Below, piece by piece: positions 1-32,230 of a stretch of 32,230 nt of DNA. Numbering within the stretch: the stretch's first letter is position 1; each line of letters begins with the position of its first letter. The notes beneath the pieces are model-generated. The model was not told the DNA's origin and ran no database searches. It saw only the letters and a list, made by a program, of their open reading frames with translations. The stretch comes from Acidobacteriota bacterium (lineage in GTDB: Bacteria; Acidobacteriota; Thermoanaerobaculia; Multivoradales; SZUA-115). The stretch is taken from NCBI GenBank assembly GCA_003231035.1, contig QIHU01000241.1, positions 1 to 32,230 of the forward strand. Reading direction: 5' to 3'. The translations under genes were made by a program, and so were the position numbers.

Positions 1-2890
1 GATCTCGGCATGGTGGTGGGGATGCTCGGGGTGCTCGCGGCGGGCGGCGCCTACCTGCCCCTCGACCCCTCACACCCCGCCGAGCGATTGCGCTGGATCC
101 TCGAGGATTCGACGGTGGCCCTTCTTCTCGCTTCGCGCGAGGCGCTCGAGCTTCTGCCGCGCACCGCCGCCCCACGGCTGGAGTTGGAACGCGATGGACG
201 GGTGCACCCAGCGCGGGCTCGCGGGCTCGTCGAACCGATGCCCGTGGTTCGTCACGAAGTGGATTCCCGGGCTTACGTCCTCTACACCTCGGGCTCGACC
301 GGTCGCCCCAAAGGGGTCGAAGTCAGCCACCGCTCGGTGGGAAACTTCCTCAGCTCGATGGCCCTTCGACCGGGAATGGAGGCGCACGATGTGATGCTCG
401 CCATCACCACCCTGGGCTTCGATATCTCGGTTCTGGAATTGCTGTTGCCCTTGTCCGTCGGCGGACGAGTCGAACTGGTCGAGAGCGAGGTGGCGGCCGA
501 TCCCGCCTCTTTGATGGCGGCGATCGACCGTGATGCAGGCCACCCCGGCGGGCTGGCGACTGTTGATCGAGGGCGGCTGGCAGGGTCGGGCCGCGCTCAA
601 GGTGCTGTGTGGTGGTGAGGCGCTGGTGGCGGAGTTGGCGGGTTGGCTGGCGGCGCGGTGTAGCCAGCTGTGGAACGTCTACGGGCCCACCGAGACCACC
701 GTCTGGTCTAGCGCTGAACGCATCCGCGGCCACGGCGAGGCGAGCCCTAAGGTGACCGTGGGGCGGCCGATCGCCAACACCCAGATCGTCCTGGCCGATC
801 CCCGAGGGCGGGCGGTGGCTTTGGGGGTGATGGGAGAACTGTGGATCGGCGGCGTCGGGGTGGCCCGCGGCTACTTGGGGCGCCCGGCGTTGACCGCCGA
901 ACGGTTCGTCCCCGATCCCTTCGCCGCGCTGAGCGGAGCGCGCATTTACCGCAGCGGAGATCTGGCTCGACGCCGCGCGGATGGCAAGCTTGAGCTCCTC
1001 GGTCGGCTCGACAGCCAGGTCAAGGTACGCGGTTTTCGGATCGAACTCGGCGAGATCGAGTCGGTCCTGGAAACGCTCCCCGAGGTGGCTCACGCGGTGG
1101 CTCTTGTTCAGGAAGAGGCTCCCGGTGAGCGCCGCTTGGTGGCCTACTTGGTCGCGAGTTCCGGGTTGGAGCTGGAGGCTGAAGCGCTGCGCTCGGCTCT
1201 GGGAGACCGTCTACCCGGGTACATGATCCCGGCCCTCCTGATGGCCGTCGAGAGTTTACCGCTCAACTCCAGCGGGAAGGTCGACCGCAAGGCCCTCGCG
1301 GCGCTGGGGGAAGTCTCGGTGGTGGCTGGCAAGGCCGCCTTCGTGGCCCCGCGCGGCGCCGGGCAACGGGCCTTGGCCGCCATCTGGAGTGAGGTTCTGG
1401 GCTGCGAACGGCTGAGCGTCGAGGACAACTTCTTCGCCCTCGGAGGGGACTCCATCCTGGCCATCCGCGTGGTCTCGATGGCCGCTGACCGAGGGCTGCA
1501 TTTCACCCCGCGGGACCTCTTCCGTCACCCGACGGTAGCTGCTTTGGCGGCCCTGGCCGAGGACGACGTGGAGAGCGACGAAGGCTGGACTCTGACCCCG
1601 GCGCAGCGCTGGCTACTCGCCGCTCCCAGCTGGGCCAGGATCGGCGAGGTGAGGGTTGTGCGCCCACCCCGTCCGATCTCTCGGCGGCAGCTGGAAGCGG
1701 CGCTGCGCGATGTCGTTGCCACCTACCCGAGCCTGGGCGGTCGCTTCGTGAGGGGCGATCCCATCGAGATCTTCGAAGCGGGTAAGGGGGTGGTTCCGAC
1801 GGTCTCTCGCGTGCAGCTGACTCTCTGCCGTTCCCAGGCGCGCCAGGCGGTGACGCGGGCGCTGCTTCGCCGCCTCGACAGCGCCTCCGGCCCTCTCTTG
1901 GTAGCGGCGCTGGTCGACGATGGGGCAGCGAGCGAGCTCGTTCTCGCGGCCCACCCCCTGGCCCTCGACGAGAGCTCCTGGCCGCCCTTGCTCGCTACCT
2001 TGGTCGGTCGGCTGGAGGGCGAAGAGACACGGAGCGATGAGGCGGCGCCGACCACCCGAACGCTCGTTGAGTTGGGGCGGCTGGGGCGCGGGGCTCCGCC
2101 GGCCGACGACGATGACCGGTGGCGGCGGCTGGCCGGCCAAACGGCGGGCGCCTTGGCGAGCGATGCGGGGTTGGCCTCGCCCCCGGACGCCGTTACCGCG
2201 CGCCACGGGGAGTCCTCGACCGAGTCCGTGGTGCGCCTGCGCTTGTCGACGGCCGCGACCCAGGATCTGACTTCGCTTTCCTCGGCCCTGGACGGTGAGC
2301 TCTCGGAATTCTTGCTCGCGGCGACGCTCCAGACCCTCTGCGCCTGGTCGGCCTGTCGTCGCCTCGTCGTGGCGGTCGGAGCCCAGGCCGCTGAACGGAG
2401 TCGTTGGGGATTGGCGCGGGAGGCGGTGGGAGCTTTCGCGCCTCCCGTGCCGGTGATCCTGGAGATCGAGCGCACGCTCGCGGCGACGGTGCCGAGAGTT
2501 CGCCGTCAGTTGCGCCGAAGCCGGCGGTTAGCGGCGATTTGGGGGATCACCTTGCCTGCCGAGTTGGCGGTGGAGGTCGGTTACCGATGGTGGCGAGCGG
2601 AGCCACCGGGGCCCGGTTGGGGCTGTGCCCCCGCCGCCTTCGACGCCCCCGCGCGCGGCTGGCTGCTGGCCATCCAAGGTTCTCACGACGAGGGCGCTCT
2701 GGGGGTCGAGTGGTCCTTCGATCCTGAGCGCCTCTCCCGCGGCGCTGTCGAGGCGCTCGCCGCCGCGACACTCGACGGCTTGCGCTCGTTGCTGGCAAGT
2801 GCCGCTCCCGCCGCGCGACAGCTCGTCGACCATTTTCCTGATGCTGAACTGAGTTCCGACGAACTGGAATCCCTACTGGCCGAGCTGTGA
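1..2890 (+). CDS. NRPS, 5'-truncated by the window, A(Gly)-T-degenerate E domain; frameshifted at about 525-533
   Basis: Frame of ORF 10..618 gives A-domain motifs GGAYLPLDP, YVLYTSGSTGRPKGV and GFDISVLE. Frame of ORF 530..2890 continues with MQATP, LCGGEAL, NVYGPTETTVWS, GELWIGG, YRSGDL, QVKVRGFRIELGEIE and SGKVDRKAL. T domain FFALGGDSI (Ser codon 1451) is the type normally preceding an E domain. C-terminal domain about 1580-2890 has HPLALDESSW and ends in a COM-like tail HFPDAELSSDELESLL. Confidence 0.9.
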
Positions 2891-2931
2891 TCGATCTTGA
2901 CCGTGACCGCCATCGAGCGCCGGAGACACCC

Positions 2932-5900
2932 ATGAATCGCAAGAACGTGGAAGACATCTACCTGCTACCGCCGACTCAACACGGCATGTTGTTGTACATG
3001 CTGCTCGAGAATCAGTACCCCGAGGTCTACCTCGAGCAGTACAGCTGCATCCTCGCCGGTTCCTTCAACCCGGCGGCGTGGCGCGAGGGTTGGCAAGCGG
3101 TCTTCGATCGGCATGCGGCGTTGCGCACTCAGTTCCTATGGGCCAAGCGCGATCGTCCTTTGCAGGTCGTGCGCCGCGATCTCGATCTTCCTTGGGAGGA
3201 ATACGACTGGAGAGAGCTCTCCGCTGACGAGCAGGAGCGGCGCTGGAGGAAGCTGCTCGAAGCGGATCGAAGTCGCGGCTTGACCCTCGATCAAGCACCC
3301 TTGATGCGCTGTGCCCTGGCGCGGGTCGGCGAGGTCCGGTTCCGGTTTCTGTGGACTTATAGCCACATGTTGGTCGATGGCTGGTCGATGGCTTTGATTC
3401 TGAGCGAGGTCCACAAGCTCTATCAGGCAGCGGTGGAAGGAGTCGATGCCGAGTTGCCCCCGGCGGAGAAGTTTCGTGACTTTGTCGCCTGGACTCAGGA
3501 GCAAGAGGTGGAGCGGGCGGAGAGTTTCTGGCGCCGTGAGCTGGCCGGCTTCGACGCGGCGACGCCGCTGCCCCTCGATGGCACCGGCCGGACGTTGGCC
3601 CCCGGCGAGGAGCGCTCCGCCCAGCTCGCGGTGATGGTGGACCCGGAGCTGACCGAGGGGCTGCGCACCTTGGCGCGTGGCAACCGGGTCACCCTGAACA
3701 CCCTGTTCCAGGCCGCCTGGGCGATGGTGCTGGCGCGCTACAACCGCCTCGATGACGTCACCTTCGGCGCCCTCTGTTCCGGCCGTCCGGCGGATCTGCC
3801 AGGGGTCGAGCGGATGGTCGGTCTGTTTATCAACTCCTTGCCAGCGCGCGTTCGTCTCGATCCAGTGCAGCGGCTCGGCGATTGGTTGGCTCAGCTGCAG
3901 GAGAGGCAAGTGGAGTCGCGCCAGTTCGAGTATTTGGCCGGGGAGCAGATTCGCGCCTGGAGCGATCTACCGCGCCGGGAAGAGGTCTTCAAGAGCGTGG
4001 TGATCTTCGAGAACTACCCGGTGGAGGGGACGGACTTCGAGGACTCCGGCCTGACCATCGAGGAGTGCGAGCTGCGGGAGGCTGGCAACTTCGCCTTCTC
4101 GCTGATGGTCAGCCTCCACGAAGGGGGGCTGAAGGTGACTTCCCTCTACCATCGCGACCGTTTCGATCGAACGGCGGTTCGACAACTCTTGGCAAGTCTC
4201 GAGACCGTCCTGCGGGCCTTTGTCGATCACCCTCAGGCCCGGCTGGGTGAGATCCAGCTCCTGGACGAGACGCAGCGCACGGCCGTTCTGGCCGCGGGCC
4301 ACGGGGAGATGATAGAGCGCACCACCGGTCTATTGCATCAACCTTTCGAGGAGATGGCTCGGCAGTGGCCTGGGCAGGTGGCGCTCGCCGCGGATCTGCT
4401 GGGCGATGACCCGCGGCGGATGAGCTATGCCGAGGTGGAGCTGCGCAGCCGAGCGCTGGCCATCGAGTTGCGCGGGAAGGGAGTGGGTCCAGATGTGGTG
4501 GTCGGTCTCCTGGGCTCGCGCTCCCTGGATTTCATTATCGCCATGCTCGGTGTGCTGCGCGCGGGCGGTGGTTACTTGCCGCTCGATCCCAGCTATCCCG
4601 CCGACCGCCTGGCCTTCATGGTGGAGGACTCGCGAGCGCGGGTCCTGGTGGTGGCGCCGGACGCCAAGGGGGCTCTAGAGACTTGTGATCTGCCGCGAAT
4701 CGATTTCGACGCGGCGGCGCGGGAACCCACTGAGCTGGGTGAACTCGCACCCAGCACGGCGATCCCAGCCAACCTCGCGGCCGTCATCTACACCTCGGGG
4801 TCGACCGGTAAGCCCAAGGGTGTTGGGGTGCCGCACGCGACCGCGTTGCACTACAGCCAGGACTCGATTGAGGTCTACGCCGTGGGGCCGCAAGACCGCC
4901 TGTTGCAGTTCTCTTCGATCGCGTTTGATACCAGTTTCGAAGAGATCTTCCCGGCGCTGTCGACCGGTGCCACCCTGGTGTTGCGCGATGAGGTGACCGC
5001 CAACTTCTTGCGCCGGGTCGGCGATCAAGGGATCACCGTGCTCAATCTGCCCACCGCTTTCTGGGGCGACCTAGCCCTGGAGATGGCGAAGAGTGTCGAC
5101 CGGGGTGACGAGATCGCGATCCCGGAGTCGCTGCGGGTGGTGATCATCGGCGGCGAGGAGGCTCAGAGCGACCGAGTGGAGGTCTGGCGCCGGGCGATGG
5201 AGAGTGCTCTCAAGGGCACTGGCGCGAGTCCGCCGACCCTGTTCAACACCTACGGCCCCACCGAGGCGACGGTGGTGACCACTAGGGCTGACCTCACCCA
5301 TCCCCGGCCGGAGCAGCGCTCGCTGGTGCCGATCGGGCGGCCGATCGCGAACGCGCGCACCTACCTCCTTGCGGCGACGATGGAGCCGGTGCCGCCGCTC
5401 GCCGATGGCGAACTCTACCTCGGGGGTGCTGGCCTGACGCGGGGCTACCTCGGTCGTCCAGCCGAGACCGCGGCCGCCTTTCGGCCGGACCCTTTCGCCG
5501 CGCGGCCGGGCGAGCGTCTCTACCGCAGTGGCGACCTGGCTCGGCGCCATCGCGACGGCCAGCTCGAGTTCCGTGGACGCATCGATCACCAAGTCAAGGT
5601 CCGCGGGTACCGCGTCGAGCTAGGGGAGATCGAGATGGCGCTGCGCGCCCTCGGTGGGGTGCGCGACGCGGTGGTGACGGTGCGCGGCGGCAACGGTGAC
5701 GACCGCATCGCCGCCTACTGGGTGGCGAGCGAGGTCGCCGAAGACGGGCTGAGCGCCATCGACCTGCGTCGGGCCCTGGGCGGCTCCTTACCCAAGTACA
5801 TGGTCCCCGCCTACTTTGTCGAGCTTCCAGAAATCCCGCTCACCGCCACCGGCAAGATTGACCGCCGGGCGCTGCCCGCTCCGGGGCCGCAACGGCCGGA

Positions 5901-8900
5901 GTTGGCGAGCGGCTATCGGGCGCCGCGCAACCCCGTGGAGGAGGTTCTGACCGGCATTTGGTGCGAGCTTCTGGGCGTCGAGCGGATCGGAGTCGAGGAT
6001 GACTTCTTCGAACTCGGCGGTCACTCGCTGCTCGTCGCCCGGTTGACCGGCCAGGTGCGCTCCTCACTGGGGGCCGAGTTGCCGATGACGGCGGTTTTCG
6101 ACCATCCGACGGTCGCCGAACTGGCCGAGATCGTGGGCGATAGCGACGCGCGGGGGAGCGACGCCGCGCCGGTTCCCGAGTTGCCCCCCTTGCTTGCCCT
6201 ACCTCGGGATGGGCGCAAGATTCCGCTCTCCTTTCCCCAGGAGCGGGTCTGGTTCCTCGACCGTCTTTCGGGGGGCGGCAACAAGGCCTACAACTTTCAG
6301 GTCACGATTTGGTTGCAAGGAGGGCTCCACGTGGGCGCCTTTCATCGCACCTTGGAAGAGATCGTGCGGCGCCATGAAGTGCTGCGCACCAGTTTCCCGG
6401 AGGTCGACGGCGAGCCGGTTCAGCGGATACATCCGCCTAGTCCCGTTCCGTTGCCCGTCGTCGACCTGTCGGGTTTGTCCACGGTGGAAGTCGGGGAAGC
6501 TTCGGAACGGCTGGTCGCCTTGGCGACGCAGATTCCTTTTGACCTGGGGCAGGGGCCGTTGATTCGGTGGTGGATGCTACGTTTGGCGGCGGACTATCAC
6601 GAGCTGCTCCAGGTGGAGCAGCACTTCGTGCATGACGGTTGGTCCTTCGCCGTGATGTTGCGCGAAATGAAGGCGATTTACGGCTCCTTCATCGCCAACC
6701 AACCCTCGCCGTTGCCGGAGTTGCCGGTGCAGTACGCCGACTATGCCCTCTGGCAACGCTCCTGGATGGAGGGCGAGGTGATGGAGCAGATGCTCGGCTA
6801 CTGGACGGGGCAACTGGAGGGTGCACCGACGGCGCTCGAACTGCCGACCGACCGGCCGCGTTCGAGCCAGCCGAGTTTCGCGGGCGACATGAACCTGTAT
6901 CAGATTCCGGGCGAGACCTACCGGGCGCTGCGCGAGTTCGGCCGTCGTGAGGGCTTCACCCTCTACATGACGACGCTCGCCGCCTTCTATCTGCTGCTCT
7001 ACCGCTACAGCGGCCAGACCGACATTCTGGTGGGGACCACCAACGCCAATCGGCGCACTCCCGAGATGGAAAAGCTGCTCGGGATGATCGTCAACAGCCT
7101 GGTGATGCGCGGCCAGCTGGGGGGCGACCCGACCTTCCGTGAGTTTCTGCTCCGGATCCGCGAAATGACCCTCGGCGGCTACAACTATCAGGACATGCCG
7201 CTCGAGCGGTTGGTGCGCGAGATCGATCCAGAGCGCCATGTGGGGCGCAATCCGCTCTTCCAAGTGCTCTTCCAGTTTCATGACGCGGCGATTCCCGACC
7301 TCGATTTTCCCGGCGACATCGAGGGCAAGTTCCTGGTCCGGGGAAACCGCACCGCCAAGATGGACTTGACGGTGATCGTCATTCCGCGGGCCGAGCAGCG
7401 GGTAGGCTCCGACGCCAGCGACGAAGAGATGCGGGCCAGCCTCCACTGGGAGTACTCGACCGAACTCTTCGACGAGGCGACGATCTCGCGGATGGTGGGC
7501 CACTACCTCACCTTGCTCGCCAGCGTTGTCGCCGATCCCGACTTGAAGCTCTCCGAGCAGCGCATGTTGAGCGCGGCGGAGACTCTGCAACTCACCCGCT
7601 GGAACGAGGAACACAGGTGCCCGCCACCGGAGTGGATCTCGATCGCCGTCCCGTTCGCCGAGCACCGCCGGCAACGGCCCAACGCCGCCGCGGTGTCGAT
7701 GGCTCCCGTGTCGATGGCCCTCGGCCTCGGGGCCAACGGGGGGGCGAGCCCTGGGGTGCGGGAGTGGAGTTACGCTGAGTTGGACCGCCATAGCGAGGAG
7801 CTGGCCCGGCGCCTGGGCGCTCTGGGCGTCGGCCCCGAGGTGGTGGTCGCGGTCTCGCTTTCCCGTTCGCCGTTCATGGTGGCGGCCCTGCTCGCGGTGG
7901 CCAAGCTCGGTGGAGCCTACCTTCCCCTCGATCCCGACTATCCGGCCCAGCGTCGTAGCTTCATGCTCGACGACTCGGGAGCGGCGCTGCTTCTCACCGA
8001 ACGGGGGTTGCTCGACGGGATACCACCGGTGGCGCGAGAAGGGGGGGTGGAAGTGGTGGTGATCGACGACGAGGGCGATGCCCCCGCCGCTCCCCACGGT
8101 GGGTCGCCGCTGGCCCGGCCCGACCCCGCCAACCTGGCCTACCTGATCTACACCTCGGGGTCGACCGGAAGACCCAAGGGGGTCGCCGTGACCTACGGGG
8201 GATTGGCCAACTTCCTCGCCTCGATGGCGCGACGCCCTGGCTTCACCGCCGAGGACGTGCTGCTGGCGGTGACCACCCTGTCGTTCGACATCGCTGGCTT
8301 GGAGCTCTACCTACCGTTGGTCACCGGCGGCAAAGTGGTCGTCGCCGACGCGGCGACGGCGGCCTCCGGGAGCCGGCTGGCGGCGGCGATCGAGAGCTCG
8401 CGGGCGACCGTGATGCAGGCGACCCCAGCGACCTGGCGGATGCTCCTCGAGGCTGGCTGGAGGCCGCCGGCAGGGCTCAAGCTGCTGGCGGGCGGCGAGG
8501 CCCTGCCCCCCGTCCTGGTGGCCGAACTGGCCGCCGCTTCGCGCGGGGAACTCGAACTATGGAACCTCTACGGTCCGACCGAGACGACGGTTTGGTCGAC
8601 CCTCGATCGGGTCGAGGTCGCACCGGCCAGCACCCTGAATTCGGTGAATTCCGTGTCGATCGGCCACCCGATCGACAACACGGGTGGCTACGTGGCCTCG
8701 CGGCGCTGGGAGCTGGCGCCGGTCGGGGTCCACGGTCAGTTGCTGATCGGCGGCGCCGGGCTGGCCCGTGGCTACTGGGCTCGGCCGGGTCTCACCGCCG
8801 AACGCTTCCGCCCCGATCCCTTCTCGCGGCGGCCGGGCGAGCGGCTTTACCTCAGCGGAGATCGGGTGCGTCGGCGCGAGGACGGCCGACTCGACTACCT

Positions 8901-9594
8901 GAGCCGGTTCGACGATCAGGTGAAGGTACGCGGCTTTCGCATAGAACTAGGTGAGGTGGAAGCGGCGTTGGTTCGCCATCCAGGGATCAGCCAGGCAGTG
9001 GTTGCCGCGCGCTCCGGGGCGGACGGTGTCGACGTCCTGGTGGCCTACCTGGTGGTCGATCCAAGTGGCGGCGGCGGTGAGGATCCCGGAGTGGGCGACT
9101 GGGGCGACGCCTTGCGGCGGATCCTGCCCGGCTACATGGTGCCCAGCTCCTTCGTCGTCCTCGACCAACTGCCCATGACCCCGAACGGCAAGGTGGACCG
9201 CAAGGCGCTGCCCGAGATGGATGGGGCCTTGCCGTTGGCGCAGGCTGAGTACCGTGCGCCGAGTACCGCCGTCGAAGAGTATTTGGTGGAGCTGTGGAGC
9301 GAGGTCTTGGCGGTGACCCCCATTGGCACCGGCGATTCCTTCTTCGCTCTTGGCGGCCATTCGCTGGCGGCCGGTCGGGTGCTGGCGCGGGTGCGGGATC
9401 GGCTGGCTGTCGATCTGCCGCTCTCGGTGATCTTTGATACACCGACCGTCGCGGCGCTGGCGGCGGCGGTGGAAACCGCCGGTGGGGTGCTGGGCGAAAC
9501 CGACCAGGCGCTGCAAGCCAAGGCGGCGGCGATGTCCGACGATGAACTCGATCTGCTGCTCGGCGAGATGTTGGGCCAAGGGGGGGCGCGATGA
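2932..9594 (+). CDS. Bimodular NRPS: C(DCL-like)-A(basic/diamino acid)-T-C(ureido-type)-A(Gly)-T
   Basis: 2235-aa ORF from GTG 2887; ATG 2932 has GGAG upstream. N-terminus NVEDIYLLPPTQHGML is typical of D-donor C domains, with active site SHMLVDG at 3361-3381. Two full A domains (YTSGSTGKPKG / YTSGSTGRPKG, YGPTE, GK(I/V)DR). Two T domains GGHSL (Ser codons 6025 and 9361). Second C domain has EQHFVHDG at 6616-6639. Confidence 0.96.
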   Translation: MNRKNVEDIYLLPPTQHGMLLYMLLENQYPEVYLEQYSCILAGSFNPAAWREGWQAVFDRHAALRTQFLWAKRDRPLQVVRRDLDLPWEEYDWRELSADEQERRWRKLLEADRSRGLTLDQAPLMRCALARVGEVRFRFLWTYSHMLVDGWSMALILSEVHKLYQAAVEGVDAELPPAEKFRDFVAWTQEQEVERAESFWRRELAGFDAATPLPLDGTGRTLAPGEERSAQLAVMVDPELTEGLRTLARGNRVTLNTLFQAAWAMVLARYNRLDDVTFGALCSGRPADLPGVERMVGLFINSLPARVRLDPVQRLGDWLAQLQERQVESRQFEYLAGEQIRAWSDLPRREEVFKSVVIFENYPVEGTDFEDSGLTIEECELREAGNFAFSLMVSLHEGGLKVTSLYHRDRFDRTAVRQLLASLETVLRAFVDHPQARLGEIQLLDETQRTAVLAAGHGEMIERTTGLLHQPFEEMARQWPGQVALAADLLGDDPRRMSYAEVELRSRALAIELRGKGVGPDVVVGLLGSRSLDFIIAMLGVLRAGGGYLPLDPSYPADRLAFMVEDSRARVLVVAPDAKGALETCDLPRIDFDAAAREPTELGELAPSTAIPANLAAVIYTSGSTGKPKGVGVPHATALHYSQDSIEVYAVGPQDRLLQFSSIAFDTSFEEIFPALSTGATLVLRDEVTANFLRRVGDQGITVLNLPTAFWGDLALEMAKSVDRGDEIAIPESLRVVIIGGEEAQSDRVEVWRRAMESALKGTGASPPTLFNTYGPTEATVVTTRADLTHPRPEQRSLVPIGRPIANARTYLLAATMEPVPPLADGELYLGGAGLTRGYLGRPAETAAAFRPDPFAARPGERLYRSGDLARRHRDGQLEFRGRIDHQVKVRGYRVELGEIEMALRALGGVRDAVVTVRGGNGDDRIAAYWVASEVAEDGLSAIDLRRALGGSLPKYMVPAYFVELPEIPLTATGKIDRRALPAPGPQRPELASGYRAPRNPVEEVLTGIWCELLGVERIGVEDDFFELGGHSLLVARLTGQVRSSLGAELPMTAVFDHPTVAELAEIVGDSDARGSDAAPVPELPPLLALPRDGRKIPLSFPQERVWFLDRLSGGGNKAYNFQVTIWLQGGLHVGAFHRTLEEIVRRHEVLRTSFPEVDGEPVQRIHPPSPVPLPVVDLSGLSTVEVGEASERLVALATQIPFDLGQGPLIRWWMLRLAADYHELLQVEQHFVHDGWSFAVMLREMKAIYGSFIANQPSPLPELPVQYADYALWQRSWMEGEVMEQMLGYWTGQLEGAPTALELPTDRPRSSQPSFAGDMNLYQIPGETYRALREFGRREGFTLYMTTLAAFYLLLYRYSGQTDILVGTTNANRRTPEMEKLLGMIVNSLVMRGQLGGDPTFREFLLRIREMTLGGYNYQDMPLERLVREIDPERHVGRNPLFQVLFQFHDAAIPDLDFPGDIEGKFLVRGNRTAKMDLTVIVIPRAEQRVGSDASDEEMRASLHWEYSTELFDEATISRMVGHYLTLLASVVADPDLKLSEQRMLSAAETLQLTRWNEEHRCPPPEWISIAVPFAEHRRQRPNAAAVSMAPVSMALGLGANGGASPGVREWSYAELDRHSEELARRLGALGVGPEVVVAVSLSRSPFMVAALLAVAKLGGAYLPLDPDYPAQRRSFMLDDSGAALLLTERGLLDGIPPVAREGGVEVVVIDDEGDAPAAPHGGSPLARPDPANLAYLIYTSGSTGRPKGVAVTYGGLANFLASMARRPGFTAEDVLLAVTTLSFDIAGLELYLPLVTGGKVVVADAATAASGSRLAAAIESSRATVMQATPATWRMLLEAGWRPPAGLKLLAGGEALPPVLVAELAAASRGELELWNLYGPTETTVWSTLDRVEVAPASTLNSVNSVSIGHPIDNTGGYVASRRWELAPVGVHGQLLIGGAGLARGYWARPGLTAERFRPDPFSRRPGERLYLSGDRVRRREDGRLDYLSRFDDQVKVRGFRIELGEVEAALVRHPGISQAVVAARSGADGVDVLVAYLVVDPSGGGGEDPGVGDWGDALRRILPGYMVPSSFVVLDQLPMTPNGKVDRKALPEMDGALPLAQAEYRAPSTAVEEYLVELWSEVLAVTPIGTGDSFFALGGHSLAAGRVLARVRDRLAVDLPLSVIFDTPTVAALAAAVETAGGVLGETDQALQAKAAAMSDDELDLLLGEMLGQGGAR

Positions 9595-12500
9595 GCGAGG
9601 CGATGAGCGATCATCGGTCCGAACTCGTGAATCTCACCCGTGACGAGAAGCTAGCGCTCCTCAGCCGGCTGAGCCGGCAGCGGCAGGCGTCGTCGTCGCT
9701 TCCTGACTTCTCAGGCGGTAACGAATCCTACCCATTGACCTTCTCGCAGGAACGGTTGCTCTTCCTTCATCACCTTGAGGGCGGAGTTAACGTGCACACT
9801 CAGTTTCGTGCCATGTGGCTCGACGGCCCCCTCGATCTGGCGGCGCTCGACGCTGCCTGGGTCGAGATCGTGACTCGCCACGAGGCCTTGCGGACCCGTT
9901 TCGAGGGCGGCGGGGAGGAGGCACGGCAGGTGGTCGCTCCCCCCCCCGAGACGGTGGTCGAGTTCGTCGACTTGGAAGAATTGCCGGCCGAACAGCTCCG
10001 GGCGGCGGCTCAAGAGTTGGCCGCCAGCAAGGCTCGTGAGCCCTTCGACCTGGAGGCTGGCCCCGTCCTGCGGGTCACCCTGGTTCGGATGGGGCGGGAG
10101 GAGCACGCGCTGATCGTCGGCCTTCACCACATCGTCTCCGACGGTTGGTCGCGCGGCCTCCTCCTGGCCGAGATGGCGGCGCTCTACGACGCATTCACCG
10201 GCGGAGGCCCCTCGCCGCTGCCTCCGGTGCGTGCGCAGTTGGGAGCCTTCGCCCGCTGGCAGCGCCGACGGATGAGCGGCGAGCGGCTCCAGGCCGAACT
10301 CGACTTCTGGTCGGCCCGCTTGCGGGGGGCGCCGCCGCGGCTAGAGCTGCCGACCGACCGACCCCGCCGCGGCCTGGTGACTCCACGGGGCGGGATCGAG
10401 AGCCTCGAATTGCCCGCTGAGGTGGCCGACGGTCTGCGCCGGTTGGCGCGCCGCGCCGGAGCGACTCCCTTCATGGCGATGCTGGCCCTCTACGACGCCT
10501 TCCTCTTTCGCTACAGCGGCAAGCGCGAGGTGGTCGTGGGGCTACCGGTGGCCAGCCGCGACCATACCGAGCTTGAGACGGCGATCGGCTGCTTCGCCAG
10601 CACTTTCGTGCAGCGTATTCAGGGCGCGGTCGACGGCTCGTTCAACGATCTATTGAACCGGGTCAAGGGCGAGATTTCCGCCGTCCTGCCGCACGCCGAG
10701 GTGCCTTTTGAGAAAGTGGTCGAAGCGGTCGCGCCCCAGCGCGACTTCTCGCACAATCCGGTCTTCCAAGTGATGTTCGCCCTCCAGGAGGTTGGCGAAG
10801 ATCGGTTTACTCTGGCCGGCTTGGAGGTCTCCTCGCTGGTGGTCGAACGGGCGATGGCCAATGTTGACTTGACCTTGGAGTTGGTTGACGCTGGCGGCCG
10901 CGGCGCCCTACGTGGCTTCTTCGACTACGCCCTCGATCTCTTCGACGCCACCACCATTCAGCGGATGGTCGGCCACCTCGGCAGGTTGGCCGAGTCGATC
11001 GTGGCGAGCCCCGATTCGCCCCTCTCCCGTTTGCCGATCCTCGCTCCCGAAGAGCGCCAAGAACTCCTCACCGGCTGGGCCGCACCGCCTTCCGGTGAGC
11101 TGTTGCCCCCGGTCCACCTGCGCTTCGCCGCGGGCGCGCAAGAATGGGGCGATGCGGTGGCGATGGTCGATGGCGATCGCCTGCTGAGCTATACCGAGCT
11201 CGACCGGCGGGCCAACCGGCTGGCTCGGCTGTTGCGCCAGCGCGGGGTGGGGGCGGACGTTCCGGTCGGGGTTTGCTTCGCCCGCTCGACCGAGTTGATG
11301 ATCTGTCTGCTGGCGGTGCTCAAGGCGGGGGGCGCCTATCTTCCCCTCGATCCGACCTATCCGCGCCAGCGGCTGGAACTGATGATCGAGGACTCTCAGA
11401 CCACCCTGGTACTGAGCGAAGGCGAAGCGGCCCGACGGCTTCCCAAAGCGAGCGTCGGCTCTAGCGCTCCCCAGTTGCTCCTCTTGGATCGCGGGCCATT
11501 CGGCATTCTGCACGAGGTCGAGGCGCGGAGTGCCGAGGCGCTGGAGCCCGTCTCTGGCCTAGACAATCTCGCCTACCTGATCTACACCTCCGGCTCGACC
11601 GGCAAGCCCAAGGCGGTGGCGGTGCCGCACCGCGGCCTCACCCACCACGCCTCCGCGCTGCGCGCTCGGCTGCGACTGGCCCCGGGCAAGCGGTTCCTGT
11701 ACAGCGCCTCGATCAGCTTCGATGTGGCGGCTGAGGAGATCTATCCCACCTGGCTCTCCGGCGCCACGCTAGAAATTCTGCCGCCGGGCCCCTTTCCCTC
11801 GCTGGCCGACTTGCAAGGTTTAATCGAGCAGCGGCGGCTCAACACGATCAATCTGCCCACCCCCTATTGGCACGAGTGGGTCTCCGAGTTGAAACGCACC
11901 CGCGCAACGGTGCCATCGAGTCTCGACTCCGTACTCGTTGGCACCGAGCAAGCCTCGGCCGAGCGGTTAATCGAGTGGCTCGAACTGGTGGGGGAGCGGC
12001 CGGCATGGATCAACGCCTACGGCCCCACCGAGGCGACGGTCAGCGCCACCACTTTCATTCCGCGCTCGGCCGACGCCGAGGGGATGACCCGGGTGCCCAT
12101 CGGTCAACCGATCGAGGGGGCGCGGGCCTACATCCTGGACCCCCATTTCGAACCGCTGCCGATCGGTCTTCCCGGCGAGCTCTTCCTGGCCGGTCCGGGA
12201 GTGGTGCGCGGCTACCTGCGGCGGCCGGCCTTGACCGCCGCCGCCTTCGTTCCGAACCCGTTCGCCGAGCTCGCCGGTCAACGGCTGTACGCCACCGGCG
12301 ACCGCGCCCGATATCGCCTAGGGGGCAACATCGAGTTCCTCGGCCGGGGCGACGATCAGGTCAAGATCCGCGGCTTCCGAATCGAGCTGGGCGAGATTAG
12401 CGAAGGGCTGCGCAGCCATCCCAACGTTGCCGACTGCGCCGTGCTGGTTGCAACCCAAGCGGGCGGTGGGCGGTTGATCGCCTACGTGGTGGTCGATCCG

Positions 12501-15500
12501 ACCGACCCTACCTCCGGCGCTGAGTTGACTTCCCATCTGGCCGCCCGCCTGCCGGCCTACATGGTGCCGGAGATCCGCGTGGTGGCCGATCTACCGCTGA
12601 CCAGCGCTGGCAAGGTCGACCGCTTGAAACTGGCGACGATGGCAGCGCGGCGCGAAGAGGCTGAGGCCGAGACGGTGGCCCCCAGCGGTCCACTGGAAGA
12701 GGCGGTCGCCGCCATCTGGTGCGAAGTCTTGGCGACGGAGGAGGTCGGGGCGGATGACGACTTCTTCGAGATCGGCGGCCACTCTCTGCTCGCCACTCGG
12801 ATCATCGCCCGGCTCAAACAGGTGCTCGATGTCGAGATCGGCCTCCCCGCCTTCTTCGAGGCGCGCACCGTGGTGGCGCTGAGCGTGGCGGTGGCCCAGG
12901 CGCGCACCGCGGGCAAGAACTCGTCGCCACCCATCGTGCCGGTGCCCCGTGAAGGGGGCGTGGTCTGCTCCTTCGCCCAGCAGCGGCAGTGGTTCTTGCA
13001 TCAACTCTTGCCCGACAACGTCGCCAACAATATTCCGCAATTGCTCGCCTTTCGCGGCGCCCTCCAGGTGGCCGCCTTGCAGCGCTCGCTGGCCGGCCTG
13101 GTGCGCCGCCACGAGGTCCTGCGCACCACCTTCGCGATGGTCGAGGAAGGGACCAACGCCGGCCAACCGATGCAGTTCGTGGCGCCGCCCGAGCGGGCCG
13201 CCACGGTGGCCTTACCGGTGGTCGATCTTTCGCGGATCAGCGACCGGCTGGGGCTTGCGCAAGGGGAGGCGGTGGCGCAGCGCCTCGCCACCGTGGAGTC
13301 GTTGCGTCCCTTCAATTTGGCGACCGGACCACTCCTGCGGGCCCATCTCCTACGGCTGAGTGGCGATTATCAGCTCCTCTATTTCTGCACCCACCATATC
13401 GTCTCGGACGGCGTCTCGATCGGTCTCACCTTGCGCGACTGGGTGACCCTCTACGCCGCCGAGGTGAGCGGGAGGCCGGCGCGGTTGCCCGAGTTACCGA
13501 TCCACTACGCCGACTACGCTGCCTGGCAGCGCACTTGGCTTGAGGGGGAGGCTCTCGAAGAGCAGCTGGACTACTGGCGCGCCGCCCTCGACGGTGCGCC
13601 GGGGGCACTCGACCTACCGCTCGACCGCCCGCGGCCGGCGGTCGAAGAGGCACGCGGCAAGCGCCACTACCTGCGCCTAGGCGAGGAAGATTCCGCGGCG
13701 CTCGCCGCGCTGGGCCGGCGCCACGGCGCCACCTCGTTCATGACCCTCGCCGCTTTTTTCAACGTTCTCCTTTCGCGCTGGTCGGGAGCGCGCGATGTGG
13801 TGATCGGCTGGCCGATCGGCGGTCGCAACTCGGCCGAGGTGGAGAATCTCGTCGGCTTCCTGGCCAACATCTTGGTGATGCGCACCGACCTCAGCGGTTC
13901 GCCCAGCTCCCTCGACGTGCTGAGCCGGGTCCGCAAGGGGGCTTTGGGTGCCTACGATCATCAGGAGCTGCCCTTCGAGCAGTTGGTCAAGGAACTCCAC
14001 CCCGAACGGGACCTGTCGCGCCACCCGATCTTTCAGTCTTTCTTCGTCCTGCACCACCCGGCGGGCCAGTTACCCGAGGTGGAGGGGGTCGAAGTGACCG
14101 TGCCGAGCTTCGACAACGGCACCTCGCGACTCGATCTGCTCCTCTCCTTGATGCACACGCAGGGCGGACTGCATGGATTCTTCGAGTTCAACAGCGACCT
14201 TTTCGACGCCACCACGATCGACCGCCTGAGCCGTCAGTTCAAGACTCTCGTCGCCGCCGCCGTGGCCACACCGCGGCGGCCGGTCGAGGAGCTACCCTTG
14301 CTCGACGCGGCGGCGCGCCATCAGTTGGTTCGCGGCTGGAACGACTCGGTGGTTCCCCTCGTCGCCGAGGCCACCGAGTTCACGGTGCCGATCCATCGTT
14401 TGGTGGAGCAACGGGCGGCGGCGACACCCCTGCGCGAAGCGGTCCGCTTTCACAACCAGAGCCTGACCTACGCCGAACTCGACGCGCGGGCGAACAGGTG
14501 GGCCCACTCTCTGCTGGAACACGAGGTCATGGGCAGGCCGGTGGCGGTGGCGCTCGAACGCTCGCTGGAACTGGTGGTCGCCTTGCTCGCGGTGCTCAAG
14601 GCGGGGGGTGCCTACCTGCCGCTCGATCCCGCCTTCCCATCTGCGAGGCTGGACTACATGGTGCGCGATTCGGGAGCGCGGACGTTGCTCACCGAGCCGG
14701 GGTTGCGCCACCTCTTCTTGGCCGCCGAAGAGGAAGCCGAGCGGGAGGGCAAGCCGCTGAGGGTGATCGAGGTCGAGCCCGGCTACGAGGGCCTCCCCGA
14801 ACCTCTCGCCGAAGTGGAGTTGCCCGAGGTCGACCCCGCTCAGCTCGCCTATCTGATCTACACCTCGGGCTCGACGGGGCTACCCAAAGGGGTGGAGGTT
14901 CCCCACGCCGCGGTGGTCAACCTGCTGACCTCGATGGCCGCCGCGCCAGGGCTCGACGCCAACGACACCCTGTTGGCCATCACCACTGTCGCCTTCGATA
15001 TTCACGCCCTCGAGATCTGGCTGCCGCTCATCCGTGGAGCGCGCATCCAGCTGGCCGATGGCGAGAGCGCGGCCGACGGTGTTCTGCTGCGGCGTCTGCT
15101 AGAAGACTCGGAAGCTAACGTCATGCAGGCGACCCCGGCCACCTGGCGAGCCCTCCTGGCCGCCGGCTGGACGGGCGGGCGCGGCTTGCGCGCACTGTGC
15201 GGCGGCGAGGCGTTGGCGGCCGATCTGGCACTCCAAGTCGGCGAGCGGGTGGGCAGTTTGGTCAACGTCTACGGCCCCACGGAGACCACCGTGTGGTCGG
15301 CGTTGGAGTTCGTCCAACCTCCCGGCGCCGCCTCCCACCGGGCCGAAAGCTCCACCTTCAGCGCTACCCCCTCGATCGGTCGACCGATCGGCAACACGCA
15401 GTTATACGTGGTCGACGAGAGGCTGGAGCCGGTCCCGGTGGGGGTGATCGGAGAGCTGTTGATCGGCGGTGACGGCGTGGTGCGGGGGTACCACGCGCGA

Positions 15501-16313
15501 CCGGCGCTCACCGCCACCAGCTTCATTCCCGATTCGCTAGCCTCGCCACCCAACGGCCATCCCCCGGGTGACACCGCCCGTGGCGCCCGTCTTTATCGCA
15601 CCGGCGACCTGTGCCGCCGCCTCGCCGATGGGCGCTTGCTCTTCGTGGGCAGGCGCGACAGCCAAGTCAAGGTACGCGGCTTCCGCATCGAGCTGGGGGA
15701 GGTCGAGGCGGCGGTGGAGCATCATCCTGGGGTCGCGGCCGCGGTCGCGGCGGTCCACCGGAGCGAGGCCGACGGTGAGGCTCAGTTGGTGGCCTACTTC
15801 GTGGCCCGGCCGCAAGCACCCGGTGGCGCGCCCCGGGTGGGCGCCTTGCGCGCCGCCCTGCGCGAGCAACTGCCCGACTACATGATTCCCTCGCTCTTCA
15901 TCCTGCTAGAAGAGCTACCCCTAACCCCCAACGGCAAGGTGGATCGCAAGAATCTGCCGAACCCGGAATTGGAACGTTCCACCCTTGGGACGGCCTACGA
16001 GCCACCCCGAGGCGAAGTTGAGGAGGCGGTGGCCGCGATGTGGCGAGAAGTGCTGCGGCTGGACCAAGTGGGCCGTCACGACCGTTTCTTCGATATCGGT
16101 GGCCACTCCTTGATGGCGATGCAGATCCTCTCCCGGGTCACCCGGCGTTTCGGGGTCGAGCTGCCGCTGCGGGCGGTGTTCGAGAAGCTGACGGTCGCCG
16201 CTCTTTCCGAGTTGATCGTGACCACCGAATTTGCCGACACCGACGAAGAGCTGCTGAGCGAACTGATGAAGGAACTCGACGATGGGTCCACACAAGGAGA
16301 GCTCGATGGCTGA
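9591..16313 (+). CDS. Bimodular NRPS: C-A(basic, Arg/Lys-like)-T-C-A(Gly)-T
   Basis: 2240-aa ORF whose start overlaps the upstream stop (ATGA). C motifs HHIVSDGWS and HHIVSDGVS with LCL-type LELPTDRPR / LDLPLDRPR. Two A domains with A3, A5, A7, A8 and A10 motifs; two T domains IGGHSL. Confidence 0.96.
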   Translation: MSEAMSDHRSELVNLTRDEKLALLSRLSRQRQASSSLPDFSGGNESYPLTFSQERLLFLHHLEGGVNVHTQFRAMWLDGPLDLAALDAAWVEIVTRHEALRTRFEGGGEEARQVVAPPPETVVEFVDLEELPAEQLRAAAQELAASKAREPFDLEAGPVLRVTLVRMGREEHALIVGLHHIVSDGWSRGLLLAEMAALYDAFTGGGPSPLPPVRAQLGAFARWQRRRMSGERLQAELDFWSARLRGAPPRLELPTDRPRRGLVTPRGGIESLELPAEVADGLRRLARRAGATPFMAMLALYDAFLFRYSGKREVVVGLPVASRDHTELETAIGCFASTFVQRIQGAVDGSFNDLLNRVKGEISAVLPHAEVPFEKVVEAVAPQRDFSHNPVFQVMFALQEVGEDRFTLAGLEVSSLVVERAMANVDLTLELVDAGGRGALRGFFDYALDLFDATTIQRMVGHLGRLAESIVASPDSPLSRLPILAPEERQELLTGWAAPPSGELLPPVHLRFAAGAQEWGDAVAMVDGDRLLSYTELDRRANRLARLLRQRGVGADVPVGVCFARSTELMICLLAVLKAGGAYLPLDPTYPRQRLELMIEDSQTTLVLSEGEAARRLPKASVGSSAPQLLLLDRGPFGILHEVEARSAEALEPVSGLDNLAYLIYTSGSTGKPKAVAVPHRGLTHHASALRARLRLAPGKRFLYSASISFDVAAEEIYPTWLSGATLEILPPGPFPSLADLQGLIEQRRLNTINLPTPYWHEWVSELKRTRATVPSSLDSVLVGTEQASAERLIEWLELVGERPAWINAYGPTEATVSATTFIPRSADAEGMTRVPIGQPIEGARAYILDPHFEPLPIGLPGELFLAGPGVVRGYLRRPALTAAAFVPNPFAELAGQRLYATGDRARYRLGGNIEFLGRGDDQVKIRGFRIELGEISEGLRSHPNVADCAVLVATQAGGGRLIAYVVVDPTDPTSGAELTSHLAARLPAYMVPEIRVVADLPLTSAGKVDRLKLATMAARREEAEAETVAPSGPLEEAVAAIWCEVLATEEVGADDDFFEIGGHSLLATRIIARLKQVLDVEIGLPAFFEARTVVALSVAVAQARTAGKNSSPPIVPVPREGGVVCSFAQQRQWFLHQLLPDNVANNIPQLLAFRGALQVAALQRSLAGLVRRHEVLRTTFAMVEEGTNAGQPMQFVAPPERAATVALPVVDLSRISDRLGLAQGEAVAQRLATVESLRPFNLATGPLLRAHLLRLSGDYQLLYFCTHHIVSDGVSIGLTLRDWVTLYAAEVSGRPARLPELPIHYADYAAWQRTWLEGEALEEQLDYWRAALDGAPGALDLPLDRPRPAVEEARGKRHYLRLGEEDSAALAALGRRHGATSFMTLAAFFNVLLSRWSGARDVVIGWPIGGRNSAEVENLVGFLANILVMRTDLSGSPSSLDVLSRVRKGALGAYDHQELPFEQLVKELHPERDLSRHPIFQSFFVLHHPAGQLPEVEGVEVTVPSFDNGTSRLDLLLSLMHTQGGLHGFFEFNSDLFDATTIDRLSRQFKTLVAAAVATPRRPVEELPLLDAAARHQLVRGWNDSVVPLVAEATEFTVPIHRLVEQRAAATPLREAVRFHNQSLTYAELDARANRWAHSLLEHEVMGRPVAVALERSLELVVALLAVLKAGGAYLPLDPAFPSARLDYMVRDSGARTLLTEPGLRHLFLAAEEEAEREGKPLRVIEVEPGYEGLPEPLAEVELPEVDPAQLAYLIYTSGSTGLPKGVEVPHAAVVNLLTSMAAAPGLDANDTLLAITTVAFDIHALEIWLPLIRGARIQLADGESAADGVLLRRLLEDSEANVMQATPATWRALLAAGWTGGRGLRALCGGEALAADLALQVGERVGSLVNVYGPTETTVWSALEFVQPPGAASHRAESSTFSATPSIGRPIGNTQLYVVDERLEPVPVGVIGELLIGGDGVVRGYHARPALTATSFIPDSLASPPNGHPPGDTARGARLYRTGDLCRRLADGRLLFVGRRDSQVKVRGFRIELGEVEAAVEHHPGVAAAVAAVHRSEADGEAQLVAYFVARPQAPGGAPRVGALRAALREQLPDYMIPSLFILLEELPLTPNGKVDRKNLPNPELERSTLGTAYEPPRGEVEEAVAAMWREVLRLDQVGRHDRFFDIGGHSLMAMQILSRVTRRFGVELPLRAVFEKLTVAALSELIVTTEFADTDEELLSELMKELDDGSTQGELDG

Positions 16314-19300
16314 GCCCGAGATTGCCCGACGTATTGCCGACCTGCCTCCCGAAGAACGGGCGAAGCTTTTCGAGAAGGTGCTCCTGCGCCGAAAACCTCG
16401 ATCCGAGACACCTTCGCGACCGCCGCTCCTGCGCCACAGTCGCGACGACTTCAGCTTTCTCTTGTCCTTTGCCCAACAGCGGCTCTGGTTCCTCAATCTC
16501 TACGAACCGGACAGCCCCGAGTACAACGTGCCGCAGACTTTCCGCATCGAGGGAGTTCTCGACCCCGAGTTGCTGGAGGGTTCGCTCAACGGGGTGGTCT
16601 CGCGGCACGAAAGTCTGCGCACCACCTTCGTCTCCCAAGAGGGGACGCCGTACCAAAGGGTGGCACCCGCGATGCGGGTGGCGCTGCCTTGCCTCGATCT
16701 AACCCACCAGCCCGAGGAGGAGGCGTGGGAGGTGGCCATGGAGGGCTGCCGGGAGGACGCGGCTCAGCCCTTCGATCTAGCGGCCGGTCCGCTCCTGCGC
16801 GGCCGGCTCTATCGGGTGGCCGAGGAGGGCTGGGTGCTTTACTTGAACGTGCATCACATCGCCAACGACCAGTGGTCGATGGGGGTCTTGGCGCGCGAGC
16901 TGGCCGAGTTCTACGCCGCCGGTGCCGAGAAACGCGCGCCCGATCTTCCCGAACTACCGGTGCAGTATCTCGACTACGGCCTGTGGCAACGCGAATGGCT
17001 CTCCGGCGAAGAGCTGGAGCGCCAGGTCGATTTTTGGCGCCGCCGTTTGGGTTCCGTGCCACCGCTCGACCTGCCCACCGACCGCCCCCGGCCGGCGGTT
17101 CGAACCTTCGCGGGAAATACCTTGCCCTTGGCGCTGGCGCCGGGGCTGGGTTCGCAGCTGGGAAAACTCGCCGCGGCCGAGTCGGCGACCCTCTTCATGG
17201 TCCTGTCGGCGGCCTTCAAAGCGCTCCTTCACCACTACACGGCGCAAGAGGATTTCGCCGTGGGGACGCTGATCGCCAACCGCCGTTTGCCTCAGGTGGA
17301 AGACTTGATTGGCTTCTTCGCCAACACCCTGGTGCTGCGCACCGACCTAGCGGGCGATCCGCCCTTTAGCCAGCTCATCGAACGCGAGCGGGAGGTGGCG
17401 CTCGATGCTTTCGCCCACCAAGACTTGCCCTTCGAGAAGTTGATCGACGAGCTCAACCCGCCGCGCGACACCTCGCGCACGCCGTTGTGCCAGGCGATGC
17501 TGATTCTGCTCAACGCACCCGGCGAGCCCCTCCACCTTCCCGGCGCCGAGCTGGCCCCCGTGGCGCTCGACAACCGCACTTCCAAGATGGAGATGACCCT
17601 CTATCTGGCGGGTGAGGGCGATGGGTTGGGTGGCTACCTCGAATACAACCGCGATCTCTTCGATCGCGCCACGATCGAGCGCTTCCTAGGCCATTTCCAC
17701 ACCCTGCTCGAAAGCTGCGTCGCCGATCCGAATCTGCCCCTGTCGCGGGTCCCGCTCCTCGCCGAGGAGGAACGCCGCCACTTATTGTTCGACCTCAACG
17801 ACACCACCACTCCCGCGCCCACCGCGCCGCTCCACCACCTGCTAGCGGCGCGTTGCGCGGCATCGCCGGAGGCGACGGCGGTGGAAGTGGCGGGTGAGAA
17901 GCTGACCTACGGCGATCTGGAGCGGCGCTCCAACCGGCTGGCGCGCTACCTGGCGAGGCGCGGGGTCGGCCCGGAGGTGCTGGTGGGCCTCTGTGTCGAG
18001 CGCTCCCTCGACATGGTGGTGGCACTGCTCGCGGTGCTCAAGGCGGGTGGGGGCTACGTGCCGCTCGATCCCGAGTATCCGGCCTCGCGGTTGGAACGGA
18101 TGCTGGGGGACTCGCGGGCGCCGGTGGTGGTGACCCAGACGGCCTTGATCGAGAAACTTCCACCGAACACAGCGACGATCGTCACTCTTGACAAGGATGG
18201 CGATGGCGCCGCGATCGCGGCGGAAAGCGCCGAGCCCTTCGACGGCGGCGCGAGCCTTTCGAGTTTGGCCTACGTGATCTACACCTCTGGCTCCACCGGA
18301 ACCCCCAAGGGGGTGCAGATCTCGCATTTGGCGCTGGTCAATTTTCTGCGCTCGATGGAGCGCAGCCCTGGATTTACCGCCGCCGACAGCCTGCTGGGGG
18401 TGACCACGCTCTCCTTCGATATCGCCGGGTTGGAACTCTACCTACCGCTCCTCGCCGGAGGCCGCCTGGTGCTCGCCGCTCGCGACGAGGCGCAGGCCGG
18501 CGAGCGGCTAGTCGAACTCCTCGACCGGTCCGAGATCACCGTGATGCAGGCCACCCCGGCGACCTGGCGTCTGTTGCTGGGCGCCGGCTGGTCCGGCGAT
18601 CCGAACTTGAAGGTACTGTGCGGCGGTGAGGCACTGCCCGAAGATCTAGCGGCGGAGTTGGTCGCCAAGGCCGGCGAGGTGTGGAATGTCTACGGGCCGA
18701 CCGAGGCGACCATCTGGTCGACCCTCGACCGGCTGGAGCCGGTGGGTAAGGTCTCTATCGGTCTGCCGCTCGACAACACGCAGGTTCACTTGCTGGCGCC
18801 GGGCTCGCTGCTTCCGGTGCCGCTGGGAGTGCCCGGTGAGCTGCTGATCGGCGGTCTAGGGCTGGCTCGCGGTTACCGGGGACTGCCGGCGATGACCGCG
18901 GACCGGTTCGTTCCCGACCCGCACTCGGAGGTTGCCGGCGCCCGCTTGTACCGCACCGGCGACCTCGCCCGTCGCTTTCCTGACGGCCGCTTGGAGTGCT
19001 TGGGCCGGATCGACCACCAGGTCAAGGTGCGCGGCTTCCGCATCGAGTTGGGCGAAATCGAGGTGGCTCTGGCGAGCCACGATGGCGTCGCCCAGACGGT
19101 GGTGCTGGCCCGTGAGGATACGCCGGGCAGCAAACGGCTGGTCGCCTACTGGACCGGCACGGCCGGCTCCCAGCCTCCGTCGACGGCCGACCTCAAGAAC
19201 TGGATCCAGCAGAGTCTGCCCGACTACATGGTGCCCGCCTTCTTCGTCCCCCTCGACGAGCTGCCGCTCACCCCCAACGGCAAGACCGATCGGCTAGCCC

Positions 19301-20976
19301 TGCCGGCCCCCGACGCCTCGGCGGCGCAGGCCCTCTACGTGGCGCCGCGCAACGCCGACGAAGAGAAGATGGCCGACATCTGGGCCGATTTGTTGAAGCT
19401 CGAGCGGGTGGGGGTCCACGACGATTTCTTCGACCTCGGCGGGGACTCGCTCCTCGTCGTGCGGGTGGTGACCAAGGCGGCCAAGGCCGGCGTCACGATC
19501 ACCACCAAACAGGCTTTCGAACATAAGACGATCTCCGAACTGATCGCGGCGGCGGGCTCGGTGGACATCATCGCCGAGCAGGCAGCGGTGGTCGGCCATC
19601 ACCCGTGGACCCCGGCGCAACTGCACTTCCAAGAGCTGCGCCACCCCAACGAACACTTTCACTCGACTGGAAACCTGTTGGAGATTCGCCAGGGAGCGAT
19701 CGATCCGGTTGTGGTGCGACGGGCGCTCCAGGTGATGCAGCGCCACCACGACACCCTGCGCATGCGCATGGTCGAGGAGCCTTACGCGGGCCAAACCGAC
19801 GTCGGCGCCTACCAGCTGGGGGCGAACCGCCATCTGATCATCGAGCCGGTGGGTAGACTCCCGGCATTGCGCTACGTCGATCTGAGCGGCTTGCCCCAGG
19901 CGGAGCACGAAACCCACATGACCACCGTCGCCCGAGAGACGGTGACCGGCTACGACCTGGCTCGCGGGCCGCTGTTCAGGGCGGTGATCTTCGAGCTGGA
20001 ACCGGGTTGCCCACGACAGCTCTTCTTGAGCGCTCATTTCTACCCGGTCGACCTCGGCTCCTGGATACCGCTGCTCGATGATTTCGACACCGTCTACGGC
20101 CAACTTCTCGCCGGAGAAGAGGTGCAACTTCAACCTAAGACCACCTCGGCGGTCGATTGGGCCAAGCGGCTCCAAGAACGCGCCCTCAACCTGCCGGACG
20201 CGGAGCGCAAATACTGGCTGGAGCAAGCACCGCTCAAACCGACCCGCATTCCCATGGACCACCAGACCGGCCCCAACGATTGGACGGCGGCGCGGGTGGA
20301 ACGGATGGTGCTCTCGGCCGAGGACACCGAGATTCTGCTCAGCCACGCGCCCCGCGCTTTCGGAGTGCAGATCGACGGCATCATGGTCACCGCGATCCTG
20401 GAGGCTTTCGCCGAGTGGGTGAAGGCGCGGGAGTTCCCGATCGTGCTCCTCGGTCACGGTCGCGAGCCGCTCTACGACGATATGGACATCAGCCGCACCG
20501 TGGGTTGGTTCAACAGTCTCTATCCGATCAACGTCGTTCTCGGCCCGGAGGCGCAGTTCGACGACGTCGCCCGTTTCGTCAACCGGCAGCTACGCGAAGT
20601 TCCGCACGGAGGAATGGGCTACGGCAGCCTCAAGTACCTGGGCGGCGATCAGGAGGCGGCTCGCCATCTGCGCGCCGCGGCCTGGCCACAGATCTTCTTC
20701 AACTATGTCGGTTCGGACAACTCGAAGGAGTTGCGTTCCTTCAAGAAGCTCGAGCAGTTCGGCGGCTACTTCCTGGACGTCCACACCCAACGGCTCACCC
20801 CGATTGTGCTCACCGGGATGATCGTCGAAGACGAGTTGCTCCTCAAGTGGGAGTGGAGCGTGAATCTTCACAACCAGGAAACGATTCTGGCGCTTCTCAA
20901 GCGCTGTCGTGAGGTGATCGATTGGTTCCTCACCGAATATCGCCGCCGGGAGGCGGCCAGGGGGGTGGTCTTGTGA
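16306..20976 (+). CDS. Terminal NRPS: C-A(Gly)-T-epimerase-like domain lacking catalytic residues; no thioesterase
   Basis: ATG 16306 preceded by AGGAG and overlapping the upstream stop. C motif HHIANDQWS; A domain FDIAGLE...NVYGPTEATIWS; T domain GGDSL at 19438-19452. Last domain has E-family motifs GHGRE, SRTVGWF, VPHGGMGYG and FNYVG, but the active-site segment reads HFYPVDLGSW. Confidence 0.95.
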   Translation: MAEPEIARRIADLPPEERAKLFEKVLLRRKPRSETPSRPPLLRHSRDDFSFLLSFAQQRLWFLNLYEPDSPEYNVPQTFRIEGVLDPELLEGSLNGVVSRHESLRTTFVSQEGTPYQRVAPAMRVALPCLDLTHQPEEEAWEVAMEGCREDAAQPFDLAAGPLLRGRLYRVAEEGWVLYLNVHHIANDQWSMGVLARELAEFYAAGAEKRAPDLPELPVQYLDYGLWQREWLSGEELERQVDFWRRRLGSVPPLDLPTDRPRPAVRTFAGNTLPLALAPGLGSQLGKLAAAESATLFMVLSAAFKALLHHYTAQEDFAVGTLIANRRLPQVEDLIGFFANTLVLRTDLAGDPPFSQLIEREREVALDAFAHQDLPFEKLIDELNPPRDTSRTPLCQAMLILLNAPGEPLHLPGAELAPVALDNRTSKMEMTLYLAGEGDGLGGYLEYNRDLFDRATIERFLGHFHTLLESCVADPNLPLSRVPLLAEEERRHLLFDLNDTTTPAPTAPLHHLLAARCAASPEATAVEVAGEKLTYGDLERRSNRLARYLARRGVGPEVLVGLCVERSLDMVVALLAVLKAGGGYVPLDPEYPASRLERMLGDSRAPVVVTQTALIEKLPPNTATIVTLDKDGDGAAIAAESAEPFDGGASLSSLAYVIYTSGSTGTPKGVQISHLALVNFLRSMERSPGFTAADSLLGVTTLSFDIAGLELYLPLLAGGRLVLAARDEAQAGERLVELLDRSEITVMQATPATWRLLLGAGWSGDPNLKVLCGGEALPEDLAAELVAKAGEVWNVYGPTEATIWSTLDRLEPVGKVSIGLPLDNTQVHLLAPGSLLPVPLGVPGELLIGGLGLARGYRGLPAMTADRFVPDPHSEVAGARLYRTGDLARRFPDGRLECLGRIDHQVKVRGFRIELGEIEVALASHDGVAQTVVLAREDTPGSKRLVAYWTGTAGSQPPSTADLKNWIQQSLPDYMVPAFFVPLDELPLTPNGKTDRLALPAPDASAAQALYVAPRNADEEKMADIWADLLKLERVGVHDDFFDLGGDSLLVVRVVTKAAKAGVTITTKQAFEHKTISELIAAAGSVDIIAEQAAVVGHHPWTPAQLHFQELRHPNEHFHSTGNLLEIRQGAIDPVVVRRALQVMQRHHDTLRMRMVEEPYAGQTDVGAYQLGANRHLIIEPVGRLPALRYVDLSGLPQAEHETHMTTVARETVTGYDLARGPLFRAVIFELEPGCPRQLFLSAHFYPVDLGSWIPLLDDFDTVYGQLLAGEEVQLQPKTTSAVDWAKRLQERALNLPDAERKYWLEQAPLKPTRIPMDHQTGPNDWTAARVERMVLSAEDTEILLSHAPRAFGVQIDGIMVTAILEAFAEWVKAREFPIVLLGHGREPLYDDMDISRTVGWFNSLYPINVVLGPEAQFDDVARFVNRQLREVPHGGMGYGSLKYLGGDQEAARHLRAAAWPQIFFNYVGSDNSKELRSFKKLEQFGGYFLDVHTQRLTPIVLTGMIVEDELLLKWEWSVNLHNQETILALLKRCREVIDWFLTEYRRREAARGVVL

Positions 20977-21048
20977 ATCGGCTCACCCTCGCGGACACAG
21001 TCCCTGTACAACTTCAACCCTTTGGACAGCGTTTCATGGAGGCGGACC

Positions 21049-22434
21049 ATGACGGAACAACCTAGTCAACGTAGCTTTCGAATTTTCGGCATTATCTGGG
21101 TAGGTCAACTGATCTCGTTGATCGGCTCCGGCATGACAACGTTCACGTTGGCGATCTGGATCTTGAGAAATACCGAGCACGTCACCAACTACACCCTGGC
21201 CATTGTGCTCGCCAGCCTTCCCGGAACTCTGCTGGCGCCTTTCGCCGGTGCTCTGGTCGATCGCTGGAGCCGGCGGCTGGTGATGATCGGCTCCGACATC
21301 GCTCCGGCGATCGTCACCTTGACCGTTGCCTGGCTACTGATGCAGAACAATCTACAGCTTTGGCATGTTTACATCGGTGTGGTGGTGGGGTCGATCGCGC
21401 AGACCTTTCAGTGGCCAGCCTACATGGCCTCGATCACCTTGCTGGTGCCGAAGGAGCAATACGGGCGGGTGAACGGCATGCTCCAGTTTGGCCAGGCGGC
21501 CACCACCATCGCGGCACCCGCTCTCGCCGGCTTGTTGCTCTCCTTCATGAGTCTTTCGAAGGTGCTCTTGATCGACTTCGTGACCTTCCTCTTCGCGGTC
21601 ACTACGCTGGCCATCGTGCGCATCCCACAGCCGCCTGAAAGCGAGGCCGGCAAGGCTTCGAAAGGGTCAATCTGGCAGGAGGTCAAGTTTGCCTGGAACT
21701 ACATCCGGGAGCGCAAAGGGTTGTTCAATTTGTTGATGTTCTTTGCCGTGGTCAACTTGGCGGCGAGCGTGACCGGAGTTGCGTTGATGCCGATGGTTCT
21801 TGGCTTTGCCTCGGAAGCAGGGGTTGGGACGATCATGTCGATGGTCGGAGTCGGGTTGCTGATCGGTGGCTTCATCATGACCGCCACCGGTGGGCCGAAG
21901 AAGAAGATCTACGGGGTGCTCGGTGCCGGTGCCATGTACAGCATCTGTTTCGTGATGATCGGACTCAAACCGTCGATTTGGCTGGTCGGTGCCGGGGTGG
22001 TCCTCTGGTACACCGTCCTGCCGATCATGAATGCCAGCAGCCAGACCATTTGGATGAGCAAGGTGGAGCCGGATCTGCAGGGTCGCGTCTTCTCGATGCG
22101 GCGCATGATGGCGCAGTTCACCGTGCCGATCGGAGATTTCTCGGCCGGCCCGCTGGCCGACAAGATCTTCAACCCGCTCCTCATCGCTGGCGGACCGTTG
22201 GCCGCCTCGGTGGGAGGCGTGATCGGGGTGGGGCCCGGCCGTGGCATTGGCCTGATGTTCCTGGTCATGGCGATCGTGCCTGGCCTTGCCGCCCTCTGGG
22301 GTTTTCTGAATCCCAGGGTGCGCAATGTTGAAACTGAAATACCGGACCACTCGGCGGCGCCAGAAGCGGCGCCGGATGTCGAGGAGACCGGCGGAGAAAC
22401 GAGTGCAACCGATGCCGCGGAGGCGGGAGCTTAA
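21049..22434 (+). CDS. MFS efflux transporter (DHA3 / macrolide-efflux-like), probable product exporter
   Basis: GGAGG upstream of ATG 21049. Multiple hydrophobic helices; F..IWVGQLISLIGSGMT start, MFS motif A GALVDRWSRR, and DLQGRVFS in the C-terminal half. Confidence 0.9.
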   Translation: MTEQPSQRSFRIFGIIWVGQLISLIGSGMTTFTLAIWILRNTEHVTNYTLAIVLASLPGTLLAPFAGALVDRWSRRLVMIGSDIAPAIVTLTVAWLLMQNNLQLWHVYIGVVVGSIAQTFQWPAYMASITLLVPKEQYGRVNGMLQFGQAATTIAAPALAGLLLSFMSLSKVLLIDFVTFLFAVTTLAIVRIPQPPESEAGKASKGSIWQEVKFAWNYIRERKGLFNLLMFFAVVNLAASVTGVALMPMVLGFASEAGVGTIMSMVGVGLLIGGFIMTATGGPKKKIYGVLGAGAMYSICFVMIGLKPSIWLVGAGVVLWYTVLPIMNASSQTIWMSKVEPDLQGRVFSMRRMMAQFTVPIGDFSAGPLADKIFNPLLIAGGPLAASVGGVIGVGPGRGIGLMFLVMAIVPGLAALWGFLNPRVRNVETEIPDHSAAPEAAPDVEETGGETSATDAAEAGA

Positions 22435-22447
22435 GAGGATGAGAATT

Positions 22448-24736
22448 ATGAGATTTGGAGAGATAGGCAGAGTGTGGAACATCGCGTTGACTCACTGCCT
22501 GTGGCTAGCGATTCTGACCATGATGGCGGTGCCGGTGGTGGCACAGAAGGACGAAGCGGCAGCCGTCCCGGCGCAACCGTTGCGACACTTCGAGGTCACC
22601 CAGGCGAGTTCGCCGATCAAGATTGACGGCCTGCTCGACGAAGCGGCCTGGGAGACGGCGGTGGTCATCGATCTGCCCTATGAGTGGTTCCCGAGCGACA
22701 ACGGCACTCCGCCGGTGAGGACCGAGTCGTTGGTCACCTACGACCGCACCAATATTTACATCGCTTTTCGCGCCTTCGATCCGAATCCCGAGGAGATCCG
22801 GGCCCACTTGATGGACCGCGACGCGATCGGCCTCTTCATCCAAGACGATCATGTGGGCTTCACCCTCGATACTTTCAATGACGAACGGCGCGCCTTCCAC
22901 TTCCGGGTCAACCCTCTGGGGGTGCAGATCGACGCCGTCTTTTCAGAACGCACCGCGCGCGAGGACTACTCGGTCGACCTCATCTGGGACTCGGCCGGCC
23001 GGGTCCATGCCGAGGGGTACGTCGTCGAGGTGGCCATTCCGCTCAAGCAACTCCGCTTTTCTCGCAGCGACGAGGCGCAGACCTGGGGCTACGAGGCATT
23101 TCGTAGCTATCCACGCAGCGTTCGCCATCGGATTACCTCGCGTTTTACCGATCGTGAGAAGGACTGCCTGCTGTGTCAAGAGAATAAGATCAGCGGCTTC
23201 CAACAACTGAAGACCGGCAACAATCTTGAGATTACCCCCACCGTGACGGGGATCAGCACGGATAGCGTGGACACCTTTCCTGACGGCCGTCTTCAGAACG
23301 TCGTGGAGGACCTAGAGGCCGGTGTTTCGTTGCGTTGGGGGGTCACTCCGAACATCACCGTCAGCGCCACGGTCAATCCTGACTTTTCACAGGTCGAAGC
23401 CGATGTGGCGCAGCTCGATATCAACAACAGATTCGCCCTCTTCTTTCCCGAAAAGCGCCCCTTCTTCCTAGAAGGGTCGGACCTCTTTCAGACGCCTCTC
23501 AACGCGGTCTTTACCCGCACCGTGGCCAACCCCCGCTGGGGCACCAAGCTCTCCGCCAAGGAGGGTAAGAACACCTTGGGTCTCTTCGTCACCGACGATC
23601 GGATTACCAATATTCTGATTCCAGGCAACCAAGGTTCGAGCTTTGCCTTTCTGGACGATGATCTGACCACCGGTGTGGTCCACTACACCCGAGAGGTGGG
23701 GAAGTTCTCGGCGATTGGCCTGCTGTACACCGGGCGCGAGGGCGACGGCTATTTCAACCGTGTGGGCGGGATCGATGGTTTCTTGCGTTTCACCCCTTCC
23801 GACACCGTACGGGTTCAGTACCTGCGCTCGGATACGCTCTATCCCGTGGAGGTGGCGGACCGTTTCGGTCTGCCCACTGACCCTTTCGACGGCGACGCCT
23901 TCTCCGTGCGCTACGACCACTTCGCCAAACTTTGGAGGGGATTCGTGCGCTACGAGAATCTCGATCCAGAGTTCCGTGCCGATGCTGGCTTTATCCCGAG
24001 GGTCGATGTCAAGACTTCCGAGGTAGGTTACGAGCGTGTGGTCTATGGCGAGCAGGGCGACTGGTATGCACAAATGAGTTTCGGCGGTCGCGCCCTGCGG
24101 ACTGAGGATCACAGCGGTCTACTGACCGATGAGGAGATCGAAGTTTTCGGCATTTACCAAGGGCCGAAGCAGTCCTTCGTTCGGCTACAACTCTTCGACA
24201 ACCAGGAGTTCTTCGGCGGGGTGACCTACGACATTCAAAAGGCGCGGCTGTTTGGGCAGTTCACCCCCAGCGGCAACGTGCGCGCCTCGCTGGCGATTTG
24301 GTCGGGTGACGAGGTCGATTTCGCCAATGGCCGACCCGGCGATCAGGTCTTGATCAGTCCCAACGTGCTGATGCGTTTGGGACGTCACCTGTCGGTGGAA
24401 GTCGACTATCTGCGCCGGGAGCTCGACGTGGAGGGAGGGCGGCTGTTCACCGCCGAGCTAGCGCAAGCCAATATCATCTACAACTTCAACGTGCGCTCGT
24501 TCGTGCGTGGAATCTTCCAGTACCAGAAGATCGCTCGCGACCCGTCTCTGTACACCCGAACGGTGGTAGAGGAGAACAGCGACTTCTTCGTTCAATTCCT
24601 CTACTCCTACAAGATCAACCCACAGACCGTCCTCTTCGTTGGCTATACCGACACCCGCGCGGGGGTGGAGGACGTCTCTTTGCAGCAGACCGATCGCACC
24701 TTCTTCCTGAAACTGGGCTATGCCTTCCTCTACTGA
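22448..24736 (+). CDS. Exported outer-membrane protein: N-terminal CBM9-like domain plus DUF5916-like beta-barrel
   Basis: Signal-peptide-like N-terminus (..LWLAILTMMAVPVVA|QKD). IKIDGLLDEAAW is typical of CBM9-like starts; TVNPDFSQVEAD and FFPEKRPFFLEG match my recollection of the DUF5916 family. C-terminal amphipathic strand FFLKLGYAFLY. Start at 22439 or 22448; the ORF-track start 22325 overlaps the MFS gene. Confidence 0.8.
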   Translation: MRFGEIGRVWNIALTHCLWLAILTMMAVPVVAQKDEAAAVPAQPLRHFEVTQASSPIKIDGLLDEAAWETAVVIDLPYEWFPSDNGTPPVRTESLVTYDRTNIYIAFRAFDPNPEEIRAHLMDRDAIGLFIQDDHVGFTLDTFNDERRAFHFRVNPLGVQIDAVFSERTAREDYSVDLIWDSAGRVHAEGYVVEVAIPLKQLRFSRSDEAQTWGYEAFRSYPRSVRHRITSRFTDREKDCLLCQENKISGFQQLKTGNNLEITPTVTGISTDSVDTFPDGRLQNVVEDLEAGVSLRWGVTPNITVSATVNPDFSQVEADVAQLDINNRFALFFPEKRPFFLEGSDLFQTPLNAVFTRTVANPRWGTKLSAKEGKNTLGLFVTDDRITNILIPGNQGSSFAFLDDDLTTGVVHYTREVGKFSAIGLLYTGREGDGYFNRVGGIDGFLRFTPSDTVRVQYLRSDTLYPVEVADRFGLPTDPFDGDAFSVRYDHFAKLWRGFVRYENLDPEFRADAGFIPRVDVKTSEVGYERVVYGEQGDWYAQMSFGGRALRTEDHSGLLTDEEIEVFGIYQGPKQSFVRLQLFDNQEFFGGVTYDIQKARLFGQFTPSGNVRASLAIWSGDEVDFANGRPGDQVLISPNVLMRLGRHLSVEVDYLRRELDVEGGRLFTAELAQANIIYNFNVRSFVRGIFQYQKIARDPSLYTRTVVEENSDFFVQFLYSYKINPQTVLFVGYTDTRAGVEDVSLQQTDRTFFLKLGYAFLY

Positions 24737-24767
24737 GGCGGCGGCGCGACGGCACTGGAGACTGACG

Positions 24768-26441
24768 ATGAACAAACCCATCCTCGATTGCATTCTGGTT
24801 GGCCACAACGAAGGAAATTACCAAGACTTCGTCGAACGGCAACGGATGACCTCCTCGACGACTGGAGCCTACGGCGAGGTGATGACCAACTCGATCCTGT
24901 TCAAGGGGCGCAGGATCACCTACATGGACTTGATGAACTATGGCATTGGTCGGGCGACCGGACGACGGTCAAAACTATCGAGCTTCGGGCCGACCAACCT
25001 CGCTTCGTGCTATCTGCGGAACTTCCTGCGCGGTTGCGGTCTGTCGGCCGAGATCGTCAATACTTTTCAACCTCAGAAGGCTCTGCTCGAAGAGTTCCTC
25101 GACGAGCCGCATCGGGTGGTTGCGATCACCACGACCTTCTACGTCGAGCCAAGCCCCATTCAGGAGATCGTGCAGTTCGTGCGTGAGCGGAGCCCCCAGA
25201 CGACGATTGTGGTGGGTGGGCCGCATGTGTTCAATATCTGCGAGGGTAACGACGCCAAGACGCAGGACTTCATCTTCGAGACCATCGGCGCGGACATCTA
25301 TGTGCAGGAGTCGCAGGGAGAACTTACCCTGTCGAGGATTCTGATGGCTCTGCGTTCCTCGCGGGACCCGGACCTTTCGAAAATCGAAAACCTGATCTAT
25401 CGCGAAGATGGCGCCTATGTGCGCACCACCCGGTTGAGCGAAGAGAATGTGATGAATGAAAACTCGATCGACTGGAGCCAGTTCGATTCGAACTACCTGG
25501 AGCCGATGACGCTGACGCGCACGGCGCGAAGTTGCGCCTTTTCTTGCTCCTTCTGCAACTATCCGCGCATGGCGGGCGCGCTGAGTCTGACCGATATCGA
25601 TGTGGTTGAGCGCGAGTTGAGGCAACTGGAGGAGATCGGCGTGCGCTCGGTGCATTTCATCGACGACACCTTCAACGTGCCGATCCGGCGGTTCAAGGAG
25701 CTGCTGCGGATGATGATCCGCAACCGGTTCACTTTTCGCTGGATGTCCTTCCTGCGCGCCGGCAACGCCGACGCCGAGGCGATTGACCTGATGGCCGAGA
25801 GCAACTGCTTCGGCTCTCTGCTGGGAATCGAATCGGGAGATTCCCAGGTGCTGACAATGATGAACAAGAAGGCTACCATCGAGCTCTACGAACAGGGCAT
25901 CGCCAGACTCAAGACCAACGGCATTCTCGCTTACGGCATGTTCTTCATGGGATTTCCCGGGGAAACGCAGCAGACGGCGCGCAACACCTTCGAGTTTATT
26001 CAGCGCACCGCCCCCGATTTCTACATGACCGGACTCTGGTATCACGATACCTTGGCGCCGATTCACGAACGGGCCCAAGAGCTGGGGATTCGCGGCGCTG
26101 GCTATAACTGGAGTCACAAGACGATGAACTGGCGCGAGGCGGCGCAGTGGGTGCACTACATCTACAACAACATTGATCGATCGACGATCATGCCGCTGAC
26201 CGGTTTCAGCTTCGAGACCCTGCCCTACTTGCTCGGCCTCGGCATGCGGCTGGAAAAGATCAAGGAGTTCGCCCGTTTGGCGCACGGCATGTTGGTCGCC
26301 ACCCTGGACGACGAGCCGCAGGATTTCAGCCGCCAAGAGAGGGAATTGGTCCGCATCTGCGGTGAACTCTACGGCGACGATCTCGCCCACGTCGCCAAGG
26401 AGGCTCTGGCCACGGCGCCACCGATCGAGGTCGCGGTTTGA
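24768..26441 (+). CDS. Cobalamin-dependent (class B) radical SAM methyltransferase, PhpK-family-like
   Basis: GGAG upstream of ATG 24768. CxxxCxxC motif RTARSCAFSCSFCNYP at 25533-25556. N-terminal B12-binding-like region (VAITTTFYV, IVVGGPHV, QGELTL), then FIDDTFNVP, LGIESG..VL..MNK and MGFPGET. The overall motif pattern resembles PhpK-family proteins by recognition only, not by a search. Confidence 0.85.
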   Translation: MNKPILDCILVGHNEGNYQDFVERQRMTSSTTGAYGEVMTNSILFKGRRITYMDLMNYGIGRATGRRSKLSSFGPTNLASCYLRNFLRGCGLSAEIVNTFQPQKALLEEFLDEPHRVVAITTTFYVEPSPIQEIVQFVRERSPQTTIVVGGPHVFNICEGNDAKTQDFIFETIGADIYVQESQGELTLSRILMALRSSRDPDLSKIENLIYREDGAYVRTTRLSEENVMNENSIDWSQFDSNYLEPMTLTRTARSCAFSCSFCNYPRMAGALSLTDIDVVERELRQLEEIGVRSVHFIDDTFNVPIRRFKELLRMMIRNRFTFRWMSFLRAGNADAEAIDLMAESNCFGSLLGIESGDSQVLTMMNKKATIELYEQGIARLKTNGILAYGMFFMGFPGETQQTARNTFEFIQRTAPDFYMTGLWYHDTLAPIHERAQELGIRGAGYNWSHKTMNWREAAQWVHYIYNNIDRSTIMPLTGFSFETLPYLLGLGMRLEKIKEFARLAHGMLVATLDDEPQDFSRQERELVRICGELYGDDLAHVAKEALATAPPIEVAV

Positions 26442-26464
26442 TCGTCGCGAGCCGGGCCGCAACC

Positions 26465-27598
26465 ATGGCCAACCAGAAGATCGATCACTGGCGAGCGCTG
26501 TGGGACGATGCTTATGAGCAACCGGTTGGAGACGGCGATCCGAGCTTGAATCTCGCTGGCTGGACGAGCAGCTACACGGGACTGCCCATCCCACTCGCCG
26601 ATATGCGCGAGTGGGTGGCGGGGACGGTAGGGCGCATCGATTCGCTGACCCCAAGCCGGGTTTTGGAGATCGGCTGCGGTACCGGCATGCTTCTCCTACG
26701 CATCGCCCCGCGCTGCGAGATCTATCGCGGAGTCGACTTCTCGCCGACTTCGCTGGCCTATGTCGCGGAGCAGGTTCGCGTCGCGGGAATCGAGGGGGTG
26801 CGATTGTTCGAGGCCGATGCCGATCAACTCGCTTTGCCGGCTTCGGAACGGTTCGATCTGGTGGTGCTCAACTCGGTAGTCCAGTACTTCCCCGACGCTG
26901 ACTACCTCCGGCGAGTCCTCCTCGGCGCGATCCAACACCTGGCTCCGGGAGGCGCGATCTTCCTCGGCGACCTGCGCAGCCGTTCGCTCCTGCCTTGCTT
27001 TCATTCTTCGCGACTGCTGCGCCAGGCGGACCGCGACCGGCCTCTCTCCGAACTGGCCACGCAGCTGACTGGCGATGTCGCCAGCGAAGTGGAATGGGCT
27101 CTCGACCCGGCCGATCTTGAAGCGATCACCGCGTACCTGCCCGGTTCGGTCTCGATCACCACCCAGCTCAAACGGGGCCGGCGGCGCAATGAGATGACCT
27201 GCTTCCGCTACGATGCCACCCTCCGTCTGGAGCCCGGCCCCGCCTGGGGAAGGGGCGCTGACGGCAAGGACGTAGTCGCGGACTGGCGCGACGAAGCTCT
27301 CTCGGCCAGCATAGTACGCGGTTGGTTGGACGCCAGAGGGGAGGCGGATCTGACCCTTCAAGGCATCCCCAATGCTCGTTTGGTCGAAGAGCTGAAGGCA
27401 CTGCGCTGGCTGCGCAGGCCTGAAGGTCTGGAGACGGTTGGTGAGCTGGCGAGGGCGGTGCGTCGAGCACGTCTGAGCGGCATCGAACCGGAGGATCTCT
27501 GGCGGCTAGAGAGGGGTGGTGTTGGCGACGAGCTGAGGATCGAAGTCGATTGGCAAGCGGATGCCGCTGATCGCTTCCTGGCGCGAGTGAGCCGGTAA
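26465..27598 (+). CDS. Stand-alone SAM-dependent methyltransferase of the NRPS N-methyltransferase domain type
   Basis: Motif I VLEIGCGTG, GVDFS and FDLVVLNSVVQYFP. Also GWTSSYTGLPIP..MREW, LKRG...NEMTCFRYD and IPNARL, which are typical of N-MT domains embedded in A domains. Start ATG 26465, or TTG 26438 overlapping the upstream stop. Confidence 0.9.
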   Translation: MANQKIDHWRALWDDAYEQPVGDGDPSLNLAGWTSSYTGLPIPLADMREWVAGTVGRIDSLTPSRVLEIGCGTGMLLLRIAPRCEIYRGVDFSPTSLAYVAEQVRVAGIEGVRLFEADADQLALPASERFDLVVLNSVVQYFPDADYLRRVLLGAIQHLAPGGAIFLGDLRSRSLLPCFHSSRLLRQADRDRPLSELATQLTGDVASEVEWALDPADLEAITAYLPGSVSITTQLKRGRRRNEMTCFRYDATLRLEPGPAWGRGADGKDVVADWRDEALSASIVRGWLDARGEADLTLQGIPNARLVEELKALRWLRRPEGLETVGELARAVRRARLSGIEPEDLWRLERGGVGDELRIEVDWQADAADRFLARVSR

Positions 27599-27660
27599 CA
27601 CCGGGTGGTTGTAGGATTCGCGTCCGCTTGACCTGCCGCGAGTCCCTTCCTTCACAAGGA

Positions 27661-27695
27661 AACCGCCCGGGAGCCTCGCGGTCGCCCGGGCGGTT
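27661..27695. terminator. GC-rich hairpin between convergent genes, possible bidirectional terminator
   Basis: Perfect 11-bp inverted repeat aaccgcccggg (27661-27671) / cccgggcggtt (27685-27695) with a 13-nt loop. U-tracts are weak on both strands. Confidence 0.6.

Positions 27696-32230: not shown

What the first reader, a model, noticed from the sequence alone, without database searches (positions are those of the whole stretch)
1..27598. Apparently uncharacterised Gly/basic-residue-rich ureido-peptide NRPS system with in-trans methylation and no thioesterase
Seen: tightly coupled co-oriented genes with six visible modules, an exporter, an outer-membrane barrel, a B12 radical SAM enzyme and a free N-MT. 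Manually aligned specificity codes in order: DILQLGVVWK, DTENIGTVVK, DILQLGLVWK, DVENLGAVSK, DILQLGVVWK, DILQLGVIWK. Established: DILQ(L)G..WK is the glycine signature, and acidic D-x-E pockets usually select basic residues. Inference: the product ends ...Gly-Lys/Orn-(ureido)-Gly-Arg/Lys-Gly-Gly and is then methylated. I do not recognise this combination as any described cluster, but I could not search, and the 5' part lies outside the window.
Basis: partly seen in the sequence, partly recalled or inferred. Interest (0 to 1): 0.85.

Follow-up and report, generated by a model that had tools for sequence, protein, structure and literature searches.

The report
Orphan glycine-rich ureido-type peptide synthetase
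The window holds the last six modules and the export and methylation genes of an eleven-module peptide assembly line from an uncultured Acidobacteriota bacterium; no product is known, one domain is of the ureido-forming type in an unusual mid-line place, and the line ends in a conserved, inactivated epimerase-like domain instead of a thioesterase.

Summary

New findings:
- The window is a whole MAG contig. An exact 91-nt overlap and a syntenic relative show an 11-module line with an A-T start and no thioesterase.
- The C domain between the Lys-like and Gly modules reads EQHFVHDG. It clusters (SH-aLRT 100) with the only four EHHxxHDG ureido-signature domains among 1229 compared. Unlike described cases it follows a C-A-T module, not a loading A-T.
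- The terminal "C" domain is an epimerase homologue lacking the catalytic His. It has the lowest dN/dS of 13 segments (0.079).
- That domain defines a family: 77 of 120 hits are Gly-specific and C-terminal. In soil metagenome contigs it is followed by the same MFS (21 of 29 loci) and DUF5916 gene (15 of 29).
- The A1 frameshift is a 14-nt deletion, absent from the relative and from a near-identical environmental contig.

Ureido formation, release mechanism and methylation sites remain inferred. Verdict: a real orphan cluster, a new variant of known NRPS logic.

The parts
1..1279 (+).
   Evidence: Pfam AMP-binding in two frames; frames; blastx to the relative's intact 2088-aa ORF; environmental contig with 14 extra nt behind 526
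1370..1555 (+). T (PP-binding) domain of module 6
   Evidence: Pfam PP-binding, residues 281-342 of the 530-2890 ORF
1565..2887 (+). Ex: degenerate epimerase-like domain (motif AHPLALDE), weakly conserved
   Evidence: Weak Pfam Condensation hit, 1.4e-6. Best PDB matches are the TycA/TycB/GrsA E domains, 2.7e-5 and weaker. 57.8% identity to the relative. dN/dS 0.349, highest of 13 segments.
2887..4326 (+). DCL-type condensation domain of module 7 (motif SHMLVDG)
   Evidence: Alignment. Maps to the post-E C domain of NCBIfam PRK05691. Of its 25 best domain hits, 12 lie directly after an E domain and 11 lie at a protein N-terminus.
4333..5874 (+). A domain of module 7, code DTENIGTVVK (Lys-like)
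   Evidence: 8 of 10 identical to the Lys-predicted code DTEDVGTVVK. Same code in the relative.
5944..6132 (+). T domain of module 7
   Evidence: Pfam PP-binding, residues 1020-1082
6172..7626 (+). Curea-clade condensation domain of module 8 (motif EQHFVHDG)
   Evidence: Motif. Nearest of 1229 C domains are the only 4 with EHHxxHDG, at ranks 1, 2, 3 and 5. One clade with them, SH-aLRT 100. 87.8% identity to the relative and dN/dS 0.116.
7699..9192 (+). A domain of module 8, code DILQLGLVWK (Gly)
9244..9438 (+). T domain of module 8
9681..11060 (+). LCL-type C domain of module 9 (HHIVSDG)
11091..12635 (+). A domain of module 9, code DVENLGAVSK (Arg-like; relative has DVEDLGAVSK)
   Evidence: Arg consensus in PMC12283262 section 11
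12909..14303 (+). LCL-type C domain of module 10 (HHIVSDG)
14406..15956 (+). A domain of module 10, code DILQLGVVWK (Gly)
16453..17787 (+). C domain of module 11 (HHIANDQ)
17827..19302 (+). A domain of module 11, code DILQLGVIWK (Gly)
19366..19551 (+). T domain of module 11
   Evidence: Pfam PP-binding, residues 1029-1090
19570..20973 (+). E*: C-terminal epimerase-derived domain, catalytic His replaced by Phe (AHFYPVDLGS), EGHGRE read as LGHGRE
   Evidence: PDB best hits are E domains of PvdL, TycA and bacitracin synthase 3, 1.6e-52 to 1e-46. NCBIfam TIGR01720. Family of 77 of 120 hits. 89.3% identity to the relative and dN/dS 0.079, lowest of 13 segments.
21022..22434 (+). MFS transporter (MFS_1/MFS_3), part of the conserved E*-MFS-DUF5916 cassette
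   Evidence: Pfam; 48-67% identical homologues directly after E* in 21 of 29 metagenome loci
22439..24736 (+). Secreted DUF5916/CBM9 protein, probable outer-membrane beta-barrel
   Evidence: Pfam. Signal peptide. Homologues in 15 of 29 loci. Model with long beta-hairpins at pLDDT 70-93 in residues about 480-680, mean 50.7. Foldseek top hits are all outer-membrane barrels, TM <= 0.37.
24720..26441 (+). B12-binding radical SAM methyltransferase of the PhpK family
   Evidence: Pfam. TIGR04479 at 587.5 bits over 499 of 504 positions, cut-off 600. 89% identical in the relative, <= 41% elsewhere.
26438..27598 (+). Class I SAM methyltransferase, acceptor unknown
   Evidence: Pfam; NCBIfam hits all below cut-offs; homologues in 6 of 29 E*-family loci

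Best explanation
The window is the 3' part of one operon-like NRPS cluster of an uncultured Acidobacteriota bacterium.

Architecture (shown). With the adjoining contigs, the cluster encodes a colinear 11-module line: A-T-C-A-T-C-A-T | C-A-T | C-A-T-C-A(Gly)-T-Ex | DCL-A(Lys-like)-T-Curea-like C-A(Gly)-T | C-A(Arg-like)-T-C-A(Gly)-T | C-A(Gly)-T-E*. There is no thioesterase.

Ureido step (inferred). The Curea-clade domain (EQHFVHDG) most likely joins the alpha-amine of the Lys-like residue to the amine of the next Gly through a carbonyl. The donor module is not a loading module. The step therefore requires that the preceding DCL domain put the upstream hexapeptide on the side-chain amine of that residue. 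This would give a branched, chain-reversed peptide with a free carboxylate.

Termination and export. The line ends in E*, an epimerase-derived domain that has lost the catalytic His. E* is strongly conserved (shown). E*, the MFS pump and the secreted DUF5916 barrel form a cassette found in many soil metagenome contigs (shown). E* most likely serves TE-independent off-loading, either itself or by recruiting an unlinked enzyme. The MFS and barrel then carry the cationic Gly-rich peptide across both membranes (both inferred).

Tailoring (inferred). The PhpK-family B12 radical-SAM enzyme and the class I methyltransferase methylate the peptide in trans; the sites are unknown.
For: Architecture:
- Domains by Pfam.
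- A unique exact 91-nt overlap joins C166 to the window, and the window to C161.
- The relative G001 has the same gene order at 69-89% protein identity.
- In G001 the line starts with A-T behind TPR/AAA genes. The G000 orthologue of that gene is on C130.

Specificity codes.

Ureido domain:
- Among 1229 C domains from 269 retrieved NRPSs, only 4 carry EHHxxHDG. They rank 1, 2, 3 and 5 against this domain at 49-51% identity.
- The window domain, the relative's domain and those four form one clade, SH-aLRT 100.
- The Glu, the second His and the extra His are kept in both orthologues. Mutating each of these abolished or nearly abolished SnaA activity (PMC11212132).
- The domain has the second-lowest dN/dS of 13 segments, 0.116.

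E* domain:
- Homologous to E domains at 1e-52.
- 77 of 120 best hits have F or Y in place of the catalytic His. Of these, 75 of 77 follow a Gly-code A domain (the other 2 are fragments without an A domain). All 77 end within 35 residues of the C-terminus, and 0 of 77 keep the first Glu of EGHGRE.
- By contrast, 43 of 43 canonical E domains keep that Glu and 0 of 43 follow a Gly code.
- dN/dS is 0.079, the lowest of 13 segments.

Cassette and absence of release enzymes:
- Downstream of E* in 29 metagenome loci: MFS in 21, DUF5916 in 15, methyltransferase in 6, radical SAM in 0.
- No Thioesterase or Beta-lactamase family hit lies on the cluster contigs of G000 or G001.

Junction: the DCL nature of the first g2 domain fits the Ex/DCL junction.
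Against: - The motif is EQH, not EHH. The paper calls EHHxxHDG 'sufficient and necessary' on current examples.
- In 3 of the 4 relatives with the signature, the domain follows a loading A-T. In the fourth it is at a protein N-terminus. No case after a C-A-T module was seen, so the side-chain acylation step is pure inference.
- E* lacks both hallmark acid/base positions, which makes catalysis by E* itself doubtful.
- The A1 domain is frameshifted in this assembly.
- The DUF5916 model is poor: mean pLDDT 50.7, pTM 0.41.
- Substrate calls rest on 8-9 of 10 code identities only, and position 278 is N where the Lys and Arg codes have D.
- G000 is a fragmented MAG (841 contigs). The C130 to C166 link has no sequence overlap.
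- In G001, C142 and C158 show no exact overlap either.
Confidence: 0.6

Rival explanations
1. The EQH domain is an ordinary amide-forming LCL-type domain that descends from a ureido-forming ancestor. The product is then a plain linear or cyclised undecapeptide ...Gly-Lys-Gly-Arg-Gly-Gly without a carbonyl bridge.
For: - The motif departs from EHHxxHDG at the first His.
- The donor module is an elongation module with its own DCL domain, fed by six upstream modules. This suits normal peptide-bond formation and does not suit the described donor logic.
- Curea domains are close kin of LCL domains (PMC11212132; tree).
Against: - The three residues whose mutation abolished or nearly abolished SnaA activity are all kept.
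- Clade membership has SH-aLRT 100.
- The domain is the second most constrained segment, dN/dS 0.116, and EQHFVHDG is identical in both species.
- The donor residue is a diamino acid by code, which offers a second amine.
Confidence: 0.35
2. E* is only a docking platform. The chain is released by an enzyme encoded elsewhere, such as a type II thioesterase or a PBP-type cyclase as in the surugamide/desotamide systems.
For: - E* lacks the His and the first Glu of EGHGRE.
- Both genomes hold stand-alone 259-aa Thioesterase-family ORFs (G000:C67, G001:C56). Both also hold several Beta-lactamase-family genes off-cluster.
- Two Kitasatospora proteins belong to the E* group.
Against: - No such gene lies on the cluster contigs of either genome.
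- Clustering of ORFs downstream of E* in 29 loci found nothing conserved beyond MFS, DUF5916 and the methyltransferase. Upstream regions beyond 10 kb were not seen.
Confidence: 0.4
3. The cluster is a decaying pseudogene array in this organism, since its first visible A domain is frameshifted.
For: A 14-nt deletion splits A1 into two frames, with a stop at 616-618.
Against: - The relative's gene is one open 2088-aa frame.
- A near-identical contig of a public run (207 nt, 4 other letters) carries 14 extra nt behind position 526, which restores the frame.
- All other genes are open.
- dN/dS is 0.08-0.35 in all 13 segments.
- The break lies 530 nt from a contig end of a MAG.
Confidence: 0.08
4. 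The PhpK-family radical-SAM enzyme is a P-methyltransferase and the peptide contains a phosphinate amino acid, as in phosphinothricin tripeptide.
For: - TIGR04479 (PhpK family P-methyltransferase) matches over its full length at 587.5 bits.
- The upstream module 5 A domain has a basic pocket (DPR...RAK type).
Against: - The score is under the 600-bit cut-off.
- No PEP mutase (TIGR02320) hit at E <= 0.001 in G000 (92% complete) or G001.
- Homologues at 34-41% identity sit beside NRPS genes in other phyla: strong NRPS hits in 7 of 22 loci. This suggests an NRPS-linked clade of unknown chemistry.
Confidence: 0.03

Closest known systems
Ureido-forming condensation (Curea) domains: SnaA of threopeptin, SylC, and the anabaenopeptin, pseudovibriamide and bulbiferamide lines (PMC11212132)
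   Same: The g2 second C domain is nearest to, and forms one clade with, EHHxxHDG domains. It keeps Glu, catalytic His, extra His, Asp and Gly. A basic residue sits at the donor position, as in SnaA (Arg).
   Different: The first His is Gln (EQH). The domain follows a DCL-A-T elongation module fed by six modules, not a loading A-T didomain. No PEARL/lantibiotic-dehydratase-like gene was seen in the window.
TE-less NRPS lines ending in T-E and off-loaded by stand-alone PBP-type thioesterases (SurE, WolJ/DsaJ; PMC11735501)
   Same: The last module ends T-E-like with no cis-TE, and the C-terminal residue is Gly, which WolJ accepts.
   Different: No Beta-lactamase-family gene lies on the cluster contigs. 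The E-like domain has lost the catalytic His and the first Glu of EGHGRE. The conserved neighbours are an MFS pump and a DUF5916 barrel. That the actinomycete lines carry an E domain after Gly is my recollection, not from a call.
Canonical NRPS epimerisation domains (TycA, GrsA, PvdL)
   Same: Clear homology at 1e-47 to 1e-52, with TIGR01720 and the GHGRE and TVGWF motifs.
   Different: HH is replaced by HF. The domain follows achiral Gly, is terminal on the last protein, and no DCL partner follows.
PhpK/BcpD B12 radical-SAM P-methyltransferases
   Same: Full-length match to TIGR04479 at 587.5 bits; B12-binding plus radical SAM domains.
   Different: Below the family cut-off, and no PEP mutase in the genome. 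The nearest homologues are NRPS-linked in other phyla.

Membership tests
Curea (ureido-forming C domain) | Active-site signature EHHxxHDG | tested here: not met
   The motif is EQHFVHDG in the window and in the relative. Five of the six specified positions are met; the first His is Gln.
Curea (ureido-forming C domain) | Groups with known-signature domains rather than ordinary LCL domains | tested here: met
   Ranks 1, 2, 3 and 5 of 1189 blastp hits are the only 4 EHHxxHDG domains. One clade of 6 with SH-aLRT 100 on a 46-row tree. The motif columns were not removed from the tree.
Curea (ureido-forming C domain) | Donor is a loading A-T didomain carrying a free aminoacyl thioester | tested here: not met
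   The domain is preceded by DCL-A-T in the same protein and by six further modules.
Curea (ureido-forming C domain) | Product contains a ureido bond derived from bicarbonate | not testable with these tools
   Needs LC-MS or an in vitro assay.
NRPS epimerisation domain | Sequence homology to E domains, TIGR01720 region | tested here: met
   PDB E domains at 1.6e-52 to 1.4e-36; TIGR01720 at 5.4e-18, 65.3 bits, under its 74.2 cut-off.
NRPS epimerisation domain | Catalytic second His of HHxxxDG, and EGHGRE | tested here: not met
   AHFYPVDLGS aligns to IHHLVVDG of PvdL and TycA, and LGHGRE to EGHGRE. The same loss is seen in 77 of 77 family members.
DCL condensation domain (first domain of g2) | Nearest relatives act after E domains | tested here: met
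   Of the 25 best domain hits, 12 have GHGRE 150-700 aa upstream and 11 are at a protein N-terminus. The domain maps to the post-E domain of PRK05691.
PhpK-family P-methyltransferase (TIGR04479) | Score over the curated cut-off | tested here: not met
   587.5 bits against a cut-off of 600.
PhpK-family P-methyltransferase (TIGR04479) | Phosphonate pathway context (PEP mutase) | tested here: not met
   0 of 2 genomes have a TIGR02320 match at E <= 0.001; G000 is 92% complete.
PBP-type TE off-loading system | Stand-alone Beta-lactamase-family cyclase encoded in the cluster | tested here: not met
   The 16 PF00144 matches in G000 and G001 all lie on other contigs.
Outer-membrane beta-barrel (DUF5916 protein) | Signal peptide, and a closed barrel of long antiparallel strands | tested here: inconclusive
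   Signal peptides in the window protein and its homologues. Strands of 10-16 residues at pLDDT 70-93 in the C-terminal third, but mean pLDDT 50.7. All Foldseek hits at E <= 0.001 are outer-membrane barrels with TM 0.11-0.32.
Gly-, Lys- and Arg-activating A domains | Stachelhaus code close to codes assigned to that substrate | tested here: met
   Gly codes are 9 of 10 identical to DILQLGMIWK. A2 is 8 of 10 identical to the Lys-predicted code DTEDVGTVVK. A4 matches 8 of 10 positions of the Arg consensus, and the relative 9 of 10. Substrates were not assayed.

The most novel reading that the evidence does not exclude
Two new pieces of NRPS logic in one line.

1. A ureido-forming C domain works in mid-line. 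A DCL domain first hangs the upstream hexapeptide on the side-chain amine of a Lys-like residue, so the chain reverses internally and leaves a free carboxylate.

2. E*, a His-less epimerase-derived domain that always follows Gly, is a so far undescribed chain-termination device. It is coupled to an MFS pump and a DUF5916 outer-membrane barrel, and the cassette is widespread in soil Acidobacteriota.
Probability: 0.25. Interest if true: 0.85.

Novelty: new variant of a known kind. Interest (0 to 1): 0.62.

Why it matters
Acidobacteriota are rich in NRPS genes but have almost no characterised products.

- **Ureido logic.** If the mid-line Curea-clade domain is active, ureido chain reversal is not restricted to the first two residues of a line. 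That would change how such clusters are predicted.
- **Release without a thioesterase.** The Gly-T-E*/MFS/DUF5916 cassette recurs in 77 of 120 database hits and 29 metagenome loci. It gives a concrete, testable handle on how a whole family of TE-less assembly lines releases and exports its peptides.
- **Radical-SAM chemistry.** PhpK-like B12 radical-SAM genes lie beside NRPS genes in several phyla, which points to an unexplored methylation chemistry on non-ribosomal peptides.

Tried and rejected
- **Whole-protein rankings** for the Curea-like domain were dominated by giant NRPSs whose many C domains add up. I re-ranked at domain level instead.
- **Literature searches for the exact or partial codes** gave nothing relevant. 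The six codes gave 0 papers. The partial strings gave 5 papers, all chance hits to 'daenig' in unrelated texts.
- **Phylum sample for E*.** Of 401 genomes, 4 matched at E <= 1e-60. One was G000 itself and the other three are canonical HH/EGHGRE E domains. The E* family was therefore reached through the protein database and one metagenome scan instead.
- **P-methylation** was considered and rejected, as no PEP mutase was found.
- **Pseudogene reading** was considered and rated low.
- **A conserved trans release enzyme downstream of E*** was sought by clustering 765 downstream ORFs. Beyond MFS, DUF5916 and the methyltransferase, only overlapping-frame artefacts recurred.
- **DUF5916 fold.** The model is of low confidence, so the Foldseek hits are read only as a class-level hint.
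- **The look-up of sequencing runs** gave one run with a word share of 0.08. It says nothing about habitat or expression. I used it only for the one contig that bridges the frameshift site.
- **Not done or not seen.** Complex prediction was not used and the look-up of encoding contigs was not called (closed). MIBiG, antiSMASH and PARAS are not on hand. Supplements were not opened, so Table S3 and Figures S7 and S10 of PMC11212132 and the code tables of PMC12283262 were not seen. These may list further Curea domains or codes that bear on the claims.

Full report
**What is in the window**

The window is a whole 32,230-nt contig (C3) of a fragmented MAG: 841 contigs, 4.99 Mb, 92% complete.

Eight co-oriented, overlapping or nearly abutting genes fill nt 1-27598. 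Their Pfam content is:
- Four NRPS genes with six A domains, six T domains and eight condensation-type domains.
- An MFS transporter.
- A DUF5916/CBM9 protein.
- A B12-binding radical-SAM enzyme.
- A class I methyltransferase.
- No thioesterase.

Downstream lie a trypsin-like peptidase (minus strand), an amidohydrolase and allantoicase. They are also syntenic in the relative but look like primary metabolism. GC falls from 0.65-0.69 to 0.58-0.60 over the MFS, DUF5916 and radical-SAM genes.

**Specificity codes**

The GrsA anchor positions came from recall.

- **Gly.** The four Gly codes are 9 of 10 identical to DILQLGMIWK, which PMC12283262 (section 10, read in full) gives as a Gly code.
- **Lys-like.** DTENIGTVVK is 8 of 10 identical to DTEDVGTVVK. 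The isonitrile-lipopeptide preprint reports that code as predicted to activate Lys (bioRxiv 10.1101/121228, one figure legend seen).
- **Arg-like.** DVENLGAVSK meets 8 of 10 positions of the Arg consensus D-[AV]-E-D-[IVL]-G-A-[VI]-[TD]-K of PMC12283262 section 11. The relative's orthologue has D at position 278 and meets 9 of 10.

No paper in the library holds these codes.

**The broken first A domain**

The first A domain runs in frame 1 to about nt 526 and continues in frame 2. Compared with the relative's uninterrupted 2088-aa frame, 14 nt are missing. A 207-nt contig of a public DNA run matches nt 410-602 with 4 other letters. It carries 14 extra nt behind position 526, which restores the frame. 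The break is therefore an assembly error or a strain-level deletion, not evidence of a dead cluster.

**The whole line**

- **Joins in G000.** The reverse complement of contig C166 ends in the window's first 91 nt, exactly and uniquely. C161 begins with the window's last 91 nt.
- **What C166 adds.** It adds C-A-T (5' cut) and C-A-T-C in front of the window's first A domain.
- **The relative.** A MAG titled 'Acidobacteria bacterium' carries the same cluster on two contigs.
- **The start of the line.** There the line begins with a 2794-aa A-T-C-A-T-C-A-T protein behind TPR and AAA genes. Its G000 orthologue (70% identity) is on C130.
- **Caveat on the joins.** Neither the C130-C166 link nor the C142-C158 link has a sequence overlap.

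The line thus has 11 modules. Upstream codes are DAWF.., DAFW.., DLFNNALTYK, DAFFLGATFK and a Lys2-like DPR.. type. Their substrate readings (hydrophobic, Ala, acidic) are from recall only.

No Thioesterase or Beta-lactamase family match lies on any cluster contig of either genome.

**The ureido question**

The C domain between the Lys-like module and the next Gly module reads EQHFVHDG in both genomes. Yu and van der Donk define ureido-forming domains by EHHxxHDG. They show that the Glu, the second His and the extra His matter in SnaA (PMC11212132, passages).

For membership of that group:
- Among 1229 C domains cut from 269 retrieved NRPSs, only four carry that signature. They are ranks 1, 2, 3 and 5 against the window's domain.
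- On a 46-row tree the six form one clade with SH-aLRT 100.
- The domain is 87.8% identical between the two genomes, against 73-77% for the other g2 domains. Its dN/dS is 0.116.

Against a simple reading:
- In three of the four relatives the domain follows a loading A-T. In the fourth it is at a protein N-terminus. This agrees with the paper's description of loading A-T didomains preceding Curea in described modular lines.
- Here the donor module has its own C domain. By its nearest relatives that domain is a DCL type, and six modules feed it.
- As I recall the proposed SylC chemistry (not seen in a call), the donor needs a free amine next to its thioester.

The only way I see to reconcile these is that the DCL domain acylates the side-chain amine of the Lys-like residue. 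That step is inferred, not shown. I put ureido formation at roughly even odds.

**The terminal domain**

The last domain is not a generic C domain. Its best solved relatives are the E domains of PvdL, TycA and bacitracin synthase 3, at 1.6e-52 to 1e-46. In the alignment the catalytic His is Phe, and EGHGRE reads LGHGRE. A second, much more degenerate E-like domain ends the g1 protein before the DCL domain.

The two behave very differently between the genomes:

| Domain | Identity to relative | dN/dS | Rank among 13 segments |
|---|---|---|---|
| E* (end of g4) | 89.3% | 0.079 | lowest |
| Ex (end of g1) | 57.8% | 0.349 | highest |

A database search with E* listed 120 proteins:

| Feature | E* group (77 of 120) | Canonical E domains (43 of 120) |
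|---|---|---|
| Catalytic His position | F or Y | His |
| Preceding A-domain code | Gly in 75 of 77 (2 are fragments without an A domain) | Gly in 0 of 43 |
| Distance from C-terminus | within 35 residues in 77 of 77 | within 35 residues in 10 of 43 |
| First Glu of EGHGRE | kept in 0 of 77 | kept in 43 of 43 |
| Length 1500-1640 aa (C-A-T-E*) | 70 of 77 | 7 of 43 |

**The conserved cassette**

One metagenome scan with an E* alignment returned 35 loci. I examined the 29 with 39% identity or more.
- Downstream of E*, 21 have a homologue of the window's MFS pump (48-67% identity).
- 15 have the DUF5916 protein (54-66%), 6 the methyltransferase and 0 the radical-SAM enzyme. Several loci have less than 2 kb of downstream flank.
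- Nothing else recurs.
- In the 11 loci read upstream, the last A code is Gly in 11 of 11. In the 9 loci that reach the third-last module, that code is of the D-I-E-[ND] type in 9 of 9. The window's Arg-like-Gly-Gly end fits this family.

The DUF5916 proteins have signal peptides. A 12-sequence AlphaFold model is poor overall (mean pLDDT 50.7). Its C-terminal third is a run of long beta-hairpins at pLDDT 70-93. All Foldseek hits at E <= 0.001 are outer-membrane barrels, with low TM-scores. No paper in the library mentions DUF5916.

**Methylation**

The radical-SAM enzyme matches the PhpK family model over its full length, at 587.5 bits against a cut-off of 600. Neither genome has a PEP mutase match, so P-methylation is unlikely. 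Its only close homologue is in the relative (89%). Homologues at 34-41% identity lie beside NRPS genes in Clostridia, Lachnospiraceae, Aminicenantes and Acidobacteriota contigs, with strong NRPS hits in 7 of 22 loci. The second methyltransferase has no family above cut-off. The acceptors are unknown.

**Verdict**

- This is a real, orphan, 11-module, TE-less Acidobacteriota line.
- It carries a Curea-clade domain in an undescribed mid-line position.
- It ends in a conserved Gly-T-E*/MFS/DUF5916 cassette.
- Product structure, release chemistry and methylation sites are inferred.
- I found no described counterpart. MIBiG could not be searched.

Noticed in passing
G000 contigs C128, C83, C35, C186, C149, C130, C82 and others; G001:C186: Both MAGs are very rich in other NRPS genes. 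Dozens of further module-sized matches were seen. G001:C186 holds open frames of 8790, 4929 and 4581 aa.
   Followed up: no
G000:C241:456-1457 and G001:C79:19110-20111: Beta-lactamase-family domains lie inside very long open frames (1442 and 1370 aa), off-cluster. I did not check whether they are fused to NRPS parts or could act as PBP-type release enzymes.
   Followed up: no
L003, L004, L006, L007, L008, L010, L011: PhpK-like B12 radical-SAM genes (37-39% identical to the window's) sit next to multi-module NRPS genes in Clostridia, Lachnospiraceae, Aminicenantes and Acidobacteriota contigs. L004 has two copies.
   Followed up: partly
P0268, P0265 (metagenome proteins of 3764 and 3795 aa): These are NRPS proteins with the architecture A-T-Curea(EHHFVHDG)-A-T-C-A(Gly)-T-C-A(Gly)-T. 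They are canonical-position ureido lines that are also Gly-rich, and their Curea domains are the nearest relatives of the window's Curea-like domain.
   Followed up: partly
L035 (G000:C166), module 5 A domain: This A domain carries Lys2-like motifs (AHDPLQRD, YGSTETQRA) and a DPR...RAK-type code. From recall, this type activates side-chain carboxylates of acidic amino acids.
   Followed up: no
window 20001-26000: GC falls to 0.58-0.60 over the MFS, DUF5916 and radical-SAM genes, against 0.65-0.69 in the NRPS genes. This may be a sign that the cassette was acquired separately.
   Followed up: no
window 27728-29482 (-): A 584-aa protein has a Trypsin_2 domain and a weak Somatomedin_B hit at its C-terminus. 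It is conserved in the relative and was not found downstream of E* in the other loci, except one weak hit in L049.
   Followed up: partly
P0373, P0387 (Kitasatospora, 1539 aa): Two actinomycete C-A(Gly)-T-E-like proteins fall in the His-less group, with further decayed motifs (AGHYLIADVIG, LYVPGRE). They may link this family to the PBP-type TE systems.
   Followed up: no

Follow-up and report, generated by a model that had tools for sequence, protein, structure and literature searches.

A ureido-signature condensation domain located mid-line, directly after a lysine-type module, in an acidobacterial NRPS

The condensation domain C2 of an NRPS encoded on a 32,230-nucleotide stretch of DNA from an Acidobacteriota bacterium (contig QIHU01000241.1; in the following, the window) belongs to the clade of C domains with the ureido signature E.H..HDG. 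It carries a Gln in place of the first His of this signature and is located within the assembly line, directly behind a module with a lysine-type adenylation (A) domain. The evidence leans, by a small measure, towards C2 being a true Curea-lineage domain of a Gln-tolerant, mid-line lysine sub-type, which would form a Lys-Gly urea with peptide on both sides.

The assembly line and the motif of C2

The 2235-aa protein containing C2 is encoded between an upstream NRPS piece, the stop of which overlaps its start, and two further NRPS genes (Table 1). The initial annotation had described C2 as lying inside the assembly line, downstream of at least two modules. Both statements are borne out, the first by the complete C1-A1-T1 module preceding C2 within the same protein and the second, judged by gene order, by the additional partial A-T-(E-like) gene upstream. 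The code of A2 is one that we take to be glycine-type by the Stachelhaus code. A gene for a PEARL or lantibiotic dehydratase was looked for across the window and none was found. An amidohydrolase adjoining an allantoicase was considered as a hydantoinase of the cluster and rejected, as it is an allantoinase AllB (570.8 bits, cut-off 357.85).

Table 1. Features of the NRPS genes in the window
Feature	Position	Strand	Basis
NRPS gene, 2235 aa, C1-A1-T1-C2-A2-T2	2887..9594	+	ORF, translation, Pfam, domain order
C1, DCL-type condensation domain, motif YSHMLVDG, N-terminal NVEDIYLLPPTQHGML stretch	2932..4326	+	solved-structure match
A1, adenylation domain, lysine-type code DTENIGTVVK	4354..5886	+	code reading from alignment
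T1, carrier domain; presumed carrier of the lysyl donor for C2	5923..6156	+	Pfam and domain order
C2, condensation domain, residues 1105-1575, E.H..HDG clade	6199..7611	+	trees and diagnostic positions
Active-site motif EQHFVHDG in C2	6616..6639	+	DNA and translation
A2, adenylation domain, code DILQ.GLVWK	7657..9216	+	code reading
T2, carrier domain of the acceptor	9259..9486	+	Pfam and domain order
Upstream NRPS piece: A-domain end, T, degenerate E-like domain, acidic docking-type tail	530..2890	+	
Next NRPS gene, C-A-T-C-A-T, ordinary C domains LHHIVSDG and THHIVSDG	9591..16313	+	
Last NRPS gene, C(VHHIANDQ)-A-T and terminal C-like domain	16282..20976	+	

The motif was read correctly in the initial annotation: it covers residues 1244-1251 (codons GAG CAG CAC TTC GTG CAT GAC GGT), the translation contains ELLQVEQHFVHDGWSF, and the stretch corresponds to motif C3 of a complete Condensation domain as delimited by Pfam (residues 1111-1569). 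The catalytic residues H1246, D1250, and G1251 of the C3 motif are present. So are the Glu in front of the His pair (E1244) and the extra His in front of Asp-Gly (H1249), the equivalents of which occur in 100% of 44 other signature domains and in 0% of 300 ordinary domains. The literal eight-residue signature EHHXXHDG is not matched, since the first His is a Gln. Among 1362 column-aligned C domains, the combination of Glu at the first and His at the sixth position was found in 32, and these form a single clade, so that chance does not account for the motif.

The Gln had initially been regarded as an oddity, a view that the wider comparison does not sustain. The first His is replaced by Gln, Phe, or Asp in 5 of the 32 signature domains (compared with 18 of 1330 others), and Gln at this place accounts for six changes on the tree, at least five of which are forced by the starred branches. 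The suggested search for other EQHxxHDG proteins yielded 20 further EQH..HDGW C domains from metagenomes, most of which occupy the ordinary loading position. The QVEQHFVHDGWSF stretch including EQHFVHDG recurs unchanged in the metagenome relative L208, although the C2 domain of this relative is only 61.6% identical to that of the window; an assembly error is therefore an unlikely source of the Gln. As far as can be judged from these sequences, the change of His to Gln is a substitution repeatedly tolerated within the ureido-signature lineage. In SnaA, the threopeptin synthetase of Stackebrandtia nassauensis, urea formation was lost almost or entirely upon mutation of the Glu, the extra His, or the catalytic second His, and the H746A mutant gave zero product (PMC11212132). 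All three residue types needed in SnaA are kept in C2, whereas the first His of the signature, which is Gln in C2, is not among the residues mutated there.

Clade membership of C2 and the lysine-type module in front of it

Matches to C2 were scored per single domain in a pool of 1298 C-domain stretches from 273 proteins. The six top matches all carry EHHxxHDG (427-486 bits), and the best ordinary domain reached 426 bits. In a tree of 110 rows, 32 signature domains together with one EHHLIDDG domain formed one clade (SH-aLRT 99) nested among the LCL domains, and in a tree of 77 rows, which included 13 more metagenome domains, the support of the signature clade was 100. C2 groups with L208, L009, and L010 (support 99), and the length of its end branch (0.35-0.37) is close to the median. 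It carries all six clade-diagnostic positions (E140, H145, M296, H361, N383, and P396 in domain numbering), defined as residues present in ≥85% of the 44 other signature domains and in ≤15% of the 300 ordinary domains. The other LCL-type domains of the window (P0003_41, P0003_1118, and P0004_52) fall outside the signature clade. The assignment of C2 in the initial annotation to the ureido-forming type rather than to LCL thus agrees with both trees. The phylogenetic check proposed there was covered in part: C2 stands apart from the ordinary LCL domains and the alternative of a position among them did not materialize, but SylC, AptA, and PacN, named as references, are absent from the trees, as are the characterized ureido domains of SnaA and PppA.

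The clade is termed ureido-forming because of the published signature and a PEARL-type fusion only. In L018 and P0386, an A-T-C(EHHFVHDG)-A-T protein is fused to a Lant_dehydr_N domain, and a Lant_dehydr_N/PEARL partnership is tied to ureido chain reversal in PMC11212132. The same paper agrees with the initial annotation on EHHxxHDG as ureido signature and on the usual site after a loading A-T didomain, describes ureido and LCL domains as closely related, and states that no MIBiG C domain of other function carries EHHXXHDG. Members of the family were found in Acidobacteriota, Gemmatimonadota, and other soil lineages. Searches for characterized representatives were negative within their scope. 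The PDB was searched for a signature-bearing chain and contained none (the "special condensation domain" of 8z0q reads PWGIFDGWS); a tblastn search of plasmids for ppp and mbp clusters gave no Pseudovibrio or Microbulbifer among the matches listed (40 and 30); and none of the 120 protein matches listed for the actinomycete L013 domain was from Stackebrandtia.

C2 is not the first C domain of its line, unlike what the placement rule for Curea domains prescribes, and the same is true for seven other members of the clade. Signature domains with an in-frame upstream C-A-T are therefore available from eight sources (the window, L208, L009, P0007, P0090, P0230, P0298, and L061). L090, L154, and L017 were also considered, but a new reading frame begins at their A domain and they were counted as loading-type. 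The A-domain codes were taken from alignment-based readings, including pairwise alignment, and the code of L061 was read from a 5'-cut frame. In 8/8 mid-line members the upstream A domain has a lysine-type code, D[AT]E[DN][I/L/S]GT[IV][VC]K, an association that corresponds to only about two to three independent origins, the mid-line state accounting for three changes on the tree. None of the 31 distinct loading-type members has such a code upstream. Lysine-type codes are rare among the pooled A domains (11/1159 strictly, 13 with Leu at position 299, about 1%). The mid-line members divide into a group with a DCL-type and a group with an LCL-type C domain upstream. Judged from the sequences, the placement directly behind a lysine-type module is a recurrent sub-type of ureido-signature C domains.

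The single literature comparator for the code of A1 is D T E Q I G S I I, the code of the AptA module that activates lysine (PMC9564503, Table 3); five of nine positions are identical and four conservatively exchanged. The substrate of A1 may be lysine, ornithine, or another basic residue. A search for literature on these lysine-type codes gave nothing relevant.

Proposed reaction and alternative readings

Since a lysine-type A domain precedes C2 and all other mid-line members, a second amine would be available to C2. The initial annotation had pointed out that at such a position the amine of the donor would normally already be acylated; a spare lysine amine is the likely answer to this problem. 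For the hydantoin linkage named there as an alternative to a urea, no indication came to light. The motif, the clade membership, the architecture, and the association with the lysine-type code are seen in the sequences; for the urea-forming reaction, the amine used, and the substrates, we infer the following. C1 would load the upstream peptide onto one of the two amines of lysyl-S-T1. With CO2 or bicarbonate, C2 would then connect the remaining free lysine amine to the amine of glycyl-S-T2, a urea step that would consume the lysyl thioester and leave the lysine carboxylate free. In the case of the published Leuchs-anhydride route, the free amine would be the alpha-amine and C1 would acylate N-epsilon; with a route via mixed anhydride and rearrangement, the free amine could be epsilon. 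N-epsilon acylation by a C domain is an assumed step of the Leuchs-anhydride version only. From T2, the chain would run on through the two following NRPS genes to a product in which peptide is bridged by lysine on both sides of the urea. Whether a mid-line, lysine-dependent C-A(Lys)-T-Curea-A-T order represents a distinct NRPS logic, with peptide and urea on separate lysine amines, is a more tentative matter, to which we assign slightly less than an even chance.

C2 might also be of ureido descent but form an ordinary peptidyl-Lys-Gly bond, the Glu and His being merely inherited or handling the cationic side chain. This is unlikely, but it accords with a donor that is normally acylated and has no free alpha-amine, with the nested position of the clade among LCL domains and the close kinship stated in PMC11212132, and with the departure of C2 from the literal signature. 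The retention of all clade-specific positions argues against it, as does the absence of the signature from MIBiG C domains of other function reported in the same source. Furthermore, C2 is the most conserved of the four large domains between the window and L208 (C1 47.1%, A1 51.7%, and A2 52.3% identity), and its end branch is of ordinary length. If a spare amine is needed, pairing with diamino-acid modules only, as seen here, would be expected.

Somewhat less probable still is a urea at the de facto start of the chain, with C1 and the upstream gene as unused relics and a product beginning with Lys-CO-Gly. Lysine on T1 would then keep both amines free, as in ordinary ureido peptides. The upstream gene is consistent with this reading: its A domain is split by a reading-frame break near nt 529, and its E-like domain matches the TycA E domain with just 26.7 bits (26.7-27.8 overall) and aligns AHPLALDE with IHHLVVDG, Pro replacing the catalytic His. 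Because of this frame break and the degenerate E-like domain, the assembly line may not run as drawn. C1 has Ser at the place of the first His, and the loading-type signature domain of L017 follows a gene that ends in a C-like domain (IHPIANDS). However, C1 is complete in length and retains its catalytic His, Asp, and Gly, and it has the McyB C domain as top solved match (8hlk, 346.7 bits across 3-449). L208 shows the same architecture, keeping the order C1(SH)-A(Lys)-T-C2 (C1 motif FSHLVLDG) downstream of a gene terminating in T and a docking-type tail, and the upstream C domains of P0007, P0090, P0230, and P0298 are ordinary ones with HH. A start at C2 would also leave the lysine-type A domain in front of all mid-line members unexplained.

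Decay of C2 or of the whole cluster, with the Gln as part of it, is very improbable. The breaks in reading frame (near nt 529 and on the neighboring contig C166), the degenerate E-like domain, and a G-to-Q exchange in the C-domain motif of the last gene would fit, but three NRPS frames (2235, 2240, and 1564 aa) are open, C2 retains its catalytic His, Asp, and Gly, the Gln is kept in L208 and recurs in the metagenome C domains, and the frame breaks may be faults of the assembly, a fragmented MAG of 841 contigs. The sequencing run X1 (contigs only, share 0.23) consisted of short low-depth pieces, mostly 90-95% alike.

Comparison with known ureido systems and implications

The solved structures closest to C2 in sequence are those of the teixobactin synthetases Txo2 and Txo1 (PDB 6p1j and 6oyf; 306 and 292 bits, full length), which have the LCL-type N-terminal motif PLSFAQQRLWF in common with C2. 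In contrast to C2, they read MHHIVSDG and lack an insert of about nine residues (IPRAEQRVG...) as well as M296, H361, and N383.

In anabaenopeptins, lysine uses both of its amines, N-alpha for the urea and N-epsilon for an amide. Their synthetases AptA/ApnA (A-T-Curea-A(Lys)-T-E) also pair a Curea domain with a lysine module, the code of which is similar to that of A1. The lysine of AptA is the acceptor, located downstream of the C domain and acylated at N-epsilon at release, whereas the lysine-type module of the window protein is the donor, lies upstream of C2, and is itself preceded by an NRPS C domain. In SylC (syringolin) and in PppA/MbpA/ChmA (pseudovibriamide, pseudobulbiferamide, chitinimide), urea formation from bicarbonate or CO2 with reversal of the chain is attributed to the C domain; all of them act between modules 1 and 2 on the first peptide residue, unlike C2. 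The Curea domain of SnaA is related to LCL domains, like C2, and its motif EHHLVHDG is the string of many members of the signature clade. It is located behind a loading A-T didomain and couples two free aminoacyl thioesters (PMC11212132), whereas C2 follows a full C-A(Lys-type)-T module. The published ureido domains all use the free alpha-amine of the loading module. According to the same paper, the urea is at the very start of the chain in every described case, and in all isolated ureido NRPs the assembly line extends only one side of it. Our literature search, which lay mostly outside subscription journals and supplements, found no mid-chain or isopeptide-linked ureido NRP.

The sequences place a ureido-signature domain mid-line, after a lysine-type module. 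Ureido peptides such as anabaenopeptins, syringolins, and antipain are inhibitors of proteases and the proteasome. If the lysine-dependent logic is correct, the assembly line would extend both sides of the urea and reverse the chain direction in the middle of the peptide, a third solution, beside the PEARL enzymes, to the one-sided extension described in PMC11212132. If C2 acts mid-line on lysine, the product would have an unreported scaffold, peptide-Lys(urea)-peptide, in which the internal carboxylate is free. The prediction rule for ureido domains would be widened in two respects: Gln, Phe, or Asp would be admitted in place of the first His, and the mid-line sub-type would be recognizable by the lysine-type A domain preceding the C domain. 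Genome miners would gain a concrete rule for finding mid-line ureido modules, and enzymologists a test case for which amine a ureido domain can use.

Affiliation of C2 and the glutamine in its motif

In the second condensation domain (C2) of the 2235-aa NRPS, a full-length match to Pfam Condensation, the C3 position is occupied by EQHFVHDG (residues 1244–1251); translation and DNA both confirmed where the initial annotation had placed the motif. Yu and van der Donk (PMC11212132) defined EHHXXHDG as the signature by which ureido-forming C domains are recognised. According to that paper, it is absent from every other MIBiG C domain, and the domains bearing it are close to LCL domains and usually follow a loading A-T didomain. 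In SnaA, exchange of the Glu or the extra His for Ala lowered urea formation to the detection limit and exchange of the second His abolished it; the mutated residues did not include the first His.

Since two large protein searches ranked hits by summed protein score, single domains were re-scored. Among 1298 C-domain stretches from 273 proteins, the top six matches of C2 were all EHHxxHDG domains (427–486 bits), the best ordinary domain reaching 426 bits. Closer relatives were retrieved by a species-genome scan whose pattern deliberately admitted H or Q at the first-His position, namely L009 (58% identity) and L010 (53%), each found in a Thermoanaerobaculia MAG, and L011, found in an Acidobacteriota MAG. 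E.H..HDG occurred in 32 of 1362 near-full-length C domains (27 H, three Q including the window, one F, and one D). Phylogeny placed C2 inside this group: in a quick 110-row tree with SH-aLRT support only, the 32 signature domains, assigned by motif, formed a single clade among LCL domains together with one EHHLIDDG domain (SH-aLRT 99), and C2 joined L009 and L010 (SH-aLRT 99). A second quick tree of 77 rows (13 metagenome domains included, SH-aLRT support only, no long branches flagged) recovered the signature clade (SH-aLRT 100) with L208, a metagenome relative of the same architecture, as sister to C2; the signature domains of both trees are motif-assigned, with experimentally proven ureido domains not among them. 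Comparison of the 44 other signature domains with 300 ordinary ones gave, besides the motif, the four diagnostic positions M296, H361, N383, and P396, of which P396 lies in a short insert, and C2 possesses all six diagnostic residues. The closest solved structures, LCL domains of teixobactin synthetases, are ordinary and lack the P396 insert.

A contextual anchor for the clade is an actinomycete NRPS (L018, 4216-13374), in which A-T-C(EHHFVHDG)-A-T is followed in one frame by Lant_dehydr_N (PEARL-like) and another A domain; P0386, 80% identical to L018, has the same A-T-C(EHHFVHDG)-A-T/Lant_dehydr_N fusion. PMC11212132 connects such a PEARL-type partner with chain reversal.

The His-to-Gln change, initially regarded as an oddity, did not hold up as one. 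The first His is substituted in 5 of 32 signature domains versus 18 of 1330 others, and the Q state takes six changes on the tree, with at least five required by the starred branches. The suggested search for other EQHxxHDG proteins, run as a metagenome scan for E-Q-H-x-x-H-D-G-W, gave at least 120 loci and with them at least 20 further C domains; among the matches listed, 20 lie in C domains, most following a loading A-T, and 100 are chance matches or unrelated proteins. Nineteen matches lie in frames without a C domain (L094, L106, L111, L112, L125, L128, L130, L134, L139, L146, L153, L157, L161, L177, L182, L188, L191, L199, L202) and represent a recurrent unrelated protein family; the frames, mostly of about 500 aa, have EQH[FY]PHDGW approximately 40–95 residues from their start. 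L208 has the order C1(SH)-A-T-C2-A-T and the stretch QVEQHFVHDGWSF in common with the window at 53% identity overall; C2 is the most conserved large domain (61.6%; C1 47.1%, A1 51.7%, A2 52.3%). Given the recurrence of Q and its conservation in L208, the glutamine is genuine, long established, and tolerated; it varies the signature and points neither to a new reaction nor to decay.

Mid-line position and lysine-type codes

The downstream position assigned to C2 was correct: C1-A1-T1 precede it in the same frame, and this placement recurs in seven other signature domains (L208, L009, P0007, P0090, P0230, P0298, and L061, whose frame is 5′-cut inside a C domain). The upstream A domains of these eight have the codes DTENIGTVVK, DTEDIGTIVK, DAEDIGTVVK, DTEDLGTIVK, DAEDIGTIVK, DAEDLGTIVK, DAENIGTVVK, and DAEDSGTVCK; the one literature comparator used, from Table 3 of PMC9564503, is D T E Q I G S I I, the code of the Lys module in AptA of Nostoc edaphicum. 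Of the loading-type members, 31 distinct ones gave a readable code, and in none was it lysine-type (P0274 and L013 being one protein). In the pool of 1159 A domains, the strict lysine-type pattern occurred in 11, or 13 allowing Leu at position 299; ordinary C domains come directly after eight of these. The mid-line state takes three changes on the tree and falls into two well separated subclades, with a DCL domain upstream in one (window, L208, L009) and an LCL domain in the other; the lysine association therefore rests on few independent events, about two or three, and should be weighed accordingly.

The NRPS locus

The window is one entire contig of a MAG of 841 contigs and roughly 5 Mb. Four co-directional NRPS frames occupy its left 21 kb, followed in order by genes for an MFS transporter, a DUF5916/CBM9 protein, a B12 radical-SAM enzyme, and a methyltransferase, and then by a protease on the opposite strand, an allantoinase, and an allantoicase.

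Features of the NRPS locus (window coordinates)
Feature	Position (nt)	Basis
Contig-start A domain, in two frames	1-620	
Frame break in this A domain	near 525-532	
NRPS piece: A-domain end, T, degenerate E-like domain	530-2890	ORF + Pfam
E-like domain	1580-2887	
NRPS, 2235 aa: C1-A1-T1-C2-A2-T2 (+)	2887-9594	ORF + Pfam
C1	2932-4326	
EQHFVHDG motif of C2	6616-6639	translation + DNA
A2, second gene	7657-9216	
NRPS: C-A-T-C-A-T	9591-16313	ORF + Pfam
A2, third gene	14400-15900 (approx.)	
NRPS: C-A-T + terminal C-like domain	16282-20976	ORF + Pfam
A, fourth gene	17800-19300 (approx.)	
B12 radical-SAM protein and methyltransferase	within 24720-27598	
Allantoinase and allantoicase	29666-32131	

The remaining C-domain motifs are YSHMLVDG, LHHIVSDG, THHIVSDG, and VHHIANDQ. 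The first belongs to C1, a DCL-type domain with Ser for the first His; the L208 counterpart (648-2003) likewise has Ser (FSHLVLDG), and that of L009 reads FHHLILDG. In the last NRPS gene, VHHIANDQ has Gln for Gly, and the terminal C-like domain is without HHxxxDG (SAHFYPVDLG) and presumably serves release or cyclisation.

At the break in the contig-start A domain, frame 1 ends in ...AAIDR and frame 2 begins with VMQATPAGW; about four residues are apparently lost at a site without a homopolymer, through a true deletion or through faulty assembly. The last 91 bases of contig C166 (reverse strand, 7.8 kb), which carries more NRPS modules and a C-A linker where the frame switches at least once, are identical to window 1-91. 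This overlap falls inside a conserved A-domain motif; a join is plausible, and a repeat-induced graph break could be the cause. Against Pfam Condensation, the badly degenerate epimerisation-like domain after the first T reaches 27.8 bits, less than the cut-off, and against the E domain of TycA 26.7 bits; AHPLALDE replaces IHHLVVDG, with Pro at the catalytic His, and an acidic docking-type tail is retained. It resembles a C-like domain with the same His-to-Pro change (IHPIANDS) in a Bacilli MAG (L017, 2583-4001), which ends the gene preceding an EDHLVHDG domain of loading type. L208 lacks the E-like domain, its upstream gene terminating in T and a tail.

The B12-binding radical-SAM protein scored 587.5 bits against a PhpK-family P-methyltransferase model (cut-off 600), and the class I SAM methyltransferase follows directly with a stop/start overlap. 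The AllB allantoinase (570.8 bits, cut-off 357.85) and the adjoining allantoicase (343.7 bits) are purine-breakdown genes that probably mark the cluster end.

A putative urea step within the chain

Beyond the observed architecture, we infer throughout how C2 may act. A ureido domain needs a donor with a free amine, for which a diamino acid is the simplest source after an upstream condensation. C1 would attach the upstream chain to one of the two lysine amines, and C2 would join the other with CO2/bicarbonate and with the amine of the residue bound to T2, consuming the lysyl thioester and releasing the lysine carboxylate. The A2 code DILQ.GLVWK, which specifies that residue, we take to be glycine-type. 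The code DILQ.G[LV][VI]WK is common to A2 of the second and third genes and A of the fourth; as all three are presumably glycine-type, the peptide made downstream would be rich in glycine. For SylC and SnaA, PMC11212132 gives a proposed Leuchs-anhydride route, which requires a free alpha-amine, so C1 would acylate N-epsilon; in the mixed-anhydride-and-rearrangement route, the alternative given there, use of the epsilon-amine is conceivable. Either route would leave peptide on both sides of the urea, whereas the same paper describes assembly-line extension on just one side in all isolated ureido NRPs and the two-sided form in none.

An ordinary amide as the product of C2 appears unlikely, leaving the kept clade-specific residues and the lysine pairing unexplained. 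Urea formation at a de facto chain start would fit the upstream gene, frame-broken near nt 529 and with Pro at the catalytic His of its E-like domain, but is quite improbable: C1 is intact and has been conserved in L208, and in four other mid-line members the upstream C domain is an ordinary one. Decay of the domain or cluster is very improbable, given three long open frames and conservation in L208.

In the openly accessible main texts searched, every ureido C domain described lies between modules 1 and 2. C2 and its mid-line relatives place this known lineage in a recurrent architecture that those texts do not describe, and for which a lysine-type A domain upstream is a predictive rule.

What the first reader, a model, noticed from the sequence alone, without database searches (positions are those of the whole stretch)
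19570..20976. Assembly line ends in an epimerase-fold domain missing both catalytic residues, behind a glycine module
Seen: E-family motifs are well preserved (AEQ..V.G..P.TPAQ, GHGRE, SRTVGWF, VPHGGMGYG.LKYL, FNYVG). However, HHxxxDG reads HFYPVDL (20035-20055) and the catalytic Glu of EGHGRE is Leu (20449). No TE, R or COM-type tail follows, and no separate TE lies in the downstream operon. Established: Gly is achiral, so epimerisation is unnecessary, and inactive C-family domains can serve as enzyme-recruiting platforms (X domain, interface domain). Inference: the domain is repurposed for chain release or for docking the radical SAM enzyme or N-MT.
Basis: partly seen in the sequence, partly recalled or inferred. 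Interest (0 to 1): 0.75.

Follow-up and report, generated by a model that had tools for sequence, protein, structure and literature searches.

The report
Disarmed epimerase domain ending NRPS lines
A peptide assembly line ends not in the usual release enzyme but in a conserved, catalytically disarmed copy of an amino-acid-inverting domain, shared by about a hundred lines from soil and marine bacteria, and it probably helps to finish or hand off the peptide.

Summary
The last 468 residues of the NRPS at 16282-20976 form an epimerase-fold domain ("E*"). Phe replaces the catalytic His (HFYPVDL, 20035-20055) and Leu replaces the catalytic Glu (20449-20451). It follows a Gly module, and no TE, R or COM tail comes after it.

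This is not decay. E* is a single-origin clade: 51 further database proteins and 48 genome loci (39 Acidobacteriota, 9 Rheinheimera/Pseudoalteromonas). All have [HQ][FY]xxxD[VIL][GNA]S and [LV]GHG. All are C-terminal and all sit behind a Gly-code A domain. 45 of 48 are followed by an MFS exporter gene.

Five long-contig relatives have no TE or R domain in or near the cluster. Four of five gammaproteobacterial genomes have no NRPS-embedded TE at all. A second dead E domain in the window (1565-2887, also after Gly, with a COM tail) has decayed heavily, which makes a useful contrast.

The PhpK-like radical SAM gene is in only 1 of 39 relatives and the methyltransferase in 15 of 39, so neither is the conserved partner.

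My best reading (about 0.35) is a base-independent off-loading domain. The rivals are a scaffold for a trans hydrolase or exporter, and an inert cap. I rate it a new variant of a known kind (X, CT, LgrA-type dead E).

The parts
16282..20976 (+). Terminal NRPS subunit, C-A(Gly)-T-E*, 1564 aa
   Evidence: ORF; Pfam Condensation x2, AMP-binding, PP-binding; domain limits by tblastn (C 16432-17796, A 17827-19296, T 19336-19566, E* 19570-20973); A code DILQLGVIWK
19570..20973 (+). E* domain: epimerase fold without the catalytic His and Glu
   Evidence: PF00668 147.3 bits; model pLDDT 77.9 with best Foldseek hits PvdL-E2, TycA-E, TycB3-E and GrsA-E
20035..20055 (+). HFYPVDL in place of HHxxxDG (F1253 at the catalytic His position)
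   Evidence: family pattern [HQ][FY]xxxD[VIL] in 52 of 52
20449..20451 (+). Leu1390 in place of the Glu of EGHGRE
   Evidence: Leu in 50 of 52 and Val in 2 of 52 family members
21022..22434 (+). MFS exporter (Mef(A)/2A0121-like, weaker to EntS), the conserved downstream neighbour
   Evidence: Pfam MFS_1/MFS_3; NCBIfam TIGR00900 1.2e-59, Mef(A) 1.5e-38, EntS 3.5e-12; follows E* in 45 of 48 loci
22439..24736 (+). CBM9/DUF5916 protein with a signal peptide; second conserved neighbour, in Acidobacteriota only (the ORF is listed from 22325; the likely start is M at 22439 or 22448)
   Evidence: Pfam; N-terminus read; present in 32 of 39 acidobacterial loci and 0 of 9 gammaproteobacterial loci
1565..2887 (+). 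E*1: a second, heavily decayed dead E domain after a Gly module, ending in a COM-donor-like tail (…DHFPDAELSSDELESLLAEL). It is the internal, LgrA-type contrast to E*
   Evidence: PF00668 only 27.8-28.8 bits, below cut-off; tree branch length 4.0; 57% identity to its orthologue against 74-89% for the flanking domains; Gly code in the orthologue
24720..26441 (+). PhpK-family B12 radical SAM methyltransferase; a lineage-specific accessory gene, not a conserved partner
   Evidence: TIGR04479 587.5 bits against a cut-off of 600; found in only 1 of 48 related loci
26438..27598 (+). SAM-dependent methyltransferase; accessory gene in a subset of clusters
   Evidence: Pfam; 15 of 39 acidobacterial loci

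Best explanation
SHOWN. The domain belongs to a single-origin, strongly conserved clade of epimerase-fold domains (E*). Every member found lies at the extreme C-terminus of an NRPS, directly behind the carrier domain of a glycine-activating module. The two acid/base residues of epimerases are replaced by hydrophobic look-alikes (His to Phe/Tyr, Glu to Leu/Val), while the other E motifs, the T-E linker and the Asp of HHxxxD are kept. The assembly lines that end in E* have no built-in thioesterase or reductase. The next gene is nearly always an MFS exporter.

INFERRED. E* cannot epimerise and does not need to, because Gly is achiral. It still docks the Gly-loaded carrier domain and takes the peptidyl-Gly-S-phosphopantetheine into the old epimerase tunnel. 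It serves as the line's off-loading station.

My preferred mechanism is that E* releases the chain itself, as fungal CT domains do, but by positioning and not by acid/base catalysis. It would hold the flexible ...X(+)-Gly-Gly thioester so that an internal nucleophile attacks it. That nucleophile could be a side-chain amine or guanidine of one of the cationic residues two or four positions back, giving a C-terminal macrolactam, or it could be water. The product would then leave through the co-transcribed MFS pump. The catalytic step is not shown by any result here.
For: Family and motifs: 51 homologues at 39-89% identity, then a sharp drop to canonical E domains at 34% or less. The second His is absent in 52 of 52 (Phe 34, Tyr 18). 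Leu is present in 50 of 52 and Val in 2. The Asp is present in 52 of 52. 78 positions conserved at 90% or more are shared with canonical E domains.

Single origin and constraint: 57 E* rows form one clade (SH-aLRT 99) on a long stem (0.71) with short inner branches. Mean pairwise identity is 0.55 for E*, against 0.65 for C, 0.70 for A and 0.72 for T in the same 46 proteins. The window's internal dead E domain, which only carries a COM tail, has decayed (branch 4.0, Pfam 28 bits, 57% to its orthologue). E* is therefore under far more constraint than a mere linker needs.

Always terminal: all 52 near-length proteins, the one longer protein that has the motif (P0273, 1 of 39 examined), and 48 of 48 complete genome loci.

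Always after Gly: 60 of 61 A domains have DILQ[LI]G[VLM][IV]W. The last two modules are Gly-Gly in the window, G402, G404, G405, G407 and G408.

No other release device is universal. There is no PF00975 within at least 50 kb in 5 of 5 long-contig relatives, and no PF07993 near the clusters in 5 of 5. tblastn finds no TE within 10 kb either side in 48 of 48 loci. G404 and G405 show complete lines running from loading A-T to E* with nothing after. In G406-G409 every thioesterase hit in the genome is a small free-standing ORF, so no TE-bearing NRPS exists to take the chain over.

Structure: the T-E* didomain model (pLDDT 85) superposes over both domains on the crosslinked TycA PCP-E (TM 0.82/0.85) and holo GrsA PCP-E (0.80/0.83). 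This may partly reflect likeness to structures the predictor has seen.
Against: No replacement catalytic residue was identified. I had no model coordinates, so I could not map the clade-specific polar residues (H1115, D1266, D1269, N1411, N1434, D1479, D1499) onto the tunnel.

One subclade (11 of 52) has Gln-Tyr, so it has no His at all in the motif.

Fungal CT domains keep the His, and its mutation supports a catalytic role (PMC10510592, passage read).

The three gammaproteobacterial clusters I located carry a free-standing thioesterase next to a PPTase gene. Eight of 39 acidobacterial loci carry an alpha/beta-hydrolase with GYSTGG. Either could do the release.

E* is less conserved than the C, A and T domains beside it.

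The window's own genome is fragmented (841 contigs), and the assembly line is cut at the contig start.
Confidence: 0.35

Rival explanations
1. E* is a non-catalytic platform, like the glycopeptide X domain or the siderophore interface domain. It presents the finished peptidyl-Gly-S-T to a trans-acting hydrolase, namely a free-standing TE or alpha/beta-hydrolase, which performs the release.
For: Both catalytic residues are replaced by inert residues of similar shape, the usual signature of a pseudoenzyme scaffold. A free TE lies in the gammaproteobacterial clusters, immediately after the 10-module NRPS gene and next to a PPTase. An alpha/beta-hydrolase with GYSTGG lies in 8 of 39 acidobacterial loci. 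Every genome examined has free TE-like ORFs somewhere.
Against: No hydrolase is a universal neighbour. 31 of 39 acidobacterial loci have none within 10 kb downstream. G401 and G402 have none in 80 kb by tblastn or within at least 50 kb by PF00975. Free type II TEs next to PPTase genes are common editing enzymes even in lines that have their own TE (recalled).
Confidence: 0.25
2. E* is an inert structural cap left over from an ancestral E-COM junction. It is kept only because the terminal T domain needs it to fold or work. Release would be by an unlinked housekeeping thioesterase or would be slow and spontaneous.
For: Dead E domains after Gly modules are known (LgrA; PMC10510592, passage), and a second one lies in this window. 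E* is the least conserved domain of its protein.
Against: The window's truly vestigial dead E (E*1) shows what relaxed selection does: branch 4.0, GHGRE lost, Pfam below cut-off. E* instead keeps 115-133 columns at 90% or more across two phyla, on a long stem followed by a conserved crown.
Confidence: 0.17
3. E* docks the megasynthase to the MFS exporter encoded immediately downstream, so that termination is coupled to export. This could coexist with any of the release mechanisms.
For: The MFS gene follows E* in 45 of 48 loci in two phyla, at -19 to about 100 nt in most. The start codon overlaps the E* gene's end in 4 Rheinheimera loci. The MFS is the best-conserved gene of the neighbourhood, with mean column identity 62%.
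Against: Exporter genes commonly end biosynthetic operons without any physical coupling. In 7 acidobacterial loci the MT gene or the CBM9/DUF5916 gene lies between E* and the MFS. There is no positive evidence of contact.
Confidence: 0.1
4. E* passes the chain to a further NRPS subunit encoded elsewhere, which carries the TE.
For: Canonical terminal E domains do exactly this. The window's own genome has TE-ending NRPS fragments on other contigs (C82, C339).
Against: E* has no COM/TPSDF tail. In G406-G409, 0 of 15 thioesterase hits lie in an ORF longer than 379 aa, so no TE-bearing NRPS exists there. In G404 and G405 the line is colinear from the loading module to E*.
Confidence: 0.05
5. E* recruits the PhpK-like radical SAM enzyme or the methyltransferase.
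For: Both genes lie in the same operon direction in the window and in its 90%-identical relative L004.
Against: The rSAM gene is in 1 of 48 related loci and the MT in 15 of 48, whereas the E* substitutions are universal.
Confidence: 0.03

Closest known systems
Inactive E domain of LgrA (linear gramicidin synthetase, module 2, Gly)
   Same: An epimerase-fold domain at the C-terminus of an NRPS subunit, behind a glycine module, and regarded as inactive (PMC10510592, passage read).
   Different: LgrA's domain sits at a subunit junction and hands the chain to LgrB. Release is by a reductase at the end of LgrD. E* ends the whole line, has no COM tail, and forms its own conserved clade. The window's other dead E (1565-2887) is the true LgrA-type counterpart. 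I did not have an LgrA E sequence to align: it is not among the PDB sequence hits.
X domain of glycopeptide NRPSs (e.g. teicoplanin Tcp12, PDB 4tx2)
   Same: A C/E-superfamily domain in the last module with a crippled active-site motif (HRxxxDD), used as a recruitment platform (PMC11546977, passages).
   Different: The X domain lies between T and TE, recruits P450s, and is not an E-clade member. E* is closest to true E domains (Foldseek ranks 1-13, 25-29% identity) and 4tx2 ranks only 46th at 16% identity. These clusters have no P450 genes and no TE.
Fungal terminal condensation-like (CT) domain (e.g. TqaA)
   Same: A C-superfamily domain that replaces the TE at the end of an assembly line, accepts only the upstream carrier domain, and releases by intramolecular attack (PMC10510592 and PMC11546977, passages).
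   Different: CT keeps the catalytic His (SHxxxD), is fungal, and is derived from C domains, not E domains. E* has Phe/Tyr there and its release activity is unproven.
Canonical E domains (TycA, GrsA, TycB3, PvdL-E2)
   Same: Fold, all seven E motifs in recognisable form, the T-E linker AEQGxVxGxxPxTPxQ, a GGDS-type T domain, and a predicted T docking pose.
   Different: E* lacks both acid/base residues, has no downstream DCL C domain or COM tail, has a Gly substrate, and sits on a separate long-stemmed clade.

Membership tests
NRPS epimerization (E) domain, catalytically competent | E-domain fold and sequence homology | tested here: met
   phmmer to PvdL-E2 1.7e-52 and TycA-E 1.3e-47; Foldseek top 13 hits are all E domains
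NRPS epimerization (E) domain, catalytically competent | Second His of HHxxxDG | tested here: not met
   Phe1253 in the window; Phe or Tyr in 52 of 52 family members
NRPS epimerization (E) domain, catalytically competent | Glu of EGHGRE (its role as the second acid/base is recalled from the TycA-E and GrsA-E literature) | tested here: not met
   Leu1390 in the window; Leu in 50 and Val in 2 of 52
NRPS epimerization (E) domain, catalytically competent | Followed by a DCL C domain in cis or via a COM tail | tested here: not met
   A stop codon comes 30 residues after the fold and there is no TPSDF tail; the next gene is an MFS
LgrA-type inactive E domain after a Gly module | Follows a Gly-activating module and lacks catalytic residues | tested here: met
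   A code DILQLGVIWK; motif changes
LgrA-type inactive E domain after a Gly module | Sits at a subunit junction and hands the chain to the next subunit's C domain | tested here: not met
   Terminal in 48 of 48 loci; no COM tail; no TE-bearing NRPS in G406-G409. It is met by the window's other domain at 1565-2887
X domain (glycopeptide NRPS) | HRxxxDD motif; position between the last T and the TE; P450 genes in the cluster | tested here: not met
   The motif is HFYPVDL; no TE; no P450 among the window ORFs; 4tx2 ranks 46th
Terminal condensation-like (CT) release domain | Last domain of a TE-less assembly line | tested here: met
Terminal condensation-like (CT) release domain | Retained catalytic His (SHxxxD) | tested here: not met
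   [HQ][FY]xxxD in 52 of 52
Terminal condensation-like (CT) release domain | Demonstrated release or macrocyclisation activity | not testable with these tools
   Needs a peptidyl-T release assay
Interface (I) domain of siderophore NRPSs | Lies N-terminal to the partner A domain and recruits a stand-alone beta-hydroxylase (recalled; the original paper was seen only as a cited title in the listing) | tested here: not met
   E* is C-terminal to T. The TauD-type gene is of the VioC/clavaminate-synthase type, is present in only some clusters, and was not found in the window's 92%-complete genome

The most novel reading that the evidence does not exclude
E* is a bacterial chain-release catalyst derived from an epimerase. 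It would off-load a peptidyl-Gly-Gly thioester without the His that every other catalytic member of the condensation superfamily except Cy domains uses, probably forming a C-terminal macrolactam with a cationic side chain. Its action may be physically coupled to the co-transcribed MFS exporter. This would be a fourth solution to NRPS termination, beside TE, R and CT.
Probability: 0.3. Interest if true: 0.8.

Novelty: new variant of a known kind. Interest (0 to 1): 0.6.

Why it matters
How TE-less bacterial NRPS lines release their products is an open question for many orphan clusters, and genome-mining tools flag such lines as incomplete. This work defines a recognisable cassette: C-A(Gly)-T-E* plus MFS. 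The motifs are [HQ][FY]xxxD[VIL][GNA]S and [LV]GHG[RK]E.

The cassette marks the true end of about a hundred assembly lines (51 database proteins and 48 genome loci, which may overlap) in Acidobacteriota, a phylum with almost no characterised natural products. It also occurs in cultured Pseudoalteromonas and Rheinheimera strains, so the question is directly testable at the bench.

If E* releases the chain, it is a new termination logic and a new engineering part. If it is a scaffold, it is a third example, after the X and interface domains, of a dead C-family domain used as a platform.

The window also offers a natural control: a decayed dead E domain in the same assembly line.

Tried and rejected
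1. Co-fold of E* with the downstream MFS, each given as a 16-row alignment: 'no answer', score 0.00 against a mark of 0.32. This counts neither for nor against binding.

2. Representative-library search with the E* domain alone. The top 150 hits were swamped by multi-E megasynthases. Only P0036, P0043 and P0244 were family members, so the search was of little use.

3. Phylum sample of 400 genomes: no hit at E <= 1e-80 apart from the window's own genome. At most 4 candidates per genome were scored, and the search for related loci later found 39 acidobacterial loci, so this is weak evidence of rarity only.

4. I considered release by alpha-hydroxylation of the terminal Gly by the TauD-type dioxygenase, in the manner of myxothiazol (recalled). 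I rejected it for three reasons. The enzyme is closest to clavaminate synthase, VioC and GntD, which hydroxylate Arg-type substrates. It is present in only a subset of clusters. No PF02668 was found in the window's 92%-complete genome.

5. I considered a siderophore reading, based on the EntS-like MFS, the TauD gene, and a TonB receptor near G408. I rejected it as unsupported. The MFS scores far better to Mef(A)/2A0121 than to EntS, and there are no Asp or hydroxamate modules in G404 or G405.

6. The first synteny count was spoiled by a script error that contaminated one query. I redid it and use only.

7. Literature: seven searches and passages of PMC10510592, PMC8949500, PMC10212144, PMC11546977 and PMC11626197 gave no description of a terminal epimerase-fold domain lacking both residues, and none of the Rheinheimera or Pseudoalteromonas cluster. 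The library lacks most subscription journals, so this does not prove that nothing is published.

8. Earlier findings of this scan: nothing related.

9. I could not map the clade-specific residues onto the tunnel because the tools do not return model coordinates.
Full report
OBSERVATION

The window is one whole contig (C3, 32,230 bp) of a fragmented genome: 841 contigs, 4.99 Mb, 92% complete. The ORF at 16282-20976 encodes a 1564-aa NRPS with Pfam Condensation (two stretches), AMP-binding and PP-binding. Its domain limits are C 16432-17796, A 17827-19296, T 19336-19566 and a last C-superfamily domain at 19570-20973.

The translation reads SAHFYPVDLGSW and LLGHGRE.

The phmmer alignments to solved structures place these residues opposite HHlvvDgvSW and EGHGRE of PvdL-E2 (1.7e-52). 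The next hits are TycA-E (1.3e-47) and GrsA-E (1.1e-36).

The protein ends 30 residues after the last strand of the fold, with no TPSDF/COM tail. Forty-six bases later an MFS gene begins. None of the 12 window ORFs has a thioesterase or reductase family. The A domain has the ten-residue code DILQLGVIWK, the glycine code (the code positions are recalled from Stachelhaus 1999 and were anchored on motifs).

THE REST OF THE WINDOW

Upstream lie, in order:
- A-T-E*1 (1-2890)
- C-A-T-C-A-T (2887-9594)
- C-A-T-C-A-T (9591-16313)
- the terminal C-A-T-E*

The last five A codes are DTENIGTVVK, Gly, DVENLGAVSK, Gly, Gly. The two non-Gly codes have acidic residues at positions 3-4, which I read from recall as cationic substrates.

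The line is cut by the contig start. In the 90%-identical relative (G411) it continues at least two more modules upstream.

E*1 (1565-2887) is a second epimerase-like domain, with AAHPLALDESSW, no GHGRE and a COM-donor-like tail DHFPDAELSSDELESLLAEL. It also follows a Gly module: the orthologue's code is DILQLGVVWK, and the window's own A domain, split by a frameshift, reads the same in its two frames. It scores only 27.8-28.8 bits against PF00668, below the cut-off.

Downstream of E* lie:
- an MFS gene
- a signal-peptide CBM9/DUF5916 protein
- a PhpK-family B12 radical SAM enzyme (TIGR04479, 587.5 bits against a cut-off of 600)
- a SAM methyltransferase
- a secreted trypsin-like peptidase on the other strand
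- an amidohydrolase
- an allantoicase

E* IS A CONSERVED FAMILY, NOT A DECAYING DOMAIN

A search of the 5.8-billion-protein collection with residues 1097-1564 gave the window's own protein and 51 others at 39-89% identity over 94-100% of the domain. Forty-five of them are 1530-1640 aa and six are shorter, partial entries. All carry only C, A, T and AMP-binding_C Pfam families. The next hit is a canonical E domain at 34% identity, and the E-value jumps from 1.5e-91 to 2.5e-69.

In the 52 rows (window plus 51):
- The first motif position is His in 41 and Gln in 11.
- The catalytic-His position is Phe in 34 and Tyr in 18, and never His.
- The Asp is invariant.
- The Gly of DG is Ile, Val or Leu.
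- The next residue is Gly in 30, Asn in 18 and Ala in 4.
- The EGHGRE Glu position is Leu in 50 and Val in 2.

Tyr always goes with Asn and Phe with Gly or Ala. This is a single subclade, so it probably reflects one event.

One hundred and thirty-three columns are at least 90% conserved. Seventy-eight of them carry the same residue as canonical E domains. Fourteen are clade-specific, among them H1115 (Trp in E), D1266, D1269, N1411, N1434, D1479 and D1499.

A scan of one genome per species (185,579 species) with an alignment of the domain returned 68 loci. Forty-eight of these have a complete, motif-verified E*: 39 from Acidobacteriota MAGs (Thermoanaerobaculia, Holophagales) and 9 from cultured or uncultured Rheinheimera and Pseudoalteromonas, including P. 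rubra. The gammaproteobacterial loci are 34-36% identical and carry HFMLADIGSW and LGHG[RK]E.

A maximum-likelihood tree of 102 rows puts all 57 E* rows in one clade (SH-aLRT 99) on a stem of 0.71 changes per site. The gammaproteobacterial rows are nested inside the acidobacterial ones (support 100). The tree is midpoint rooted, so the direction of transfer is not shown. The window's E*1 sits on a branch of length 4.0.

Within 46 full-length members the mean pairwise identity is 0.65 (C), 0.70 (A), 0.72 (T) and 0.55 (E*). E*1 is only 57% identical to its orthologue in G411, while the flanking domains are 74-89% identical.

So the same assembly line shows both fates of a dead E domain behind glycine. 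The internal one, needed at most as a COM carrier, is decaying. The terminal one is under strong purifying selection.

E* IS ALWAYS TERMINAL, ALWAYS AFTER GLY, AND NEVER WITH A TE

All 52 near-length proteins end in the domain. Among 39 longer proteins (2738-5000 aa, E <= 1e-60) only one carries the E* motifs, and there too the domain is C-terminal. That search is word-limited, so this is weak evidence.

Sixty of the 61 A domains preceding E* have DILQ[LI]G[VLM][IV]W. The remaining row did not align.

In the 48 genome loci:
- The MFS gene follows in 45: 36 of 39 acidobacterial and 9 of 9 gammaproteobacterial. Two of the three exceptions have 3.2 kb or less of downstream sequence. The gap is usually -19 to about 100 nt.
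- The CBM9/DUF5916 gene is present in 32 of 39 and 0 of 9.
- The methyltransferase is present in 15 of 39.
- A TauD-type gene is present in 8 of 39 downstream, and also upstream in G403-G405.
- A 474-aa alpha/beta-hydrolase with GYSTGG is present in 8 of 39.
- The radical SAM gene is present in 1 of 39 (L004).
- A TE was found by tblastn in 0 of 48 within 10 kb on either side.

In five relatives with contigs of 1.25-8.4 Mb:
- No PF00975 match lies within at least 50 kb of E*. The nearest is a broken free-standing copy about 54 kb downstream in G401.
- No PF07993 match lies nearer than about 70 kb, and that one is weak, in G404.

Eighty-kilobase reconstructions show complete colinear lines:
- G404: TauD/DUF4350 | A-T-C-A-T | (C-A-T)2 | (C-A-T)2 | C-A-T-E* | MFS | hydrolase | DUF5916
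- G405: the same plan with one more module
- G402: more than 20 modules

These MAGs are long-read assemblies with some frameshifts, so I called domains by tblastn in six frames.

THE GAMMAPROTEOBACTERIAL VERSION

In G407 and G408 a 9-10-thousand-residue NRPS on the opposite strand, A-T-(C-A-T)9, is followed by a free 255-267-aa thioesterase. In G407 a PPTase gene comes next.

The E* operon begins with a TubC_N docking domain: dock-C-A-T | (C-A-T)2 | (C-A-T)2 | C-A-T-E* | MFS, followed by a HlyD gene. The equivalent Rheinheimera locus L047 shows the full MFS | HlyD | ABC | MacB/FtsX series. E* therefore ends a line of about 16 modules.

In G406-G409 all 15 thioesterase hits in the genomes lie in ORFs of 218-379 aa. 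No TE-bearing NRPS subunit exists that could take the chain from E*.

The window's own genome cannot be judged. It has 57 C-domain matches scattered over small contigs and two TE-ending NRPS fragments.

STRUCTURE

- The E* model (11-row alignment) has pLDDT 77.9 and pTM 0.81. Its 13 best Foldseek hits are all E domains (PvdL-E2, TycA, TycB3, GrsA, BacC) at 25-29% identity. The teicoplanin X domain ranks 46th at 16% identity.
- The T-E* didomain model (26 rows) has pLDDT 85 and pTM 0.83. It superposes over both domains on the crosslinked TycA PCP-E (TM 0.82/0.85, rmsd 4.0) and holo GrsA PCP-E (0.80/0.83).
- This fits retained docking of the carrier domain at the tunnel mouth. The predictor may have learnt that pose from those entries, so I count it as weak support.
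- No coordinates are returned, so I could not see which conserved residues line the tunnel.

WHAT IT MOST LIKELY DOES

Shown:
- E* lacks the epimerase acid/base pair.
- It has no chiral substrate.
- It is under selection.
- It is the last domain of TE-less and R-less lines.
- Its only universal companions are its own C-A(Gly)-T module and the MFS gene.

Inferred: it has a role in termination.

I prefer direct, base-independent off-loading (0.35), because E* is the only universal candidate at the terminus. The conserved Gly-Gly end gives the flexibility that ring closure or water access needs. Like fungal CT domains, E domains accept only the upstream carrier domain (recalled).

Against this reading:
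- CT domains keep the His.
- One subclade of E* has no His at all in the motif.
- Free hydrolases exist in part of the clusters.

The rivals are:
- a scaffold for a trans hydrolase (0.25)
- an inert cap (0.17)
- exporter docking (0.10; this may coexist with the others)
- hand-over to another subunit (0.05)
- rSAM or MT recruitment (0.03)

The TauD-type enzyme is of the clavaminate-synthase/VioC/GntD kind. It more likely supplies a hydroxylated Arg-type building block than acts in release. No PF02668 match was found in the window's 92%-complete genome.

COMPARISON WITH WHAT IS KNOWN

The closest precedent for a dead E behind Gly is LgrA, but that domain sits at a subunit junction, like the window's E*1. 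The closest precedents for a dead or altered C-family domain in the last module are the X domain (HRxxxDD, recruits P450s) and the fungal CT domain (SHxxxD, releases by cyclisation). E* fails a defining feature of each; see the membership table.

The reviews I read in passages list the subtypes LCL, DCL, starter, Cy, E, dual E/C, X and CT, and no E-derived terminal type. Seven full-text searches found no description of this domain or of the Rheinheimera or Pseudoalteromonas cluster. One paper states that few natural products are known from Rheinheimera (PMC11626197, passage). The library omits most subscription journals.

I therefore file E* as a new variant of a known kind, namely non-canonical members of the condensation superfamily. 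Its function is open and can be tested in cultured strains.

Noticed in passing
window 1-2890 (break near 520-620): The first A domain is split between two reading frames: 1-618 and 530-2890 overlap by 89 nt. In the 90%-identical relative G411 the orthologous A-T-C-A-T-E*1 is one continuous ORF of 2088 aa. The window therefore has either an assembly error or a recent frameshift that would break the assembly line.
   Followed up: partly
window 1565-2887: This is a second dead epimerase-like domain (AAHPLALDESSW, no GHGRE) with a COM-donor-like tail, also behind a Gly module. It is heavily diverged and is an LgrA-type junction domain.
   Followed up: yes
window 24720-27598: A PhpK-family B12 radical SAM methyltransferase (TIGR04479, 587.5 bits, just under the cut-off) overlaps a SAM methyltransferase gene in an NRPS operon. 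There are no phosphonate genes in the window. The rSAM gene is shared only with the closest relative (L004). Its substrate is unknown.
   Followed up: partly
window 22325-24736; loci L004-L051: A signal-peptide protein with CBM9 and DUF5916 domains follows the MFS gene in 32 of 39 acidobacterial E* loci. In the gammaproteobacterial loci a HlyD/ABC/MacB efflux set takes its place. It may be an outer-membrane export or uptake component of the pathway. No function is known for it.
   Followed up: partly
L088:8371-9795 (G404), also L005, L028, L029, L031, L035, L036, L038, L040: A 474-aa cytoplasmic-looking alpha/beta-hydrolase has a GYSTGG nucleophile elbow, no Pfam hit, and a weak NCBIfam match to PHA depolymerase catalytic domains. 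It is present in 8 of 39 E* clusters and in two copies in G404 and G405.
   Followed up: partly
L093:17964-19874 (G405), L089:14176-16161 (G404), G403 region: A fusion of a DUF4350 domain to a clavaminate-synthase/VioC-like Fe/2OG dioxygenase sits at the head of, or inside, the NRPS operon. Shorter TauD-only homologues lie downstream in 8 other loci.
   Followed up: partly
L096-L101 (G407 Rheinheimera sp., G408 Pseudoalteromonas sp.): Cultured marine gammaproteobacteria carry an uncharacterised two-operon NRPS of about 16 modules: 10 modules plus a free TE and PPTase on one strand, and a TubC_N-docked 6-module line ending in E* on the other. The E* domain nests inside the acidobacterial clade, which suggests transfer between phyla.
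   Followed up: partly
window 27728-29482 (-): A secreted trypsin-like peptidase has a C-terminal Cys-rich somatomedin-B-like domain. It is shared only with relative L004.
   Followed up: no
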